Positions 1-46,900 of a stretch of 46,900 nucleotides of DNA are shown here, piece after piece; the first letter of the stretch is position 1, and each line of letters begins with the position of its first letter. The notes under the pieces are model-generated. The model saw nothing but the letters and a program-made list of their open reading frames with translations. It ran no database searches and was not told the DNA's origin. The stretch lies in assembly GCA_024711205.1 (NCBI GenBank), contig JANJTH010000259.1, positions 1-46,900 on the forward strand. Reading direction: 5' to 3'. Position numbers and translations under genes: made by a program. The stretch comes from Planctomycetota bacterium (GTDB lineage: Bacteria; Planctomycetota; J058).

Positions 1-197
1 CCAACGCCCGCGCGATCTCGTCGTGCTCCACCCGCCGACCTCGACGCTCGCCCCGCCACACCACCGGGCCGCCCGCGCGACCCGCCCCTGGACGCTACCC
101 GATCCGCCCGGCCCGCGCCCCCCGCCTCCGGGGCGGCCCCGTGACCCCGGCGGCTAAGATCCGCCGGCCCGCCCCCTGCCAGCCGGGCCGAGGTCGC

Positions 198-3017
198 ATG
201 AGCCGTCCGTTCCCCGCCGTCGCCGTCGCCGTCGCGAGCGTCGCGGCCCCCGCGCGCGTCGAGGCGCAGGCCCTGTCCATGCCCGTCGCCGAGCGCACGC
301 TCGACAACGGGCTGCGCGTCCTCGTGCTCGAGGACCGCACGATCCCCAACGTCGCCCTCTACGTGGGCTGGCGCGTCGGCTCCCGCAACGAGGCCCCCGG
401 CACGACCGGCCTCGCCCACTTCTTCGAGCACATGATGTTCACCGGCGGGGCCCGCTTCGGCGGACGGTTCGACCCCGTCATGGAGGCGGGCGGCGGCGCG
501 AACAACGCCTACACGACGAACGACGTGACCGTCTACCAGGACTGGCTCCCGGCCTCGCTCCTCCCGGTCGTCCTCGACATGGAGGCCGACCGCATGGCGG
601 GCATGGTGTTCCGCCCCGAGACCGTCGAGAGCGAGCGCGGCGTCGTCGCGTCCGAGCGCCGGCTCTCCATGGACGACCCGACCGAGGTCCTGCGCGAGCA
701 GCTCTGGGCGACCGCCTACGTCGCGCACCCCTACCAGTGGCCGGTCCTCGGCTGGATGTCCGACATCGAGCGCTGGGAGCAGGCGGACCTCGAGGCGTTC
801 TTCCGCGCCCACTACGCGCCGCGCAACGCGGTCGTCGTGATCGTGGGCGCCGTCGACCCGGCCGAGACGCTCGCGCTCGTCGCGGCGAAGCTCGGCCACC
901 TCCCGCCCGGGCCCGAGCCCGCGCCCGTCCGCACGCGCGAGCCCGAGCAGCGCGGCGAGCGGCGCGTCGTCGTCGAGGCGCCCGGGGCCGGGCTGCCGCA
1001 GGTCATGTGCGCCTGGCACATCCCCGAGACGGCCCACCCCGACTTCCCGGCCTGGGAGGTGATCGAGCGCCTGCTCCTCCAGGGCGAGTCGAGCCGGCTC
1101 CACCGGCGGCTCGTCGAGGAGGAGCGCGTGTGCCTCGCCGTCGACGGCGGTTTTGCGGGCTACCAGGTCGACCCGAGCCTGTTCACGATCGAGCTGACCC
1201 TGCGCGAGGGTGTGGCCGCGGCGCGCGCCGAGGCGCTCCTCGAGGACGAGCTGACCCGGCTCGCGGCCGAGGGGCCGACGCCGCGCGAGCTCGAGCGGGT
1301 CAAGAACCAGCTCGAGACGTCGCTCCTCCAGGAGCTCAAGACGATCGGCGGGAAGGCCGGCCTGCTCCTCGACGCCGAGCTGTTCTTCGGCGGGTGGCGC
1401 CGGCTCCCGGCGCGCCTCGAGGCCGTCGCCGCCGTCGACGCCGACGCCGTGCGACGCGTGGCCGGTCAGGCGCTCGTCCGGCGGAACCGGACCGTCGCCC
1501 TGCTCGAGACCGACGGCGCGCCGAGCCCCGCCGGCGCGGACGCGGCCGGCGAGGCCGCCCCGGACGACGCGGCCGCCCGGGACGGTGACGGCGACGGCGG
1601 CGACGGCGAGCCGGACGACGCCGGCGCCGGCGCGGACGAGGCCACGCGGGCGCTCCTGGCCGGGCTCCCGCGGGTCGAGGGCGCCGTGTCGCTCCCGGCG
1701 CCGGTCGAGCGGCGGCTGGCGAACGGGCTGACGCTCCTGCTCGTGCGCGACCCCGAGGTCCCTTTGCTCACGCTCGTCGCGCGCGCGCAGGGCGGCGCGC
1801 TCGAGGACGCGCCCGGCAAGGAGGGCACGGCGGCGCTCCTCGCGGCGCTCCTCGGCAAGGGCGCAGGGGCGCGCGACGCGCAGGCGTTCGCCGAGGCGAT
1901 CGACTTCGTGGGCGGCGGGTTCGCGGCGCTCGCGGGGTCACGCTGGCTCGAGACGCACGTCGAGGTCCGCGCGCGCGACGCCGCGCTGGGCGTCGAGCTG
2001 CTCGCCGACGCGCTGCGCCGTCCGCGGCTCGACGCGGACGAGCTCGAGAAGGCCCGCGGGCTCCTGATCGACGCGATCACGGCCGCGCGCGACGACCCGT
2101 CGCAGGTCCTCGGCCGCTACTGGCAGCGCTGGGCGCTCCCCGGCCACCCGCTGGGCCGCCCGGCCGGCGGCCACGAGCCCGGGCTCGCCGCGGTCACGCG
2201 CGAGGACGTGGTCGCGCTCGCCGCCCGCGCCCTCGTGCCGTCGCGGGTGACGCTCGCGGTCGCGGGCGACTTCGACCCCGCGGCGCTCGAGGCGCTCCTC
2301 GCGCAGGCACTCGGCGACTGGGCGACGCCCGCCGACGCGCCGGCCCCGCCCGCGCCCGCGGAGCCGGCGCCGACGGCCGGCCGACGCCTGCTCCTCGTCG
2401 ACAAGCCCGACGCGCTCCAGACCCACTTCTCGTTCGGCGGGCTCGCCTTCGACTGGCGTGACCCCGACTTCGAGGCGCGCCACCTCGCGAACACCGTGCT
2501 CGGCGGGCGCTTCACGAGCCGGCTCAACCAGGCGCTCCGCGTCGAGGCGGGGCTCACCTACGGCGCGCGCTCGGGGTTCGACGACGTGCGGCGCGGCGTG
2601 TTCGCGCTCTCGACCTTCACGGCGACGGCGACGAGCGAGGATGCGATCGAGCTCGCGCTCGCCGTCTACCGGCGGTTCCGAGCCGAGGGGATCACGCAGG
2701 CGGAGCTCGACTCGGCGCGCAACTACGTCAAGGGCCAGTACGCGCCCGACGCGCTCGAGACGGCCGAGCAGCGCGCGGGGCTCCTGCTGGCGCTGCGCCA
2801 GGACGGGCTCGACCGCGCGCGCGTCGACGGATTCTTCGCCCGGCTCGACGCGCTCGACCTCGCCGAGGTCAACCGCGTGATCCTGCGCCTGCCGCCGCCC
2901 GAGCGGCTCGACGGGGTCGTGATCGGGCAGGCGAGCGCGCTGCGCCCGGTGCTGGCCGGGCTCGGCGAGGTCACGGAGGTCTCGATCAAGGCGCCCGGGT
3001 TCGGGCCGGGCGAGTGA
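198..3017 (+). CDS. Secreted M16 (pitrilysin/insulinase) family zinc metallopeptidase, fused catalytic + non-catalytic halves
   Basis: Track ORF 141..3017. HFFEHMMF (HxxEH zinc motif) lies in the N-terminal half. A second M16-like half without HxxEH follows an Asp/Gly-rich linker (DGDGDGGDGEPDD). In-frame ATG at 198 gives a signal-peptide-like MSRPFPAVAVAVASVAAPARVEAQA. GTG at 141 is an alternative start. Confidence 0.85.
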   Translation: MSRPFPAVAVAVASVAAPARVEAQALSMPVAERTLDNGLRVLVLEDRTIPNVALYVGWRVGSRNEAPGTTGLAHFFEHMMFTGGARFGGRFDPVMEAGGGANNAYTTNDVTVYQDWLPASLLPVVLDMEADRMAGMVFRPETVESERGVVASERRLSMDDPTEVLREQLWATAYVAHPYQWPVLGWMSDIERWEQADLEAFFRAHYAPRNAVVVIVGAVDPAETLALVAAKLGHLPPGPEPAPVRTREPEQRGERRVVVEAPGAGLPQVMCAWHIPETAHPDFPAWEVIERLLLQGESSRLHRRLVEEERVCLAVDGGFAGYQVDPSLFTIELTLREGVAAARAEALLEDELTRLAAEGPTPRELERVKNQLETSLLQELKTIGGKAGLLLDAELFFGGWRRLPARLEAVAAVDADAVRRVAGQALVRRNRTVALLETDGAPSPAGADAAGEAAPDDAAARDGDGDGGDGEPDDAGAGADEATRALLAGLPRVEGAVSLPAPVERRLANGLTLLLVRDPEVPLLTLVARAQGGALEDAPGKEGTAALLAALLGKGAGARDAQAFAEAIDFVGGGFAALAGSRWLETHVEVRARDAALGVELLADALRRPRLDADELEKARGLLIDAITAARDDPSQVLGRYWQRWALPGHPLGRPAGGHEPGLAAVTREDVVALAARALVPSRVTLAVAGDFDPAALEALLAQALGDWATPADAPAPPAPAEPAPTAGRRLLLVDKPDALQTHFSFGGLAFDWRDPDFEARHLANTVLGGRFTSRLNQALRVEAGLTYGARSGFDDVRRGVFALSTFTATATSEDAIELALAVYRRFRAEGITQAELDSARNYVKGQYAPDALETAEQRAGLLLALRQDGLDRARVDGFFARLDALDLAEVNRVILRLPPPERLDGVVIGQASALRPVLAGLGEVTEVSIKAPGFGPGE

Positions 3018-4051
3018 CGGCCGGCGCCCTGCCCGAGGCCCTGCGCGCGGTCCGGCCGCGCGAGGCGGCCGCGCGGCTCGCGGGCGCGGTCCGCCGGACG
3101 CCGCTCGTCCGGTTCGCGACGGGCGCGGGCGGGCCGACGGGGGTCGAGCTCCGGCTCAAGCTCGAGTGCCTGCAGGAGACGGGCGCGTTCAAGGCGCGCG
3201 GGGCGTGGAACCAGGTCTGCCAGCTCACGGCGGCCGAGCGCGCGCGCGGCGTCGTCACGGCGAGCTCGGGCAACCACGCGGGCGCGCTGGCCTGGGCCGC
3301 CGCGCGCGCTGGCGTGCCGTGCGTCGTGTGCATGCCCGCGGACGCGTATCCGAACAAGGTCGAGGCGTGCCGGCGGCACGGCGCGGAGGTGCTGCTCCTG
3401 CCCACGCGGGCCGAGGCCGAGGCCGCCTGCGCCGCGCGCGCCGCCGCGGGCGCCGTCGTGGTGCCGCCCTACGACCACGCGCGCACGATCGAGGGCGCGA
3501 GCACCGTCGGCCTCGAGCTGCTCGAGGACGCCGGCGCAGGCTGGCCGGTCGACGTCGTCGTCGTGCCCGTGGGGGGCGGCGGCCTGCTCGCGGGCGTCGC
3601 GCTCGCGCTCCACGAGGCCTTCGCCGACGCCCCGCCCGACGGCCCCGGGCGGCGCCCGCGGCTCGTGGGCGTCGAGCCGGCGGGCGCGCCGAAAATGACC
3701 CGGGCCCTCGCCGCGGGCGCGCCCGTCACGCTCGAGCGGATCGAGACGACCGTGCAGGGGCTCTGCCCGCCGCGCGTGGGCCACCTCACGCTCGCCGCCG
3801 CGCGGACCCTCGTCGACCGCGTCGTGACGCTCGACGACGCGGCGATCCTGCGCGCGCAGGCCCGGCTCGTGCGCGAGGGCGGCTGGACCGTCGAGCCGGC
3901 GGGCGCCGCGGCCGCCGCGCTCGTGCTCGAGGGCGGGCTCGCGGCCGCCCTCCCCGGCCTCCGGCCGCCGGGGCGTCCGCTCCACGTGGTCGCGGTCGTG
4001 TCGGGCGGCAACCCCGATCCGGCCCAGCTCGCGCAACTCCTCGCCGGCTGA
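3014..4051 (+). CDS. PLP-dependent threonine/serine dehydratase-family enzyme (tryptophan synthase beta-like fold)
   Basis: LQETGAFKARGA (PLP-lysine motif), SSGNHAGALAWAA and the glycine loop VPVGGGGLLAG. GTG start overlaps the upstream TGA (GTGA at 3014-3017). High GC3 in this frame. Confidence 0.8.
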   Translation: MTAGALPEALRAVRPREAAARLAGAVRRTPLVRFATGAGGPTGVELRLKLECLQETGAFKARGAWNQVCQLTAAERARGVVTASSGNHAGALAWAAARAGVPCVVCMPADAYPNKVEACRRHGAEVLLLPTRAEAEAACAARAAAGAVVVPPYDHARTIEGASTVGLELLEDAGAGWPVDVVVVPVGGGGLLAGVALALHEAFADAPPDGPGRRPRLVGVEPAGAPKMTRALAAGAPVTLERIETTVQGLCPPRVGHLTLAAARTLVDRVVTLDDAAILRAQARLVREGGWTVEPAGAAAAALVLEGGLAAALPGLRPPGRPLHVVAVVSGGNPDPAQLAQLLAG

Positions 4052-4134
4052 CGACGTGCGCACGCAGCGTCCGGGTACGGCTTGCCGAAACCGCACCAAT
4101 CCCCTACCTTATCGCCCTCGAAGGGAGGATTCGC

Positions 4135-4875
4135 ATGCAAGGGCTCCTGTCCAGTTCGCCCACCGACGCCGTCTCCGGGGGGGCGCCCGCGGTCGCAGAC
4201 ATCGGGATCTCCGAGCGGCTCGACTTCCTGCGCAAGACCTACGGGCTGTTCACCCTCGGGGTCGGGACCTCGGCCGTGGGCGCGCTCGCCGGGCTGACCG
4301 TCCTCTCGAACGTGTTCATGGGCATGCACCCGCTGGTGCTGTTCATCGCCTACCTCGGGGCCTACTTCGCCGTCTACGCGGTGCGGAAGGTCCCCGTCGT
4401 GAACGTGATCGCCATGCTGGCCTTCACGTTCATCAGCGGGCTGTTCCTCGCCCCGCTCCTCGCCCACACGCTGATCACGAAGGGGGTCGCGGTCGGGCTC
4501 GCGAACATCATGACGGCCTTCCTGGGCACGACGCTCGGGTTCGGCGGGCTCACGGCCTACGTCATGATCAGCCGCAAGGACTTCAGCTTCCTGGGCGGGT
4601 TCCTCGCGATCGGCCTGTTCGGCCTGATCGGCGTCGTCCTGGCGAGCTTCCTCCTGCCCATGGTCGGCATGAGCATGGGCAGCTTCAACCCGGCGACGTC
4701 GATCGCGTTCAACCTGTTCGGGCTGCTCCTGTTCAGCGGCTTCGTCCTCTACGACACCTCGAACATCCTGCACCATTACGCGCAGGACGAGTACGTCATG
4801 GCGGCGCTGGCGCTGTTCCTCGACTTCATCTTGATCTTCAAGTACCTCCTCCGGCTCCTCAACTCGCGCGACTGA
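4135..4875 (+). CDS. Bax inhibitor-1/YccA family inner-membrane protein
   Basis: C-terminal 246 aa of track ORF 3166..4875. ATG at 4135 is preceded by GGGAGGA (4123-4129). About 7 hydrophobic helices and the family-typical tail ...YDTSNILHHY...ALALFLDFILIFKYLLRLL. The upstream part of the ORF is Arg-rich shadow sequence. Confidence 0.85.
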   Translation: MQGLLSSSPTDAVSGGAPAVADIGISERLDFLRKTYGLFTLGVGTSAVGALAGLTVLSNVFMGMHPLVLFIAYLGAYFAVYAVRKVPVVNVIAMLAFTFISGLFLAPLLAHTLITKGVAVGLANIMTAFLGTTLGFGGLTAYVMISRKDFSFLGGFLAIGLFGLIGVVLASFLLPMVGMSMGSFNPATSIAFNLFGLLLFSGFVLYDTSNILHHYAQDEYVMAALALFLDFILIFKYLLRLLNSRD

Positions 4876-4879
4876 GCCG

Positions 4880-5836
4880 GTGCGGCGCGTGCTCCCTTCG
4901 AGCGCGGCGTCCGGCGGAGGCGGCCCCTCGCGGGCCGCCTCCGTCGTTTCCGTGCCGGGCGCCCGCCGCCGGCGCGCGGGCTGGCTCGTCGCGCTCGCGT
5001 TCGCGACGGGGTGCGCCGCGGGCCCCGACGCGGCCCAGGAGGAGCGCCCGCTCCGCGTGGCCGCGTTCGTAGGGCCCACGGTCGGGGCCGGGCTCGAGCC
5101 AGGCGAGGCCGGCGACCCGGGGCTCGAGACGGCCGAGGACGCGCTGCTCGAGGTCGTCACGACGCTCTCGGGCGAGCGCGACCTCGTGGCCGTGCTCGTC
5201 GCGGGGCCGCTCGTGGCGCCGGGCCTCGGCGTCGCCGACCCGGGCGCCGAGCCTGCGACCCCGGCCGGCGGCGACGACGACACGGGACCCGCGCGGGACG
5301 AGGCGATCGCGGGGTTGCTCGGCGGCCTCGGCTCGATCGCGGCGCCCGTGTGCGTCGCCCTCGCCCCCGGCGACCCGGCGGGGCCGCTGCTCGAGGCCCT
5401 CCGCGACGGCCTGCCGGGGCACCCGGGCCGCGCCGCGCATGCGCACCGGCCGAAGCAGGCCTGGCTCGACGCGGTCGCGCTCGGCCCCGCGGGCGAGGTT
5501 CCGGAGCCTGCGCGGTCGGATGAGCCCGGGGCGCAGGCCGACGCGGCGCCGCGGGCGCGCGTCGTCGTCACGGCGCTCCCCGCGCTCGGCGCGCGGGAGG
5601 CGCCCCCCGGGACGCTCCTGCTCGTCCTCCCGGGCGACGCCCCGGCGCTCGCGGTCGAGGCCGGCGTGGCGGTCCTTCGCCTGCCGCCGCTCACCCGCCC
5701 GCCACACCTCTACGCGCTCGCGACGGTCAGCCGCGGCGAGGTGCGCGTCGCGCTCCGCGCGCTCGACCCGGCCGCGACGCCGCCCACGCTGCCGCCCGCC
5801 CGGCTCGGGACGAGCGCCGCCAGCCCTGGCCCCTGA
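4880..5836 (+). CDS. Hypothetical lipoprotein (Ala/Pro/Gly-rich)
   Basis: High GC3 in this frame. Lipobox-like RRRRAGWLVALAFATGC near the N-terminus. No recognisable catalytic motif. GTG at 4952 is an alternative start closer to the signal peptide. Confidence 0.5.
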   Translation: MRRVLPSSAASGGGGPSRAASVVSVPGARRRRAGWLVALAFATGCAAGPDAAQEERPLRVAAFVGPTVGAGLEPGEAGDPGLETAEDALLEVVTTLSGERDLVAVLVAGPLVAPGLGVADPGAEPATPAGGDDDTGPARDEAIAGLLGGLGSIAAPVCVALAPGDPAGPLLEALRDGLPGHPGRAAHAHRPKQAWLDAVALGPAGEVPEPARSDEPGAQADAAPRARVVVTALPALGAREAPPGTLLLVLPGDAPALAVEAGVAVLRLPPLTRPPHLYALATVSRGEVRVALRALDPAATPPTLPPARLGTSAASPGP

Positions 5837-5851
5837 CGACCTGCTGGGCCT

Positions 5852-6805
5852 TCAGACGTCGGCGCGGACCCAGGCGACCGTACGGCGCAGGCCCTCCTCG
5901 AGGGGGACCTGCGGGGCGAAGCCCAGGCGCGCGCGGGCGCGGGTCAGGTCGGCCTCGGTCAGCGGCATGTCGCCCGCAGCGGGCGGGCGGCGGTCGAGCG
6001 CGAGCGGTCGGCCCGTCGCCCGCTCGATCGCGGCGATCAGGTCGCGCATCGAGTAGACGGCGCCGCCGCCTATGTTCACGACGTCGTACCCAGCACCGGG
6101 CGCGGCCAGGTCGACCGCGCGGACGACGCCGGCCACGATGTCGTCGACGTAGGTGAAGTCGCGGCGCACCGAGCCGTCGCCGAACAGAGGTACCGTCGTC
6201 CCCGCGAGGGCCGCGCGCACGAAGCGGTCGATCGACATGTCCGGCCGTCCCCGCGGGCCGTAGACGGTGAAGAAGCGGAGCGCGACGCAGCCGAGGCCGA
6301 ACGACTCGGACCACGACGCGCACAGGAGCTCGCCCATGCGCTTGCTCGCGGCGTAGGGCGAGAGCGGGCGGCTCGCCGGCGCGTCCTCGGCGAAGGGCGG
6401 GCGCGAGTCGCCGCCGTAGACGCTCGAGGACGAGGCGAACACGAGCCCCCAGACGCCGCGCCGGCGCATGGCCTCGAGCAGGACCTGCGTGCCGCGCACG
6501 TTCAGGTCGAGCGTGCGCGCCGGGTCCTCGAGCGAAGCCCGGACCCCGGGCCGGGCGGCCAGGTGCACGACGCGGTCGACGCCGTCGAGCGCGCGCTCGA
6601 CGGCGTCGGCGTCGCGCACGTCGCCCTCGACGAGCCGGACGCGCGGGCAAGCCCGCGCGACGGCCTCCGCGTTGCGGCGCTTGCGCGCGGGGTCGTAGTA
6701 GGGATCGAAGGCGTCGAGGGCGACCACCTCGTCGCCGCGCCGGTCGAGCGCCTCGACGAGGTGCGAGCCAATGAAGCCGGCGCCGCCCGTGACCAGGATC
6801 CGCAA
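5852..6805 (-). CDS. NAD-dependent sugar-nucleotide epimerase (extended SDR, UDP-glucuronate 4-epimerase-like)
   Basis: MRILVTGGAGFIGSHLVEAL Rossmann motif, catalytic YxxxK in SPYAASKRMGE, and length of 317 aa. Confidence 0.85.
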   Translation of the reverse strand: MRILVTGGAGFIGSHLVEALDRRGDEVVALDAFDPYYDPARKRRNAEAVARACPRVRLVEGDVRDADAVERALDGVDRVVHLAARPGVRASLEDPARTLDLNVRGTQVLLEAMRRRGVWGLVFASSSSVYGGDSRPPFAEDAPASRPLSPYAASKRMGELLCASWSESFGLGCVALRFFTVYGPRGRPDMSIDRFVRAALAGTTVPLFGDGSVRRDFTYVDDIVAGVVRAVDLAAPGAGYDVVNIGGGAVYSMRDLIAAIERATGRPLALDRRPPAAGDMPLTEADLTRARARLGFAPQVPLEEGLRRTVAWVRADV

Positions 6806-7058
6806 GATCGCCTCCGCGGGGCACGAGTCTACCCGCGCGAGGGGGGGCGAGCCCCCTGGCGCGACACCACGACGAGGGGAGTTCCGCCGCCCTGTGGAGC
6901 GAGGCGTGACCGGCGAGCGGGTCTTCTGCCCCGGCTGGGGGATGCGCGGCCAGGCCTTCCGAGGAGCTCAGCAGGCAGCGCGGCAACTCAGCCTGGATGC
7001 CTGCGGTTACCCTGGCTCCCCATCGGTCACGCGGTCGGGCGGACAAGCGGAGGCTCCG

Positions 7059-8954
7059 GTGTGCGGGTTCGCGGGGGTGGTCCGGGCACACGGCCTGCGC
7101 CCGGGGGACGAGGCGGCCGTTCGCGCCATGACGCGGGCGCTCCGCCACCGAGGGCCCGACGACGAGGGGCTCTTCGTGACGCCCCGGGCCGCGATCGGGC
7201 ACCGGCGCCTGGCAGTCGTCGACACAAGCGCGGCCGCGCGCCAGCCCATGCCCGACGGTCGCAGCCCCGGCGCCGTGCTGGCCTACAACGGCGAGGTCTA
7301 CAATCAGGGTGACCTGCGCCGGGAGCTCGAGCGGACGGGCCAGGCGTTCCGCAGCCACGGCGACACCGAGGTCGTCCTCCGCGCGCTCGGGGCCTGGGGC
7401 GCCGACGCCCTGCCGCGCCTCGAGGGCATGTTCGCGCTCGCGCGCTGGGACGAGGGCGAGGGGACCCTGCTCCTCGCGCGCGACCGGTTCGGCGAGAAGC
7501 CGCTCTTCTGGCGGCGCCTGGGCGGCCCCGGCGGCGCGGACGACGGCGTCGCGTTCGCGTCCGAGGCGAGCGCGCTCCTCCACCACCCCGAGCAGCCGCG
7601 CGCGCTCGACCGGCTCGCGATCGCGAAGTACCTCGCGTTCGACGCGTTCCCGGGCGAGGACACGGCGCTCGAGGGCGTGCGCAAGCTCCGTCCGGGGCAC
7701 GCGCTCGCCTGGGGGCCCGGCGGGCTCCGCGTCTGGCCGTGGTTCCGCCGGCGCTACGCCATGGCGGGCGATCCCGGGCCCGACGCGGAGGAGGCGGCGG
7801 CGCTCGTGTGGCGGCTGCTCGTGACCTCGGTCGAGCGACGGCTCATGAGCGACGTGCCGCTCGGGCTGTTCCTCTCGGGCGGCGTCGACTCGAGCGCCGT
7901 GCTCGCGGCCATGGCCGAGGTCGTGCCGGCCGGGCGGATCGAGGCGTTCTCGATCGGGTTCCGCGAGGCGAGCTTCGACGAGTCCGCGGTCGCCGCGCGC
8001 ACGGCGGCCCGGTTCGGGGCCCGGCACCGGGTCGAGACGCTCGAGGCCGACGCGCTGCTCGACCTGATCCCCGACGTGATCGACCGGCTCGACCTCCCGC
8101 TCGCGGACGCCTCGGTGCTGCCGACCTACGCCTTGTGCCGGCTGGCCCGACGGCACGTCACGGTCGCGCTCGGCGGCGACGGGGGCGACGAGCTGTTCGC
8201 CGGTTACGACACCTTCCTGGCCGAGCGGCTCGCGCGCCCGCTCGCGCGCGGCCCGGCCTGGCTGCGCCGGGGCCTGGGCGCGCTCGCGCGCGCGATCCCG
8301 GCGTCGGACCGGCGCGACGCGCTCCGCTTCCGGGCCGAGCGCTTCGCGCAGGGGCTCGTGCCCGACCCGCTCGAGCGCCACCAGCGCTGGTTCGGGGCGT
8401 TCCAGCCCGAGGAGGCGGCGGCGCTCCTCCGGCTCGGCCCGGCCGAGGCCAGCCGGGTCTACGAGGACCTCGCGGCGCTCGCGCCGGGGGCGGGCGAGCA
8501 GGCCGCGCTCGAGCTGTGGACGGGGACCTACCTGCCCGAGGACGTGCTCACGAAGGTCGACCGCGCGAGCATGGCCGTGTCGCTCGAGGTCCGCGCGCCC
8601 TTCCTCGACGCCGAGCTGGCCGCGTTCGTCATGGGCCTGCCCTACCAGGACAAGGTCCGGGGCCTCGAGCGGAAGTGGCTGCTCCGGCGCGCCCTCCGCG
8701 GCCGGATCCCCGACGAGGTGCTCGACCGCCCCAAGCAGGGCTTCGGCGCGCCCGTCGCGACGTGGCTCCGCGGCCCGCTCCGCCCGGAGGTCGAGCGCCT
8801 GCTCGCGCCGGGCCGGCTCGCGGCGCAGGGGCTGCTCGACCCCGCCGGCGTCGACCGGGTCGTGCGGGGCCACCTCGGCGGGCGCGACCTGCGCAAGCAG
8901 CTCTGGGCGCTGTGGGTCCTCGCGCGCTGGTGCGAGGTCCAGGGGCTCGCGTAG
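7059..8954 (+). CDS. asnB: Asparagine synthase (glutamine-hydrolysing) family amidotransferase
   Basis: In-frame GTG at 7059 is followed directly by Cys (VCGFAGV, the Ntn-amidotransferase Cys2), with GGAGG 5-10 nt upstream. HRGPDDEG and the PP-loop FLSGGVDSS are present. The track ORF starts at 6771, but that extension would bury the catalytic Cys. Confidence 0.9.
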   Translation: MCGFAGVVRAHGLRPGDEAAVRAMTRALRHRGPDDEGLFVTPRAAIGHRRLAVVDTSAAARQPMPDGRSPGAVLAYNGEVYNQGDLRRELERTGQAFRSHGDTEVVLRALGAWGADALPRLEGMFALARWDEGEGTLLLARDRFGEKPLFWRRLGGPGGADDGVAFASEASALLHHPEQPRALDRLAIAKYLAFDAFPGEDTALEGVRKLRPGHALAWGPGGLRVWPWFRRRYAMAGDPGPDAEEAAALVWRLLVTSVERRLMSDVPLGLFLSGGVDSSAVLAAMAEVVPAGRIEAFSIGFREASFDESAVAARTAARFGARHRVETLEADALLDLIPDVIDRLDLPLADASVLPTYALCRLARRHVTVALGGDGGDELFAGYDTFLAERLARPLARGPAWLRRGLGALARAIPASDRRDALRFRAERFAQGLVPDPLERHQRWFGAFQPEEAAALLRLGPAEASRVYEDLAALAPGAGEQAALELWTGTYLPEDVLTKVDRASMAVSLEVRAPFLDAELAAFVMGLPYQDKVRGLERKWLLRRALRGRIPDEVLDRPKQGFGAPVATWLRGPLRPEVERLLAPGRLAAQGLLDPAGVDRVVRGHLGGRDLRKQLWALWVLARWCEVQGLA

Positions 8955-8963
8955 CCCGGCCCG

Positions 8964-10238
8964 TCAGCGCGCCTCGACGAGCCCTCGCACGAACGGGACG
9001 AGCGCCTCGGCCACGACGCGGTGTCCGGCCGCGGTCCAGTGCCGATCGACCGGAATGAACATGAGCTCGCCCGCGGCGTGCGCGGCCTGCAGCGCCGCGC
9101 GCGGCTCGCACACGGGCACGCCCGCCGCTTCGACGCGCGCTCGCAGGCCGTCGTTGATCGCGCGCGTCCCGAGGACCGTCTCGGCCAGGCTGCCCTCGAC
9201 CTGGGCCGAGGTCGGCGCGATCAGGACGCCAAAGCGGACGTCGGGCCCGAGCAGGCGCCGCGCCGCCTCGCGCCCGGCCAGGATCGCCGCGGCGCAGCGA
9301 TCGAGGAGCTCCGGCCGCTGCATGACCTGATAGCGCACGGCGTGGCGCCCGTGGGTCCAGGCGAGCAGCCGCCAGAGCTTCGACCTGCGCGCGAGCCAGG
9401 TCTGGAACAGCCAGTGCTCGCCGAGCGGGCGGGCCGCCTCCAGGTCGGGCTCGAGCGGGACACGGCCCTCGCGCCAGCGCAGGACGTCGGTCGGGTCATT
9501 GGCCGGCGTGAACTGCCACAGGACGACGTCGGGGCGGAGCTCCGGGACGAGGACCTCGACGGTCGCGAGCTCCTCGACCGGCCCGTACGAGACCACCCCG
9601 GCGTTCCACACGCGCACGGGCCGCGGCGCGAGCGCACCCGCCAGCCCCTGCTCGAGCGCCGCCGGAAACGCCTCGTCGTCGAGCACGCCCTCACCGAACG
9701 ACATGGAGTCGCCCACGACCAGGACCCGCAGCGCCCCCTCCGGCGGGTCGGGCCGGTCGGCGCCGCGCAGCCCCCGCCGGTCGGTGTGCGACGGCACGGC
9801 ACGCCCCTCGGGCGTACCGTCCGCGATCGGGCGCACGAAGCGGTGGTTCGGCCGCGGCCAGAACCCCCGCGTGGGGTCGGCCAGGTACGTCAGGTCGTAC
9901 CCCGTCGGCGAGCGCCAGAGGAACGCGATGTCGGCCTGGTGCTTGCCCACCGTCTCGTGGATCAGCCCCGCCCCCAGCGAGCCACCGCTGCGGAGCGGCC
10001 CCCCGTCGTCGGGCGCCAGGCGCTCCCAGCGCAGGCGGACGAAGCCCTCGGCCGCCTGCGCAGGGACGACGAGGAGCGCGACGACGAGCGCCCGCCGCAG
10101 ACGACGCCGGAGCGCGGCTCGGCGGGCGATCGCGCGATCGCGCGCGGTCGGCCCGGGCGTAGGCTCCCCGGGACCGTCCGGCGTGGTGGCACGAGGCGCG
10201 GGGGAGTCGAGGGGATCCGTGCTCACAGCAGCTCCCAC
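8964..10238 (-). CDS. Membrane-anchored SGNH/AlgX-like hydrolase or O-acyltransferase (paralog 1)
   Basis: One N-terminal hydrophobic anchor (ALVVALLVVPAQAAEG), block I VLVVGDSMSFGEG, and block V-like PVDRHWTAAGHRVVAEAL (DxHW...G as in AlgX/AlgJ/DltD). GTG starts at 10238 or 10226. Confidence 0.75.
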   Translation of the reverse strand: MGAAVSTDPLDSPAPRATTPDGPGEPTPGPTARDRAIARRAALRRRLRRALVVALLVVPAQAAEGFVRLRWERLAPDDGGPLRSGGSLGAGLIHETVGKHQADIAFLWRSPTGYDLTYLADPTRGFWPRPNHRFVRPIADGTPEGRAVPSHTDRRGLRGADRPDPPEGALRVLVVGDSMSFGEGVLDDEAFPAALEQGLAGALAPRPVRVWNAGVVSYGPVEELATVEVLVPELRPDVVLWQFTPANDPTDVLRWREGRVPLEPDLEAARPLGEHWLFQTWLARRSKLWRLLAWTHGRHAVRYQVMQRPELLDRCAAAILAGREAARRLLGPDVRFGVLIAPTSAQVEGSLAETVLGTRAINDGLRARVEAAGVPVCEPRAALQAAHAAGELMFIPVDRHWTAAGHRVVAEALVPFVRGLVEAR

Positions 10239-10427
10239 CGGCCTCGGCGTGACCGATCGCTCCGGCGCCCCGCTCCGCTCCGTTCCTCGCGGGAGTGAGC
10301 GAGCGCAGCTCGGGTTCTAGCCGCAGGACCTGGCACGAACAAGCCGCGCACTCGATCGCCCGCGGAGCTCCTCGCACGCCTGGACGTGACCAGGAGCCGC
10401 CACGAGAGGGGGTAGAGTCGCCGCCGG

Positions 10428-12386
10428 ATGACCCCTCCGCTGCGGCTCGCGCTCTGGCTCCTCGCGCTGACCGGCGCGCTGGCCGGTGCGGGAGCCCTGG
10501 CTCGCAGCCGGGGCGGCCTCGAGACGCTGCTGCTCGTGCTCCCCCTCGTCTGGCTGGGGCCGGCGCTCCGCCGAGCCCTGGTCCTGCGCGGCTGGCCGGC
10601 GGTGCCCTGCTGGGCCACAGCGGTAGAGGTTCTCGCGTGCACGGGCCTCGCGACCTATCCCGTGGGCACGTGGTCCCACGCGCTGCTGGCGATCGTCGCG
10701 GCGCGATCCGCGTTCGAGGTGGCACCCGCGACGGAGACGCCGGCGAGTCGCCTGGAGCGGAGCGCCCTCGGCGCGGCCGCGGCCGCGAGCCTCCTCGGGC
10801 CGATCGTGCTCGGCGCCCCCCAGCCGCTCCTCCTGGCGCTCGCCGCCGCCGTGGTCGGGCTCGAGGCCACGCGACTCCCCTGGACCTCGGGCCGCTCGCT
10901 CCGCTGGGCCACCGCGCTCGCCCTCGGGGGCGCCGGGACGGTCCTCGCTGGGTACGAGGGGCCGACGACCCGACTCCCGCTCGCGCACGACGCGGTGGCC
11001 GTCGCGCTGTCGGTCCTGCTCGTGCGAGCCCTCGCGGACCTCGCACGCGCCCGCTCGACCGCGTCTCCGGCCCTCCGAGCCGAGTCGCGCCGACGGACGT
11101 GGCTCGCGCTGCTCGGCGGGGCGGCGTTCCTGGCGACGTTCGAGCGTGGTCTGGGCGTCGGCGTCGTCGTCCGGGCGATCGCGTTCTCCACCCCGGCGCT
11201 GCTCCCGTCGCCCCGGCCACGCCTCGAGGCGGCGATCTGGGGCTGGGCGGCCCTCGCGATCCTGCTCGGTCGCCACGACGTGCTCGGCGACCTCGTCCCC
11301 CTCCTCGGGGTCGCCCCGTCCGCCGCGCTCCTCTGCGCACAAGGGCTCCTCGCCGCGGCCACCGTCCACGCCGCCTGGAGCGCCCTGGGCGCCGCGGCCC
11401 GCCTGGCCGGGGTGACGGCCACGGCGGTCGCCGGGGGGACGATCCTCCTGGGTGGCGAGGTCCTGGCGCCCTCGCGCGAGTTCGTCCTGCTGATCCAGCC
11501 GGCCGTCACGCCGGTCGTCGGCTCCTCGAACCTCCTCGAGGCCGGCGGAAGCGTCACGGACTTTCGCGAGCGTTCGTTCGGGCACGCGCCGCCTCCGGGC
11601 GTCCGACGGATCGCGCTCGTCGGCGCCTCGAGCGCGTGGGGCCACGCGCAGCGCTTGCGCGAGACCAGCCCGAGCGGCGTGCTGGAGCGGGCGCTCGCGG
11701 CCCGGGGCTCCCCGACCGAGGTGATGTGCCTGGCTTCCCCGGGCATGACGAGCGACCACTCGCTCGGGCAGGTCGCGGTCTTCGCGCGAGGCTGGGCGAT
11801 CGACCTGTTCCTCGTGGTCGACACCTACAACGACATGCACTTCCTCGCCCACCCCGACGCGACGCCCGGGGAGATCTACTTTTGGCGCCAGCATCTCGTG
11901 GGGCTCGACCACCCTCTCCGACGCGCGCTGCTCCAGCGCCGGCTCCTTCCGGCCGGCTTGCTGACGCGGGGCATGTCGCTCCCGCCGCGACCCGAGGCCG
12001 AGGTCGAGCGCGAGAACGGGTACTGGCTGGCAGGCCTCACGACGAACGAGGAGGCCATGACGCTGCTCGCCCGCGCGGGCGGCGCCTCGGTCGCCTGGTC
12101 CCGGGCCCCGCTCCACTTCGACGTCCACGGGCCGCGCGCCGACGAACCCCGCTATCGGGACCTGTTCCGCGCCCGGTGTGACGAGGTCGAGCGACGGGTC
12201 GCGCCCGCGGTCTCCCGCGCTGGTGGTTACGTGCTCGACCTCCCCGTGCGCATGCGCGACCGAGCGGCCGTGCTCGCGTCGGACGAAGTGTTGTTCGTGG
12301 ACCGTTGCCACTACACCGACCGAGGGGTCGAGGTCCTGGTGGACGCGATCCTGGGCGAGCTCGAGCGCGTCGGCTGGCTCCGCTGA
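10428..12386 (+). CDS. Polytopic membrane domain (~370 aa, about 10 hydrophobic segments) fused to an SGNH-like domain (paralog 2)
   Basis: ATG at 10428. The N-terminal two thirds consist of hydrophobic helices. The C-terminal part has RRIALVGASSAWGHA (block I with Ser) and VDRCHYTDRGVEVLVDAIL (DxxH block V). Confidence 0.75.
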   Translation: MTPPLRLALWLLALTGALAGAGALARSRGGLETLLLVLPLVWLGPALRRALVLRGWPAVPCWATAVEVLACTGLATYPVGTWSHALLAIVAARSAFEVAPATETPASRLERSALGAAAAASLLGPIVLGAPQPLLLALAAAVVGLEATRLPWTSGRSLRWATALALGGAGTVLAGYEGPTTRLPLAHDAVAVALSVLLVRALADLARARSTASPALRAESRRRTWLALLGGAAFLATFERGLGVGVVVRAIAFSTPALLPSPRPRLEAAIWGWAALAILLGRHDVLGDLVPLLGVAPSAALLCAQGLLAAATVHAAWSALGAAARLAGVTATAVAGGTILLGGEVLAPSREFVLLIQPAVTPVVGSSNLLEAGGSVTDFRERSFGHAPPPGVRRIALVGASSAWGHAQRLRETSPSGVLERALAARGSPTEVMCLASPGMTSDHSLGQVAVFARGWAIDLFLVVDTYNDMHFLAHPDATPGEIYFWRQHLVGLDHPLRRALLQRRLLPAGLLTRGMSLPPRPEAEVERENGYWLAGLTTNEEAMTLLARAGGASVAWSRAPLHFDVHGPRADEPRYRDLFRARCDEVERRVAPAVSRAGGYVLDLPVRMRDRAAVLASDEVLFVDRCHYTDRGVEVLVDAILGELERVGWLR

Positions 12387-12406
12387 GGCGCGCCGCGCCT
12401 CAGCGG
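12380..12406. terminator. Perfect 13-bp inverted repeat (CCGCTGAGGCGCG-C-CGCGCCTCAGCGG) between convergent genes; candidate bidirectional terminator
   Basis: Read directly from the sequence. The arms are 12380-12392 and 12394-12406. The TGA of the + gene (12384-12386) and the TCA (the minus-strand TGA stop) of the - gene (12400-12402) sit symmetrically inside the arms. No U-tract follows. Confidence 0.45.
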
Positions 12407-13182
12407 CTCGCGCCGTCGAGCCACGCGGCGACCGACTCGTGGGCGCGCACGTCGACGCCCAGGGCCTCGCGTGCACGCTCGAAGACGGCCGCGCGGCCGG
12501 CAGGCCCCAGCGAGGCTGGCGGTGCGAACACCCAGGTGAGCTCGACCCCGCGCCCCCGGGTCAGGGCCGCGAGCTGCGCCAGGCGGCCGACGTAGGCGTC
12601 GACGCGCGAGGACGTGGGGGGGGAGGGGAGCGCACGAGCGGGTCCGGGGAGCAGGAGCCGGCGAGCCAGTGCGCTGTTCCGGGCGGCCCACTCGCCGAGC
12701 GGGTCCTCGACCGCGAGCCGGTGCCATTCCCACTCCGTGGTCCAGCCGGGGGGGCGCTCTGGCGCGTCGAGCTCCTCGCCGTCCACGGCGACGACGCGCC
12801 GGACGCCGAGCACGGGCGCGTAGCGCGCGACGAGCAGGACCTCCTGCAGGGTCGTGTAACCATCCCGAGCCGCGACGCACGGCGGTTGTCCGTCGACGGG
12901 ACGCTGCTCACCCGCGACGCCGAGCGCGGCGGCCCCGCCGACCAGGAGGATCGGGCTCGGACCGACCGGCACCCCGAGGAAGTCACGCACGGGACGGGCG
13001 TCGGGCGCCGTCGCGAACGAGCCGCGCGGCGCCGCGCCGAGGACGAGGTGGAGCTCGTCGCGCCAGGGCGGCGGAGGCGCAACGACGACCCGCGCCCCCA
13101 GCTCCGCGAGGGCGACGGTCGAGAGGCCGAGTCCGGCCACGGCGAGGAGGAGGGCTTGCTTGCTCGGGACGGCTCTGCGCAT
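12400..13182 (-). CDS. Degenerate SGNH-like paralog (no obvious nucleophile), signal-anchored
   Basis: Track ORF 12400..13242. ATG at 13182 (MRRAVPSKQALLLAVAGLGLSTVALA) has GGAGA upstream. The position equivalent to block I reads PILLVGGAAALG (no Ser), and no DxxH is seen at the C-terminus. Composition is balanced and protein-like. Confidence 0.55.
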   Translation of the reverse strand: MRRAVPSKQALLLAVAGLGLSTVALAELGARVVVAPPPPWRDELHLVLGAAPRGSFATAPDARPVRDFLGVPVGPSPILLVGGAAALGVAGEQRPVDGQPPCVAARDGYTTLQEVLLVARYAPVLGVRRVVAVDGEELDAPERPPGWTTEWEWHRLAVEDPLGEWAARNSALARRLLLPGPARALPSPPTSSRVDAYVGRLAQLAALTRGRGVELTWVFAPPASLGPAGRAAVFERAREALGVDVRAHESVAAWLDGASR

Positions 13183-13276
13183 GGGCGGCGGAGTCTCCGC
13201 AGCCGCGGCGCCTCGCGCAACCGTATGCCGGGCGCTCCTCACGAGCTCGGCGCAAGGGCGGAAGAGGCCGGCGCGG

Positions 13277-14623
13277 TCACTCCCGAGCCGCCGGGAAGCC
13301 CGGCAGCGCCGCGAGGTGCTCCGCTACGCCCTCCGCGACGAGGCGGTACCCGCGCGGGGTGAAGTGCGTGTCGATCGGCCAGTAGTGCTCGAACAGCGCA
13401 TCGGAGGCGATCCGCGCGCGGAGCCATGGCGACAGGTCGCAGACGGGCAGGCCCAGGGCCTCGAGCTGCGTCCCCACGGCGCGCCGCCACAGGAGGCCCG
13501 GCCCCTCGGGCCCCGGGTGGACCTCCTGGATCAACGGGTGCAGGACGACGAGCGGCCGGAATCCCGACCGCTCGGCCAGCCCCGAGAAGCGTCGTCCGGC
13601 CTCGAGCAGCCCCGAGACCGCCTCGGCCTCGCGCGCCTCGCGATCATCGCGGTGGATCAGCAGGTAGTCGAAGCCGCCGTAGTCGAACACGAGGTGCCGG
13701 AAGAGGTGGCTCCGCGCGAACAGCGGCTCCCAGGTCGGGGCCGACCGATAGCGCACGGTCCCGTCGGGCGCGAATCGCTCGAAGCCTCCCCGGGTCATGA
13801 GGTCCATGACGTCCGAGCCGTTGAGCACGAGCAGCACGACGTCCGGCCCGTAGGCCAGCAGGCGCTCCTCGAGGAGGCGGAGCCCGAACACCGGGTCGCT
13901 GCCCGGAACACCCGCGCACAGCACCTCGACGCGCTCCACGCGCTCGAGTCGGTTCAGGTCGCGCTGGAGGACACGGGTCCACGCGTCCTCCAGCGCCGCG
14001 CCCTGGCTCATGGTGAAGGAGTCGCCCACTGCCACGATCCGATACACGCCCGCCGGCTTCTCGACGACGCGCTCGTCGTCGCGCAGGCCAAGCGAGTTCG
14101 TGACGACCTCGTGGGAGAACTCGGGCTGCGACATGGTGAACCGACGCCCCGCCCCGAGTGTGACGAGCGGCAACGTCCCTCGCGCGTCGTAGGGCGAGAC
14201 GTAGCCCGCCCCGTTCCGCTCGAGCCAGGTCCCGTACCGCCCCGTCGCTCGGAGCGCGAGCTCCGCCGCCAGGGTGCCCGAGAGCCAACTCACGAGCGCG
14301 ACGACGGCGCGCATGGCGCGACGGCGACTTCGTCGCCGGGGCGGCACTCCCATGCCGCCGGGACAAGGGCGAAGCAGCCAGGCGAGCGTGCCGATGGCCG
14401 CGAAGGCGACCAGGAACAGCCCCCAGCGCCGCGCGAGCCACTCCAGCCGGAGGGGGGCCGCCAACCGGGAGTGCGCGAGGAGCGCGACCACGAGCGCCAT
14501 GGCGGCCAGCGAGGCCGGCAGCGCACTGGCTGGATCCAGGCCCTGCGCCTCGCCCCGATCCTCCCCGTGATCGTCTCTTTCAAGCAAGGGCCGGTCTCCG
14601 TGCGAGCACTTGGGCAAGAACAT
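13277..14623 (-). CDS. Membrane-anchored SGNH/AlgX-like hydrolase or O-acyltransferase (paralog 3)
   Basis: YRIVAVGDSFTMSQG (block I) and YWPIDTHFTPRGYRLVAEGV (block V, DTH(W/F) type), with 2-3 N-terminal hydrophobic segments. Start is uncertain: ATG at 14623, 14656 or 14500. The Arg-rich extension to 14827 in the track ORF was rejected. Confidence 0.75.
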   Translation of the reverse strand: MFLPKCSHGDRPLLERDDHGEDRGEAQGLDPASALPASLAAMALVVALLAHSRLAAPLRLEWLARRWGLFLVAFAAIGTLAWLLRPCPGGMGVPPRRRSRRRAMRAVVALVSWLSGTLAAELALRATGRYGTWLERNGAGYVSPYDARGTLPLVTLGAGRRFTMSQPEFSHEVVTNSLGLRDDERVVEKPAGVYRIVAVGDSFTMSQGAALEDAWTRVLQRDLNRLERVERVEVLCAGVPGSDPVFGLRLLEERLLAYGPDVVLLVLNGSDVMDLMTRGGFERFAPDGTVRYRSAPTWEPLFARSHLFRHLVFDYGGFDYLLIHRDDREAREAEAVSGLLEAGRRFSGLAERSGFRPLVVLHPLIQEVHPGPEGPGLLWRRAVGTQLEALGLPVCDLSPWLRARIASDALFEHYWPIDTHFTPRGYRLVAEGVAEHLAALPGFPAARE

Positions 14624-14976
14624 ACCGGACCGTGTGCGCCTCGGACGAGTGTGCATGGCCTCGGGCCGAGCGACCGGTGGTGAGCCTCGCTGCCAACTCC
14701 CGGCGCGGGGCTCTCCCTTTCTGCCTCGGGCAATTCGGCCGCAGCAACGCACGCGGGCGAGTACGCCGTTCCATGGCCTCCCCGCGCTCGGGTCGGCAAG
14801 CAGGGGCTCGCGGTAGCCTCCTTGCATGGTCGCGACGAGCGCACGGGGCCGGACGCTGTGGCGCCGGCCTGCCTCCTCCTGGGCGGTGCGGCACGTTCGG
14901 GGGGACAGCCCGCGATGTGCTCCGGGCGCGCTCGTGGCGTGGGGGAGCGAACGACCTCAAGCCGGACGCGCTTCCT

Positions 14977-16791
14977 TCACCTCTTCGACCCCGGCCGCGC
15001 GCCCCCCCGGCGCGCCGCGGTCCTCAGGTGGGAAGTCACCAGCCCGAACGTCACGGCCAGGAACAGGAAGGCCCCGTCCTGGACGTTGACCGCGAACCGC
15101 TCGGCGTCGCTCATGCATAGCAGGCCGATCCCGGCTGCATATCCCCCGAGGTAGACGGTGAGAAACGCCAGGAGTCGGAGGCGCCGAGTGTGTCCAGGCC
15201 TCCAGGCATGGGCCCCCGAGGTGGCGACGAGGAGCACGAGGAGGAGCGGCGCGAGGACGAACGCCAGGTCGCAGCACGCCGCGACGGCCCCCACCGCGAC
15301 CACCGCCGCCCCGAGCGCGCCCGCGGAGGGTCCGCTCGCGGGCTCGGCTGTACCCGGGCGCGGCACGGGGGATCCGGCCTGCGCGTACGCGAGCATGAGG
15401 TAGCTGTCGATCCGCGCGTCGCGCGCCACGAGCGCAGCCCGGTCTCCAGCCGCTCCCGTGAGGCCGTCCCAGCGGTAGCTCCCCCCGAGCCCGTGCGCGT
15501 AGAGGCGACAGGCCGATCCTGCCGCATGGAAGGCGTAGTCGACGGGGTGGGCTCGGATCCCCTCGAGCGCGAGCTCGCGATAGATCCGCTCCAGGCCATG
15601 CTGCCGCGTCTCGCCGGCCGAAGATGACCGTAGCCGCTCGCGCTCCACGGCCGCGGCGGGGCTGTCGTCGCCGAATCGAGCACGAAGCGCCGGGGAGACG
15701 CTCCCGTAGATCAGCCAGTTCGGCTGGTGATCGCCGTGGTCCGCGAAGTCCTGCCGATACCGTGGGATCAGCCGCGCCAGCTCCATGGCCAGCTCCGGGC
15801 TGTCCACGGCCTCGACGTCCGTCAGATGGCCGACGTGCGCGTAGAGGTTCATGTAGGTCGCGGCGTTCGTCCCCCAGTAGCCGAAGCGCCGAGAGTATTC
15901 CGTCGAGTAGGTCGCCCACGAGGAAAGGCATGCGACCACGACGATCGCCAGGTGTGCCGTGACTCGACCGCGCGTCCACTTGCCGGGTGCCCACGCGAAG
16001 AGGAGCGCGAGGCTCGGGAGCATGAACAGCGCCGTGGGCTTGGCCAGCATGCTCGCGAGCAGCGCAAAGGCCACGCCGAGGGCACGCCACGCGGACGGAC
16101 GGCTCCACCACCAGAGCGACGCCGCGAGCAAGAGCGCGTTGCAGGTCCGCGCCGCGTGCTCCGAGAGGAGCAGATACTCGAAGGCGAGGTTCTTCTCGCA
16201 CAGGCACAGGTAGGCCAGCAGGGTGAGCGCCACGGCGCGCGAGCGCGTCGCCCAGCGTGCTGCGCAGACCAACGCGATCGAGGACGTGAGCCAGAGGACG
16301 TGGTGCAGCCATAGCACCCCGACCGGATGCCCCCACCCACGGTGTGCCAGCGCGACGAGGAGCGGGGTGCCAGCGGTCCTCACCTCGCTGAACGGGAACA
16401 CCGGGTGCGCCAGCGCGGGCGAGATGTAGCTCGTGGTGTCAGGCCCTGCGTCCGGCATGCCGAGCGTCACGGTCAGGCCGATCCGAATCGCCAGGCCCGT
16501 CGCCAGGAGCGTCGCCCCGATCGCGAGTCCCTCGGCCCTCCCTGGGAACCTGGCCACGCGCCAGGCCACACCGGGCGCGAGCGCCGACCCGAGCAACGCG
16601 GCGTGGACGGCGAGCACGAAGAGCCACGGTGCCCGCGAAGGGAACCCCAGGAACTCGAGGCCGAGCGCCCCCCCGAACCGGGTGTGCGCGAGCACCAGGC
16701 CCAGGTCCACGACGGCCAGCAAGGCGACGGCCCTTGCGATCGCTCTCCTGGCTCGGTCCCGGCGTGGTCGGTTGCCGCCCGCTGCGCCCAA
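14977..16791 (-). CDS. Polytopic GT-C-like (ArnT/PMT_2-like) membrane glycosyltransferase candidate, paralog 1
   Basis: 604 aa with more than 10 hydrophobic segments. First-loop motif MPDAGPDTTSYISPALAHPVFPFSEVRTAGTPLL. Further shared motifs are CEKNLAFEYLLLSEHAART, LAKPTALFMLPSL and the C-terminal CMSDAERFAVNVQDGAFLFL. TTG start lies 3 nt after the upstream stop. Confidence 0.7.
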   Translation of the reverse strand: MGAAGGNRPRRDRARRAIARAVALLAVVDLGLVLAHTRFGGALGLEFLGFPSRAPWLFVLAVHAALLGSALAPGVAWRVARFPGRAEGLAIGATLLATGLAIRIGLTVTLGMPDAGPDTTSYISPALAHPVFPFSEVRTAGTPLLVALAHRGWGHPVGVLWLHHVLWLTSSIALVCAARWATRSRAVALTLLAYLCLCEKNLAFEYLLLSEHAARTCNALLLAASLWWWSRPSAWRALGVAFALLASMLAKPTALFMLPSLALLFAWAPGKWTRGRVTAHLAIVVVACLSSWATYSTEYSRRFGYWGTNAATYMNLYAHVGHLTDVEAVDSPELAMELARLIPRYRQDFADHGDHQPNWLIYGSVSPALRARFGDDSPAAAVERERLRSSSAGETRQHGLERIYRELALEGIRAHPVDYAFHAAGSACRLYAHGLGGSYRWDGLTGAAGDRAALVARDARIDSYLMLAYAQAGSPVPRPGTAEPASGPSAGALGAAVVAVGAVAACCDLAFVLAPLLLVLLVATSGAHAWRPGHTRRLRLLAFLTVYLGGYAAGIGLLCMSDAERFAVNVQDGAFLFLAVTFGLVTSHLRTAARRGGARPGSKR

Positions 16792-16794
16792 GGG

Positions 16795-17868
16795 TCAACC
16801 TCGGCGCGCGACGAGCAGCGCGCTCGCCGCGCTCAGCTCCTCGCGAGGGAGGCCCCGGAAGTCCGCCGCGAGCTGGTGCTCCACCGGCTCGGGGACGTCC
16901 ACCCGCTCGACCCGAGTGGCGTGGACGTCCACGAAGCCCGCGCGCGCGAAGGCTTCCAGGAACCACCCGAGCCGCTTCCGGTTCGTGTAGTTGAACTTCC
17001 CCCTCCATGCTCGCTCCCACGTCGCTCCATCGATCGTCAGGAACTCCAGCGGGCCACGGCCCGGGCGGTGGTCCCGCAGGTCGATCTGATGCAGCCCGAG
17101 CCCGCCGGGGCGAAGGACGCGCGCCGTCTCCCGGATCACCTCGTCCGGCGCGGCGAAGTGCTCCATCGCGGCGTTCGAATAGACGACATCGAAGCTCCCG
17201 TCGGGGAACGGGAGCCGGGCGGCGTCGACGGGCTGGAGGAGCTGCACCTGGTCCCCGAAGCGTGCGCGTGCTCCGCCCAGGTCGACGATCGAGTCGAAGC
17301 GCTCGAGGACCCGTCGGCGTGTGGCGTCGTCCTCGCCCCCGAACAGGGACTCGTCTTCGGAGAGTCGCCGACGAAGGTCCAGGAAGTAGCGCGCCGAGTC
17401 GAGCGCGATCGGGAACAGATCGACCCCGCGGTAGGAGCGGGCGCCGAACGCGCAGAGGAGGGACCCGAGCGCCAGCGAGTATCCCGGCCCCAGCTCGAGG
17501 ATCCGAGCACCCTCGAGTGACACGCCGAGCTCCGCGAAGAGGGCGCGTGCGCGTCGCAGGTTCCCCAGCGCGTAGGCCAGGGAGCGGGGGTCCAGGGCCT
17601 CCCGCTGGCGCACGTGCTCGAAGATCGCATGGACCTCGAGCGGGGCCGCGATCTCGAGGACCACGTCCAGGAGGTCGGCGAACAATCTCGGGCGATGTTC
17701 CCCGATCGCGCCGAGCGCGTGGATCAGGCCAGCGCGGACTGGGCCTCCGGCGGCCGAGCCTCCCAGGAGGGACCTGAGCCCCTCCAGCCGCCGCCGGATC
17801 ACCGGACTCCCCGTGGTCGTCCTGAACCTAGCCGGAGTGCCCCCCGCCATGCCTCGCTCGCGGCGCAT
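16795..17868 (-). CDS. Class I SAM-dependent methyltransferase
   Basis: ILELGPGYSLALGSLL (motif I), FPDGSFDVVYSNAAMEHF and VLRPGGLGLHQIDL. ATG at 17868 is preceded by AAGGGGG. The rest of track ORF 16795..18324 is Arg-rich and overlaps the upstream gene. Confidence 0.8.
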   Translation of the reverse strand: MRRERGMAGGTPARFRTTTGSPVIRRRLEGLRSLLGGSAAGGPVRAGLIHALGAIGEHRPRLFADLLDVVLEIAAPLEVHAIFEHVRQREALDPRSLAYALGNLRRARALFAELGVSLEGARILELGPGYSLALGSLLCAFGARSYRGVDLFPIALDSARYFLDLRRRLSEDESLFGGEDDATRRRVLERFDSIVDLGGARARFGDQVQLLQPVDAARLPFPDGSFDVVYSNAAMEHFAAPDEVIRETARVLRPGGLGLHQIDLRDHRPGRGPLEFLTIDGATWERAWRGKFNYTNRKRLGWFLEAFARAGFVDVHATRVERVDVPEPVEHQLAADFRGLPREELSAASALLVARRG

Positions 17869-18160
17869 GTGGGCCCCCTTCGGATCGAGATCTTCCTTGT
17901 ATCCAAGCTCGCACCTCGTGCGCTCGGCACTCCGGCCGCCTGGGGAAGCAGCCCGTCCGCTGCGGTCGTCAGCACCAGCCGTCGCCATGAGGGGAGCCGC
18001 CCACTGCCGCGAGGGAGAGCCCCGACGGCCGGGTCGAGGACGTGCGCCGGAGAGCCCTGGGAGACGCCGAGGTCGTCGCTGGCCGAGCTCCGACTCATGG
18101 GCAGCGAGCTCTCGACGGCCATGCGCTCGTGGCGCCGCGGGAGCTGCATCGATCGCCAGG

Positions 18161-19177
18161 TCATGGGCTCCGGGGTCCCTCCGCGACCGAAGCGGGAGGT
18201 GCGTCGCGGCCCGCCGGTCCGTCAGACGCTCTCCCCTGCCCGGCGAGCCGGTCTCCTGGCTTGCCAGCCAACACCCCCCAGGCGTCGCGATCGCGAGGAT
18301 AGAGGCCGACTCGTGAGGTGACATAGGCGAGCGCAGCGATCGCGATCAGGAGCAGCGTCGTGGCGACGAGGACGACCGCGCTGATCATCCCGCCGATCCG
18401 CTCCAACCACACCCCGTAGAGTCCGGAGACCAAGGCGCCGAGGGCCGCGACGAGCACGAGCGGGAGATACAGCTTGAGGGGGTTGTAGACCGCGATGACC
18501 TGGAAGAGGTACTGGAGCGTTCGGAGCACGTCACGGGGGCGGACGTGACTCCGCCCCACACGCTGGTCATAGGCAATGTCGCGGAACACGACGACGTGTC
18601 CCGAGAGCAAGGAGGTCAGCGTCAACGAGGTCGTGAAGCTGAAGCCCAGGCAGAGGTCGCCGCGCAGCGGCTCGACCACGGCGCGCCGGAACAGGCGGAG
18701 CCCGCTGTTGGCGTCGGGCACGTCGCGGCCGCAGACGTAGCCGCAGAGCGCCCGGTAGAAGAGGCGCAACGAGAAGTGCGACCGGAAGTGTTGCCCGGTC
18801 CGGCGCCCGATCACGTGATCCGCCCCTTGCTCGATCAGGCCCCACATCGCGGGGATCTCGCCGACGGGGTAGGTCCCGTCGGCATCCGTGATTCCGATCA
18901 CCTCGCCCCGGGAGGCGGCGATCCCGCGCAGGAGCGAGTGCCCGTAGCCCAGGTTCACCGGATTGCGCAGCACCCGGACGCCCTCGACCAGCGCGGCGCG
19001 CTGGGCGGTCTCGTCGCGGCTGCCGTCGTCGACGACGAGGACCTCCGCGGGGCAACCGACCTCGGCCAGGGCGTCCCGCAGCCGCCGCAGGACGCCCTCG
19101 ATCGCGCCTGCCTCGTTCAAGGCGGGCACGACGATCGTCAGCCGCGGGCGGTCACGCAAGCCCTCCTGCTCAGTCAT
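18161..19177 (-). CDS. GT2 polyprenyl-phosphate glycosyltransferase (GtrB/ArnC/DPM1-like) with two C-terminal TM helices
   Basis: LTIVVPALNEAGAIEG, VLVVDDGSRDETA and ITDADGTYP. C-terminal helices are LKLYLPLVLVAALGALVSGLYGVWL and ISAVVLVATTLLLIAIAALAYV. ATG at 19177 is preceded by GGGAGGA and overlaps the upstream stop (ATGACTGA). Confidence 0.85.
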   Translation of the reverse strand: MTEQEGLRDRPRLTIVVPALNEAGAIEGVLRRLRDALAEVGCPAEVLVVDDGSRDETAQRAALVEGVRVLRNPVNLGYGHSLLRGIAASRGEVIGITDADGTYPVGEIPAMWGLIEQGADHVIGRRTGQHFRSHFSLRLFYRALCGYVCGRDVPDANSGLRLFRRAVVEPLRGDLCLGFSFTTSLTLTSLLSGHVVVFRDIAYDQRVGRSHVRPRDVLRTLQYLFQVIAVYNPLKLYLPLVLVAALGALVSGLYGVWLERIGGMISAVVLVATTLLLIAIAALAYVTSRVGLYPRDRDAWGVLAGKPGDRLAGQGRASDGPAGRDAPPASVAEGPRSP

Positions 19178-19607
19178 GGATCCTCCCGAACTCGGCAATG
19201 GGTGCGCCAATCGGGTCGATCCCAGGCGCCTCCGAGGTCCCTGACCCCTCCTCGAGCTGCGGTGCGCGCTCGAGCCGCCGAAGCACCTCGGCGGCGGCGC
19301 ATGCCAGGAGCAGCGCGCCCACCGAGGCGAGGAAGCGGCGCCGGTCCTGCGTGCCGATCCAGCTCGGGAACGGGCTCACGAGGAGAGTCGAGACCGACAG
19401 CGCCCCGGCCAACAGGACGCAGGCGAGCGCGTCGAGCGCGTCCAGCGCCCGCGTCCTGGCCGGCCGCGCGGCACCCGCCTGGATCACGGCCAGGACGACG
19501 CCGAAGTCGATCAGCAGGTGCACGCCGACGAGGGGCCAACCGGTCCCGACCTGGACCAGGACGAAGGCCATGCCGAGCCCGGCCAAGACTCGAACGGACG
19601 CGCTCAC
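19170..19607 (-). CDS. Small four-helix membrane protein, possible GtrA/ArnE-like flippase component
   Basis: C-terminal part of track ORF 19170..20696, with four hydrophobic segments in ~105 aa plus a polar tail. GTG at 19607 overlaps the TGA of the upstream GT-C gene (GTGA), and its own TGA overlaps the ATG of the GT2 gene. ATG at 19571 is an alternative start. The family call rests on size, topology and gene context only. Confidence 0.5.
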   Translation of the reverse strand: MSASVRVLAGLGMAFVLVQVGTGWPLVGVHLLIDFGVVLAVIQAGAARPARTRALDALDALACVLLAGALSVSTLLVSPFPSWIGTQDRRRFLASVGALLLACAAAEVLRRLERAPQLEEGSGTSEAPGIDPIGAPIAEFGRIHD

Positions 19608-21454
19608 GCCCCCGGGCTCCCGAGCCGCCTGCGCGCCGCGGCGACGCCCGCGTCGAGCGTGAGGGCGGCCGCGCAGAGCAGGAAGGGCGTGGCTGGGAGG
19701 CGATAGCGCCCCAGGGGCACGGCGGCCAGCGCCGTGATCAGCGCCACGTACACCGCGGAGCCGGCGCAGAGCGCGGCCAGCGGCCGGGACCTGGGCTCGA
19801 CCACGAACGGGCAGGCGAGCGCGAGCACGAGGACGACCGGCGCAGCCGCGGCGCAGAGCGCAGACCAGGCCTCGAGCCACGGCACGTCTCGCTCGCCGAG
19901 CGGGAGGGTCCGCCACGCGGCGGGGGTGAACTCGTTCTCGAGCAAGACGAAGCGGTGGAAGTCGAGCAGGTTCCAGGGCGGCTGGACGTTCACGAGCGTG
20001 CCCCACGCGCACTCCGCGGAGACCCGTGCGAAGCGCAGCGAGTGCTCGCGCAGGCGCTCGAGGTACAGGCGCACGACGAACCGATCGATCTCGGGGTCCG
20101 ACCAGCCGAGCTCGTCCCGGATCGCGTCGTAAGGCCCGAGCCAGGCCGTCTCGCGCTTCGCCCACACCAGGCTCCGGGCGCGCTCGACCGGGTCCTCGGG
20201 CGACGCGCCCGTGGGCTCGAGCGGGGGCATGTCGTAGATCACGCGGTAGAGGAGGTTCCGGCCGGCGGAGCCGGTCACCTCGAAGTGCCCGCGAAAGGCG
20301 TAGTGGTGCGCCATGACGGCGACGACGGGCCCGATCGCCCCCGCGAGCAGCCAGGCCACAGCGGATCTGCGCGGTCTCCAGGGGCCCCGAGCGAAGACGA
20401 GCGCGATAGGCAAAAGGAACCAGAGCTGCAGCGCCTGCCGGGTCAGCGCGGCCAACGCGGCGAGCAGCCCGGCCCCCAAGAGACCCATGCTCGCGGGCCA
20501 GCCCTCGAGATGCAGCGTCCAGAGCAGCGCCACGGCGGCCAGGACGAGGATCGACGTCGCGAAGGCCTCGTGCATGATGGAACTCGCGAACACCGCGAGC
20601 TGGGCGTCGCCGGCCACGAGCACCCCGACGAACGCCCCGGTCCACGGCCTGGACGTGATCTGGCCGACGGTGTGGGCCAGCGCTGCAGCCGAGCACACGA
20701 CGGCGGCGTGCTGCGCGAGGACGAGCGCGACGAGGCGGGCGTGGAGGTCACCCCGCGCGCACGCCTTGACCAGCCAGACATACACGGGCGCCTGGTGCGA
20801 CCTCACCTCGGTGGGCTCGAAGAACGGCGCCTCCCACACGTTGACGTACGAGTCGATCGAGACGACGACCGGGAGGGCGGCGAACACGAACGCGTGGAGC
20901 GCAGCCCCGACGAGGAGCGTCACGGCCACCGGCGACCACCCGTGTGCACCCGCGAGGGACTCGGCGGGCGTGACCCGCGTCAGGGGGCCGAAGAGCGCGC
21001 GCCTGGCCTCGAGCGCGAGCAGGAGCGCAGCCCCCCCGCCGCCGAGTGCCCGAGCCGTTCGCAAGAGATGCGCCCTCCCTTCCTCCTCGGGCAGGGCCTG
21101 CCCCATGAAGAGTGAGACCTGTCCAGCCGCCACCATGGTGAAGGCAGCGCAAGCCAAGCCGACGGCGGAGAGGGCGACACCCGCCGGCTCGTCACTGAGC
21201 GCCGAGCGACCGGAGAGCACCAGAAGGCCGAGCAGCGCGCACGAGACCGCCACGACACCGGCCAGCGGTAGACCACCCGGCGGGAGCCAGACGCTCCCCG
21301 CGACGGTGAGGGCGATCCCGACCCTCAGCGCGCGTCGCGACACGTGTGGACCTGCAGCCGACACGTCCCGGAAACCTCCTGCCGCGGCGTGGGGCGAGAG
21401 GCTATCACGGCGGGCGGCGACCCTCCGCGCGACCCGGCAGGGGACCGGCGTCAC
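19604..21454 (-). CDS. Polytopic GT-C-like membrane glycosyltransferase candidate, paralog 2 (divergent)
   Basis: 616 aa and polytopic. Loop motif VVSIDSYVNVWEAPFFEPTEVRSHQAPVYVWL (D-S-Y), with FASSIMHEAFATSILVL, LTRQALQLWFLLPIAL and the C-terminal AAVPLGRYRLPATPFLLC. GTG start at 21454 (alternative 21343). Confidence 0.65.
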   Translation of the reverse strand: MTPVPCRVARRVAARRDSLSPHAAAGGFRDVSAAGPHVSRRALRVGIALTVAGSVWLPPGGLPLAGVVAVSCALLGLLVLSGRSALSDEPAGVALSAVGLACAAFTMVAAGQVSLFMGQALPEEEGRAHLLRTARALGGGGAALLLALEARRALFGPLTRVTPAESLAGAHGWSPVAVTLLVGAALHAFVFAALPVVVSIDSYVNVWEAPFFEPTEVRSHQAPVYVWLVKACARGDLHARLVALVLAQHAAVVCSAAALAHTVGQITSRPWTGAFVGVLVAGDAQLAVFASSIMHEAFATSILVLAAVALLWTLHLEGWPASMGLLGAGLLAALAALTRQALQLWFLLPIALVFARGPWRPRRSAVAWLLAGAIGPVVAVMAHHYAFRGHFEVTGSAGRNLLYRVIYDMPPLEPTGASPEDPVERARSLVWAKRETAWLGPYDAIRDELGWSDPEIDRFVVRLYLERLREHSLRFARVSAECAWGTLVNVQPPWNLLDFHRFVLLENEFTPAAWRTLPLGERDVPWLEAWSALCAAAAPVVLVLALACPFVVEPRSRPLAALCAGSAVYVALITALAAVPLGRYRLPATPFLLCAAALTLDAGVAAARRRLGSPGA

Positions 21455-21475
21455 GCCGACTCCGCCTGCCTGGGC

Positions 21476-23287
21476 TCAGCGTCCTGGCGCGCCGGCGCTG
21501 CGGGCCTCGAGACCTGGCACGAGCCCGCGCTCCACGAGCCAGCGGGCCGTCGATCTGGCAGCTTGCTCGTGGCCGTCGCGCGACCAGTGTCCGTCGCCGA
21601 ACTCGTAGAGGTGGAGTCGTGCGCGCAGACCGGGCTCGAGGGCAGCGAACTCGACGTTCAGGTCCAGGCACGGCAGCCCGAGAGCGTCGCAGATCGCCTG
21701 GAACTGAAGCGCGGGATGGCGCGGATCGAGCGCATCCGGGTCGGTGACCGGCTCGGCGCCTGGCAGCGCCGCCTCGAACTCCAGCGGCGAAGTGAAGACG
21801 ACGAAGGCCAGGGCGACATCTCGTTCGGCGCACTCGGCCTGGAAGTCCGCGACGAGGGCGCGCGTCTCTGCCCAGGCCCCCTCCCAGATGTCGGCGAACC
21901 GACGAGGCCTGCGGCGGTAGAGGTCCGCCGCGAGTGACTCCTGCTCCCCGCGCAGCGTTCTGAGCATGAGGTCGGCGCGATCGCTCAAGAGGGCGGGGAC
22001 GAGGAGTCCGCGGGTGATCGAGGCCAGGTAGGCGCGGCGCGCCCAGGTCGACGCCGTCGTCTCCCGCGCGATCGCCTCGCGCAGCGGACGGGAGTTGTCC
22101 ATGACGTCGTTCGCGCAGAGGAATTCGACGAGGACCAGGTCCGGTGAGTAGGAGAGGCCAAGCTCTCGGAGCGCCCGCAACGAGTCGGTCTGCCCCCAGC
22201 CCGACCACCCGAGCGCCATGACCTCGATCGTCTCGTCCCGGTCGCCGAGCGCGGCCAGGTCGCGCTCGAGCAGGCGGTGGAACAGGTCTTCGAGGGGGAC
22301 CTGGATCCCTTCGACGAAGCTGTCCCCGAGCACGAGGATCCGGAACACCCCGGGCGGCTTCTGGACGTCGTGGTCGACGTCATGAAATCCGATCGAGTTC
22401 CACCGGACGACGTTGCGTCGCTCGACGGGGACGCGCGGCTTGAGCAGCGGCCCCTCGTATCGCGAGACGCCGCCGGGCTTGTGCCAGCCAGGGTCCGTGC
22501 TGTCGACGATCAGATCTCGATACGGGTTCGGGACGAGGCGCAACGACACCTCACCCAGAGCCAAGATCACGAACAGGAGCGCTGCCGGCACCCCCAGCCG
22601 AAGCAGAGCTCGCCGCCGCGCCCGCGGGCTCCACCCCGCGACGCACCGTCGATGCCAGCTCGGGAGCAAGAGTGCAGCGGCGAGGATCGCCGCGGCCACG
22701 TCGGGCTGGGCCGCTCGAGACGCCCAGATCCCGAGGAAGGTCGCCCACTGCGCGACGACGCGACGCCCCCACGTCGCGTCGCCGCGGACGAGGCGGGCAG
22801 CCTCGGCGATCGAGGGGGTGAGCAGCGCGGCGCCGAGCCAGGAGATCTCGTAGCGCGCGGCCAGACAGCCCAGCACCACGAGCGGTCCGCACGCCGCGAC
22901 GATCCGCTCCGCGCTGGCGACCTCGCGAGCGGTGGAGCCGGGGCCAGGAGGTCGGACGCTGCGCCAGACGCCTGCGAGCCCCCCGAGGCCGGCCCCCCAG
23001 GTCGAGGGGATCGGCAGCAGGAGGCTCGCGAGCGCCGCGAGCTCGAGGGCCACGAGCCCTGGAGTCCGCATGCCGACGGGACACGATCCCGTCCGCAGCG
23101 CGCCCCAGCGTTCGAGGTGGGCCGGCAACCAGACGACGGCGAAGCCGATCGTCTCCACCTGGATCCCGCCTGTGCCGCGCTCCCACGCGAACCGCGCGAG
23201 GAGGGTGAGCGCTGCCACCGCCTCGAGCGAGAGCATCACCCTGGCTTGACGGCGATCTACGAGCTCGGCAGGCGGGGTCGCGGGCAT
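21476..23287 (-). CDS. Polytopic membrane domain (~250 aa) fused to an SGNH/AlgX-like domain (paralog 4)
   Basis: About 7 N-terminal hydrophobic segments, then FRILVLGDSFVEGIQ (block I) and YEFGDGHWSRDGHEQAARS (DxHW...G block V). Confidence 0.8.
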   Translation of the reverse strand: MPATPPAELVDRRQARVMLSLEAVAALTLLARFAWERGTGGIQVETIGFAVVWLPAHLERWGALRTGSCPVGMRTPGLVALELAALASLLLPIPSTWGAGLGGLAGVWRSVRPPGPGSTAREVASAERIVAACGPLVVLGCLAARYEISWLGAALLTPSIAEAARLVRGDATWGRRVVAQWATFLGIWASRAAQPDVAAAILAAALLLPSWHRRCVAGWSPRARRRALLRLGVPAALLFVILALGEVSLRLVPNPYRDLIVDSTDPGWHKPGGVSRYEGPLLKPRVPVERRNVVRWNSIGFHDVDHDVQKPPGVFRILVLGDSFVEGIQVPLEDLFHRLLERDLAALGDRDETIEVMALGWSGWGQTDSLRALRELGLSYSPDLVLVEFLCANDVMDNSRPLREAIARETTASTWARRAYLASITRGLLVPALLSDRADLMLRTLRGEQESLAADLYRRRPRRFADIWEGAWAETRALVADFQAECAERDVALAFVVFTSPLEFEAALPGAEPVTDPDALDPRHPALQFQAICDALGLPCLDLNVEFAALEPGLRARLHLYEFGDGHWSRDGHEQAARSTARWLVERGLVPGLEARSAGAPGR

Positions 23288-23564
23288 CGTCTTGACCCCT
23301 GGTCGGTTTAGGGTACTGCCTCGGGCCCGATCCTACAGAACTCACCGGGGGGTGGTGTCGAAGGCGCGACTGCGTCCACGACACCGGACGGCATCGCCGA
23401 GGCCCGACCATCCAGGGGACAGACGCGCCGGAGCAGGCCGCCCTCGCCTCGAGCGGCTCGACTTGCGGGCCGCCCAGCGAGAGTGAAGCGCCCATGGCGC
23501 CTGGAGGCTCTCCGGTGCCCCTCGCCCTGGTATAGGGTAGTCTTCGGAGCGATGCTGAGGGCTC

Positions 23565-24581
23565 ATGGAACACGGAAGCGAACGCCCCGAGCCCGAGCAA
23601 GTCGGTGGCTCGATCTGGTGGCACTCTCAAACTCGCTACCTGTTCTGTCGGCAGTTCGCCGAGCGCAAGCGGGTCCTCGACATCGCCTGCGCGAACGGCT
23701 ACGGGACGGTCGCGCTCGCCGAAGTCGCGGAGAGCGTCGTCGGGATCGACATCTCCCAGGAAGCACTGGGCCGCGCGAAGGCTCTCAATGGGCACGCGAA
23801 GGTGCGCTACGTTCACGCGGAGCCGCCTCCGCTCCCCCTGCCCGACGCATCGATCGACCTCGTGGTGTGCCTCGAGACGCTGGAGCACCTCGCAGCGAGG
23901 GATCAGCAAGCCTTCGTCGCGGAGCTCTCACGAGTTCTTGCACCGGACGGCGTGCTCATCCTCTCCACGCCTGCGCTCGGGGCAGAGCGAGCCCATGCGC
24001 AGGTCACGGGCGAGTCGAACCCTTACCACCTCCACACCCCCGGCGCTGAAGAGCTCGATGCCCTGCTTGCGGGCTTCCCGTTCATGCTCGAGTTCGTCCA
24101 GCTCGATGCGATCACCTCCCTGGTCGTCCCGGCCGACCCGACCCTGCGCGAGCCCGCCCTGCAGTCGCCGATGGCCCGGTGGGCGATGCGGCGGGGGCCC
24201 GAGCACCCGGTGTCCACTCTGCGTGTCTGTAGCCGGCGCGAGGCTGGCCTCGACTTCGCACGTGCTTCCCGGCCGGCCGTCGTGCACCAAGAGGACCACC
24301 AGCGCCTTCAGCTCCTCTGGCAGGGGCTCGAGCTGAACGAATTCCCCGACGTCCGCGGGCTCGAACCCGAAGATCAGCTCGAGCTGCTGACTGGACGGTT
24401 GCGCAGACTCCAGCGCATGTTCGGCGACGTGAACCGACTGCTCGAGATCATCCACGGAGAGCAGAAGGAGATGCGTCAGCGGGTCGAGGCGATCGACACG
24501 GGGATCGTCGTCCATCGGGTGGTCAACCTCGTCCGCGCGCGGCTGATTCGGCTCTTCGAGAGCGTAGCCTCGAGATCATGA
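23565..24581 (+). CDS. Class I SAM-dependent methyltransferase with heptad-rich (coiled-coil-like) C-terminal tail
   Basis: VLDIACANGYGTVALAE (motif I), VVGIDISQEAL, IDLVVCLETLEHL and PDGVLILSTP. The tail reads ...DQLELLTGRLRRLQRMFGDVNRLLEIIHGEQKEMRQRVEAID... Confidence 0.85.
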   Translation: MEHGSERPEPEQVGGSIWWHSQTRYLFCRQFAERKRVLDIACANGYGTVALAEVAESVVGIDISQEALGRAKALNGHAKVRYVHAEPPPLPLPDASIDLVVCLETLEHLAARDQQAFVAELSRVLAPDGVLILSTPALGAERAHAQVTGESNPYHLHTPGAEELDALLAGFPFMLEFVQLDAITSLVVPADPTLREPALQSPMARWAMRRGPEHPVSTLRVCSRREAGLDFARASRPAVVHQEDHQRLQLLWQGLELNEFPDVRGLEPEDQLELLTGRLRRLQRMFGDVNRLLEIIHGEQKEMRQRVEAIDTGIVVHRVVNLVRARLIRLFESVASRS

Positions 24582-24741
24582 GCAGCGCCCGCGCGGCCTA
24601 CGGGTGCGTCGCCGCGGATAGGCTCGCACCGATCCGCTCCACGGCCGGTTCGAGGCGATCGTTTGGCGGGAACGAGCGTGGACCCTTGGTGACGACCGCC
24701 TCGTGGCACCGTGGTGGGCGCACCAGGGCCGGGTCGCCTGG

Positions 24742-24769
24742 CTTGCCCGACGCAGGGGCGACGGGCAAG
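24742..24769 (+). other. Intergenic hairpin/palindrome (12-bp stem with one mismatch, 4-nt loop)
   Basis: CTTGCCCGACGC-AGGG-GCGACGGGCAAG, read directly. It lies 160 nt after the stop at 24581 and 99 nt before the ATG at 24868. No U-tract follows. Confidence 0.3.
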
Positions 24770-24867
24770 GACGTGGCGGACCGCGTGCTCGAGACCCGAG
24801 GGCCGGACATTCGACGGATCCGCGAAGTCGACCTACGGCTCGAAGGCTCGCGAGCGAGGGGAACGTG

Positions 24868-25755
24868 ATGGAGACGAGAAGTCCGACCGTGCCTCGCTTC
24901 GTCGGCCACTCGGCGGCGATCGGCGCGAAGTTGCTCGCGCGAGCGCGGTCCCACCTGCGGCCACCGCGACTCGTCCAGGCGCTCTCGCTCGCCCTGGGGG
25001 GGCTGCGATCGCACGTCGTGGGCGCTCACGGCGGCCCTTCAGAGCAAGTGCAACCAGCGCAATGCCCAACAGATTCGACAGCGGCCACGACGCCCGACTA
25101 CGACCCTCCCGCCCCGGACGACCTCGTCTGGAGCGAGGAGCCAGAGTTCTCCCGCCTGTTCGCGGCGGGAGGCGAAGTGTTCGGCAATGCCCCGAAGGCG
25201 CGCTACTACGTGCTCAAGGAGCTCCTCTTGTCGATCGGCCGCCTCGACCACGACACGGCCGAGATCGGCGTCTACCGAGGGTTCAGCTCGCACGTGATCC
25301 GCTACTACTCGAATCAGGTCGCGACTCCGGGAGTACGGCACCACCTGTTCGACTCGTTCCAGGGCCTCTCGGAGCCAGCCGCAGAGGATGCGGCGCCACC
25401 CGGCATTCGCCCCTGGCGCAAGGGCGACATGGCGGCGGGGCTCGAGCTGGTCCAGAGGAACCTCTCCGAGCACGACGGGCTGGTCTTCCACCCCGGCTGG
25501 ATCCCGAGCTGCTTCGCGGGCGCAGATGACCTGCGGTTCTCCTTCGTGCACATCGATGTGGACCTCTACGAGCCGACCCTCGCGAGCCTCGACTACGTCC
25601 TCCCGAGACTCGTTCCTGGCGGCCTCGTCGTGTTCGATGACTACGGTTTCGTCTCGTGCCCCGGTGCCCGCCGGGCCGTCGACGAAGCCGTGGCCCGTCG
25701 TGGGCTTCGAGTCGTGCGGCTCACCTCCGGGCAGGCGTTCCTCCGCGCCCCATGA
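24868..25755 (+). CDS. TylF/MycF-like (macrocin O-methyltransferase family) sugar O-methyltransferase
   Basis: EIGVYRGFSS, FVHIDVDLYEPTLASLDYVLPRLVPGGLVVFDDYG (metal-binding D..D..D pattern of the TylF family). ATG at 24868 lies within track ORF 24703..25755, with GAGGGGAA upstream. Confidence 0.8.
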   Translation: METRSPTVPRFVGHSAAIGAKLLARARSHLRPPRLVQALSLALGGLRSHVVGAHGGPSEQVQPAQCPTDSTAATTPDYDPPAPDDLVWSEEPEFSRLFAAGGEVFGNAPKARYYVLKELLLSIGRLDHDTAEIGVYRGFSSHVIRYYSNQVATPGVRHHLFDSFQGLSEPAAEDAAPPGIRPWRKGDMAAGLELVQRNLSEHDGLVFHPGWIPSCFAGADDLRFSFVHIDVDLYEPTLASLDYVLPRLVPGGLVVFDDYGFVSCPGARRAVDEAVARRGLRVVRLTSGQAFLRAP

Positions 25756-25812
25756 ACCGGGCCACCCTTTCCCTCGAGCGAGGGGTGTGGTCTAAGCAGG
25801 CGATCCAACGCT

Positions 25813-27111
25813 ATGTGGGCACTCCGTCTCGATCACGTCCGGAAGGTCTATCGGCTCTACGATCGGCCTGCTGACCACCTCCTCGAGCTGCTCACCTTCG
25901 GCGTCCGCCGACGGCACAAGGAGCTCGTCGCCGTCGAGGACGTGACGTTCGAGGTCGAGGCGGGGACGACGCTCGGCCTGATCGGCCGCAACGGCGCGGG
26001 CAAGAGCACCCTCCTGAAGATGATCAGCGGAAACCTGAGCCCCACCGCGGGGACGATCGAGGTGCGAGGCCGCGTCTCGAGCATCCTGGAGCTGGGCATG
26101 GGGTTTCAACCGGCGCTCACCGGCGGGCAGAACATCCGCATCAACGCCCTCATGCTGGGCCTACGGCCGCCCGAGATCGAGGAGCGCATCCCGAAGATCG
26201 TGGCCTTCTCGGAGCTCGGGGACGCGATCGACCGCCCGATCGCCACCTACTCGAGCGGGATGGTCGCGCGGCTCGCCTTCTCGATCCTGACCGCCGTGGA
26301 GGCGGACGTCCTCGTCCTCGACGAGGCCCTCGCGACGGGCGACGCCGGCTTCATCGCGAAGGGCCGACGCCTGATCGAGGAGCTGCGGTCGCGCGGGAGC
26401 ACCGTGATCCTCGTGTCCCACGAGATGCGGCACATCACGCAGCTCTGCGACAAGGCGGTGTGGATCGACGGCGGCCGGGTGCTCGGTGAAGGACCCGCCG
26501 AGCGAGTCTGCGAAGACTACCTCGCCTCGCTCCCCCGTGTGGAGCCCCCGGCCCATGAGCGCGTCCTGACGCCCACTCGCCTGCTGTTTCGCCTCAGCAT
26601 CCCGCCGAGCGCGGAGGGGGAGGTTGCCTTCCCTGTCGCGACCCTCGGCTACTGGGACGTCGAGCAGCAGCGCGACCTCGGGTCAGCGCAGCTCGCCCTG
26701 CAAGCTCACGCAGACACGAGCTTCGCGGGCACGCGCGAGAACGGCGTCGACGCCGTCGCGGCGCGCGCAGGATGGGGCGAGGTGATCGACGCGGACGGTC
26801 GAGAGGCTCGGGTGTTCCGACTCCGGGCGGAGGCGCCCGCCTACGTCTCCGTGTCGACGCCCTTTCACGGCTCGGGCGGGTCCGTGGTCATCCGGCTCTC
26901 ATTCAGGGACGACACCCCACAGCCCATGCTCGTGGACCTGCTGCACGCAGGGGTGACCACGCGCCTCGGCACCGCGTTCGGCGGCGGTGACGGGAGCTGG
27001 CGCCACGTCGACTTCCGACTGCCCGCCTCGATGCGCTTCGACACGCTGCTGACCCGTGAGTCCGCCTTCGAAGCGGCCAGCGCGCGCTCGGGCGAAGGAG
27101 TCGGCGCGTGA
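25813..27111 (+). CDS. ABC transporter ATP-binding protein of polysaccharide-export type (Wzt/TagH-like) with ~190-aa C-terminal extension
   Basis: Walker A GRNGAGKSTLLK, signature YSSGMVARLAF, Walker B VLVLDEALATGD and H-loop VSHEM. Residues from ~250 to 432 form an extra non-NBD domain. Confidence 0.9.
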   Translation: MWALRLDHVRKVYRLYDRPADHLLELLTFGVRRRHKELVAVEDVTFEVEAGTTLGLIGRNGAGKSTLLKMISGNLSPTAGTIEVRGRVSSILELGMGFQPALTGGQNIRINALMLGLRPPEIEERIPKIVAFSELGDAIDRPIATYSSGMVARLAFSILTAVEADVLVLDEALATGDAGFIAKGRRLIEELRSRGSTVILVSHEMRHITQLCDKAVWIDGGRVLGEGPAERVCEDYLASLPRVEPPAHERVLTPTRLLFRLSIPPSAEGEVAFPVATLGYWDVEQQRDLGSAQLALQAHADTSFAGTRENGVDAVAARAGWGEVIDADGREARVFRLRAEAPAYVSVSTPFHGSGGSVVIRLSFRDDTPQPMLVDLLHAGVTTRLGTAFGGGDGSWRHVDFRLPASMRFDTLLTRESAFEAASARSGEGVGA

Positions 27112-27956
27112 GCCCCCCCAGCCCTCGTCGCGGCGCCGGCCCCACCACGGTCGACGCGTCCCCGCGCGTCCAATGGCTCAAGAACCAGCTCTACGCGCTC
27201 CTCTTCCTCACCTACTACGGCTTCGTCCAGCAGTACAGCCGCGCGGCCCTGGGGCTCCTCTGGTTCTTCATCACCCCTCTCTCGTTGATGGCGATCTATG
27301 GGGCCCTGCTGCAAGGGGTGTACGACGTGCGCCTCCCAGGGGCCGGCAGCAAGGCTTCCTACGCCCAGCTCATCCTGGCGGGGCTCCTCCCCTGGTCGGC
27401 CTTCGCCGACGCCGTCGGCAATGGAGCCTACAGCCTGATCAACAACCCGAGCGTGCTCCGCCACTCACCCATGCCGCCGATCTTCCTGCCGACGGTCAAG
27501 GTGATCCAGCCCTTCCTCGGCCTGGCGGTCGGCATGGCCGTCCTCGTGGCGGCGGGTGCGCTCCTGGGCGACCTCGCGGGCGCGAGGGTACTCCTGGTCC
27601 TCGTCTCCTGCGCGTGCCTCTTCCTGTTCGCGCTCGGGGTCACTTGGATCGTGGCCGCCCTCGCCGCCTACCTGCGAGACGTGACCCAGCTCGTCTCCAC
27701 GCTCCTGCTGATCGGAATGTTCGCTTCTCCCGTGTTCTACACCCCGTCGATGATCCAGGGCATGCCGGAGGTGGTCCAGGTCGCCATGCGGGCCAATCCG
27801 CTCTCCGCATACATCGGTCTGTCGCGGGCAGCGTTCATCTCCAACCCGTTCGATCCGTTGGACGTCGTGCTCGGCGTCCTGTTCGCCCTCGTCGCGCTCG
27901 CCCTCGGCGCCGTCGTGTTCCGCAGGCTCGAGCCAGGTCTTGCGGATTGCGTATGA
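27108..27956 (+). CDS. ABC-2 type polysaccharide export permease (Wzm/TagG/KpsM-like)
   Basis: GTG start overlaps the upstream TGA (GTGA at 27108-27111). About 6 hydrophobic helices. N-terminal ...LLFLTYYGFVQQYSRAALGLLWFFITPL is typical of ABC-2 permeases. Confidence 0.85.
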   Translation: MSPPSPRRGAGPTTVDASPRVQWLKNQLYALLFLTYYGFVQQYSRAALGLLWFFITPLSLMAIYGALLQGVYDVRLPGAGSKASYAQLILAGLLPWSAFADAVGNGAYSLINNPSVLRHSPMPPIFLPTVKVIQPFLGLAVGMAVLVAAGALLGDLAGARVLLVLVSCACLFLFALGVTWIVAALAAYLRDVTQLVSTLLLIGMFASPVFYTPSMIQGMPEVVQVAMRANPLSAYIGLSRAAFISNPFDPLDVVLGVLFALVALALGAVVFRRLEPGLADCV

Positions 27957-28134
27957 CGGCGCGGCCGTGAAGCGAGTCCCGCGGCGGCCGCTGCGCTGGA
28001 CCGTGTACCAGGTGATCCCCTCAGGACGCAGGGGTCAGCGAACTGTGGGGACTGAGCGAGGTCTCGCCAGGTCCCCATGTGCTTCCGGGCCGGCGTAGAC
28101 CGTGACTCGCGGCGGGCCTCCTGAGGCAAGCTCC

Positions 28135-29538
28135 ATGCCGCGCACGGGAACCGGAGCTCCCGGGATCGGCGTCGTCGTCTACGACATCGACGCGGTCGGC
28201 GGCATGGAACGCCAGGCCCTTCGCCTCGTGGAACGCCTGGCCGCGCGGAACCTGCGCGTGACGGTCTTCTCGCCGCACCGCGCGACTTCCGTCGCCCTGC
28301 CGGGCCGGGAGCGACGACCAGGGGTCGAGATCATCCGGGTGCCCTTGGTCGAGGATCGCCTCTCGATCGCGGAGTGGTGGCGCTACTTCGAGGACCTCAT
28401 GGCCGCCGCGCTTGCGGCTCGCCCCTGGATCGACGTCCTCTACGCGGTGCACTACGCGGCCGCGTACCACGCAGTACGAGTTGGTCGCCTGGTGGGTCTA
28501 CCAGTCGTCATGAAGTTCGCATGCTCGGGCGAACACGGAGACATCGCCACCCTTCGCCGACGTGACCAAGCGGCTGACTTCGAGCGCGCCCTCCGGTGCG
28601 TGAGCCGCTTCGCGTGCATAACCGAGGCGGTCCGAGACGAGGCGCACGCATTCGGCCTGGACCCGGCCCGCACGGTGCTGATCCCCAACGGGATCGACCT
28701 GGCCGCTTGGGGTCGCGCCCGCGGCCCCACGGTCGGCGCCGGAGGCCAGATCCTGTTCGTCGGGCGTCTCGCCGAGCAGAAGGCGGTCGACGTGCTCCTG
28801 CGCGCGTTCGCACGCGTTCGAGTCGCCCACCCGAGGGCCCGACTGCTGTGCGCTGGGGACGGGCCCGAGCGCGCATCGCTCGAGGCCTTGACCGACTCGC
28901 TCGGCCTCGCGGGCTCCGTCGACTTCCTCGGTCGACGCGACGACGTCCACGACCTCCTGCGCGAAGCGGCTGTGTTCGTCCTTCCCTCACGGTCGGAAGG
29001 GCTCTCGAACTCGCTCCTCGAGGCGCTCGCCACGGGCACCCCCGTGATCGCCTCGGACATTCCGGGCACGCGGGAGGTCGTGCGCCACGAGGTCGACGGA
29101 CTGCTCGTGCCGGTCGATGACGCCGCCGCCCTCGCCGCGGCCATCGACCGCGTGCTCGGGGACTCCTCCCTGGCGGCGCGGCTGTCCTCCTCGGGACGAG
29201 CGCGCGCGCTCGAGTTCGACCTCGAGCGGGTCGCCGACGCCTACCTGAATCTCTTCGCGGATCTGGCCCGTGGCCGGAGGGCAGGCGCGTTCGGCTCCAG
29301 AGCGAGCGCCCGAAGGAATCTCCTGCGACGAGTGCTTCGGCTCGCGAGGCTCCTGAGTGCCGAGGAGGCGACCACGGCGAGGCTCTGCGCGTCACGTCTC
29401 CTCGGGCAATCCCGGCGGGCCATCTCGGATCGAGTCGTCGCAGCGAAGGCCCGCGTCGGCGTCGAAGGCCCGATCCTTCGCCGTCTCCTCGGCCGCGGCC
29501 ACCGACGTCGCCCGAACCCCGGCGGCCAGCCCCAGTAG
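28135..29538 (+). CDS. GT4 family glycosyltransferase (GT-B fold) with basic ~100-aa C-terminal tail
   Basis: IGVVVYDIDAVGGMERQALRL at the N-terminus, FVGRLAEQKAVDVLL and the EX7E-region PSRSEGLSNSLLEALATGTPVIASD. ATG at 28135 lies within track ORF 28102..29538. Confidence 0.85.
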   Translation: MPRTGTGAPGIGVVVYDIDAVGGMERQALRLVERLAARNLRVTVFSPHRATSVALPGRERRPGVEIIRVPLVEDRLSIAEWWRYFEDLMAAALAARPWIDVLYAVHYAAAYHAVRVGRLVGLPVVMKFACSGEHGDIATLRRRDQAADFERALRCVSRFACITEAVRDEAHAFGLDPARTVLIPNGIDLAAWGRARGPTVGAGGQILFVGRLAEQKAVDVLLRAFARVRVAHPRARLLCAGDGPERASLEALTDSLGLAGSVDFLGRRDDVHDLLREAAVFVLPSRSEGLSNSLLEALATGTPVIASDIPGTREVVRHEVDGLLVPVDDAAALAAAIDRVLGDSSLAARLSSSGRARALEFDLERVADAYLNLFADLARGRRAGAFGSRASARRNLLRRVLRLARLLSAEEATTARLCASRLLGQSRRAISDRVVAAKARVGVEGPILRRLLGRGHRRRPNPGGQPQ

Positions 29539-29553
29539 GCGTCCGGGGTTGGT

Positions 29554-31539
29554 TCACCGCTCTCGACTGGCGTCCCCCTGGCCGAGCGCCGTGAGCGTGC
29601 GCACCCGCTCGAGCGTCGGCTCGAGGACGCGCGCCCGGAGCGCGGCGCGCAGGCGCTCTCGGACCTCCGCCGGCACGGACCCCGGTCTGCGGGCCGCGGC
29701 CGCGAGGAGCCGCTGGTACGCGGGGAGCATGTCTTCGGGGTCGCGGAGCAAGAGCCCGTCGGGCGCAGTCTCACCGTAGTTCGCGAGGGTGACGTTCTTC
29801 GGCGGCCGCGGGACGGACACCTGTCGCGGCGTGACCTCGATGTGCGGGAGCGGGAGCCCGAGCCCCGGGACCGTGAAGGAGGCCCCGCCGGAGGTCGCGA
29901 GCGGGTTGTCGAGGTCGTAGTAGAAGTGCACGAGCACCTTGTCGCCGGGGACCACCTCGGCCGCAGGGAGGTGCAGGACGTACTCCCCGGCGCCGTCCGG
30001 GGTCTCGCGATAGGCGGCGGGCTCGGCCGCGCGCGGGGTCACGACGACGAGCCCGGGGCGGACGAGCCCCGTTACGACACCTCCCGGGTCGCGCAGCCGG
30101 ACGTGGAGCCGCCGCGTCCAGGTGTAACGGCTTCTGGCGGCGAGGTAGGCGCGCTCGACCTCCTCGATCATGGCGGTCGGGTTGACGCGCCGCATGGCCC
30201 GGCGGCCCTCGCTCACGCCGCGCGCAGCGACCTCCTTGGCCCTGGCGATCGACGCCTCCCAGCCGCGCGTCTGGGCCTCGAAGTCCTCGAACGCGTTGAG
30301 CTGCTCGGTCACGGGCACGTTGAGGATCGGCGAGAGGTTCACGCCGATCTCGTGCCCGATCGCCAGCTCGAGGTTCGTCGCCAGCTCGGCCACGTTCGTC
30401 TTGCAGACGACCATGCCGACCGTGAAGGTCCGGCGGACCGTATCGTGAAGCTCGAAGCAGCGGAGCGCGTTGCGGAGGACGGTCTCGAAGCGGGCCCCCC
30501 TGCGCAGGCGCTCGAACGTCTCCTTGACGAAGCTGTCCATGGAGATCGACGCGTTGAGCCGGGGGAACTTCTTCAGCTTCTCGAGCTCGCCCGACGTGAT
30601 CATGGTCCCGTTCGAGGTGAAGCCGAACACGAGGTGCGGGTTCGAGGCCGGGTCGAACTCGGCCACGAAGTCGCGGAACCGCTTGATCAGGAACGGCTCG
30701 CCGCCCTGCCACGTGAAGGCGTGCAGGTACGGGACTTTCGAGAGCACCTCGGGGACGACCTCGGCGCGGAGCTGCACGCCGATCGGCCGCTGGTGGTTCT
30801 GCGAGCAGTGCGGGCAGTCGATGTTGCAGTCGGCCGTCGAGATCATGGTGACCATCGTCGGCTGGTGCCCGACCACGGCGTCGCCGCGCCGGTACGACGC
30901 GTACGCCGCGCGGAGGTTCTCGGCCGACCGCGAGGCGTCCTCGAGCCGCTCGAGCGTCGCCTCGGCCCCGCCTCGGCGCGCGACGTAGGCCCGCCCGTTC
31001 GTGAGCACGTCGCTCCCGTCGGAGGACGAGAAGGCGAGCGTCTCGCCGTCGAGCAGGTAGCGACCACGACCAGCGCTGCGGACCTCGTCCATGGACGTGA
31101 CGGCAGGCCCGAGCGCGACCCCGTCCTCGAGCACCTCGAGCGGCCCTTCGGCCTCGACGACATCGGGCGGGAGGCGCCAGCCGAAGCAGTGCCCGGCCTC
31201 GGCCCGGAACGGCCCCGGCATCTCGAACCCGGGCTGGAGCGCGCTCGTCCAGCGATAGGCCAGGCAGTCCTTGCAAGGGTGGCCCTCGAGGTCGCCGGAC
31301 GCGTTCCGCCGGCGGAGGTCCTGGTAGGCCGGCCCGTTCCAGATCTCGTCGAGCGTCTGGACGTTGACGTTCCCGAGCGCCTTGCCCGTGTTGGCGTACG
31401 TCGTCCAGAAGCAGCACGGCACGACCTCGCCCGTGAGGTCGATCTGGAGCTGCTGCCACGGGTAGCCGCAGACGGACCGCTGCGTCGAAGCCAAGTCGCA
31501 CCTCGCGGTCCCGAGGATACAAGGTCCGCGCTTCACCAT
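29554..31539 (-). CDS. Radical SAM protein with N-terminal SPASM/twitch-like Cys-rich domain and ~300-aa C-terminal extension
   Basis: C-terminal 662 aa of track ORF 29554..32340. ATG at 31539 is preceded by GGGAGG. CNIDCPHC (CX3CX2C) is encoded at 30805-30828 (residues 238-245). Residues 1-120 carry 8 Cys, including CGYPWQQLQIDLTGEVVPCC (CX12GX4C) and HPCKDC. GGEPF follows the core motif. Confidence 0.8.
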   Translation of the reverse strand: MVKRGPCILGTARCDLASTQRSVCGYPWQQLQIDLTGEVVPCCFWTTYANTGKALGNVNVQTLDEIWNGPAYQDLRRRNASGDLEGHPCKDCLAYRWTSALQPGFEMPGPFRAEAGHCFGWRLPPDVVEAEGPLEVLEDGVALGPAVTSMDEVRSAGRGRYLLDGETLAFSSSDGSDVLTNGRAYVARRGGAEATLERLEDASRSAENLRAAYASYRRGDAVVGHQPTMVTMISTADCNIDCPHCSQNHQRPIGVQLRAEVVPEVLSKVPYLHAFTWQGGEPFLIKRFRDFVAEFDPASNPHLVFGFTSNGTMITSGELEKLKKFPRLNASISMDSFVKETFERLRRGARFETVLRNALRCFELHDTVRRTFTVGMVVCKTNVAELATNLELAIGHEIGVNLSPILNVPVTEQLNAFEDFEAQTRGWEASIARAKEVAARGVSEGRRAMRRVNPTAMIEEVERAYLAARSRYTWTRRLHVRLRDPGGVVTGLVRPGLVVVTPRAAEPAAYRETPDGAGEYVLHLPAAEVVPGDKVLVHFYYDLDNPLATSGGASFTVPGLGLPLPHIEVTPRQVSVPRPPKNVTLANYGETAPDGLLLRDPEDMLPAYQRLLAAAARRPGSVPAEVRERLRAALRARVLEPTLERVRTLTALGQGDASRER

Positions 31540-31687
31540 GGTCGTTCGACCTCCCGGGTTTTCGCGGGGGCGTGAGTTCGCGCCCCGCGTCCGTGCCGCG
31601 CGGGCCCCGGGGCCGAGGTGGTATACCCCTGGCGGCTCGCGCCCGACGCGCAGGTGGCGCGGACAGCGGCTGGCTCGAAGGGGGCGC

Positions 31688-33499
31688 GTGACGGCGACGG
31701 GTGACGACGCGACCGAGGAGCCGGGTTCGGGAGCGGCCGACCCCGCGAGCGCCCAGGAGGTCGACGCGGCGGGCGACGACTTGGTCGTCCTTCGCTTCGA
31801 CGCGGAGCAGCCCTTGGTCCCGATCCGGCGCGCTCGGCGAGTCACGGTGATCGGGGCCGGAGCGATCCCTCCCTGGCTGCGGCCGGCGCGGTGCGCGCCG
31901 CTCTCCGAGCTCCTCCGCCCTGGCGGGATCCCGGCGCTCCTGCACGAGCGGCCCCGCCGCGCCCTCGTGTGCACGCTCCGCGGGGTCACGGTCCGCGGGG
32001 TCCTCGCGGCGCGCCGCCACGGCGTCGAGTGGTTCCACCTCATGGACTCGTCGTCCTCGCAGTTCGTGTGCAACGCCCGGGGCGCCCTCGTGATCGCGGC
32101 GAAGCGAGAGGCCCAGCGCGCGCTCGGCCGTGCGCCCCTCCTCGCGCGCGGGCTGGAGCGGTGCTTCGGCTTCCGGATCAACCCGCGCTTCCCCTCGCTC
32201 GCCGCGACCGCCGAGGTCGCGCGGGCGGCGCTCGAGCTCGGACGGAGGCAAGGCCCACCCCCGCCGCACCCGCCAGGGCCGCTGCGGATCGTCCACTGCA
32301 TCGGCGCGCTCGGGCCCGGCGGCGCGGAGCGCCAGCTCACCTACCTGGCCACCGCTGCGCGCGCGGCCGGGCACGACGTGTCGGTGCTCCTGACCTACTC
32401 GAGCGAGGGCGACGACGGCCACTACGCCCCGACCCTCGCGCGCGCCGGGGTCCCCGTCCACACGCTCGAGGCCCTCGCGCGCTGGCGGCCGACGCCGGCT
32501 TTGCGCGACCTCGCGGGCCGCCCGCTCGCGCCCGCGCTCCTCGAGCCCCTGGAGGAGCACGAGGCCTACTCGATCGTCGTGCCCCTGATCGAGGCGCTGG
32601 TCAGGCTCCGGCCGCACGTCGTCCACTGCTGGCTCGACGAGCCGAACGTCCTCGGCGGGCTCGCCGCGCTCCTGGTGGGCGTCCCGCGCATCGTGGTCAG
32701 CACGCGCAACGTGAACCCGACGAATTTCCCGCGCTTCCACAAGATCTGGTACGAGGGCGGCTACCGCGCGCTGGCCGACTGCGAACGGGTGGCCTTCGTA
32801 GCCAACTCGGCGGCGGGGGCAAGGGACTACGCGCGCTGGCTCGGCCTCCCCGTCGAGCGCTTCACGGTGATCCACAACGGCCTCCCTCCCGTGGGCCCCG
32901 CCCTCGACCCGGCGGCGCGAGCGCGCCGCCGCGCGGCCGCAGGGCTCGGCGAGGGCGACCTGCTCGTCGCCGCCGTGTTCCGCCTCGCGCGCGAGAAGCG
33001 CCCCGAGGACCTCGTGCGCGCGGTCGCGGCCGCGCGCGCGACGGCACCAGGGATCCGCGTCTGGCACGTGGGCGTAGGGCCCGGCGAGGCCAGCTTCCGC
33101 GCCGCGATCCGCGCGGCCGGGCTCGAGCACGCCTTCGTGCTGCACGGCCGCTGCGAGGACCCCTGGGCCCTCGTCGACCTGGCCGACGTCACCGTCCTCT
33201 GCTCGGCGCAGGAGGGGTGCCCGAACGTGTCGCTCGAGAGCCAGGCGCGGGGGATCCCCGTCGTGCTCACGGACGCGGGCGGCTCCGCCGAGACGGTCGT
33301 CGAAGGGGAGACCGGCTTCGTCGTCCCGGTCGGAGCTCCGACCGCCCTCGCCGCATGCCTCGTGGAGCTCGCGCGCGACCCCGCCCGCGCCAGGGCCATG
33401 GGTGAGGCCGGCCGCCGCTTCGTGGCCGAGCGGTTCTCGATCGAGGGCATGGTCGCCGCGTCGCTTGCGGCCTACTCCGCCGGCTCCGCGCGCGGCTGA
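31688..33499 (+). CDS. GT4 family glycosyltransferase, possibly with ~190-aa N-terminal extension
   Basis: GT4 core from ~32270: LRIVHCIGALGPGGAERQL, FRLAREKRPEDLV and EGCPNVSLESQARGIPVVLTDAGGSAETV. Start is uncertain. GTG at 31688 has AAGGGGG upstream and high GC3 downstream. ATG at 32042 is a shorter alternative. Confidence 0.75.
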   Translation: MTATGDDATEEPGSGAADPASAQEVDAAGDDLVVLRFDAEQPLVPIRRARRVTVIGAGAIPPWLRPARCAPLSELLRPGGIPALLHERPRRALVCTLRGVTVRGVLAARRHGVEWFHLMDSSSSQFVCNARGALVIAAKREAQRALGRAPLLARGLERCFGFRINPRFPSLAATAEVARAALELGRRQGPPPPHPPGPLRIVHCIGALGPGGAERQLTYLATAARAAGHDVSVLLTYSSEGDDGHYAPTLARAGVPVHTLEALARWRPTPALRDLAGRPLAPALLEPLEEHEAYSIVVPLIEALVRLRPHVVHCWLDEPNVLGGLAALLVGVPRIVVSTRNVNPTNFPRFHKIWYEGGYRALADCERVAFVANSAAGARDYARWLGLPVERFTVIHNGLPPVGPALDPAARARRRAAAGLGEGDLLVAAVFRLAREKRPEDLVRAVAAARATAPGIRVWHVGVGPGEASFRAAIRAAGLEHAFVLHGRCEDPWALVDLADVTVLCSAQEGCPNVSLESQARGIPVVLTDAGGSAETVVEGETGFVVPVGAPTALAACLVELARDPARARAMGEAGRRFVAERFSIEGMVAASLAAYSAGSARG

Positions 33500-33744
33500 G
33501 CCCGGCACCCGCAGGGCCGAGCTGCCTCCCCGGCCCAGGGCACGGCCGGCGCGCTTCCCGTGCCCCCCGTGGCGCGAGATGACGACTACGGGGCGACGCG
33601 CTGGGCGACGCCCTCTCCAGGCGGGCCGCCAGCGCGGCGTAGCGCGCGCGGCCGTGCGGAAGCCGTTGATCTCCGGTCGAGACGGGACGCGACTCTCGGA
33701 GAGCTTGGGCGACGACATTGCCGGCCGTGATCGTCGGGAGACCC

Positions 33745-34760
33745 CGACGAAACTCGTTGTCGAGCTCCGGCGAGCTGAGCGCCGAACGATCGCGAAGGCG
33801 CTGCGAAGGAGCAAGGACGCGGAGTCCGCACCCGTTGCTTGGCGGTCCTCGCCTACTCGCGTGGGGAAGGAACCGTCCGGGCGTCGAAGGCGCTCGGCTA
33901 TGCCCCGTCCACGGCGATCGGCGCAGTCCGCCGGTACCTGCGAGACGGTAGGGCCGGTCTCACCGACAGGCGGAAAGACAACGGGGGGCCGAAGATCGTC
34001 GCCGACCTCTTCCAGGCGCTCGCCGAGATCCTCTCCAAGCACCCCGCCGACCTCGGCTCGGAGCGACCGACGTGGACCCGGGAGCTCCTGGCCCTCACCC
34101 TCGACCAGCTCGGAGTGGCTGAGGTCGGGGTCACGACGGTGTCGCGGGCCCTCGCGCGTCTCCGCGGCGAGTGGGAGGTCGCCAAGCCGATCGTCGGGTG
34201 CCCTTGGAGCGCCCGTCGTCGCGAGGAGCGCCTGCGCCAGATCCGCCGACTCGCGGCCCACCGCAGGTGAGGGGAGGTCGTCGTCCATGCCGACGAGATC
34301 GACGTTCACTTCAACCCGAAGATCGGGCGTGACTGGAGCCTCCCGCGCCGTCAGCCCCGCGTCCTGACGCCCGGGAAGACCGCCAAGCGGTACGTCGCCG
34401 GGGCCCTCGACGCCAGGACCCTCAGGCTCGTGTGGGTCGCGGCAGAGCGCAAGAACAGCGACCTGTTCATTGCCCCCCCCGCCTCGAGGCCGCCTACCCG
34501 GCCGCTCGGAGGGTCCACGTCGTCCTCGACGACTTCGTGATCCGCTCCTCGAAGAAGTCCGCAAGGGCGCTCGCGGAATCGAGCGGCAGGATCCGACTCC
34601 ACTTCCTGCCGCCCTGCTGCCCCGACGACAACCGGATCGAGCGCCTCTGGCAGACCCGCCACGCCAACGTCACCCGCAACCACCGCCACGCCAACATGGA
34701 GTCGCTGATGGCCGCCGTCAGGCGCTGGCTCAAGCTCCCCGTCGCCCAGCGGACCGCCGC
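33745..34760 (+). mobile_element. IS630-family transposase remnant, interrupted by at least three frameshifts (pseudogene)
   Basis: The HTH part ELRRAERRTIAKALRRSKDAES shifts frame near 33825. The next frame reads RCLAVLAYSRGEGTVRASKALGYAPSTAIGAVRRYLRDGRAGLTDRRKDNGGPK...PTWTRELLAL (track ORF 33839..34270). After a shift near 34268 comes VVHADEIDVHFNPKIGRDWSLPRRQPRVLTPGKTAKRYVAGALD...AERKNSDLF. After a shift at the C-run near 34475 comes RRVHVVLDDFVIRSSKK...LHFLPPCCPDDNRIERLW. Boundaries are approximate and no terminal inverted repeats were identified. Confidence 0.7.
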
Positions 34761-35025
34761 CGGTCGCGCCAGATACCTGGCGAGGCGCCTCGCGTCCCGA
34801 GCCGTCGCTCCACCGGGTCACCATCGTCGAATCCTGGACCCTGATTCAGTCGGCCTCGCACGTCCGGACAGCCCTCCGCGCGTCTCCGCGCGCGAGCAGC
34901 ATGGCAAACCGGCATGGCACCCGCCGGAAGCCGGGTCGTGGCCCGTGGGCCCACGCGACCGCCCTGGCAAGCTCCGGGGGCCCCATGAGACGATCCACAG
35001 CGGGAGAGTTCTCGCCGAGGGACGA

Positions 35026-37263
35026 GTGAGCGACACGACCCAGGCCGGCCAAGGCGACTCGAGGGAGTCGGGAGAGCACGAGCCGACGCTGCGCTCCAGG
35101 TCCGGCCTCGTGCTGCTCGCCGGCATGGTCACCCTCTCGTGCGCCTTCGCGCTCGGGTCGAACGAGCTCGGTGGGCGCCTCGGCTTGCCGGAGCTGGCCC
35201 TGCGGAGCAACGCCGGGCTCCTGCTCCTCGCGGCCTGGGTGTGGACGTGCAACCGCGTCCTGGTCGGCCCTCGAGCGCGTCGGGCGCTGGCGGCCCTCTT
35301 CGTCCTCCTGGACCTCGGGGTCCTGATCGCCTGCACACGCCTCGGGGCCGCACTCGCGCTCCCCGGGTTCGACCTCTGGGGCATGGACGGGGTCGTCCTC
35401 GCCGTCCTCAACCTCTGGGCCTTCGAGCGCGCGGTGGACGGGAAGCGACGAGCCCTCACCTCGTTCGCCGCACGCACGGGCTTGCCCGCCGCGCGCGTCG
35501 AGGAGCTCGCCGGCCACTGCGTCCTGGCGCTCCTGCTCGTTGGCCTCTTCGCCCACCGCGCCTGGCTCAGCGTCGCACTCGGCACGCCCTTCACGACCCC
35601 CGACAGCCCCTCCTATCTCGCACCCGCGCTGTCCGATCCCGTCCTGCCCCTGTCGGAGATCCGGACGCTCGGGGTGCCATGGCTCTGCTCGCTGGGCCTG
35701 GCGCTCTGGGGCAACCTCTCCGGAGTCCTGGCCCTCCACAACCTGCTCTGGGCCGCCTCGACGGCCCTGCTGGTGTTCACACTCCGAGCTCGCATGAGGC
35801 TCGGCGCCTTGCCCTGGCTGGTCTTCCTGTACCTCTCCCTGACGCAGAAGAACTTGTCCTTCGAGCTCACGCTCATGTCCGAGCACCCGTCGCGCTGCCT
35901 CTACACCCTGTACTTCGCCGTCCTGGTCCGCTGCTGGGGCGAGTGCCGGACTCGAACGACCCTGGCCTTGACCGGGCTCACCATCGCGAACGTCCTCGTC
36001 AAGCCGACCGCGATCGTCCTCGTCCCGATCACCGGGCTCGCCTACCTCATGTTCCGCCTCCGAGACCCACGCTTGCCCTGGCGCACCGTCCTGCGGCAAG
36101 TCGCCCTCGCCGTCGCGCTCGTCATCGCGTTCCAGGCCGCATACGCGTCCGCATACGCGGTCCGGTTCGGGCGCTTCGCGACCAGCGCCTTCACCGGAAG
36201 CGCGCTCTTCTCCCAGGTGGGCCACCTCGTCGACCTCGACGCACCCACCCACCTCGAGCTCAAGGCGGAGCTCCGCCGCATCCTCCCGCGATACGTCACC
36301 AGTTACGTGAGCCGTGGGGTCCATGAGCCGAACTGGCTCGTGTTCGGCTCCCTGGACGACCGCCTTCGTCGCGACTTCGGTGACCTCAGCCCGGGAAGAT
36401 CCGTCCGCGAGTACGTGGTCCGACACCGCGATCCGGCTCGAACCTTCCAGCAGCAGCTCGACGACCTGTTCAAGGAGCTCGCGGTCGAGGGGATCCGCGC
36501 CCATCCGGGGTCCTACCTCTCGCTCGCGTGCAGCGACTTCGTGCGGCTGTTCCGCGACGGGCTCGGCCCGTTCTACGGCGGAACGATCGACGACATCCGG
36601 AGCGCTGGCCCTCACGCCTGCGGCCACGGTTCACCTCCCGCGCTGCGGCTGCATCGAGAGGTCGTCGTCCGGGAGGTCCGACATGCCTACGTCATCGCGG
36701 GCGCCCAGCCGCCTGACACGGCGGCTCTCCTCGGTCGCGCGCATGGGCCCCTGCCGCTTCCGCGTGGCCCCGCCGAGCTCTCGCGTCACCTCACGGAGAT
36801 GAGCCTCTCGTTCTCCACGTTCATCGCCGAGCTCTGGAGCCGTTGGCGGGTCGGCTGGGTCCTGTTCGCCATGCTCCCCCTGGCCTGGCTCGTGCGCCGC
36901 GAGCACGGCGACGCACTGCGCCTCGCGACCTTGCTCCTCGTCACCGCGGCGGCCTACGGGGCGCTGCTCGCGCTGGTCTGCATCAGCGAGGTCGCACGGT
37001 TCGTCGCCAACGTCCAGGACCTCGTGTTCCTGGCCCTCGCGATCGTCGGCTGGGTGGAGCTCCGCGCAGTCGACGACCTGGTGGCGCGCGGCACCCGCTC
37101 TGCCCCGGAAGCCGTGAACGTGCCGCCGCTGCCCCCTCGGGACGAAGACCCGCGCGCCGAGGGCCCCGAGGTTGGCCGATCGGATCCTGTGGTGGCCGCC
37201 GGGGCCGAAGTGGGCAGCCCCGAAGCCGACTCGCAAGATTGCGATCCCCTCGCAGGGAGGTAG
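35026..37263 (+). CDS. Polytopic GT-C-like membrane glycosyltransferase candidate, paralog 3
   Basis: Distal part of track ORF 34432..37263. Motifs are TTPDSPSYLAPALSDPVLPLSEIRTLGVPWLCSLGLALWG, LTQKNLSFELTLMSEHPSRCLY, LVKPTAIVLVPITGL and CISEVARFVANVQDLVFLALAIVGWVELRAV. Start is uncertain: GTG at 35026 or ATG at 35126. Confidence 0.7.
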   Translation: MSDTTQAGQGDSRESGEHEPTLRSRSGLVLLAGMVTLSCAFALGSNELGGRLGLPELALRSNAGLLLLAAWVWTCNRVLVGPRARRALAALFVLLDLGVLIACTRLGAALALPGFDLWGMDGVVLAVLNLWAFERAVDGKRRALTSFAARTGLPAARVEELAGHCVLALLLVGLFAHRAWLSVALGTPFTTPDSPSYLAPALSDPVLPLSEIRTLGVPWLCSLGLALWGNLSGVLALHNLLWAASTALLVFTLRARMRLGALPWLVFLYLSLTQKNLSFELTLMSEHPSRCLYTLYFAVLVRCWGECRTRTTLALTGLTIANVLVKPTAIVLVPITGLAYLMFRLRDPRLPWRTVLRQVALAVALVIAFQAAYASAYAVRFGRFATSAFTGSALFSQVGHLVDLDAPTHLELKAELRRILPRYVTSYVSRGVHEPNWLVFGSLDDRLRRDFGDLSPGRSVREYVVRHRDPARTFQQQLDDLFKELAVEGIRAHPGSYLSLACSDFVRLFRDGLGPFYGGTIDDIRSAGPHACGHGSPPALRLHREVVVREVRHAYVIAGAQPPDTAALLGRAHGPLPLPRGPAELSRHLTEMSLSFSTFIAELWSRWRVGWVLFAMLPLAWLVRREHGDALRLATLLLVTAAAYGALLALVCISEVARFVANVQDLVFLALAIVGWVELRAVDDLVARGTRSAPEAVNVPPLPPRDEDPRAEGPEVGRSDPVVAAGAEVGSPEADSQDCDPLAGR

Positions 37264-37296
37264 GCTCATGCCGACCTGGAATGGAGCTGGTGCGAC

Positions 37297-38043
37297 GTGA
37301 TCGACCGACTCATGGGCAAGAGGCCACGGCTCGTCGCGAGCCACGAGGACTCTCGGGCCATGGTGACGGAGTCCCTCGAGTTCCTGGCGAGCGTCAAGAA
37401 CTACAACCACTGGATGGCTCGAACCCTGGCGCCGTTCGTGGGCGAGCGGGTGCTCGAGCTCGGCTGCGGCACGGGAAACGTCCTCGAGTTCTTCCTGCTC
37501 CGCGAGCGCCTGTTCGGGATCGACCTCGACCCCAACATGGTCGATTACTGCCGCGAGCGCTTCCGCGCGCACACGAACTGCCGCTTCGCCTGCGCGGACG
37601 TCCTGGCCGAAGAGGTCGCGCTCGACTTCACCCCCGACACCGTCGTCTCGCTCAACGTGCTCGAGCACGTCGAGGACGACCGGTCTTTGCTCCGCTGGAA
37701 GTTCGAACGGCTCGACCGCGGGGGGCGGCTCGTCGCCCTCGTGCCAGCGCACCCGGCGATCTACGGGGAGCTCGACGCGGCCGCTGGACATCACCGGCGG
37801 TACACGAAGAGCGAGCTCGTCGCGAAGGTCGAGGGTGCCGGGCTGCGCGTCACGCAGTGCTTCTACTTCAACGCCGTCGGCTTCTTCGGCTGGGGCCTCA
37901 ACGCGCGGCTGCTCCGCCGACGCGAGCTCCCCACCCAGCAGGCGTTGTTCTACGACAACCACGTGGTCCCGCTACAGTCCTGGCTCGAGGGGATCGTCCG
38001 TCCGCCGTTCGGGCAGTCGCTGATCGTCGTCGGGCAGAAGTGA
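37297..38043 (+). CDS. Class I SAM-dependent methyltransferase
   Basis: VLELGCGTGNVLEFF (motif I), FGIDLDPNMV and VVSLNVLEHVEDD. GTG at 37297 or ATG at 37312. Confidence 0.85.
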   Translation: MIDRLMGKRPRLVASHEDSRAMVTESLEFLASVKNYNHWMARTLAPFVGERVLELGCGTGNVLEFFLLRERLFGIDLDPNMVDYCRERFRAHTNCRFACADVLAEEVALDFTPDTVVSLNVLEHVEDDRSLLRWKFERLDRGGRLVALVPAHPAIYGELDAAAGHHRRYTKSELVAKVEGAGLRVTQCFYFNAVGFFGWGLNARLLRRRELPTQQALFYDNHVVPLQSWLEGIVRPPFGQSLIVVGQK

Positions 38044-38265
38044 CCCCGGAGAGGACGACGCCGGGCAGGGCCTGACCGTGGGCGCGTCGAAGCCTCCTGG
38101 CCCCCTGGGCACCGACATGGACTAAGCCGTCCGGCGCCCGCAGGGACCGGGCTGGTCGCGGCCGCGCACGGGCGCTAGCTTGTCGGCCGCCCGGGTCCCA
38201 GCCCGGCGGCTCCGACGGCGATCACGCCGGCGAAGGGATCCGCCCGCTTGCACGCCGCGTCCGAG

Positions 38266-40260
38266 ATGCTCAGGTACCTCCTTCCTCGCCCTCGGCGCCG
38301 TCGCCTCGCGCTCCTCGCGGCCCTGCTGGCGGCCTTCGATCTCCTGGCGCTGCTCGCGGTGAGCCGCTGGGGGGGGCCCCTTGGACTGCCGAGCCTGGAC
38401 CTGCTGTCCACCGACGGGGCGCTGCTGCTGCTCGTCAACGTCTGGGGGCTGGAGCGGCTCACGCGCGTGGGCCGCCTCGGCTGCGAGGCCCTGGCCGTCC
38501 GCCTCGGCATCGAGCGCGCGCGGCTCGCAGCGTTGACGACCTGGGTGGTCCTGGCCCTCATCATCGCGGCGGGCCTCGCGCACCGCCTCTGGCTGACCTT
38601 CGTCCTGGGTGCGCCCTTCACCCAGCCGGACAGCGCGTCCTACCTCGCGCCCGCACTGCTCGATCCGCTCCTCCCGCTCTCCGAAATGCGCACGCTCGGG
38701 ACCCCGTGGCTCTGCGCGCTGGGGCTCTCCCTGACCGGGGGACCCTCGGGTCTCCTGCTCGTCCACCACGCGCTGTGGCTGGCCTCCACGCTCGCCCTGG
38801 TCGTGGCCCTGGCGCGCCGCCGCGAGCTCCGGCTCGTGGCCGTGCTCGTCGCCGCGTACCTGACGCTCACCCAGAAGAACGTTGAGTTCGAGCTCACGCT
38901 CATGTCCGAGCACGCCTCGAGGACGCTCTACGTGCTCTTCCTGGGCATCCTTGCGAACTCGTGGGGCCACTGCCGGACACGCGTCACGCTCGCATTGGCC
39001 TCGGTCGCGTGCGCGAACGTCCTGGTCAAGCCCACCGCGCTCGTGCTGTTCTCGTCCCTCGCGCTGGTCGTTGCGCTGTTCCGACGCATGTCGCCGGGGA
39101 TCTCCTGGCGCAAGATCGCGGCCCAGCTCGGCCTCGCCCTCGCGGTCCTCGTCGCCTGCCAGGCGACCTACGCGCTCGCCTATCGCGCGAGGTTCGGCCG
39201 CCTGGCCACGAATGCCTTCACCGGGACCGCCCTGTTCTCTCAGGTCGGACACCTCGTGGACCTGGACCGGGTCACCCCGCGCGAGTTGGCCAGCGCGTTG
39301 CGCGCGACGCTCCCCGCCTACGCCGAGCGCTACGCGGCGCGAGGGCGGCACGAGGCCAACTGGCTCGCCTTCGGGACCCCGACGCCCGAGCTACTGCGCG
39401 ACTTCGGGGAGGACAGCCCCTCGCGAGCGATCCGGGACCACGTCTCGGCGCACCGGGACCCGGCACGGACGTACATGCAGCAGCTCGACGACACATTCAG
39501 GGAGCTCGCCCTCGCGGGGATCCGCGCCCGGCCACATCAGTATCTGGCGCTCGCAGCGAGCGACCTCGTGTCCCTGTACCGGGATGGCGTCTCCACCTTC
39601 TACCCGTACGACGGGCCGGAGGCGCGGCACCTGGGCGCGCTCGCCGCGGGGTATGCCGCGCCCGCGGCGCTCGAGCGCCACCGCGAGGCGGCGCTCGAGC
39701 ACTTCGGGCAAGCCTATCGTGAGGTCGAGCTCCCGGCGCCGCCCCCCGAAGCCCTCCTCGGGCGAGGGCACTCCGGGCCGCCCCTGCCGGCGCTCCCACT
39801 CGCCTACGGTCGCGCCATGGCCTGGGCCTCCATCGCCTGGTCCGAGCTGTTGCAGCAGCTCCTCCACCGCTGGCAGGTCGGCTGGCTGCTCCTCCTCGCA
39901 TTGCCGCTGGCGTGGCGCCGCCGCGCGCAGGACGCGGACGCCCTGCGGCTCGTCCTGGTGACTGCCACGGTCGCCCTCGGATATGGGGTGCTCCTCGCGC
40001 TGATCTGCGTCAGCGAGGTCGGGCGGTTCGCCACGAACGTGCAAGACCTGATTTTCCTGGGCCTCTTCCTGCTCGGCTGGGTCGAGCTCCGCGCGGTCAA
40101 TGCCTGGTTCGATGAGCCCCTGCTCGGCGCCCCCCCGGCCTCCGTCCAGGACCCCGCGGCCCACGTCGCGACCGCGCACCTCCGAGCCGACGCCCGGCCG
40201 GGCCCCACGAGCGTCGAAGGCCCCGGGCCGGTGACCGACGGGGCGCCCTGCGATGGATAG
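38266..40260 (+). CDS. Polytopic GT-C-like membrane glycosyltransferase candidate, paralog 4 (closest to paralog 3)
   Basis: TQPDSASYLAPALLDPLLPLSEMRTLGTPWLCALGLSLTG, LTQKNVEFELTLMSEHASRTLY, LVKPTALVLFSSLAL and CVSEVGRFATNVQDLIFLGLFLLGWVELRAV. ATG at 38266 (the track start is TTG at 38248). Confidence 0.7.
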   Translation: MLRYLLPRPRRRRLALLAALLAAFDLLALLAVSRWGGPLGLPSLDLLSTDGALLLLVNVWGLERLTRVGRLGCEALAVRLGIERARLAALTTWVVLALIIAAGLAHRLWLTFVLGAPFTQPDSASYLAPALLDPLLPLSEMRTLGTPWLCALGLSLTGGPSGLLLVHHALWLASTLALVVALARRRELRLVAVLVAAYLTLTQKNVEFELTLMSEHASRTLYVLFLGILANSWGHCRTRVTLALASVACANVLVKPTALVLFSSLALVVALFRRMSPGISWRKIAAQLGLALAVLVACQATYALAYRARFGRLATNAFTGTALFSQVGHLVDLDRVTPRELASALRATLPAYAERYAARGRHEANWLAFGTPTPELLRDFGEDSPSRAIRDHVSAHRDPARTYMQQLDDTFRELALAGIRARPHQYLALAASDLVSLYRDGVSTFYPYDGPEARHLGALAAGYAAPAALERHREAALEHFGQAYREVELPAPPPEALLGRGHSGPPLPALPLAYGRAMAWASIAWSELLQQLLHRWQVGWLLLLALPLAWRRRAQDADALRLVLVTATVALGYGVLLALICVSEVGRFATNVQDLIFLGLFLLGWVELRAVNAWFDEPLLGAPPASVQDPAAHVATAHLRADARPGPTSVEGPGPVTDGAPCDG

Positions 40261-40395
40261 GCTCGCGGGCGCCGCGCTGCCCTCCGAGGAGCGCCGTGAC
40301 CTCGAACGCCTTCCGCGAGAGTTCGCGCCCGGCGCGAACCACGAGAGCCCGCGGGCCACGGTCTCCGAGCCGCTCGACGCGCCCGTACGTGCCGA

Positions 40396-42303
40396 GTGCG
40401 ACCGGGGGCCTCTCCGCTGGAGGGCCTGCCGACCGGTAGGCCGCAGGCCGCGCATGGACGGCCCGTGACCGAGGCCGCGGGAGCCCGGGCCTGGTGTCCG
40501 ACGCCCGAGGGGGCGCCGATCGGGGCCCCCCCAGGGCCGCTCGCCCGCCCCCTCGTCCGCGCCGCCGCCGGTCTCGACCTCCTCGGCCTGGCGGCGATCC
40601 TCCACCACGCGCCCGCGGAGCGCCGGGCGCGGCTCATGCTCCTGGGCGCGCCGCTCCTCGTCGCGCTCCTCGCCCTCGCGGCCCGGCCCGGCGCCGGGCT
40701 CGCCCTCGCGCGCCGCCTCGGTTCCCGAGCGCTCGTCGGGGCTGGAGCGGGTCTCGTCGCGGCGCTCGCCCTGCTCGGCGCCCCGGCCCTCGCCCTGACC
40801 GTCGCCCCGTTCGCGGCGCTGGGGCTCGCCGACGAGGCGGTCCGCCGGCCCCGGCGGACCGCCGTGGCCCTCGCCGGGCTCGCGCTGCTCGTCGGCCTCT
40901 CCGTCCGGGTCGGGCTCACGCTTGCGGTCCCCTACCCGCTCGTCGAGCCCGACACGGCCGGTTACCTCGCCGGTCCCGACGCCTGGCTCGCGGGGGCCGC
41001 CCCGCGCTGGGCGATCGACTCGATCCGCACCCCGACCTTCCCCGGCTTCGTCACGGGGGCGCTCGCGCTCACCGGAAGCTACCCCGGGGTCGCGCTCGCC
41101 ACGCACGCGCTCGCGCTCCTGGTCGCGGCCGGCGCCGCCGGCGTCGTCCTGCGGCGGGCAGGCCCGCTGCCCGCCGCCCTCGTCCTCGGCGCGCTGTGGG
41201 CCGCGCCCCGCGCCGCCCTCCTCGAGCACACCCTCATGAGCGAGGCGCTGCACGGCCTGTGCCTCACCGCGTTCGTCGTCCTGCTCGCCGGCGCGGTCCG
41301 GCGCGGCGCTCCCGCCGCCCCGGCGACGTGCGTCGCGCTCGGCCTCGCCACCGCCGCGGTCGCGCTCGCACGCCCGAACTCGCTCGCGACGGTCGCGCTC
41401 GCCCCGGCCGCGCTGGCCTTCTCCGGGCGCCGCGGTGCAGCGGCCTTCGTCGCTGCCGCCGCCGTCGTCCCCCTCCTCGCCTGGTGCACGCACAACGCGC
41501 TCCGGCTCGGCTTCTTCGGGCTCACGACCTTCTCGGGCGGCTCGCTGTTCGGCGTGGTCGGCCACAACCTCGACCTCGACCGGGGCCCGCCCCACGCGCA
41601 GGTGCGCGCGGAGATGCGCGCCGCGCTCGAGGCGCACAACGCGCGCCGCCCGCCGCATGACCCCGACGTGATCTGGCTCATGTACGCCCCCGAGGGCCCG
41701 ATCCGGACCTCCGCGACGCTCGCCGCGCTCGACGCCCCCGCCCGGGACCGAGTCCTGGTCGACCTCGCCCGGGAAGCTCTCCTGCGGGCCCCGGGGGCGC
41801 TCGTCCGCCGCACGGCCGCGCAGTCCCTGCGCTTCAGCCTGGCCGAGCCCGCGGCGCTCCCTGCCTGGGACGCGCTCCAGGCGCGAGTCCGCCCCGGCGA
41901 GGCCACGCACGGCTACGCCTGGGCCTCCCCGGCCTTCGTCGACCCGCCCTGGGCGCGCGCGCTCGACGGACTCCCGTCCGAGCAGGTCTACACCACGCTC
42001 GCCTGGCTCCCTGCCCGGGTCGTGGCGCGGGTGGTCCCGTTCCACGTGACCGAGCAGCCGCTCCTGTTCGTCGCGTTCCTCGTGCTCGGCTGGCGGCACC
42101 GGCGCTGGCGGGCCCTGCTCTGGCCGGTGGCTCTACTCGGCCTGAGCCAGGCGGCGCTGTGCGCCGTGTTCAGCTATCCGGAGTCGCGCTTCCGCCTGCA
42201 GACCGTGCCGCTCACCGTGATCCCGCTCGCCCTGCTCCTCGGCGCCCGCCTGCGCGTGCTCATGCCGGCGCAGGCGCCCGAGGCTCAGCCCTCACCCGTG
42301 TAG
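40396..42303 (+). CDS. Polytopic GT-C-like membrane glycosyltransferase candidate, paralog 5 (divergent)
   Basis: YPLVEPDTAGYLAGPDAWLAGAAPRWAIDSIRTPTFPGFV, ALLEHTLMSEALHGLCL, LARPNSLATVALAP and the C-terminal FSYPESRFRLQTVPLTVIPL. Start is uncertain (GTG at 40396 or 40465). Confidence 0.65.
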   Translation: MRPGASPLEGLPTGRPQAAHGRPVTEAAGARAWCPTPEGAPIGAPPGPLARPLVRAAAGLDLLGLAAILHHAPAERRARLMLLGAPLLVALLALAARPGAGLALARRLGSRALVGAGAGLVAALALLGAPALALTVAPFAALGLADEAVRRPRRTAVALAGLALLVGLSVRVGLTLAVPYPLVEPDTAGYLAGPDAWLAGAAPRWAIDSIRTPTFPGFVTGALALTGSYPGVALATHALALLVAAGAAGVVLRRAGPLPAALVLGALWAAPRAALLEHTLMSEALHGLCLTAFVVLLAGAVRRGAPAAPATCVALGLATAAVALARPNSLATVALAPAALAFSGRRGAAAFVAAAAVVPLLAWCTHNALRLGFFGLTTFSGGSLFGVVGHNLDLDRGPPHAQVRAEMRAALEAHNARRPPHDPDVIWLMYAPEGPIRTSATLAALDAPARDRVLVDLAREALLRAPGALVRRTAAQSLRFSLAEPAALPAWDALQARVRPGEATHGYAWASPAFVDPPWARALDGLPSEQVYTTLAWLPARVVARVVPFHVTEQPLLFVAFLVLGWRHRRWRALLWPVALLGLSQAALCAVFSYPESRFRLQTVPLTVIPLALLLGARLRVLMPAQAPEAQPSPV

Positions 42304-43355
42304 GTCTCCATGGCCCAGCCCATGAACCGGCGCAGCCCCTCGTCGAGCGCGACCTGCGGCTCGTAACCGAGCTGGAGCCTGGCCTTGCGCAGGTCGGGGC
42401 AGCGCCGCATGGGCTCGTCCGCGGGGTAGCTGTCGGGGTACTCGACGACGTCGCGCGCGACCTTGCGGCCGAGCACGCGCTCGAGCCGATCGGCCAGGTC
42501 GTGGACCGAGATCTCGGGGCTCGCGCAGCCGATGTTGTAGGGCTCGCCGGGGAGGCCCTTGAGCACGACGAGCAGGAACCCGACCATGGCGTCCGTGATG
42601 TAGCTGAACGTGCGCGTCTGCTTGCCCGTCCCGTAGAGGCGCAGCGGGTGGTCCCCCTTGATCCGGTTCGCGAAGTTGGGGAGCACCCGGTAGTCGGTCT
42701 CCTGCATGCCCGGCCCGTAGACGTTGAACGGGCGGATGCAGTTCGTGTGCGTCCCGTAGCGCTGGTGGAACACGTAGCAGAGCGTCTCGCCCACGCGCTT
42801 GCTCTCGTCGTAGCAGGCGCGCGGCCCCTGGCAGGCCACGTTGCCCCGGTAGCTCTCGGGCGTGGGCACGTGCGCCGCGTCGGGGTCGCCGTAGATCTCG
42901 CTCGAGCTGAAGAACGTGAGCCGCGCGCCCTGCGCGCGCGCCAGCTCGAGCATGTTCCGCGTCCCGCGGACCGCGACCTCGAGCGTCTCGAGCGGGTAGG
43001 CCCGGTAGTAGAACGGGCTCGCGATCCCGGCCGCGTGGATCACGTAGTGCACCGGGCCGTCCGGCGCGTAGGGCTCGATCACGTCGTGGCGCTGGAACTC
43101 TACCCCGGGCAGGTCCGGGACGACGGCGCCCTCCTTGCCCGCCGTGATCAGGTTGTCGAGCAGCACGACGCGACAGGGCTTCGCGAGGTGGTGCCGGTTG
43201 AGCCGGCCGAACACCTCGGCGAAGTAGCGGCCCAGGAAGCCGCGCCCGCCGGTGAGCAGCACGGTCTTGCCGGCGAGGTCGGCCGCGGCGGGCGCGATCC
43301 GGGTCGCGATCTCGTCGATGTCCGAGGCGAGCACGGGGCCAGGGCGGGTGGTCAA
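42285..43355 (-). CDS. NAD-dependent sugar-nucleotide dehydratase/decarboxylase (extended SDR, UXS/ArnA-C-terminal-like)
   Basis: C-terminal part of track ORF 42285..44552. KTVLLTGGRGFLGRYF Rossmann motif, catalytic YDESKRVGETLCYVF, FNVYGPGM and GKQTRTFSYITDAMVGF. TTG at 43355 overlaps the upstream TGA. GTG at 43334 is an alternative start. Confidence 0.8.
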   Translation of the reverse strand: MTTRPGPVLASDIDEIATRIAPAAADLAGKTVLLTGGRGFLGRYFAEVFGRLNRHHLAKPCRVVLLDNLITAGKEGAVVPDLPGVEFQRHDVIEPYAPDGPVHYVIHAAGIASPFYYRAYPLETLEVAVRGTRNMLELARAQGARLTFFSSSEIYGDPDAAHVPTPESYRGNVACQGPRACYDESKRVGETLCYVFHQRYGTHTNCIRPFNVYGPGMQETDYRVLPNFANRIKGDHPLRLYGTGKQTRTFSYITDAMVGFLLVVLKGLPGEPYNIGCASPEISVHDLADRLERVLGRKVARDVVEYPDSYPADEPMRRCPDLRKARLQLGYEPQVALDEGLRRFMGWAMETYTGEG

Positions 43356-44593
43356 TGGACTTCGACCTCCGGGAGGGGCACGACGAACCGGCCGCCCGCC
43401 TCGGCGAAGGCGCGCTGCTTCGCCATGATCGGGCCGGCGAAGTTCCAGGCCAGGATCAGGAGCGTGTCGGGGCGCCGCTCGGCGAGCGCGCTCGACGGCA
43501 CGACCGGCACGTGCAGGCCGGGCGTGTAGAGGCCCTGCTTGAGCGGGCTGTCGTCGACGATGAACTCGACCTCGTCGCGCCCGAGCCGGAAGTGGTGCAT
43601 GAGCGTCGTCGCCTTGGCCGGCGCCCCGAAGCCCGCCACGCGCCGCCCCGCGGCGCGCTCGGCCGCGAGGACCTCCCGCAGCCGCGCGCCCTTGCGCTCG
43701 ATGTCCTCGCCGAAGGCGCGCAGGCGCGCCGGGCGGTCGAGGCCCAGGGCCTCCTCGTGGGCGATCGCCGCCGAGACCGACGGGCGGACCGCGCGCGGGC
43801 CGCCCGCGAGCTGGGCCACGCCGCGGAGCGACCCGCCGTGCGTGTCGACGCGCACGGCGTCGATCAGCTCGAGCCCGTGGGCGCGCAGGAACGGGACGAG
43901 CGGCTTCACGGCGTGGTAGGCCACGTGCTCGTGGTAGATCGTGTCGAAGAGCGTCTTCTCGACCACGTCGACCAGGTAGCTCACCTCGAAGGCGAACAGC
44001 CCGTCGGGCGCGAGCAACGCCCGCACGCCGTCGGCGACCCCGCCCAGGTCGTCGACGTGCGCGAACACGTTGTTCGCCGTGACGACGCGCGCGGGCCCGA
44101 GCCGGGCTCGCAGGTCGGCCGCGAGCGCCGGCGTGAAGAAGGCCGCCTCGGTCGGCAGCCCGCGCCGCGTCGCCTCCTCGGCGATCGCCCGCGCCGGGTC
44201 GACGCCCTGCACGCGCTGGCCGGCGTCGGCGAAGAAGCGCAGGAGCGTCCCGTCGTTGCTCCCCACGTCCACGACGAGGTCGCCCTTCGCGAGCCCGACG
44301 TCGCGCGAGAGCGCGTCGGCGTAGCGGCGGAAGTGGTCGACGAACACGGGCGAGGTCCCCGAGACGTAGACGTAGTCCTCGAACAACCGGCGCGGGTCGA
44401 CCACGTCGCGGAGCTGCGCGTGCCCGCAGCCGCCGCACACGAACACGTCGAGCGGGAACCGCTCCTGCGCCACGTCCGGGCTGCGCACGAACTCGTTGGC
44501 GGGCGGCGTCGGGGCGAGCTGGAGCGCGAGCTCGAGGTCCGTCCCCCCGCACAGCCGGCAGTCGGGGCGCCGGCGGCAGCCGCCCGCCGTCAC
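43352..44593 (-). CDS. SAM-dependent sugar C-methyltransferase-like protein (TylCIII/NDP-hexose C-methyltransferase family) with N-terminal Cys4 zinc ribbon
   Basis: CRLCGG...CGGCGHAQL (putative Zn ribbon), YVYVSGTSPVFVDHFRRYA, VVDVGSNDGTLLRFF (motif I) and TANNVFAHVDDL. GTG start overlaps the upstream TGA (GTGA). Confidence 0.8.
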   Translation of the reverse strand: MTAGGCRRRPDCRLCGGTDLELALQLAPTPPANEFVRSPDVAQERFPLDVFVCGGCGHAQLRDVVDPRRLFEDYVYVSGTSPVFVDHFRRYADALSRDVGLAKGDLVVDVGSNDGTLLRFFADAGQRVQGVDPARAIAEEATRRGLPTEAAFFTPALAADLRARLGPARVVTANNVFAHVDDLGGVADGVRALLAPDGLFAFEVSYLVDVVEKTLFDTIYHEHVAYHAVKPLVPFLRAHGLELIDAVRVDTHGGSLRGVAQLAGGPRAVRPSVSAAIAHEEALGLDRPARLRAFGEDIERKGARLREVLAAERAAGRRVAGFGAPAKATTLMHHFRLGRDEVEFIVDDSPLKQGLYTPGLHVPVVPSSALAERRPDTLLILAWNFAGPIMAKQRAFAEAGGRFVVPLPEVEVH

Positions 44594-45468
44594 GCGCGCG
44601 CTCCGCTCGCGGCGCGCGGAGTGGTCGCCGGTGCCCCTCCGTTCGCCGTCGCCGCGGGCGCCGGCGTCAGGTCGCGCGGTGCAAGCCCCGGTCCGGGCCG
44701 CGTGCGGAGCGCGCGGAGGACCGGCGCCAGCGGCGAGCGCTCGCGGGCCCAGCCGCTCACGATCGCCTGGATCACGGCGACCGTGTGGTGGGCCCGGATC
44801 TTCTTGCCCTGCGCGTAGGTCCGCCCGTGGTAGTTGATCGGGACCTCGTAGATCACCTCGGCGCGCGGCACGATCTGCGAGAGGATCTCGGCCTGCTGCT
44901 CCCAGCCCGACGTCCCGAGCGCGCCCACGTCGAGGAGCGAGCGCCGGAACAGGAGGTAGCAGGTGTAGATGTCGGTGAAGGTCGTGTTGTTGAACACGTT
45001 GAACGTGAGCGACAGGACCTGGTTCCCGACCTTGTGCCAGAAGTAGTGCACGCGCGTGAACTGCGGCGCGTTGAGGCGGCTCCCCATGACGAGGTCCGCG
45101 TCGTGCCGGAGCACGGGCTCGAGGAGCAGCCGGTAGTCGTCGGGCTCGTACTCGAGGTCCGCGTCCTGGAAGAGCACGTAGTCGCCCGTCGCGGCCTCGA
45201 GCCCCGCCTTGACCGCCGCCCCCTTGCCCCCGTTGACCGGCATCTGGAGCAGGCGCGCGTAGAGGTCGGGGCGCGCGAGCAGGAGCTCGAGCGTCCGGTC
45301 GGTCGAGCCGTCGTCGACGACGATCACCTCGAGCTCGACGCCATCGATCCGCTGCCGCGCCACGCGCGACAGCAGTTCGACGATGGTGGCCTCCTCGTTG
45401 AAGGCCGGGACGATCACGGACAGGCGGATCACGCGCAGCGTTCTACCGGCGAGCGGGGGCGGGCACAA
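44590..45468 (-). CDS. GT2 glycosyltransferase with DPM1/GtrB-like catalytic motifs, no C-terminal TM helices
   Basis: LSVIVPAFNEEATIVELL, VIVVDDGSTDRT, FQDADLEYEPDDY and TDIYTCYLLFR. The track start is TTG at 45468. GTG at 45432 (VIRLSVIVP...) is an equally plausible start. Confidence 0.85.
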   Translation of the reverse strand: MCPPPLAGRTLRVIRLSVIVPAFNEEATIVELLSRVARQRIDGVELEVIVVDDGSTDRTLELLLARPDLYARLLQMPVNGGKGAAVKAGLEAATGDYVLFQDADLEYEPDDYRLLLEPVLRHDADLVMGSRLNAPQFTRVHYFWHKVGNQVLSLTFNVFNNTTFTDIYTCYLLFRRSLLDVGALGTSGWEQQAEILSQIVPRAEVIYEVPINYHGRTYAQGKKIRAHHTVAVIQAIVSGWARERSPLAPVLRALRTRPGPGLAPRDLTPAPAATANGGAPATTPRAASGARA

Positions 45469-45543
45469 GCCGTGACCGCGGACGCGTGCCGACGCCCGGC
45501 CGGGCCGCCCGCGACTCCGGCCCGTCCCTGCACCAGCGCCATG

Positions 45544-46845
45544 TCAGACCCGCCGGGCGAGCCGCGCCAGGTCGTCGCCGCGGGCGCGCGCGAACCGGCC
45601 GAGGAACCCCGCCGGGCCGACGGGGCGCGGCGCCTCCGCCTCGGCGAACAGGTCCCCGTAGGCCGCGACCACCGCGTCGAGCGCGAACGCCGCCGACCGC
45701 CGCCGCGCGCGCTCCCCGAGGGTGGCCCGCCGGGCCGGGTCGAGGAGCAGGTCGGCGACCGCGCGGGCGAGCGCGTCCGCGTCGTCGCCCGGCACGAGCA
45801 CGCCGCAGGGGACCTCGCCCGGCTCGTCCGGGCGTTCGCCACCCTCGGGGACCGCGCCGCCGCCGGCGCCCACGTCGGGCCCGGGGCCCGCCCCCGGCTC
45901 GGGCGTGAGCGCCTCGCGGTTCGCGGGGAGGTCGGAGGCGACGATCGCCGTCCCGGCCGCCATGGCCTCGAGGAGCGCGTTCGAGAGCCCCTCGGCCCGC
46001 GAGGGCAGCACGAACACGCTCGCCCCGCGCAGGAGCCCCGGGACGTCGTCGCGGCGCCCGAGGAAGACGACCGAGGCGCCGATCCCCAGCGCCTCGACCT
46101 CGCGCCGCAGGGCCGCCTCCTCGGGCCCCTCGCCGGCCACGAGCAGGCGTGCCTCGGGCGCCCGCGAGAGGACCCGCGGCCAGGCGCGCAGGAGCCGGTC
46201 GAGCCCCTTCTGCCGGTCGAGCCGCCCGACGAACAGCGCGGTCGGCCCCGCGCCCGCGGGGCGCACGAGCTCGGCCCGCGCGACCGCGGCGAGGTCCACG
46301 CCGTTGGGGATCCGCGCGACGCGCGCGGCGGGGAACCCGGCCGCGAGGGCCTCCGCCTCGACCTCGCGCGACGGGCACACGAGCCGGCACCCGGCCAGGT
46401 CCGCCGCGACGACCGCGCGGTCCGACGGCGCGAGCCGCGCGAGCGCCGCCATGTCGCCCTCCGCGCGCGCGCACGCGAGCTTGACCACGACGGGCGCGCC
46501 GAGCAGCCGCCCGAGCCGCGCCCCGATCGCGCCCATCATGAGCTGCACGGCGTAGAGCACGCGCCAGCGGTCCCGCCGCGCCCACAGGACCGCCGCGGCC
46601 GCGGCCTCGAAGCCGGCGAGCGGGAGGCGCACGACCTCGACGCCGTCGCGGACCTCCTCCCAGCGCGCCGGGAGCGCCCACGCCCCGGGCGCCGTGCACG
46701 TGAGCAGCGTGACCGGCTCGCCCCGCGCGACGAGCCCGCGCGCCAGCGCCATGGCCTGCCGCTCCATGCCGCCCAGCCCGTCGACGTCGCGCACGAGGAC
46801 CGCGACCCCCCGGCCCGCGCCGGGGCCGGCCCCCAGGCGCGCCAC
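45544..46845 (-). CDS. GT4 family glycosyltransferase
   Basis: VAVLVRDVDGLGGMERQAMALARGL, FVGRLDRQKGLDRLL and PSRAEGLSNALLEAMAAGTAIVASD. The start is near the window end and not firmly placed. Confidence 0.85.
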   Translation of the reverse strand: MARLGAGPGAGRGVAVLVRDVDGLGGMERQAMALARGLVARGEPVTLLTCTAPGAWALPARWEEVRDGVEVVRLPLAGFEAAAAAVLWARRDRWRVLYAVQLMMGAIGARLGRLLGAPVVVKLACARAEGDMAALARLAPSDRAVVAADLAGCRLVCPSREVEAEALAAGFPAARVARIPNGVDLAAVARAELVRPAGAGPTALFVGRLDRQKGLDRLLRAWPRVLSRAPEARLLVAGEGPEEAALRREVEALGIGASVVFLGRRDDVPGLLRGASVFVLPSRAEGLSNALLEAMAAGTAIVASDLPANREALTPEPGAGPGPDVGAGGGAVPEGGERPDEPGEVPCGVLVPGDDADALARAVADLLLDPARRATLGERARRRSAAFALDAVVAAYGDLFAEAEAPRPVGPAGFLGRFARARGDDLARLARRV

Positions 46846-46900
46846 GCGGCCGCCCGCGATCGCGAGGCTCGAGCGCGCCGCCCGCCCGAGCAGGCGCGCG

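What the first reader, a model, noticed from the sequence alone, without database searches (positions are those of the whole stretch)
8964..46845. ~38-kb glycan island with unusual amplification of periplasmic tailoring functions
After ~8.9 kb of ordinary genes, essentially every gene is glycan-related. The content is 5 GT-C-like polytopic proteins, 4 SGNH/AlgX-like proteins plus 1 degenerate copy, and 5 SAM methyltransferases. There are also 2 DPM1/GtrB-like GT2s, 3 GT4s, a Wzm/Wzt-type exporter, a UXS-like SDR and a radical SAM enzyme. I see no Wzx, Wzy, Wza/PCP or priming phosphoglycosyltransferase in the window. The mix suggests an ABC-transporter-dependent polymer that is then heavily glycosylated, acylated and methylated outside the cytoplasm. 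I do not recognise this combination and copy number as a described locus type.
Basis: partly seen in the sequence, partly recalled or inferred. Interest (0 to 1): 0.75.

Follow-up and report, generated by a model that had tools for sequence, protein, structure and literature searches.

The report
Glycan locus with five novel GT-C transferases
This is a roughly 40-kb surface-polysaccharide gene cluster: a sugar chain is built in the cytoplasm, exported by an ABC transporter, and probably decorated outside the membrane by five copies of a rare, uncharacterised membrane glycosyltransferase family that recurs with the same partner genes in a few other uncultured bacteria.

Summary
The gene inventory is confirmed almost item by item. 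There are five class-I or sugar methyltransferases, two polyprenyl-phosphate-sugar-synthase-like GT2s and three GT4s. There is also a Wzm/Wzt exporter, a UXS-like SDR, a radical SAM enzyme and three clear SGNH proteins, plus one divergent copy. The "degenerate" fifth SGNH copy (G9) has no support.

The five polytopic proteins match no Pfam, NCBIfam or PDB sequence. They are nevertheless paralogues of one rare family: about 45 clusters among 1.84 billion representative proteins. A profile built from them reaches bona fide PMT_2 proteins. A confident AlphaFold model (pLDDT 86) hits GT-C enzymes almost exclusively (ArnT, Emb, AftA, PglB, STT3, Pmt).

The same family sits next to G30-like GT2s, methyltransferases and SGNH genes on unrelated metagenomic contigs. 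One of these (L013) is a second "amplified" locus.

Best reading: an ABC-transporter-dependent glycan, probably an LPS O-polysaccharide, decorated in the periplasm by several Gtr/Arn-like lipid-linked-donor systems.

The methyltransferases have no predicted membrane segment, so they are most likely cytoplasmic. The island probably starts near 5852. I rate it a new variant of a known kind, of moderate interest.

The parts
5852..6805 (-). G5. SDR nucleotide-sugar epimerase/dehydratase (GalE/TviC-like). Probably the true left edge of the island.
   Evidence: Pfam Epimerase E 7e-66. NCBIfam best matches are galE and TviC, below their cut-offs.
7059..8954 (+). G6. AsnB-type glutamine amidotransferase. 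Candidate sugar-carboxylate amidase, as in EPS and O-antigen loci.
   Evidence: Pfam Asn_synthase E 7e-96. NCBIfam asn_synth_AEB is above its cut-off, and the top match is the XrtA/PEP-CTERM amidotransferase. A 39%-identical homologue lies next to a GT4 and two genes from the GT-C homologue in L001.
8964..10226 (-). G7. SGNH protein with one N-terminal membrane segment.
   Evidence: Pfam ALGX 36.3 bits (local match only) and Lipase_GDSL_2. GDS, ND and DxH blocks are intact. One membrane segment.
10428..12386 (+). G8. Polytopic N-terminal domain of about 10 membrane segments, unassigned, fused to a divergent SGNH-like C-terminal domain (GASS in place of GDS).
   Evidence: No Pfam or NCBIfam hit. 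hhalign against the SGNH profile gives 85%, E 6e-6. Not related to the GT-C family.
12400..13242 (-). G9. Unknown protein.
   Evidence: No family hit. hhalign against the SGNH profile gives E 0.55. Coding potential is weak but present.
13277..14656 (-). G10. Membrane-anchored SGNH protein.
   Evidence: Lipase_GDSL_2 36.5 bits, above the cut-off. Catalytic blocks intact. A 48%-identical homologue lies in the L004 cassette.
14977..16791 (-). G11. GT-C-fold polytopic protein, subfamily 1.
   Evidence: 34-36% identical to G24 and G26. Family profile E 3e-161. Has the PDTTSY...EVRT motif.
16795..17802 (-). G12. Class-I SAM methyltransferase with no predicted membrane segment (likely cytoplasmic).
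   Evidence: Methyltransf_11 E 7e-15. No membrane segment.
18161..19210 (-). G13. GtrB/ArnC/DPM1-like GT2 with C-terminal membrane segments. Polyprenyl-phosphate-sugar synthase candidate.
   Evidence: Glycos_transf_2 E 6e-24. NCBIfam best matches are dolichyl-phosphate hexose transferase, AglJ, PpgS and ArnC. Membrane segments at residues 238-294.
19170..19607 (-). G13b. Small membrane protein of about 4 segments, between the GT-C gene G14 and the GT2 gene G13. A flippase candidate by position only.
   Evidence: Coding by GC3. Membrane segments. No GtrA or any other Pfam match even at E up to 10.
19604..21364 (-). G14. Most divergent GT-C-fold paralogue, subfamily 3.
   Evidence: hhalign against the family profile gives 97.3%, E 1.9e-11, with IDSY and EVRS aligned to the conserved motifs. 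hmmsearch E 9e-17.
21476..23287 (-). G15. N-terminal membrane domain plus SGNH domain.
   Evidence: Lipase_GDSL_2 E 2e-7, 31.9 bits, just under the cut-off. Catalytic blocks intact.
23565..24581 (+). G16. Class-I methyltransferase with a C-terminal tail of about 170 aa. First gene of the exporter operon. Candidate chain-terminating methyltransferase.
   Evidence: Methyltransf_11 E 4e-22. A 41%-identical homologue in L013. The terminator role is inference only.
24865..25755 (+). G17. TylF-family O-methyltransferase.
   Evidence: Pfam TylF E 5e-16. A 56%-identical homologue in L013.
25813..27111 (+). G18. Wzt-type ABC ATPase with an unassigned C-terminal extension of about 190 aa.
   Evidence: ABC_tran. 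PDB best matches are Aquifex Wzt at E 3.5e-58, TarH/TagH and mycobacterial RfbE. The extension has no Pfam or PDB match.
27108..27956 (+). G19. Wzm-type ABC-2 permease.
   Evidence: ABC2_membrane E 7e-11. NCBIfam galactan Wzm/RfbD match, below its cut-off.
28102..29538 (+). G20. GT4 glycosyltransferase, cytoplasmic backbone synthesis.
   Evidence: Glycos_transf_1 and Glyco_transf_4. 43% identical to G31.
29554..31542 (-). G21. Radical SAM enzyme with an N-terminal SPASM/twitch domain.
   Evidence: SPASM and Radical_SAM. NCBIfam N_Twi_rSAM 97.8 bits, below its cut-off. Start codon set from the translation.
31688..33499 (+). G22. GT4 with a conserved N-terminal extension of about 200 aa.
   Evidence: Pfam. 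Near-full-length homologues at 42-47% identity occur three times in L013, and at 34% identity over the GT4 region in L001.
33592..34758 (+). Decayed IS630-family insertion sequence. Not part of the pathway.
   Evidence: DDE_3 match. Transposase reading frame interrupted by a stop codon and a frameshift. Candidate terminal inverted repeats. Independent assemblies break here.
35026..37263 (+). G24. GT-C-fold polytopic protein, subfamily 1.
   Evidence: 52% identical to G26. Called as a 745-aa protein in the public collection.
37297..38043 (+). G25. Class-I methyltransferase, a conserved partner of the GT-C family.
   Evidence: Pfam. A 67%-identical homologue lies adjacent to the GT-C homologue in L004. 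Methyltransferases also sit next to the GT-C homologues in L012, L013, L016 and the P0014 contig.
38248..40260 (+). G26. GT-C-fold polytopic protein; the modelled representative.
   Evidence: AlphaFold2 pLDDT 86.3, pTM 0.86. The top PDB fold matches are GT-C enzymes almost exclusively. D128 is invariant; Y132 and R148 are nearly invariant (at least 90%).
40465..42303 (+). G27. GT-C-fold polytopic protein, subfamily 2.
   Evidence: 29% identical to G24 and G26. Groups with P0045 in the tree. 39% and 33% identical to the two GT-C homologues in L013.
42285..43355 (-). G28. UDP-glucuronate-decarboxylase-like (UXS-like) SDR.
   Evidence: PDB human UXS1 E 9e-57. Pfam Epimerase.
43352..44593 (-). G29. 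Nucleotide-sugar 3-C-methyltransferase homologue.
   Evidence: Methyltransf_13 and Methyltransf_14. PDB D-mycarose 3-C-methyltransferase E 6e-91; TcaB9 E 5e-74.
44590..45468 (-). G30. Soluble DPM1/ArnC-like GT2. The most frequent genomic partner of the GT-C family.
   Evidence: PDB DPMS, ArnC and GtrB. NCBIfam AglJ, PpgS and ArnC. Homologues at 44-60% identity lie beside GT-C homologues in L004, L009 and L013, and at 28% in L012.
45544..46845 (-). G31. GT4 glycosyltransferase. Its start is uncertain, and the locus may continue past the window end.
   Evidence: Pfam. The reading frame is open to position 46899.

Best explanation
The locus makes a cell-surface polysaccharide, most likely an LPS O-polysaccharide, by the ABC-transporter-dependent route. 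It then decorates that polymer in the periplasm using several lipid-linked-donor systems of the Gtr/Arn type.

1. Inferred: cytoplasmic GT4s (G20, G22, G31) build the chain on undecaprenyl diphosphate.
2. Inferred: cytoplasmic methyltransferases (G16, G17) methylate or cap it.
3. Family assignment shown, substrate inferred: Wzm/Wzt (G19/G18) export it.
4. Enzyme homologies shown, pathway inferred: nucleotide sugars are tailored in parallel. The UXS-like G28 and the 3-C-methyltransferase G29 may give a C-methyl pentose. G5, G6 and the radical SAM G21 make further changes.
5. Inferred: the sugars are loaded onto undecaprenyl phosphate by the DPM1/ArnC/GtrB-like GT2s G30 and G13. The small class-I methyltransferases G25 and G12 possibly methylate them at that stage.
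6. Inferred: the donors are flipped across the membrane by an unidentified flippase.
7. Fold and paralogy shown, activity inferred: five paralogues of a new, divergent PMT_2/ArnT-like GT-C family (G11, G14, G24, G26, G27) transfer the sugars to different acceptor positions.
8. Catalytic motifs shown, reaction inferred: membrane-anchored SGNH enzymes (G7, G8, G10, G15) add or remove ester-linked acyl groups on the periplasmic side.
For: - Exporter: the Wzt ATPase domain matches Aquifex Wzt at E 3.5e-58, and an ABC-2 permease is present. No Wzx, Wzy or PCP family was hit in any called gene.
- GT-C paralogy: shown.
- GT-C profile link: the family profile finds 545 proteins. Of 79 that were scanned, 26 are PMT_2 and 8 are PMT. 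P0050 and P0057 match the profile at E about 1e-19 to 1e-21 and pass the PMT_2 gathering cut-off.
- GT-C fold: the model has pLDDT 86. The first 27 PDB fold matches are all GT-C enzymes, with probability 0.82-1.00.
- GT-C catalytic motif: an Asp is invariant in a PD(S/T)xxY loop after a membrane helix that is preceded by an Arg-rich segment.
- Donor synthases: G30 and G13 best match DPMS, ArnC, GtrB, AglJ and PpgS.
- Conserved neighbourhoods:
  - L004 has GT2 (60% to G30), MT (67% to G25), GT-C, B12-radical SAM and SGNH (48% to G10).
  - The P0014 contig has MT, GT-C, SDR, C-methyltransferase and GT2.
  - L009 and L012 have GT-C with GT2, plus an MT in L012.
  - L013 has 2 GT-C, 4 SGNH-like, 3 or more MT, one GT2 and 3 G22-like GT4.
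- LPS link: an LpxL-like acyltransferase gene overlaps the start of the homologue in L005 and L006. HldE is present in L004.
- Precedent: ABC-dependent O-polysaccharides are modified in the periplasm by three-component systems with new GT-C families (PMC11127046).
Against: - No biochemical data exist, and no donor or acceptor is identified.
- None of the five proteins reaches any curated GT-C family directly.
- Fold matches have modest E-values (1e-3 to 0.1) and low global TM-scores (0.16-0.40).
- No recognisable flippase: G13b has no GtrA match.
- No priming phosphoglycosyltransferase or WaaL ligase lies in the window, so the LPS assignment rests on neighbours of homologues elsewhere.
- The C-terminal extension of Wzt is not recognisable as a carbohydrate-binding module.
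- No MBOAT or AT3 acyl-donor translocase is present, so an acyltransferase role for the SGNH proteins is unsupported.
- SGNH genes accompany the family in only 2 of 9 outside contexts.
- The organism and its envelope type are unknown.
Confidence: 0.55

Rival explanations
1. Mycobacterial-style extracytoplasmic polymerisation. The exported chain is only a primer. The five GT-C paralogues, fed by two polyprenyl-phosphate-sugar synthases, build a whole branched glycan domain outside the membrane. This would parallel Aft/Emb or Mpt enzymes building arabinan or mannan on galactan or LM exported by Wzm/Wzt.
For: The number of GT-C paralogues (five here, two in L013) and their split into three deep subfamilies resemble the Aft/Emb/Mpt division of labour. 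EmbA/B/C and AftA are among the top fold matches. Wzt and Wzm also match the mycobacterial galactan exporter models, below their cut-offs. Only three cytoplasmic GT4s are present.
Against: The fold matches do not discriminate between Emb/Aft and ArnT, PglB or Pmt. No carbohydrate-binding modules like those of Emb or AftD were detected. In several other contigs the family occurs as a single copy with one GT2, which is typical of a decorating system.
Confidence: 0.18
2. Lipid A or core modification. The GT-C proteins act like ArnT, RgtA-D, LgmB or FlmK, adding sugars from undecaprenyl-phosphate donors to lipid A or the core oligosaccharide rather than to the polymer.
For: The UXS-like SDR, tailoring enzyme and ArnC-like GT2 with GT-C (G28-G30 plus G26/G27; also on the P0014 contig) parallel the Arn pathway. 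ArnT is the second-best fold match. The L005/L006 homologue overlaps an LpxL-type lipid A acyltransferase gene, and L004 carries HldE. Rhizobium has four Rgt GT-C enzymes served by one GT2 (my knowledge).
Against: In the window the GT-C genes are interleaved with a Wzm/Wzt exporter, GT4s and methyltransferases typical of polymer synthesis. No lipid A or core genes lie in the window.
Confidence: 0.15
3. Protein O-glycosylation. The GT-C proteins are PMT-like enzymes that glycosylate secreted or membrane proteins from polyprenyl-phosphate sugars. The exporter-dependent polymer would be a separate product of the same island.
For: The nearest recognisable sequence relatives are PMT_2 and PMT proteins. 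Pmt1, Pmt2 and Pmt4 are among the fold matches. GtrB-type GT2s with GT-C enzymes glycosylate proteins in streptococci (PMC12041528).
Against: PMT_2 also covers ArnT-like lipid and glycan transferases. No MIR domain is present. Tight linkage to polysaccharide genes in at least five contigs. No candidate acceptor protein in the locus.
Confidence: 0.07
4. The polytopic proteins are not glycosyltransferases. They could be polymerase, ligase or scaffold-like membrane proteins, or transporters. In that case the island is an ordinary ABC-dependent polysaccharide locus with accessory membrane proteins.
For: No direct curated-family hit. Low TM-scores.
Against: The fold hits are near-exclusively GT-C. 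There is an invariant loop Asp. The family is repeatedly linked to polyprenyl-phosphate-sugar-synthase-like GT2s.
Confidence: 0.05

Closest known systems
Three-component periplasmic O-antigen glycosylation systems: GtrA/GtrB/GtrC of Shigella and Salmonella, Klebsiella galactosylation, Citrobacter youngae ORF12/14/15 (GT136) (PMC11127046)
   Same: A lipid-phosphate sugar donor is made by a cytoplasmic-face enzyme (here GtrB/DPM1-like GT2s). A polytopic GT-C-fold enzyme then acts in the periplasm on a finished polymer. The polymer can be ABC-transporter-dependent.
   Different: The GT-C family here has no sequence match to GtrC types, GT136 or any curated family. There are five paralogues and two synthases rather than one of each. 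No GtrA, SMR or MATE flippase is recognisable. Cytoplasmic methyltransferases and SGNH proteins are conserved partners.
Arn, Rgt, Lgm and Flm lipid A/core modification pathways (ArnA-ArnC-ArnT; RgtE with RgtA-D)
   Same: Same logic: a UDP-GlcA-decarboxylase-type SDR, then sugar tailoring, then an ArnC-like GT2, then an ArnT-like GT-C. ArnT is among the best fold matches. One GT2 can serve several GT-C enzymes, as RgtE does.
   Different: There is no aminotransferase, formyltransferase or deformylase. Tailoring is by a 3-C-methyltransferase. The system is embedded in a polymer-export locus. Direct Pfam/NCBIfam scans of the five proteins, including the PMT_2 model that covers ArnT-like enzymes, gave no hit.
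Mycobacterial arabinogalactan and LAM assembly (Wzm/Wzt galactan export; Ppm1, PpgS and DPPR synthases; Aft, Emb and Mpt GT-C enzymes)
   Same: A cytoplasmic polymer is exported by Wzm/Wzt. Multiple GT-C paralogues use polyprenyl-phosphate sugars outside the membrane. The glycan also carries acyl and methyl decorations.
   Different: Different GT-C families. The relatives found elsewhere sit near LPS genes (LpxL-like, HldE). No Emb-type carbohydrate-binding modules. Polymerising activity is untested.
E. coli O8/O9a-type ABC-transporter-dependent O-antigen synthesis with a terminal methyl cap (WbdD, with the Wzt carbohydrate-binding module)
   Same: Methyltransferase genes lie immediately upstream of wzt-wzm. 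Wzt has a long C-terminal extension.
   Different: The Wzt extension does not match Wzt_C or any solved structure. A terminator role for G16 or G17 is untested.
SGNH-type glycan O-acyl enzymes (OafA/OafB AT3-SGNH fusions, PatB/Ape, AlgX/AlgJ)
   Same: Membrane-anchored or membrane-fused SGNH domains with a Ser/Asp/His triad, encoded in a glycan locus.
   Different: No AT3 or MBOAT partner or domain. ALGX similarity is confined to the DxHW stretch. The N-terminal polytopic domain of G8 is unassigned.

Membership tests
GT-C glycosyltransferase superfamily | Polytopic membrane protein (7-13 helices) with a conserved acidic residue in the first extracytoplasmic loop | tested here: met
   About 9-12 hydrophobic segments in each paralogue. 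D128 in PD(S/T)xxY is invariant across 79 relatives, and Y132 and R148 are nearly invariant. The loop follows a helix preceded by an Arg-rich segment; the outside orientation is inferred from the positive-inside rule.
GT-C glycosyltransferase superfamily | GT-C fold by structure comparison | tested here: met
   AF2 model with pLDDT 86.3 and pTM 0.86. The first 27 Foldseek PDB matches are all GT-C (Emb, ArnT, AftA, PglB, STT3, AglB, ALG3, Pmt) with probability 0.82-1.00. E-values are only 1e-3 to 0.1 and TM-scores 0.16-0.40.
PMT_2 / PMT (GT39/GT83-type) curated families | Protein scores above the family gathering threshold | tested here: not met
   No Pfam, NCBIfam or PDB-sequence hit for G11, G14, G24 (core), G26 or G27. 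The link is only transitive: proteins matching the window profile at E 1e-19 to 1e-21 pass the PMT_2 cut-off.
GT-C glycosyltransferase superfamily | Uses a polyprenyl-phosphate-linked sugar donor | not testable with these tools
   Indirect only. A DPM1/ArnC/GtrB-like GT2 lies near the family member in 6 of 9 outside contexts and twice in the window.
Gtr-type three-component modification system | GtrB-like polyprenyl-phosphate glycosyl synthase (GT2) | tested here: met
   G13 (with C-terminal membrane segments) and G30 best match DPMS, ArnC, GtrB, AglJ and PpgS. All equivalog scores are below their cut-offs, so sugar specificity is unknown.
Gtr-type three-component modification system | Small GtrA/SMR-type (or MATE) flippase | tested here: not met
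   G13b (145 aa, about 4 membrane segments, between GT-C and GT2) has no GtrA or other Pfam match at E up to 10. No MATE or SMR family was hit in the scanned genes (G3-G31). A flippase is therefore missing or of an unrecognised type.
ABC-transporter-dependent (Wzm/Wzt) polysaccharide pathway | Wzm ABC-2 permease plus Wzt ATPase, and absence of Wzx/Wzy | tested here: met
   No Wzx, Wzy or PCP family was hit in any called gene.
ABC-transporter-dependent (Wzm/Wzt) polysaccharide pathway | Wzt C-terminal carbohydrate-binding module that recognises a capped terminus | tested here: inconclusive
   An extension of about 190 aa exists but has no Pfam (including Wzt_C) or PDB sequence match.
ABC-transporter-dependent (Wzm/Wzt) polysaccharide pathway | Priming phosphoglycosyltransferase and WaaL ligase (needed for an O-antigen assignment) | tested here: not met
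   None in the window. They may lie elsewhere in the genome, as is common. The window ends at G31.
SGNH hydrolase/acyltransferase superfamily | Block I GDS, block III GxND and block V DxxH catalytic motifs | tested here: met
   G7, G10 and G15. Pfam Lipase_GDSL_2 and PDB GDSL esterases also match. G8 is divergent, with GASS. G9 fails.
AlgX/AlgJ-type O-acetyltransferases | Full-length ALGX domain, and an MBOAT partner (AlgI-like) | tested here: not met
   ALGX matches cover only about 54 of 268 profile positions around DxHW. PDB AlgJ and AlgX match at E 0.015-0.04. No MBOAT in the window.
OafA/OafB-type AT3-SGNH fusions (considered for G8 and G15) | N-terminal Acyl_transf_3 domain | tested here: not met
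   No Acyl_transf_3 match for the N-terminal domains of G8 or G15, even at E up to 10.

The most novel reading that the evidence does not exclude
The recurring cassette is GT2 synthase, small cytoplasmic methyltransferase, new GT-C, and sometimes an SGNH protein and a radical SAM enzyme. It could be a previously undescribed 'donor-tailoring' system. In it, the sugar would be methylated (O- or C-) while already on undecaprenyl phosphate or just before loading, then flipped by an unrecognised flippase. A new CAZy-level GT-C family would then install it. Five-fold amplification of this cassette would let a Gram-negative bacterium assemble a branched, methylated and acylated glycan domain outside the cytoplasm, a mycobacterial-arabinan-like strategy in LPS-type glycans.
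Probability: 0.22. Interest if true: 0.8.

Novelty: new variant of a known kind. Interest (0 to 1): 0.55.

Why it matters
If the assignment holds, the five proteins belong to a GT-C family with no curated model and no characterised member. It would probably merit a new CAZy family, as GT136 did in 2024.

The family travels with a conserved polyprenyl-phosphate-sugar synthase and a conserved small methyltransferase. The methyltransferase partnership is not a feature of the known Gtr, Arn or GT136 systems. It points to methylated or C-branched sugars being delivered through lipid-phosphate carriers.

The locus and its counterpart L013 offer defined gene sets for finding new periplasmic glycan chemistry in uncultured high-GC lineages. 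These gene sets are also candidates for glycoengineering.

The overall logic, however, is already established: an ABC-exported polymer followed by periplasmic decoration.

Tried and rejected
- The word-indexed homologue search with G26, and again with the paralogue alignment, returned only G26 itself, its paralogue G24 and one 80%-identical fragment. The candidate list was saturated. The exhaustive HMMER search was needed.
- The first AF2 model, from a 5-sequence alignment, was unusable (pLDDT 50). It was replaced by the 55-sequence model.
- PDB sequence searches with G26 and with a 79-sequence family profile gave nothing meaningful.
- The GTDB genome scan found one locus and the metagenome scan found two, one of them the same contig, because both rely on exact peptide patterns.
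- G9 as a degenerate SGNH protein: rejected.
- The N-terminal domain of G8 as a GT-C family member: rejected.
- The N-terminal domains of G8 and G15 as AT3-type acyltransferases, or as relatives of each other: rejected.
- G13b as GtrA: no support.
- The C-terminal extension of Wzt as a known carbohydrate-binding module: no support.
- The 928-aa ORF 29554-32340 is an artefact of high GC. The real G21 starts at 31542, and the reverse frame overlaps the G22 upstream region.
- The 943-aa ORF 34432-37263 fuses an IS630 transposase remnant to G24. The real start is 35026.
- Literature searches found no description of this gene combination.

Full report
**Gene calling**

The window is 69-79% GC. Mechanical ORF lists are dominated by artefacts. 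I called genes from third-position GC and frame consistency and obtained about 32 genes.

From left to right:
- G1 is an M16-type peptidase, judged from its HxxEH motif by eye.
- G2 is a PLP enzyme, also by eye.
- G3 is a Bax1-I membrane protein.
- G4 is an unknown lipoprotein-like protein.
- The glycan genes follow.

Two long ORFs are artefacts:
- 29554-32340. The real G21 starts at 31542.
- 34432-37263. This fuses an IS630 transposase remnant to G24, whose real start is 35026.

**Observation**

- Five methyltransferases: G12, G16, the TylF-family G17, G25 and G29.
- G29 is a close homologue of solved sugar 3-C-methyltransferases: D-mycarose 3-C-methyltransferase at E 6e-91, and TcaB9.
- Two GT2s, G13 and G30. 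Their best matches are dolichyl- or undecaprenyl-phosphate sugar synthases: DPMS, ArnC, GtrB, AglJ and PpgS. G13 has the C-terminal membrane segments typical of GtrB and ArnC.
- Three GT4s: G20, G22 and G31.
- Wzt (G18), whose ATPase domain best matches Aquifex aeolicus Wzt at E 3.5e-58, followed by TarH/TagH and mycobacterial RfbE.
- Wzm (G19).
- G28, which best matches human UDP-glucuronate decarboxylase UXS1 at E 9e-57.
- G21, a radical SAM enzyme with an unusual N-terminal SPASM/twitch domain.

No Wzx, Wzy, PCP/OPX, phosphoglycosyltransferase, WaaL, MBOAT or AT3 family was hit in any called gene of 4051-46845; G1 and G2 were not scanned. No unassigned gap is large enough to hide a gene, apart from the IS remnant.

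**SGNH proteins**

G7, G10 and G15 are mutually homologous. They match Lipase_GDSL_2 and, locally, ALGX. They keep the GDS, ND and DxH catalytic blocks in canonical SGNH order. Each follows an N-terminal membrane segment or segments, so the catalytic domain is plausibly periplasmic.

The C-terminal half of G8 is a divergent relative: hhalign 85%, E 6e-6, with GASS in place of GDS. Its N-terminal domain of about 10 helices matches nothing.

G9 shows no similarity. The 'fifth degenerate copy' is therefore unsupported.

The ALGX similarity covers only the DxHW stretch. These are SGNH proteins, not demonstrable AlgX-family members. With no MBOAT or AT3 partner, the direction of the reaction (acyl transfer or esterase) is open.

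**The polytopic proteins**

- G11, G24 and G26 are 34-52% identical. G27 is about 29% identical to them. G14 joins at the profile level: hhalign 97.3%, E 1.9e-11, with IDSY and EVRS aligned on the conserved PD(S/T)xxY and ExRT motifs.
- None has any Pfam, NCBIfam or PDB-sequence hit.
- An exhaustive HMMER search with a profile of the window paralogues, against 1.84 billion representative proteins, found only 45 proteins at E below 1e-30 and 545 at E below 1e-3.
- Of 79 hits scanned, 26 are PMT_2, 8 are PMT, 1 is GT87 and 1 is GT22.
- Individual proteins that match the window profile at E 2.9e-21 (P0050) and 7.8e-19 (P0057) pass the PMT_2 gathering threshold. The family is therefore a divergent offshoot of the PMT_2/ArnT-like GT-C proteins.
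- With a 55-sequence alignment, AlphaFold2 gave a confident model of G26 (pLDDT 86.3, pTM 0.86).
- The first 27 Foldseek PDB matches to that model are all GT-C enzymes: EmbA/B/C, ArnT, AftA, PglB, STT3, AglB, ALG3 and Pmt1. ALG9, Pmt4 and PimE follow further down, interleaved with non-GT-C hits. Probabilities are 0.82-1.00. E-values (1e-3 to 0.1) and TM-scores (0.16-0.40) show that no solved family is close.
- D128 is invariant. Y132, R148, P262, G317 and P429 are nearly invariant (at least 90%).
- The architecture is about nine helices, then an all-helical soluble domain of about 230 residues, then three C-terminal helices.
- A rough neighbour-joining tree places G24 and G26 as recent duplicates. 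G11 sits in the same subclade as homologues from other organisms. G27 is in a second deep clade with P0045, and G14 is an outlier. The 'amplification' therefore combines one local duplication with three old subfamilies.

**Neighbourhoods elsewhere**

| Context | Neighbours of the GT-C homologue |
|---|---|
| L001 (Thermoanaerobaculaceae MAG, GC 0.73) | AsnB, GT4, GT-C, G22-like GT4, GT4, GtrB-like GT2, another polytopic protein |
| L004 | GT2 (60% to G30), MT (67% to G25), GT-C (41% to G24), B12-radical SAM, SGNH (48% to G10), HldE |
| P0014 contig | MT, GT-C, oxidoreductase, SDR, C-methyltransferase, cupin, GT2 (the same module as window G25-G30), plus LPG_synthase_TM proteins |
| L009 | GT-C, GT2 (58% to G30) |
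| L012 | GT-C, GT2, MT |
| L016 | MT, LPG_synthase_TM protein, GT-C |
| L005 / L006 | An LpxL-type lipid A acyltransferase gene overlaps the start of the GT-C gene |
| L013 (40.8-kb contig, GC 0.71) | A second amplified locus; see below |

L013 contains:
- a TylF methyltransferase (56% to G17);
- a methyltransferase (41% to G16);
- three G22-like GT4s (42-47%);
- a protein with membrane segments and a weak SGNH match;
- a methyltransferase (33% to G12);
- a GT-C homologue (39% to G27);
- a GT2 (44% to G30);
- an SGNH protein;
- a second GT-C homologue (33% to G27);
- two more SGNH proteins;
- an unassigned 12-helix protein.

Outside the window, a polyprenyl-phosphate-synthase-like GT2 accompanies the family in 6 of 9 contexts, a class-I methyltransferase in 5 of 9, and an SGNH protein in 2 of 9. 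It is strongest for the GT2 and the methyltransferase.

**Mechanism**

The family assignments above are shown. The pathway itself is inferred.

1. GT4s build a chain in the cytoplasm.
2. G16 and G17 lie directly upstream of wzt-wzm, and Wzt has a C-terminal extension of about 190 aa. This suggests terminal methylation and recognition as in E. coli O8/O9a. The extension matches no known carbohydrate-binding module, so this step is weak.
3. G28 (UXS-like) and G29 (3-C-methyltransferase) are co-transcribed with G30 (ArnC/DPM1-like). The same trio occurs on the P0014 contig. This mirrors the Arn logic: UDP-GlcA is decarboxylated through a 4-keto-pentose, which is tailored, loaded on undecaprenyl phosphate, flipped, and transferred by a GT-C enzyme.
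4. C-methyl sugars have precedent in O-antigens, for example virenose in Coxiella (PMC3539893).
5. All five methyltransferases have no predicted membrane segment (hydropathy scan). Methylation is therefore most likely cytoplasmic, on nucleotide sugars, on lipid-linked donors or on the chain terminus.
6. The flippase is unidentified. Candidates are G13b, by its position between GT-C and GT2, the unassigned polytopic domains of G8 and G15, and, in other contigs, LPG_synthase_TM proteins.
7. Post-polymerisation periplasmic glycosylation of ABC-dependent O-polysaccharides by three-component systems with new GT-C families is established (PMC11127046).

**Rivals**

- Periplasmic polymerisation in the mycobacterial Aft/Emb style.
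- ArnT/Rgt-like modification of lipid A or core.
- PMT-like protein O-glycosylation (compare PMC12041528).
- The polytopic proteins not being transferases at all.

The present data do not separate the first three. The fourth is disfavoured by the fold, the invariant Asp and the GT2 linkage.

**Boundaries and extras**

- G5 (SDR epimerase-type) and G6 (AsnB-type amidotransferase, with a homologue two genes from the GT-C homologue in L001) probably belong to the island, which moves its start to about 5852.
- GC falls from about 0.77 to 0.69-0.72 across roughly 13-31 kb and again to about 0.70 around 35-38 kb.
- A decayed IS630-family element lies at about 33592-34758. It coincides with the ends of two independent Logan assemblies of the same sequence.

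**Verdict**

The system is a new variant of a known kind. Its most interesting component is a rare, uncharacterised GT-C family with conserved GT2 and methyltransferase partners.

Noticed in passing
window 33592-34758: A decayed IS630-family insertion sequence lies between G22 and G24. Its transposase frame is interrupted by a stop codon and a frameshift, and there are candidate 19-nt terminal inverted repeats. Two independent Logan assemblies of this sequence (SRR19748635, SRR19748633) end about 20 bp downstream of its right end, which suggests a repeat in the genome.
   Followed up: partly
window 5852-8954: G5 (GalE/TviC-like SDR) and G6 (AsnB-type amidotransferase) lie just outside the reported start and are probably part of the glycan island. 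An AsnB homologue (39% identity) lies next to a GT4 and two genes from the GT-C homologue in L001.
   Followed up: partly
window 13000-39000: GC content drops from about 0.77 in the flanks to 0.69-0.72 across roughly 13-31 kb and again to about 0.70 around 35-38 kb. It rises to 0.76-0.79 at 39-42 kb. This may reflect mosaic or horizontal origin of parts of the island.
   Followed up: no
window 23565-24581 and 26533-27111: The methyltransferase G16 has a C-terminal tail of about 170 aa rich in Leu, Arg and Glu (possibly a coiled coil) and sits directly upstream of wzt. Wzt has an unassignable C-terminal extension of about 190 aa. Together these resemble the WbdD terminator and Wzt carbohydrate-binding-module arrangement, but no sequence support was found.
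   Followed up: partly
window 29554-31542: The radical SAM enzyme G21 has its SPASM/twitch domain at the N-terminus, the reverse of the usual order. It also has a C-terminal region of about 260 aa with no match. In L004 the corresponding cassette position is held by a B12-binding radical SAM enzyme instead.
   Followed up: partly
P0014 contig and L016 3385-4455: LPG_synthase_TM (MprF flippase-domain) proteins lie next to the methyltransferase and the GT-C homologue in two unrelated contigs. They are candidate lipid-linked-sugar flippases. No recognisable homologue lies in the window.
   Followed up: no
L005 3362-6006 and L006 4151-6822: In two NCBI assemblies, a lipid A biosynthesis acyltransferase (LpxL-type) gene overlaps the start of the GT-C homologue by 4 bp. 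This hints at an LPS-related role for at least that branch of the family.
   Followed up: no
L013 1891-7120; window 31688-33499: G22-type GT4s carry a conserved N-terminal extension of about 200 aa with no Pfam match. They occur as three tandem paralogues in L013, so the extension looks like an uncharacterised domain specific to this locus type.
   Followed up: no
L001 15675-17648; L013 18814-20970: Two further large polytopic proteins (657 aa; 718 aa with about 12 helices) lie in the related loci. They have no Pfam hit and no similarity to the window's GT-C family. They may be additional unrecognised membrane glycan enzymes.
   Followed up: partly

What the first reader, a model, noticed from the sequence alone, without database searches (positions are those of the whole stretch)
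14977..42303. Five paralogs of one polytopic membrane-protein family with GT-C-like loop motifs
The ORFs are 14977-16791(-), 19604-21454(-), 35026-37263(+), 38266-40260(+) and 40396-42303(+). All share the same architecture: about 10 helices, a ~250-aa soluble insert and 2-3 terminal helices. They also share collinear motifs. The first-loop motif is PD(S/T)xSY(L/I)xPAL..P..P.SE(I/M/V)RT.G.P (D-S-Y / PDTAGY in the divergent copies). The others are (T/C)(Q/E)KN..FE..L(M/L)SEH, (V/A)KPTA(I/L) and SE(V/A).RF(V/A).NVQD. An acidic residue plus Tyr in the first extracytoplasmic loop, followed by a Pro-containing turn, recalls ArnT/PMT_2 GT-C enzymes, but the match is only motif-level. Paralogs 3 and 4 share an identical 27-nt stretch (ttcgagctcacgctcatgtccgagcac at 35860-35886 and 38887-38913), which points to a local duplication. 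Five copies in 28 kb is striking and could mark an uncharacterised GT-C subfamily or a different activity such as a polymerase or ligase.
Basis: partly seen in the sequence, partly recalled or inferred. Interest (0 to 1): 0.75.

Follow-up and report, generated by a model that had tools for sequence, protein, structure and literature searches.

The report
Five unclassified GT-C membrane glycosyltransferase paralogs
Five membrane proteins in one sugar-polymer gene cluster are distant, unannotated relatives of the lipid-linked-sugar glycosyltransferases (ArnT/PMT type) and most likely add sugars to an exported surface glycan outside the cell membrane.

Summary
Exactly five ORFs in the window (A 14977-16791-, B 19604-21454-, C 35026-37263+, D 38266-40260+, E 40396-42303+) match one family profile; no other ORF does. 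A, C and D form a tight subfamily, E is divergent, and B is detectable only with profiles (109 bits; shuffled controls reach at most 0.9 bits). None hits Pfam, NCBIfam or PDB sequences directly.

An exhaustive profile search links the family to proteins that pass Pfam's PMT_2 threshold (hhalign 99.3-100%). A confident AlphaFold2 model of D (pLDDT 87) retrieves almost only GT-C enzymes from the PDB, though with modest scores. The model has the GT-CA layout: seven core TM helices, a first outer loop with two short helices and a near-invariant Asp, then a helical outer domain and three more TM helices. All conserved motifs map to the outer face.

The cluster also encodes a Wzm/Wzt-type ABC exporter, two GT2 enzymes resembling polyprenyl-phosphate sugar synthases, GT4s, methyltransferases and membrane-anchored SGNH proteins.

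Verdict: a rare, unclassified GT-CA family, probably performing post-export glycosylation. The 27-nt identity reflects a conserved motif plus codon bias, not a recent duplication. Activity, donor and acceptor remain untested.

The parts
14977..16791 (-). Paralog A, core-subfamily GT-C-like membrane protein (public gene aa, start about 16710). Conserved D118, Y122, R138, E205, E211/H212, K251-P252 and RF..NVQD.
   Evidence: GC3 0.88. 458 bits against the core profile built without window sequences. Motifs.
19604..21454 (-). Paralog B, the most divergent copy. It belongs to the wider PMT_2-like group, not the core subfamily. Motifs IDSY, EVRS, IMHEA, GRY.
   Evidence: No pairwise hit. hhalign against the tail profile gives 98.8%, E 4.7e-17. 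hmmsearch gives 109.5 bits versus at most 0.9 for shuffles. Only one close relative in 5.8 billion proteins.
35026..37263 (+). Paralog C, core subfamily, with a duplicated N-terminal TM hairpin. It lies directly downstream of, and in frame with, an IS630-type transposase remnant.
   Evidence: 52% identical to D. 522 bits against the core profile without window sequences. Called as 745 aa on independent contigs.
38266..40260 (+). Paralog D, core subfamily and the modelled copy. Core TM1 84-114; outer loop 1 at 115-160 with D122/Y126 and E140/R142; outer loop 2 with K204, N205, E209, E215, H216; K255-P256 turn; helical outer domain 311-508; three C-terminal TM helices; R587..NVQD594.
   Evidence: AF2 pLDDT 87.3, pTM 0.86. 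Foldseek returns GT-C matches. Conservation and topology.
40396..42303 (+). Paralog E, divergent copy (public gene aa, start about 40465). Motifs PDTAGY, SIRT, LMSEA, RPNS, SRF.
   Evidence: hhalign 97.7%, E 1.4e-12 against the A/C/D profile. 275.9 bits against the tail profile.
18161..19210 (-). GT2 with a C-terminal hydrophobic region (aa 238-304). Candidate polyprenyl-phosphate sugar synthase of the GtrB/ArnC/AglJ type, i.e. donor maker.
   Evidence: Pfam Glycos_transf_2. Top NCBIfam relatives are Dol-P-hexose transferase, AglJ, PpgS and ArnC, all below the curated cut-offs. Hydropathy.
44590..45468 (-). Second GT2 (no TM segment), in a module with a C-methyltransferase (43352-44593) and an epimerase/dehydratase (42285-43355) next to E.
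   Evidence: The same GT2 - Methyltransf_13/14 - epimerase module sits beside family member P0013 in another metagenome.
25813..27956 (+). ABC exporter: ATPase (25813-27111, TagH / galactan Wzt-like, with a C-terminal extension) and ABC-2 permease (27108-27956, Wzm-like).
13277..14827 (-). Membrane-anchored SGNH/AlgX-like protein adjacent to A. Similar genes lie at 8964-10238(-) and 21476-23287(-, adjacent to B), and probably at 10428-12386(+).
   Evidence: Pfam Lipase_GDSL_2/ALGX. Paralogy and TM helices. Core family member P0024 carries a fused C-terminal GDSL domain.

Best explanation
The five genes encode divergent members of the GT-C (subclass GT-CA, ArnT/PMT_2-like) superfamily of polytopic membrane glycosyltransferases. 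They belong to a rare family that no curated model covers.

Proposed mechanism (inferred):
1. Cytoplasmic GT4 and GT2 enzymes build a glycan on a lipid carrier, and the Wzm/Wzt-type ABC transporter exports it.
2. In parallel, the GtrB/ArnC-like GT2 enzymes load sugars onto polyprenyl phosphate. Some of these sugars may be modified by the neighbouring epimerase/dehydratase and C-methyltransferase.
3. The lipid-linked sugars are flipped across the membrane.
4. Each of the five GT-C paralogs transfers a sugar from polyprenyl-phosphate to a distinct position on the exported glycan, at the outer face of the cytoplasmic membrane. The near-invariant Asp of the first outer loop (D122 in D) acts as catalytic base or donor-positioning residue. 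The conserved Arg/Lys residues (R142, K204, K255, R587) are candidates to bind the donor phosphate. The helical outer domain inserted after TM7 may select the acceptor.
5. Membrane-anchored SGNH proteins and methyltransferases add further decorations.

Shown here: homology, fold, predicted topology, conservation and gene context. Inferred: enzymatic activity, donor, acceptor and the division of labour among the five copies.
For: Family and homology:
- Exactly five ORFs match the family profile, with clean shuffle controls.
- The exhaustive search finds 586 representatives at E<=1e-3 and 45 at E<=1e-30.
- 22 of 67 tail members hit PMT_2 (best E 2.4e-22), 8 hit PMT and 1 hits Glyco_transf_22. 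Three of 46 core members weakly hit PMT_2.
- hhalign core versus tail gives 100%, E 1.2e-50, over the whole length. Core versus P0050, which passes the PMT_2 gathering score, gives 99.3%, E 3.9e-20.

Structure and topology:
- AF2 model of D has pLDDT 87.3 and pTM 0.86.
- Foldseek top 30 are EmbA/B/C, STT3/PglB/AglB, ArnT, ALG3/9, Pmt1/2/4 and AftA, with probability 0.9-1.0.
- The layout is seven core TM helices, a two-helix first outer loop with the conserved Asp at the start of its first helix, and a variable C-terminal module. This matches the published GT-CA definition (PMC13503287).
- The positive-inside rule puts D122/Y126, E209/E215/H216, K255/P256 and R587 outside.
- The tail profile aligns the family Asp and Arg with TMEM260 D52 and H67, both essential donor-site residues.

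Context:
- The GT2 genes' nearest named relatives are polyprenyl/dolichyl-P sugar synthases, and GT2a has a C-terminal hydrophobic region.
- The exporter is TagH/Wzt/Wzm-like.
- The same partner genes recur near homologs in other metagenomes.
- This matches the described multi-component transmembrane glycosylation paradigm (PMC11127046, PMC8035078).
Against: - No direct Pfam, NCBIfam or PDB sequence hit for any of the five; the link to PMT_2 runs through intermediate sequences.
- Foldseek E-values are modest (1e-3 to 1e-1) and TM-scores low (0.25-0.29), so the fold match is qualitative.
- Topology rests on the positive-inside rule applied to model helices, not on a dedicated predictor or experiment.
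- No GtrA, Wzx or MATE flippase was recognised in the window.
- The GT2 matches to polyprenyl-P sugar synthases are all far below the curated cut-offs.
- One homolog (P0007) sits next to a lipid A-type acyltransferase rather than in a glycan cluster.
- Only D was modelled; B and E were not.
Confidence: 0.65

Rival explanations
1. They are GT-C enzymes, but protein O-glycosyltransferases (like bacterial Pmt, PMT or TMEM260) that glycosylate secreted or envelope proteins rather than a polysaccharide.
For: The nearest recognised families are PMT_2 and PMT. The only PDB sequence match of the wider profile with a meaningful alignment is the protein O-mannosyltransferase TMEM260. As in PMTs, the soluble domain sits between TM7 and TM8 (PMT layout from established knowledge).
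Against: All five sit inside a glycan assembly and export cluster with an ABC-2 exporter, GT4s and sugar-modifying enzymes. PMT_2 also contains ArnT-like lipid and glycan transferases such as GtlB. The soluble domain is all-helical, with no MIR or TPR match.
Confidence: 0.12
2. They are GT-C enzymes of the ArnT type that modify a membrane lipid (lipid A or another glycolipid) rather than the exported polymer.
For: JGI annotates the related protein P0050 as ArnT-like. Homolog P0007 is translationally coupled to a Lip_A_acyltrans gene. The GT2 - epimerase/dehydratase - modified-sugar logic resembles the Arn pathway.
Against: Five paralogs for lipid modification would be unusual. Most homolog contexts are GT4/AsnB/exporter glycan clusters.
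Confidence: 0.08
3. They have a non-glycosyltransferase role despite GT-C ancestry. Examples would be a membrane partner that presents substrate to the SGNH acyl-transferases/esterases, a polymerase or ligase, or an inactive scaffold.
For: Membrane-anchored SGNH genes flank A and B, and one family member (P0024) is fused to a GDSL domain. No MBOAT or AT3 acyl donor protein is present in the window.
Against: The residues conserved family-wide are the GT-C donor-site positions (Asp and Arg of outer loop 1, basic residues on the outer face). No Wzy, WaaL, MBOAT or transporter structure appears among the confident Foldseek matches. The SGNH association is absent from several homolog loci.
Confidence: 0.08
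4. The ORFs, or their similarity, are artefacts of a very GC-rich sequence: long spurious ORFs and Ala/Leu-rich composition.
For: 115 ORFs of at least 150 aa overlap throughout the window. The proteins are Ala/Leu/Arg-rich.
Against: GC3 is 0.88-0.94 with coding-like position asymmetry. Homologs exist in unrelated metagenomes and MAGs. Shuffled controls score at most 0.9 bits against 109-276 bits for the real sequences. The AF2 model is confident.
Confidence: 0.01

Closest known systems
Pfam PMT_2 (PF13231) / ArnT-like GT-C enzymes (CAZy GT83/GT39 area), including Listeria GtlB-type cell-wall polymer glycosyltransferases
   Same: Polytopic membrane protein with a conserved Asp shortly after TM1 in the first outer loop, followed by an aromatic residue and a (R/H)-P-G-Y-P-like segment. 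Profile-level homology through intermediates. ArnT (5ezm, 5f15) is among the best structural matches, with the highest target-normalised TM-score of the top hits. The partner GT2 resembles ArnC/GtrB.
   Different: None of the five reaches any Pfam threshold. The acidic motif is PD(S/T)xSY rather than DE/DxD. The family has its own motifs (KN..FE..LMSEH, KPTA, RF..NVQD). A helical outer domain of about 200 aa is inserted after TM7, whereas ArnT has a C-terminal alpha/beta domain (ArnT layout from established knowledge).
TMEM260 (DUF2723) protein O-mannosyltransferase, PDB 9rql
   Same: It is the only solved structure reached by sequence profile with a meaningful alignment (E 0.0023). The family Asp and Arg align with the essential D52 and H67 of its sugar-recognition motif between TM1 and TM2. 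It has a seven-TM GT-C module plus a variable module.
   Different: TMEM260 has C-terminal Rossmann-like and TPR lumenal domains and a separate catalytic base, D441. The window proteins have neither domain, and the match is weak.
Three-component / multi-component transmembrane glycosylation systems (GtrA/GtrB/Gtr*, GacI-L, C. youngae ORF12-15 with GT136, mycobacterial Emb/Aft)
   Same: The same logic: a polyprenyl-P-sugar synthase plus a GT-C enzyme acting after export of a polymer, including polymers exported by an ABC transporter. Multiple GT-C copies per pathway occur in mycobacteria and in some Xanthomonas and Bacillus loci.
   Different: No recognisable flippase in the window. The GT-C family is unrelated at sequence level to Gtr*, GT136 or Emb/Aft. 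Five paralogs of one family sit in a single cluster, associated with SGNH proteins and several methyltransferases.

Membership tests
GT-C fold glycosyltransferases, subclass GT-CA | Polytopic membrane protein with an N-terminal conserved module of seven TM helices followed by a variable module (PMC13503287) | tested here: met
   The AF2 model of D (pLDDT 87) has seven core TM helices (84-310), a helical domain and three further TM helices. Two extra N-terminal helices are subfamily-specific and of low confidence.
GT-C fold glycosyltransferases, subclass GT-CA | First extracytoplasmic loop with two short helices, the first carrying a conserved acidic residue | tested here: met
   The loop at 115-160 has helices 124-132 and 145-157. 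D122 lies at the start of the first helix, is conserved in 91% of 46 family members and is invariant in the 67-member tail alignment. Its outer location is inferred from the positive-inside rule only.
GT-C fold glycosyltransferases, subclass GT-CA | Three-dimensional similarity to solved GT-C structures | tested here: inconclusive
   The Foldseek top 30 are almost exclusively GT-C enzymes with probability 0.9-1.0. However, E-values are 1e-3 to 1e-1 and TM-scores 0.25-0.29, and no residue-level superposition was available.
GT-C fold glycosyltransferases, subclass GT-CA | Uses a polyprenyl-phosphate-linked sugar donor and transfers it at the outer face of the membrane | not testable with these tools
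   Only context is available: GtrB/ArnC/AglJ-like GT2 genes in the cluster.
Pfam PMT_2 (PF13231) | Score at or above the Pfam gathering threshold (26.1 bits) | tested here: not met
   No hit for any of the five, even at E<=1. Three of 46 core members give weak hits (best E 8.6e-4). The relationship is only transitive, via P0050 and other tail proteins.
Three-component transmembrane glycosylation system | Polyprenyl-P-sugar synthase (membrane-linked GT-A/GT2) encoded with the GT-C | tested here: inconclusive
   Two GT2 genes are present. Their nearest named relatives are such synthases, but all scores are far below the curated cut-offs. GT2a has a C-terminal hydrophobic region.
Three-component transmembrane glycosylation system | Dedicated flippase (GtrA, Wzx, MATE or SMR type) | tested here: not met
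   No such family was found among the window ORFs scanned. Unassigned membrane ORFs at 12400-13242 and 4880-5836 remain candidates. A homolog locus carries LPG_synthase_TM proteins.
   No Pfam or NCBIfam hit. The transporter structures listed by Foldseek have probability of at most 0.13.

The most novel reading that the evidence does not exclude
The five paralogs, together with the membrane-anchored SGNH proteins and methyltransferases, form an extracytoplasmic assembly line. It would build a whole branched, methylated and acylated glycan domain on an ABC-exported primer, using several different polyprenyl-phosphate sugars. That would be a non-actinobacterial counterpart of mycobacterial arabinan assembly by Emb/Aft enzymes, carried out by a GT-C family that would found a new CAZy family. 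The recurrent fusion and adjacency with SGNH domains would then reflect coupled glycosylation and acylation at the outer face of the membrane.
Probability: 0.2. Interest if true: 0.7.

Novelty: new variant of a known kind. Interest (0 to 1): 0.45.

Why it matters
GT-C enzymes are hard to recognise by sequence, and new families are still being founded (GT136 in 2024, PMC11127046). This one is invisible to Pfam, NCBIfam and PDB sequence searches, and its members are annotated as hypothetical proteins.

It is rare. There are about 45 core representatives among 1.84 billion protein clusters, and a search keyed on one conserved peptide motif found it in one of 185,579 GTDB species genomes. The two homologs with a taxon label come from a Planctomycetota MAG and a Thermoanaerobaculaceae MAG.

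Defining the family gives a profile and a residue map (Asp, Arg, Lys and Glu on the outer face). These can be used to annotate similar clusters and to design mutants. Five copies in one cluster suggest an unusually elaborate post-export glycan decoration pathway in an uncultured, very GC-rich bacterium. The result extends a known enzyme class; it does not reveal a new kind of system.

Tried and rejected
- Direct Pfam and NCBIfam scans of the five proteins found nothing.
- PDB sequence searches with the 5-sequence and 46-sequence profiles found nothing.
- The word-indexed homolog search found only self, one 80% relative and paralog C for D, and a single 86% relative for B. This index performs poorly on Ala/Leu-rich proteins.
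- tblastn against plasmids found no match.
- The first AF2 run with a 5-sequence alignment was unusable (pLDDT 55). It was repeated with 46 sequences.
- hhalign of B against the shallow A/C/D profile failed (0.2%), which at first suggested B was unrelated. Deeper profiles and shuffle controls reversed that.
- The 652-aa ORF at 10428-12386 was tested as a possible sixth member and rejected.
- The 27-mer was tested as a sign of recent duplication or gene conversion and rejected.

Full report
**1. Observation**

The window is 69-79% GC and full of overlapping spurious ORFs (115 of at least 150 aa). C, D and E are called identically on independent metagenome contigs.

Pairwise BLASTP shows a graded relationship:
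- C-D are 52% identical (E 1e-169).
- A-C and A-D are 34-36% identical (E 1e-67 to 1e-75).
- E matches C/D at 30% over about 280 residues (E 2e-10 and 4e-8).
- B has no significant match to any of them.

B carries only IDSY, EVRS, IMHEA and GRY.

The 27-nt identity between C and D is real and is the only long exact match. C and D are only 60% identical over aligned codons. The 27-mer encodes the most conserved nonapeptide, FELTLMSEH. Given the observed codon bias, identical codons for that peptide have a probability of about 0.04, and there are six comparable identical-peptide runs. It is a by-product of conservation plus codon bias, not a mark of recent duplication.

**2. Is it one family?**

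The word-indexed database search was almost blind to these proteins. D returned three hits and B returned one. The exhaustive HMMER search with a profile of A, C, D, E and one metagenomic D ortholog did better:
- 586 representatives at E<=1e-3 among 1.84 billion cluster representatives.
- 45 at E<=1e-30, forming the "core" family.
- A long "tail" of proteins of about 450-520 aa that match the membrane domain.

I aligned 46 core sequences (A5) and 67 tail sequences (A4). The two profiles match each other over their whole length at hhalign 100%, E 1.2e-50.

The tail profile contains no window sequence. Against it, all five window proteins score strongly: E 275.9, C 217.9, A 197.3, D 196.3 and B 109.4 bits. 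600 composition-preserving shuffles each of B and E reach at most 0.9 bits. Every other protein of the window, including other polytopic ones, scores at most 1.5 bits, and no sixth ORF matches. hhalign gives B versus tail at 98.8%, E 4.7e-17.

"Five paralogs of one family" is therefore correct at the level of the wider family. A, C and D belong to the tight core subfamily, while E and especially B are old, divergent branches. In a neighbour-joining tree, C and D (with the D ortholog P0002) are sisters. They then join P0006 and P0007, which comes from a Planctomycetota MAG, and then A. E groups with P0045 outside this clade. The set is thus an accumulation of old paralogs with one lineage-specific C/D duplication.

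**3. What is it?**

None of the five hits Pfam, NCBIfam or PDB sequences directly. The link to known families is indirect:
- 22 of 67 tail proteins match Pfam PMT_2 (best E 2.4e-22), 8 match PMT and 1 matches Glyco_transf_22. All of these are GT-C families.
- Three core members give weak PMT_2 hits.
- P0050 matches the family profile at E 2e-21, passes the PMT_2 gathering score and is annotated by JGI as ArnT-like. It aligns to the core profile at hhalign 99.3%, E 3.9e-20, over 311 columns.
- The tail profile weakly matches the solved O-mannosyltransferase TMEM260 (9rql, E 0.0023). The alignment places the family's invariant Asp and Arg on TMEM260 D52 and H67. A 2026 preprint shows that both are essential and contact the donor mannose.

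AlphaFold2 with the 5-sequence alignment failed (pLDDT 55). With the 46-sequence alignment it gave a confident model of D (pLDDT 87.3, pTM 0.86). Foldseek against the PDB returned EmbA/B/C, STT3/PglB/AglB, ArnT, ALG3/ALG9, Pmt1/2/4 and AftA among the top 30, with probabilities of 0.9-1.0. The only listed non-GT-C structures score at probability 0.13 or below. E-values (1e-3 to 1e-1) and TM-scores (0.25-0.29) are modest. I therefore treat the fold match as qualitative support.

**4. Anatomy**

In D, two low-confidence N-terminal helices are subfamily-specific; the Thermoanaerobaculaceae homolog lacks them. They are followed by:
- Core TM1 (84-114).
- A first loop (115-160) with two short helices (124-132 and 145-157).
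- Six more TM helices, up to residue 310.
- An all-helical domain of about 200 aa (311-508).
- Three further TM helices.

This is the published GT-CA layout. It consists of a conserved seven-TM module whose first luminal loop holds two helices, the first bearing the catalytic base, followed by a variable module (PMC13503287).

Using the model's helix boundaries and the positive-inside rule, the Arg-rich N-terminus and the loops RRRELR, SWGHCRTR, FRRM..WRK and RRRAQD are cytoplasmic. All residues conserved in at least 80% of family members lie on the outer face: D122, Y126, R142, E209, E215, H216, K255, P256 and R587. So does the helical domain. No dedicated topology predictor or experiment was available, however.

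**5. Context**

The window is a glycan biosynthesis cluster. It encodes:
- A TagH/Wzt-like ABC ATPase with a C-terminal extension, and a Wzm-like ABC-2 permease.
- Three GT4 enzymes.
- Two GT2 enzymes. Their nearest named relatives are dolichyl/polyprenyl-phosphate sugar synthases (Dol-P-hexose transferase, AglJ, PpgS, ArnC, PgfS), all below the curated cut-offs. One of them has a GtrB-like C-terminal hydrophobic region.
- Two epimerase/dehydratases.
- Five methyltransferases, including a Methyltransf_13/14 C-methyltransferase and a TylF-type O-methyltransferase.
- An AsnB-like amidotransferase.
- A radical SAM/SPASM protein.
- Three or four membrane-anchored SGNH/AlgX-like proteins.

Homolog loci repeat parts of this set:
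- AsnB, GT4 and GT2 occur around the Thermoanaerobaculaceae copy.
- AsnB and GT4 flank P0024, which is itself fused to a GDSL domain.
- A GT2 - C-methyltransferase - epimerase module, identical in order to window 42285-45468, sits beside P0013, together with LPG_synthase_TM membrane proteins.
- P0007 is instead coupled to a lipid A-type acyltransferase.

**6. Mechanism**

The best-supported reading is the multi-component transmembrane glycosylation paradigm (PMC8035078, PMC11127046). A polymer is built in the cytoplasm and exported by the ABC transporter. It is then decorated at the outer face by GT-C enzymes that use polyprenyl-phosphate sugars made by the GT2 enzymes.

Five paralogs would give five linkage or sugar specificities. 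The helical insert would serve as the acceptor-recognition module, by analogy with the variable modules of other GT-CA enzymes.

Homology, fold, conservation, predicted topology and context are shown here. Activity, donor, acceptor and the flippase are inferred; no flippase was recognised.

The rivals are protein O-glycosylation, ArnT-like lipid modification, and a non-GT role linked to the SGNH proteins. None is excluded, but each fits the evidence less well.

**7. Novelty**

This is a member of a known enzyme class but of an unclassified, rare family. It has its own motif set (PD(S/T)xSY, KN..FE..LMSEH, KPTA, RF..NVQD) and a distinctive helical outer domain. Its members are annotated only as hypothetical proteins.

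I rate it a new variant of a known kind. It is of moderate interest: useful for annotation and as an entry to an unusually elaborate post-export decoration pathway, but not a new principle.

Noticed in passing
window 33779-35025 (+): IS630-type transposase remnant: HTH domains at 33779-34270 and a DDE_3 C-terminal fragment within 34432-35025. The fragment is in the same frame as paralog C with no intervening stop (ORF 34432-37263). Independent metagenome contigs carrying C-D-E break about 245 nt upstream of C, consistent with a repeated element there.
   Followed up: partly
window 8964-10238(-), 10428-12386(+), 13277-14827(-), 21476-23287(-): Three clear and one probable membrane-anchored SGNH/AlgX-like proteins, mutually paralogous, two of them directly adjacent to A and B. 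No MBOAT or AT3 acyl-donor protein is present in the window. Core family member P0024 (locus L005) has a GDSL domain fused to its C-terminus. This suggests a functional coupling between the GT-C family and SGNH enzymes that remains unexplained.
   Followed up: partly
window 29554-33499: The 928-aa minus-strand ORF has a SPASM domain (aa 291-359) before its Radical_SAM domain (aa 500-652), the reverse of the usual order. It also overlaps the N-terminal 800 nt of the plus-strand TviE-like GT4 ORF (31538-33499). It may be two radical-SAM genes or a mis-set boundary. A radical SAM enzyme in a glycan cluster is unusual in itself.
   Followed up: no
window 42285-45468 (-) and the JGI contig carrying P0013: A conserved three-gene module of GT2, Methyltransf_13/14 C-methyltransferase and NAD-dependent epimerase/dehydratase lies next to a family member in both loci. 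This suggests a C-methylated or deoxy sugar is loaded onto a lipid carrier for the GT-C enzyme.
   Followed up: partly
window 6771-8954 (+); L002 6691-8655; L005 3834-5708 and 8049-10004: AsnB-like glutamine amidotransferases (best NCBIfam match XrtA/PEP-CTERM system amidotransferase, below cut-off) recur beside family members together with TviE-like GT4 enzymes. This hints at an amidated uronic-acid polymer as the backbone.
   Followed up: no
window 35026-35400 (N-terminus of C): C carries an internal duplication of the N-terminal TM hairpin motif (G..L.LP.L.L...LLL....W) that is present once in A and D.
   Followed up: no
L002 15675-17657 (-): A 660-aa ORF with no Pfam hit near the Thermoanaerobaculaceae homolog gives a weak match (19.5 bits) to the tail profile. 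It may be a further, very divergent GT-C-like protein.
   Followed up: no
window 25813-27111 (+): The ABC ATPase has a C-terminal extension of about 190 aa beyond the nucleotide-binding domain. Several methyltransferases are nearby, including a 509-aa one at 16795-18324. This is reminiscent of Wzt carbohydrate-binding domains that recognise methylated chain termini, a comparison made from memory and not tested.
   Followed up: no

Follow-up and report, generated by a model that had tools for sequence, protein, structure and literature searches.

A radical SAM protein with an N-terminal twitch domain in a glycan island with Wzm/Wzt-like export genes

The radical SAM gene and its surroundings

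The window analysed here, the whole 46,900-nt stretch of contig JANJTH010000259.1 from a Planctomycetota bacterium, contains a glycan island in which one gene (29554..31539, (-); 661 amino acids plus stop) encodes a radical SAM (rSAM) enzyme of the N-terminal-twitch type. As an earlier sequence-only reading of this DNA had described, the gene stands by itself between two GT4 glycosyltransferase genes; it is alone on its strand, and both GT4 genes are on the opposite one. The convergent GT4 gene (28102..29538, (+)) ends with a stop 15 nt from the rSAM stop. The divergent GT4 gene (31688..33499, (+); approximate start at GTG 31688) is long, encodes an N-terminal extension of ~230 amino acids, and has as its best NCBIfam match TviE, the Vi-antigen polymerase; this gene and the rSAM gene are conserved partners. 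The island also encodes a Wzt-like ABC ATPase with a C-terminal extension of ~195 amino acids (25813-27111, (+)) beside a Wzm-like ABC-2 permease (27108-27956, (+)), as well as nucleotide-sugar tailoring proteins: SDR epimerase/dehydratases, UXS/ArnA-like and C-methyltransferase-like products. An AsnB-like glutamine amidotransferase (7056..8954, (+); start approximate) resembles TIGR03108 but, with 505 bits, does not reach that model's cutoff of 817; most related loci have such a gene next to the rSAM gene, but in the window 20 kb separate the two. The sequence-only reading had seen no sulfatase gene nearby, and a Pfam scan of the large window ORFs gave the same result, as did the called genes of related loci.

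The rSAM gene begins with an ATG at 31539 that follows GGGAGG 10 nt ahead. An alternative TTG start at 31494 lies downstream of the C7 and C14 codons and is the one used by P0001, a homologue of 92% identity. Translation cannot begin as late as residue ~225, because GC3 stays at 0.92-0.99 along the full length of the gene, first 100 codons included, and because the N-terminal 225 residues are kept in ~100 homologues. The AF2 model of the full-length protein is confident (pLDDT 90.7, pTM 0.86) and shows a radical SAM barrel.

Domain architecture of the rSAM protein

Pfam analysis of the rSAM protein revealed two domains, both matched far above chance level: (i) PF13186 (SPASM) at residues 24-92, with E 2.3e-16 and 60.3 bits against a gathering score of 21.5, covering profile positions 1-66 of 67, and (ii) PF04055 (Radical_SAM) at residues 233-385, with E 2.5e-13 and 51 bits against a gathering score of 29.5. 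The twitch domain (31264..31470, (-)) thus precedes the core, and the domain-order check bears out the observation that the auxiliary-cluster domain is N-terminal to the CX3CX2C motif. The core itself, a partial barrel delimited by PF04055, Foldseek and invariant columns, spans residues ~229-470 (30130..30855, (-)). Its CNIDCPHC motif is found where it had been reported, at residues 238-245 (30805..30828, (-)), and its pattern C238-X3-C242-X2-C245 is invariant in 102/102 family sequences; C238, C242 and C245 would bind the SAM-cleaving [4Fe-4S] cluster. Further core motifs are GGE at 279-281 and TSNG at 308-311.

The eight cysteines counted earlier within residues 1-120 are C7, C14, C24, C42, C43, C89, C92 and C118. 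They include those of CGYPWQQLQIDLTGEVVPCC (residues 24-43) and HPCKDC (residues 87-92), which form the twitch motifs C24-X12-G37-X4-C42-C43 and C89-X2-C92. The first of these agrees with the CX9-15GX4C signature on which the SPASM/twitch assignment of the Cys-rich segment was originally based, and the PF13186 match supports that assignment. Across the 102 aligned family sequences, only four of the eight, C42, C43, C89 and C92, never vary; C24 occurs in each of the 88 sequences covering its column and C118 in 91/102, whereas C7 and C14 are not conserved and were seen only in the window protein.

The family profile aligns at positions 4-89 with residues 163-246 of BtrN (PDB 4M7S/4M7T), the butirosin 2-deoxy-scyllo-inosamine dehydrogenase and archetypal twitch enzyme, which acts on a carbohydrate-like substrate. 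Over these ~85 residues the four twitch cysteines of BtrN fall on C24, C42, C89 and C92, which are therefore the predicted ligands of one auxiliary [4Fe-4S] cluster; C43 is an invariant extra cysteine beyond these four. The auxiliary cluster of BtrN is likewise ligated by four cysteines (PMC10337720). The full-length PF13186 match and the Cys-on-Cys alignment with BtrN rule out a zinc ribbon in place of the twitch. A full SPASM domain with two auxiliary clusters is also ruled out, because only 5-6 conserved cysteines lie outside the radical SAM motif; the 7-Cys motif is absent, and the second-cluster motif CX2CX5CX3C was not found in the rSAM protein. Thus, of the SPASM/twitch-like assignment the twitch part stands and the full-SPASM part does not: to judge from its cysteine pattern, the N-terminal domain is a genuine twitch with one predicted auxiliary cluster.

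The resemblance to BtrN is confined to this domain. In BtrN the twitch follows the core (163-246 of 250 residues), whereas here it precedes it; core similarity is negligible (a 0.8-bit domain), BtrN has no beta-sandwich modules, and it belongs to an aminoglycoside pathway, whereas the window gene is found in a Wzm/Wzt glycan context. By sequence, just two kinds of solved protein are matched: BtrN, through the twitch, and the viperins, through the core (E 3e-6); both act on sugar-like substrates. Foldseek matched the core to CteB, BlsE, MoaA, viperin, NifB, anSME and DesII. With the whole protein as query the core alone was matched, and because the search is sequential, a permuted twitch cannot show in it.

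Three further modules surround the barrel. Between twitch and core, a small beta-sandwich of residues ~100-200 and a linker helix (204-218) are inserted (30886..31242, (-)), to which no Pfam model corresponds. The insert carries the motif G-x-G-R-Y...L-x-F-S-x-S-D-x-S-D...N-G-R-x-Y and is a mobile module that often occurs in tandem, in arrays that reach 6 copies; tandem arrays are typical of binding modules. Its fold gave only generic Ig-like matches in a Foldseek search against the PDB (best E 0.046), with no significant match to a known carbohydrate-binding module, and a PDB sequence search with the domain returned nothing at E < 0.7. In the tandem-copy proteins Pfam matched no insert copy, and elsewhere in the chain it found one DUF4838 and one sulfotransferase domain; the source names were uninformative. 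Being unannotated and widely repeated, the inserted beta-sandwich merits a family model of its own.

The remaining two modules follow the barrel. The first is a family-specific beta-sandwich of residues ~475-570 (29830..30117, (-)), seen in the AF2 model and lacking any Pfam, NCBIfam or PDB sequence match. The second is an Arg-rich helical hairpin of residues 601-653 (29581..29739, (-)), also from the model and poorly conserved in sequence. The sequence-only reading had assigned no motif to ~300 amino acids after the core; this holds for the C-terminal beta-sandwich, which Pfam does not match, but ~85 of these residues are the rest of the barrel region. Similarity of either beta-sandwich to the C-terminal carbohydrate-binding domains of Wzt was considered and rejected (hhalign probability at most 11%). 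The two beta-sandwiches and the helical hairpin are probably accessory parts that bind a substrate or a partner. Among the homologues, P0004 is fused to an N-terminal sulfotransferase and P0074 to an N-terminal SAM-methyltransferase.

Relatives and conserved gene context

Reviews (PMC9012708, PMC10114670) treat SPASM and twitch domains as extensions that lie C-terminal to the core, a definition of the SPASM/twitch subfamily from which the twitch of the window protein departs. The suggestion that this order is a novel fusion was not upheld. The NCBIfam model NF033640 ("N_Twi_rSAM / twitch domain-containing radical SAM protein") already describes N-terminal-twitch enzymes, and PF13186 followed by PF04055 occurs in >160 database proteins; being common and already annotated, the order is not novel. 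NF033640 is the top NCBIfam match of the window protein (97.8 bits, from two stretches) and of three homologues (82-119 bits), none of which reaches the model's curated 170-bit cutoff. As a control, the PGAP-annotated member WP_221067113.1, encoded on a Methylomagnum ishizawai plasmid, scored 174.4 bits. BLASTP aligned the window protein with this control collinearly in both parts (17-94 with 25-96, E 1e-5; 227-401 with 133-317, E 3e-13), and the two share the twitch pattern C...G-x4-CC...C-x2-C N-terminal to CX3CX2C. A tblastn search of plasmids returned core-level matches only, apart from the one NF033640 member that served as control.

The window protein differs from NF033640 proteins in length, 661 versus ~400-510 amino acids, and in having the insert, the C-terminal beta-sandwich and the helical hairpin in addition. 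The short twitch-core layout was found in 51 among the further best 145 50%-identity representatives; its twitch-to-core linker has a median of 45 amino acids, whereas the long form carries there the beta-sandwich insert of ~100 amino acids. Thus, the layout itself is real, conserved and already recognised in annotation databases, and the window protein is a distinct long four-domain form, of ~640 amino acids, within the N-terminal-twitch clade. Long-form proteins bear generic names only. Our literature search found no paper on an N-terminal twitch or N-terminal SPASM domain with a radical SAM core, nor on the long form. A recent circular permutation of a canonical relative was considered and rejected: none of the canonical core-then-twitch proteins with the insert proved to be a close unpermuted parent, and they score 15-95 bits for core and twitch, compared with medians of ~135 and ~70 bits in the N-terminal-twitch clade. 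This conserved clade offers a test of how an auxiliary cluster is placed against the barrel, and of the origin of permutations.

What is still unusual is the long four-domain form together with a conserved glycan cassette. We compared 21 family loci from Nitrospira, Planctomycetota, Bradyrhizobium, Methyloversatilis, Maridesulfovibrio, SAR116 and others. The most frequent neighbour is the orthologous long TviE-like GT4 (17/21; missing within 10 kb in the other 4), followed by the AsnB-like protein (14/21), Wzm (12/21) and Wzt (11/21). The partner GT4s are 30% identical to one another and have unusual motifs in common that are invariant. In Planctomycetota the genes form operons in the order GT2-Wzm-rSAM-AsnB-GT4-Wzt(Wzt_C)-methyltransferase, in which stop and start codons overlap. 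The gene for WP_221067113.1 also adjoins asnB, GT4 genes and a Wzm/Wzt-type ABC transporter; the GT4/AsnB/Wzm/Wzt cassette was absent at more distant short-form loci. A tie to particular nucleotide-sugar genes was rejected as inconsistent across 22 loci, counting the window and locus L006: DegT/WbqC genes were present in 5/22 and a UDP-sugar dehydrogenase gene in 1/22.

This wide and tight linkage to a TviE-like GT4, an AsnB-like protein and Wzm/Wzt suggests that exported cell-surface polysaccharides undergo a radical modification not yet described. In the literature on Wzt, O-antigen and capsule we found no radical SAM chemistry described for Wzm/Wzt glycan pathways. The proposal of a carbohydrate substrate, originally drawn from the window alone, is the best reading of this strongly conserved gene context.

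Proposed function and competing readings

We tentatively favour, at a little under even odds, a role of the rSAM enzyme in the cytoplasmic tailoring of a Wzm/Wzt-exported glycan by BtrN-like sugar C-H oxidation or by epimerisation. The TviE-like GT4 would build the glycan, and the rSAM enzyme would act in the cytoplasm as its dedicated tailoring enzyme. Reductive cleavage of SAM would yield a 5'-deoxyadenosyl radical that would attack the glycan, nascent or lipid-linked, and remove a hydrogen from one of its sugar carbons. Oxidation of the substrate radical via the auxiliary cluster would then produce a keto or aldehyde sugar, in the manner of BtrN or anSME; quenching from the opposite face would instead give an epimer. 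The modified residue would be further processed, probably by the co-transcribed AsnB-like amidotransferase.

The same class of enzyme and the same pathway are also compatible with a soluble nucleotide-sugar precursor as the substrate, polymerised later by the partner GT4; we regard this as possible but rather doubtful. The chemistry would resemble that of BtrN, DesII, viperin and BlsE, for instance the dehydrogenation or dehydration of a UDP-uronic or amino sugar. Such a substrate would suit the kinship of the core with the NTP-binding viperins, its only solved sequence relatives, and the presence of BlsE, MoaA, viperin and DesII among the best Foldseek core matches, as well as the epimerase/dehydratase, UXS/ArnA-like and C-methyltransferase-like genes of the island. 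Moreover, to our knowledge the characterised sugar-modifying radical SAM enzymes (BtrN, DesII, viperin, BlsE) all act on small molecules and not on polymers, which counts against a polymer-level reaction. However, no nucleotide-sugar enzyme accompanies the family consistently, its conserved partners being a polymerase-type GT4 and an exporter, and the two beta-sandwiches and the sulfo- and methyltransferase fusions of homologues are more in keeping with work on the polymer or near the membrane.

A peptide or protein substrate, with the enzyme as a RiPP maturase or an anSME-like formylglycine maker, appears highly improbable, although most SPASM/twitch enzymes are maturases of peptides or proteins. 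The window protein shares the Pfam SPASM superfamily and the radical SAM barrel with anSME/AtsB, PqqE, MftC, AlbA, CteB and SuiB, enzymes of the kind found among the Foldseek core matches; some databases call its homologues "AslB", and its secondary NCBIfam matches include sactipeptide, mycofactocin, dynobactin and ranthipeptide maturases (E 1e-9 to 1e-13). These matches, however, score 35-58 bits against cutoffs of 265-625 and cover the generic core only. Moreover, in the anSME and RiPP maturases the SPASM domain is placed at the C-terminus, with 7 Cys and two auxiliary clusters, and the substrates are peptides or proteins, whereas the window protein has one predicted N-terminal cluster and no RRE domain detectable by Pfam, and no sulfatase was found among the large window ORFs scanned with Pfam. 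Among the called genes within ~10 kb at eight related loci, neither a RiPP-cluster peptidase/exporter set nor a sulfatase was found, and the context is consistently one of glycan biosynthesis.

A prokaryotic viperin-like antiviral enzyme making chain-terminating nucleotides is the least credible reading. Viperins, which abstract hydrogen from ribose, match the core best among PDB sequences, PADLOC pVip models match at E ~1e-9 (37 bits), and PF20706 ("GT4-conflict") matches a neighbouring GT4, but the pVip match covers only the generic core (profile positions 10-160 of 262), NCBIfam viperin_w_prok (NF038283) gives 32 bits where its cutoff is 180, the antiviral viperins have neither auxiliary cluster, twitch domain nor beta-sandwich modules, no PADLOC model matches either neighbouring GT4, and the gene lies inside a Wzm/Wzt glycan operon in distant phyla.

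Within the favoured reading of exported-glycan tailoring, a more specific version would have the enzyme act by radical chemistry on the lipid-linked polysaccharide itself as it grows, with an AsnB-coupled new residue or a non-reducing-end cap as possible products and the insert as a new glycan-binding module; we consider this version unlikely as it stands. One possibility under it is that the Wzt carbohydrate-binding domain reads the new residue or cap for export. An analogy is offered by the WbdD-type chain terminators of ABC-transporter-dependent O-antigen pathways. In both cases a multi-domain cytoplasmic modifying enzyme would be encoded beside Wzm/Wzt, with a Wzt that carries a Wzt_C carbohydrate-binding domain; the helical C-terminus and the fusion of homologues to methyl- and sulfotransferases may extend the parallel. 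The two systems show no sequence homology and differ in chemistry, radical SAM versus kinase and methyltransferase.

If the more specific version is confirmed, the protein would be the first radical SAM enzyme to tailor a glycan at the polymer level; it would also provide the first structure-function case for a twitch domain in permuted, N-terminal position. The distance to the AsnB-like gene in the window, the 4/21 loci without the partner GT4 within 10 kb, and the failure of the insert to match a carbohydrate-binding module significantly or to resemble Wzt C-terminal domains in profile all count against the tailoring reading. Culturable carriers of the family, Bradyrhizobium elkanii and Methyloversatilis, place the question in direct experimental reach.

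Domain architecture of the radical SAM protein

The minus-strand ORF 29554-31539 encodes a 661-aa radical SAM protein, and its frame is coding along the whole length, with GC3 of 0.92-0.99 and GC2 of about 0.5, the first 100 codons included. GGGAGG precedes the ATG (31539) by 10 nt, but P0001, a 92% identical homologue, starts from the in-frame TTG that lies at 31494 in the window; the choice affects translation of C7 and C14 only, neither of which is conserved. The motifs quoted in the sequence-only reading are all present at the places it gave: CGYPWQQLQIDLTGEVVPCC at residues 24-43, HPCKDC at residues 87-92, and CNIDCPHC at residues 238-245 (nt 30805-30828, minus strand). The domain order that it had proposed, with a SPASM/twitch-type domain before the core, is confirmed by the Pfam matches to PF13186 (SPASM; residues 24-92, E 2.3e-16, 60.3 bits versus a gathering score of 21.5, 66 of 67 profile positions) and PF04055 (Radical_SAM; residues 233-385, E 2.5e-13).

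Alignment of 102 homologues (40-92% identity) revealed that C42, C43, C89, C92, and the triad C238, C242 and C245 are invariant. In 88 sequences the called start takes in the C24 column, and every one of them has this cysteine; C118 is kept in 91 of the 102. The CX2CX5CX3C motif is absent. Since five to six conserved cysteines are too few for two clusters and this motif is missing, the sequences argue strongly for a twitch domain; a full SPASM domain with two clusters is ruled out by the cysteine count.

Compared with all PDB sequences, the family profile matches only viperins (core, E 3e-6) and BtrN, whose residues 163-246 align with profile positions 4-89 (E 9e-5). This BtrN segment holds exactly four cysteines, 169, 188, 232, and 235 (numbers counted along the alignment), and they fall on C24, C42, C89, and C92. 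A study by Goldman et al. from 2013 reportedly bears on which BtrN cysteines ligate the auxiliary cluster. Taken together with the Cys4 ligation described for that cluster (PMC10337720), it leads us to predict that these four cysteines are the ligands. A zinc ribbon is rejected as the N-terminal domain, given the nearly complete PF13186 match and the Cys-on-Cys alignment with the BtrN twitch. C43, the second cysteine of the CC pair, is also found in 72 of 93 twitch domains of related representatives.

The AlphaFold2 model built from the family alignment (pLDDT 90.7, pTM 0.86) comprises (i) the twitch domain at residues 24-97, (ii) a small beta domain of eight strands at about 100-200, followed by a helix at 204-218, (iii) the radical SAM barrel region from 229 to about 470, (iv) a seven-stranded beta-sandwich at 475-570, and (v) a helical hairpin at 601-653. 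This arrangement is predicted with confidence on the basis of pTM, which speaks to nothing beyond it. In a Foldseek search against PDB, the core alone was matched (E ~1e-6 to 1e-4), by CteB, BlsE, MoaA, viperins, NifB, SuiB, anSME, and DesII. The cluster motif of the core is intact, and a GGE motif and TSNG segment are also present there; the PADLOC pVip model gives a weak, partial match confined to the core, and the protein lacks an RRE domain.

Distribution of the N-terminal twitch order and of the insert

The top NCBIfam model for the window protein is NF033640 (N_Twi_rSAM, twitch domain-containing radical SAM protein), at 97.8 bits versus a cutoff of 170. A Methylomagnum ishizawai plasmid protein annotated by PGAP as a member scores above the cutoff (174.4 bits), has its twitch cysteines at about 31-95, before CX3CX2C at about 143, and is collinear with the window protein in both domains. 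A word-indexed search yielded at least 161 proteins; PF13186 precedes PF04055 in all 120 matches listed, which are named only SPASM domain-containing protein, radical SAM protein, AslB, or MoaA. When 1.84 billion 50%-identity representatives were searched exhaustively with the profile, 242 reached E <= 1e-30. Because NF033640 already captures this architecture and the databases are rich in it, the domain order cannot be claimed as novel; the window protein is a distinct long-form variant below the model cutoff and does not amount to a categorically new system. By the definition still given in reviews (PMC9012708, PMC10114670), SPASM and twitch domains are extensions at the C-terminus, and our literature search found no description of an N-terminal twitch or SPASM domain and no experimental characterisation of a long-form enzyme.

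Using sub-domain HMMs, we assigned architectures to the 145 newly returned proteins among the best 150 of the profile search. Short twitch-core proteins (median 508 aa, median linker 45 aa) account for 51, the long form (twitch, insert, core, and C-terminal region, with or without extra insert copies) for about a dozen, proteins with tandem inserts only for about 37, and the canonical order, core then twitch, for 10. Six of these 10 carry the same insert at the N-terminus, their core and twitch scoring just 15-95 bits against our family. No close unpermuted parent was found among the 145, and the N-twitch enzymes are a coherent, already modelled clade.

The insert, a beta-sandwich between twitch and core (30886-31242, minus strand), has the consensus ...LLEDG-x-PL...H-D-D-I-R-x-x-G-x-G-R-Y-S-x-W-G-x-x-L-Y-F-S-x-S-D-N-S-D-P-x-x-N-G-R-x-Y.... 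No Pfam model covers it, no PDB sequence matches it, and its profile shows no resemblance to Wzt C-terminal domains; a model of the insert by itself (pLDDT 85) retrieves only generic Ig-like folds by Foldseek (best E 0.046). It is a mobile domain, occurring as 2-6 copies in tandem in proteins as long as 1648 aa and also in the six canonical-order proteins mentioned above, and we infer that it is a binding module. Insert-carrying examples (P0146, P0154, P0157, P0166, P0187, P0197) have uninformative names, and several tandem-insert proteins have, as judged by eye, a hydrophobic membrane-anchor-like segment at the N-terminus.

Conserved partner genes and proposed reaction

We counted partner genes within 10 kb at 21 loci with family members, from Nitrospira, Planctomycetota, Gemmataceae, Bradyrhizobium, Xanthobacteraceae, Methyloversatilis, Aliidongia, Maridesulfovibrio, SAR116, and metagenomes. 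A long GT4 ortholog is present at 17 loci, an AsnB-like gene at 14, Wzm at 12, and Wzt at 11. Across phyla, the radical SAM gene is tightly linked to genes for a polymerase-type GT4, an amidotransferase, and a Wzm/Wzt exporter. Two Planctomycetota genomes share the gene order GT2-Wzm-rSAM-AsnB-GT4-Wzt(Wzt_C)-methyltransferase, in which stops and starts overlap or nearly abut. Distant short-form loci (Bacteroidota, archaea, Legionella) are without this cassette.

The partner GT4s (31688-33499, plus strand, in the window; L001 8070-9860, L003 12713-14689, L005 8052-9962, and L066 14061-16034 at related loci) form a distinct subfamily of about 600-660 aa, with an N-terminal extension of about 200-250 aa that varies between lineages, 30% identity across phyla, and distinctive invariant motifs. 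Their top NCBIfam match, the Vi-antigen polymerase TviE, reaches 190 bits, far under the cutoff, and is a lead rather than a membership.

The radical SAM enzyme would cleave SAM and abstract a hydrogen bound to a sugar carbon in the glycan that the partner GT4 makes, with the auxiliary cluster in the twitch domain as a putative electron conduit. The outcome could be oxidation to a carbonyl, BtrN-like or anSME-like, or alternatively epimerisation, for which C43 is a candidate hydrogen donor; the AsnB-like enzyme would probably act on the same sugar residue. We tentatively favour a polymeric or lipid-linked glycan as the substrate, because the constant partners are a polymerase and an exporter and the family carries repeat-type binding modules and transferase fusions. 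A nucleotide-sugar substrate would agree with the viperin-like core and has precedent in radical SAM enzymes acting on small-molecule sugars, but it appears somewhat less likely, as the constant partners include no precursor enzyme. As a distinct variant with an unannotated mobile domain and a conserved glycan cassette, the long form offers a good lead, open to direct testing, into radical chemistry on exported polysaccharides.

Among the fusions, the first of two tandem long N-twitch paralogues (1147 and 655 aa) at the metagenomic locus L005 (10001-15453) has an N-terminal Sulfotransfer_3 domain, and another homologue is fused to a SAM-methyltransferase. L005 also has a separate sulfotransferase gene downstream of Wzt. 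Related islands contain radical SAM/SPASM genes of ordinary order (333-380 aa; L001 15620-16762 and 21417-21929, L005 19947-20948), one adjoining a formyltransferase and another DegT; therefore, the pathway can have more than one radical SAM step. Genes of this kind were not found in the window. Among the called genes, which do not take in small precursor ORFs, neither sulfatase nor RiPP-type genes were seen.

The polysaccharide island of the window

The window is a polysaccharide island of 73% GC encoding SDR epimerase/dehydratases, an AsnB-like amidotransferase, GT2 and GT4 glycosyltransferases, Wzt and Wzm, and several methyltransferases. Three paralogous SGNH/AlgX-like proteins of 450-620 aa (8964-10316, 13277-14956, and 21476-23332, all minus strand) are probably polysaccharide O-acetyltransferases or esterases. 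Read by eye, 42285-44593 (minus strand) encodes a UXS/ArnA-like SDR (GGxGFLG and YDESKR motifs) and a C-methyltransferase-like protein whose N-terminus carries a CxxCGG zinc motif; together they suggest a branched or C-methylated sugar precursor.

The radical SAM gene is alone on its strand; it converges with one GT4, 15 nt separating the two stops, and diverges from the long GT4. Directly after the latter lies an IS630-type transposase remnant (33839-34800, plus strand), with a helix-turn-helix ORF (33839-34270) and a DDE_3 fragment (PF13358, positions 70-145 of 146; about 34480-34710) in frame with the start of ORF 34333-37263. About 195 aa extend the C-terminus of the Wzt-like ATPase (25813-27111, plus strand). 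This extension gives no Pfam Wzt_C match, whereas Wzt proteins at several related loci do; it may be a divergent carbohydrate-binding domain. Three large ORFs without Pfam or NCBIfam matches (34900-37263 and 38179-40260, plus strand; 14977-16794, minus strand) appear to be paralogues, all matching at 154-198 bits one gene of the Xanthobacteraceae locus L014, immediately downstream of its radical SAM gene (from about 8450-8600 onward). ORF 40300-42303 has a homologue in L001 (655 bits).
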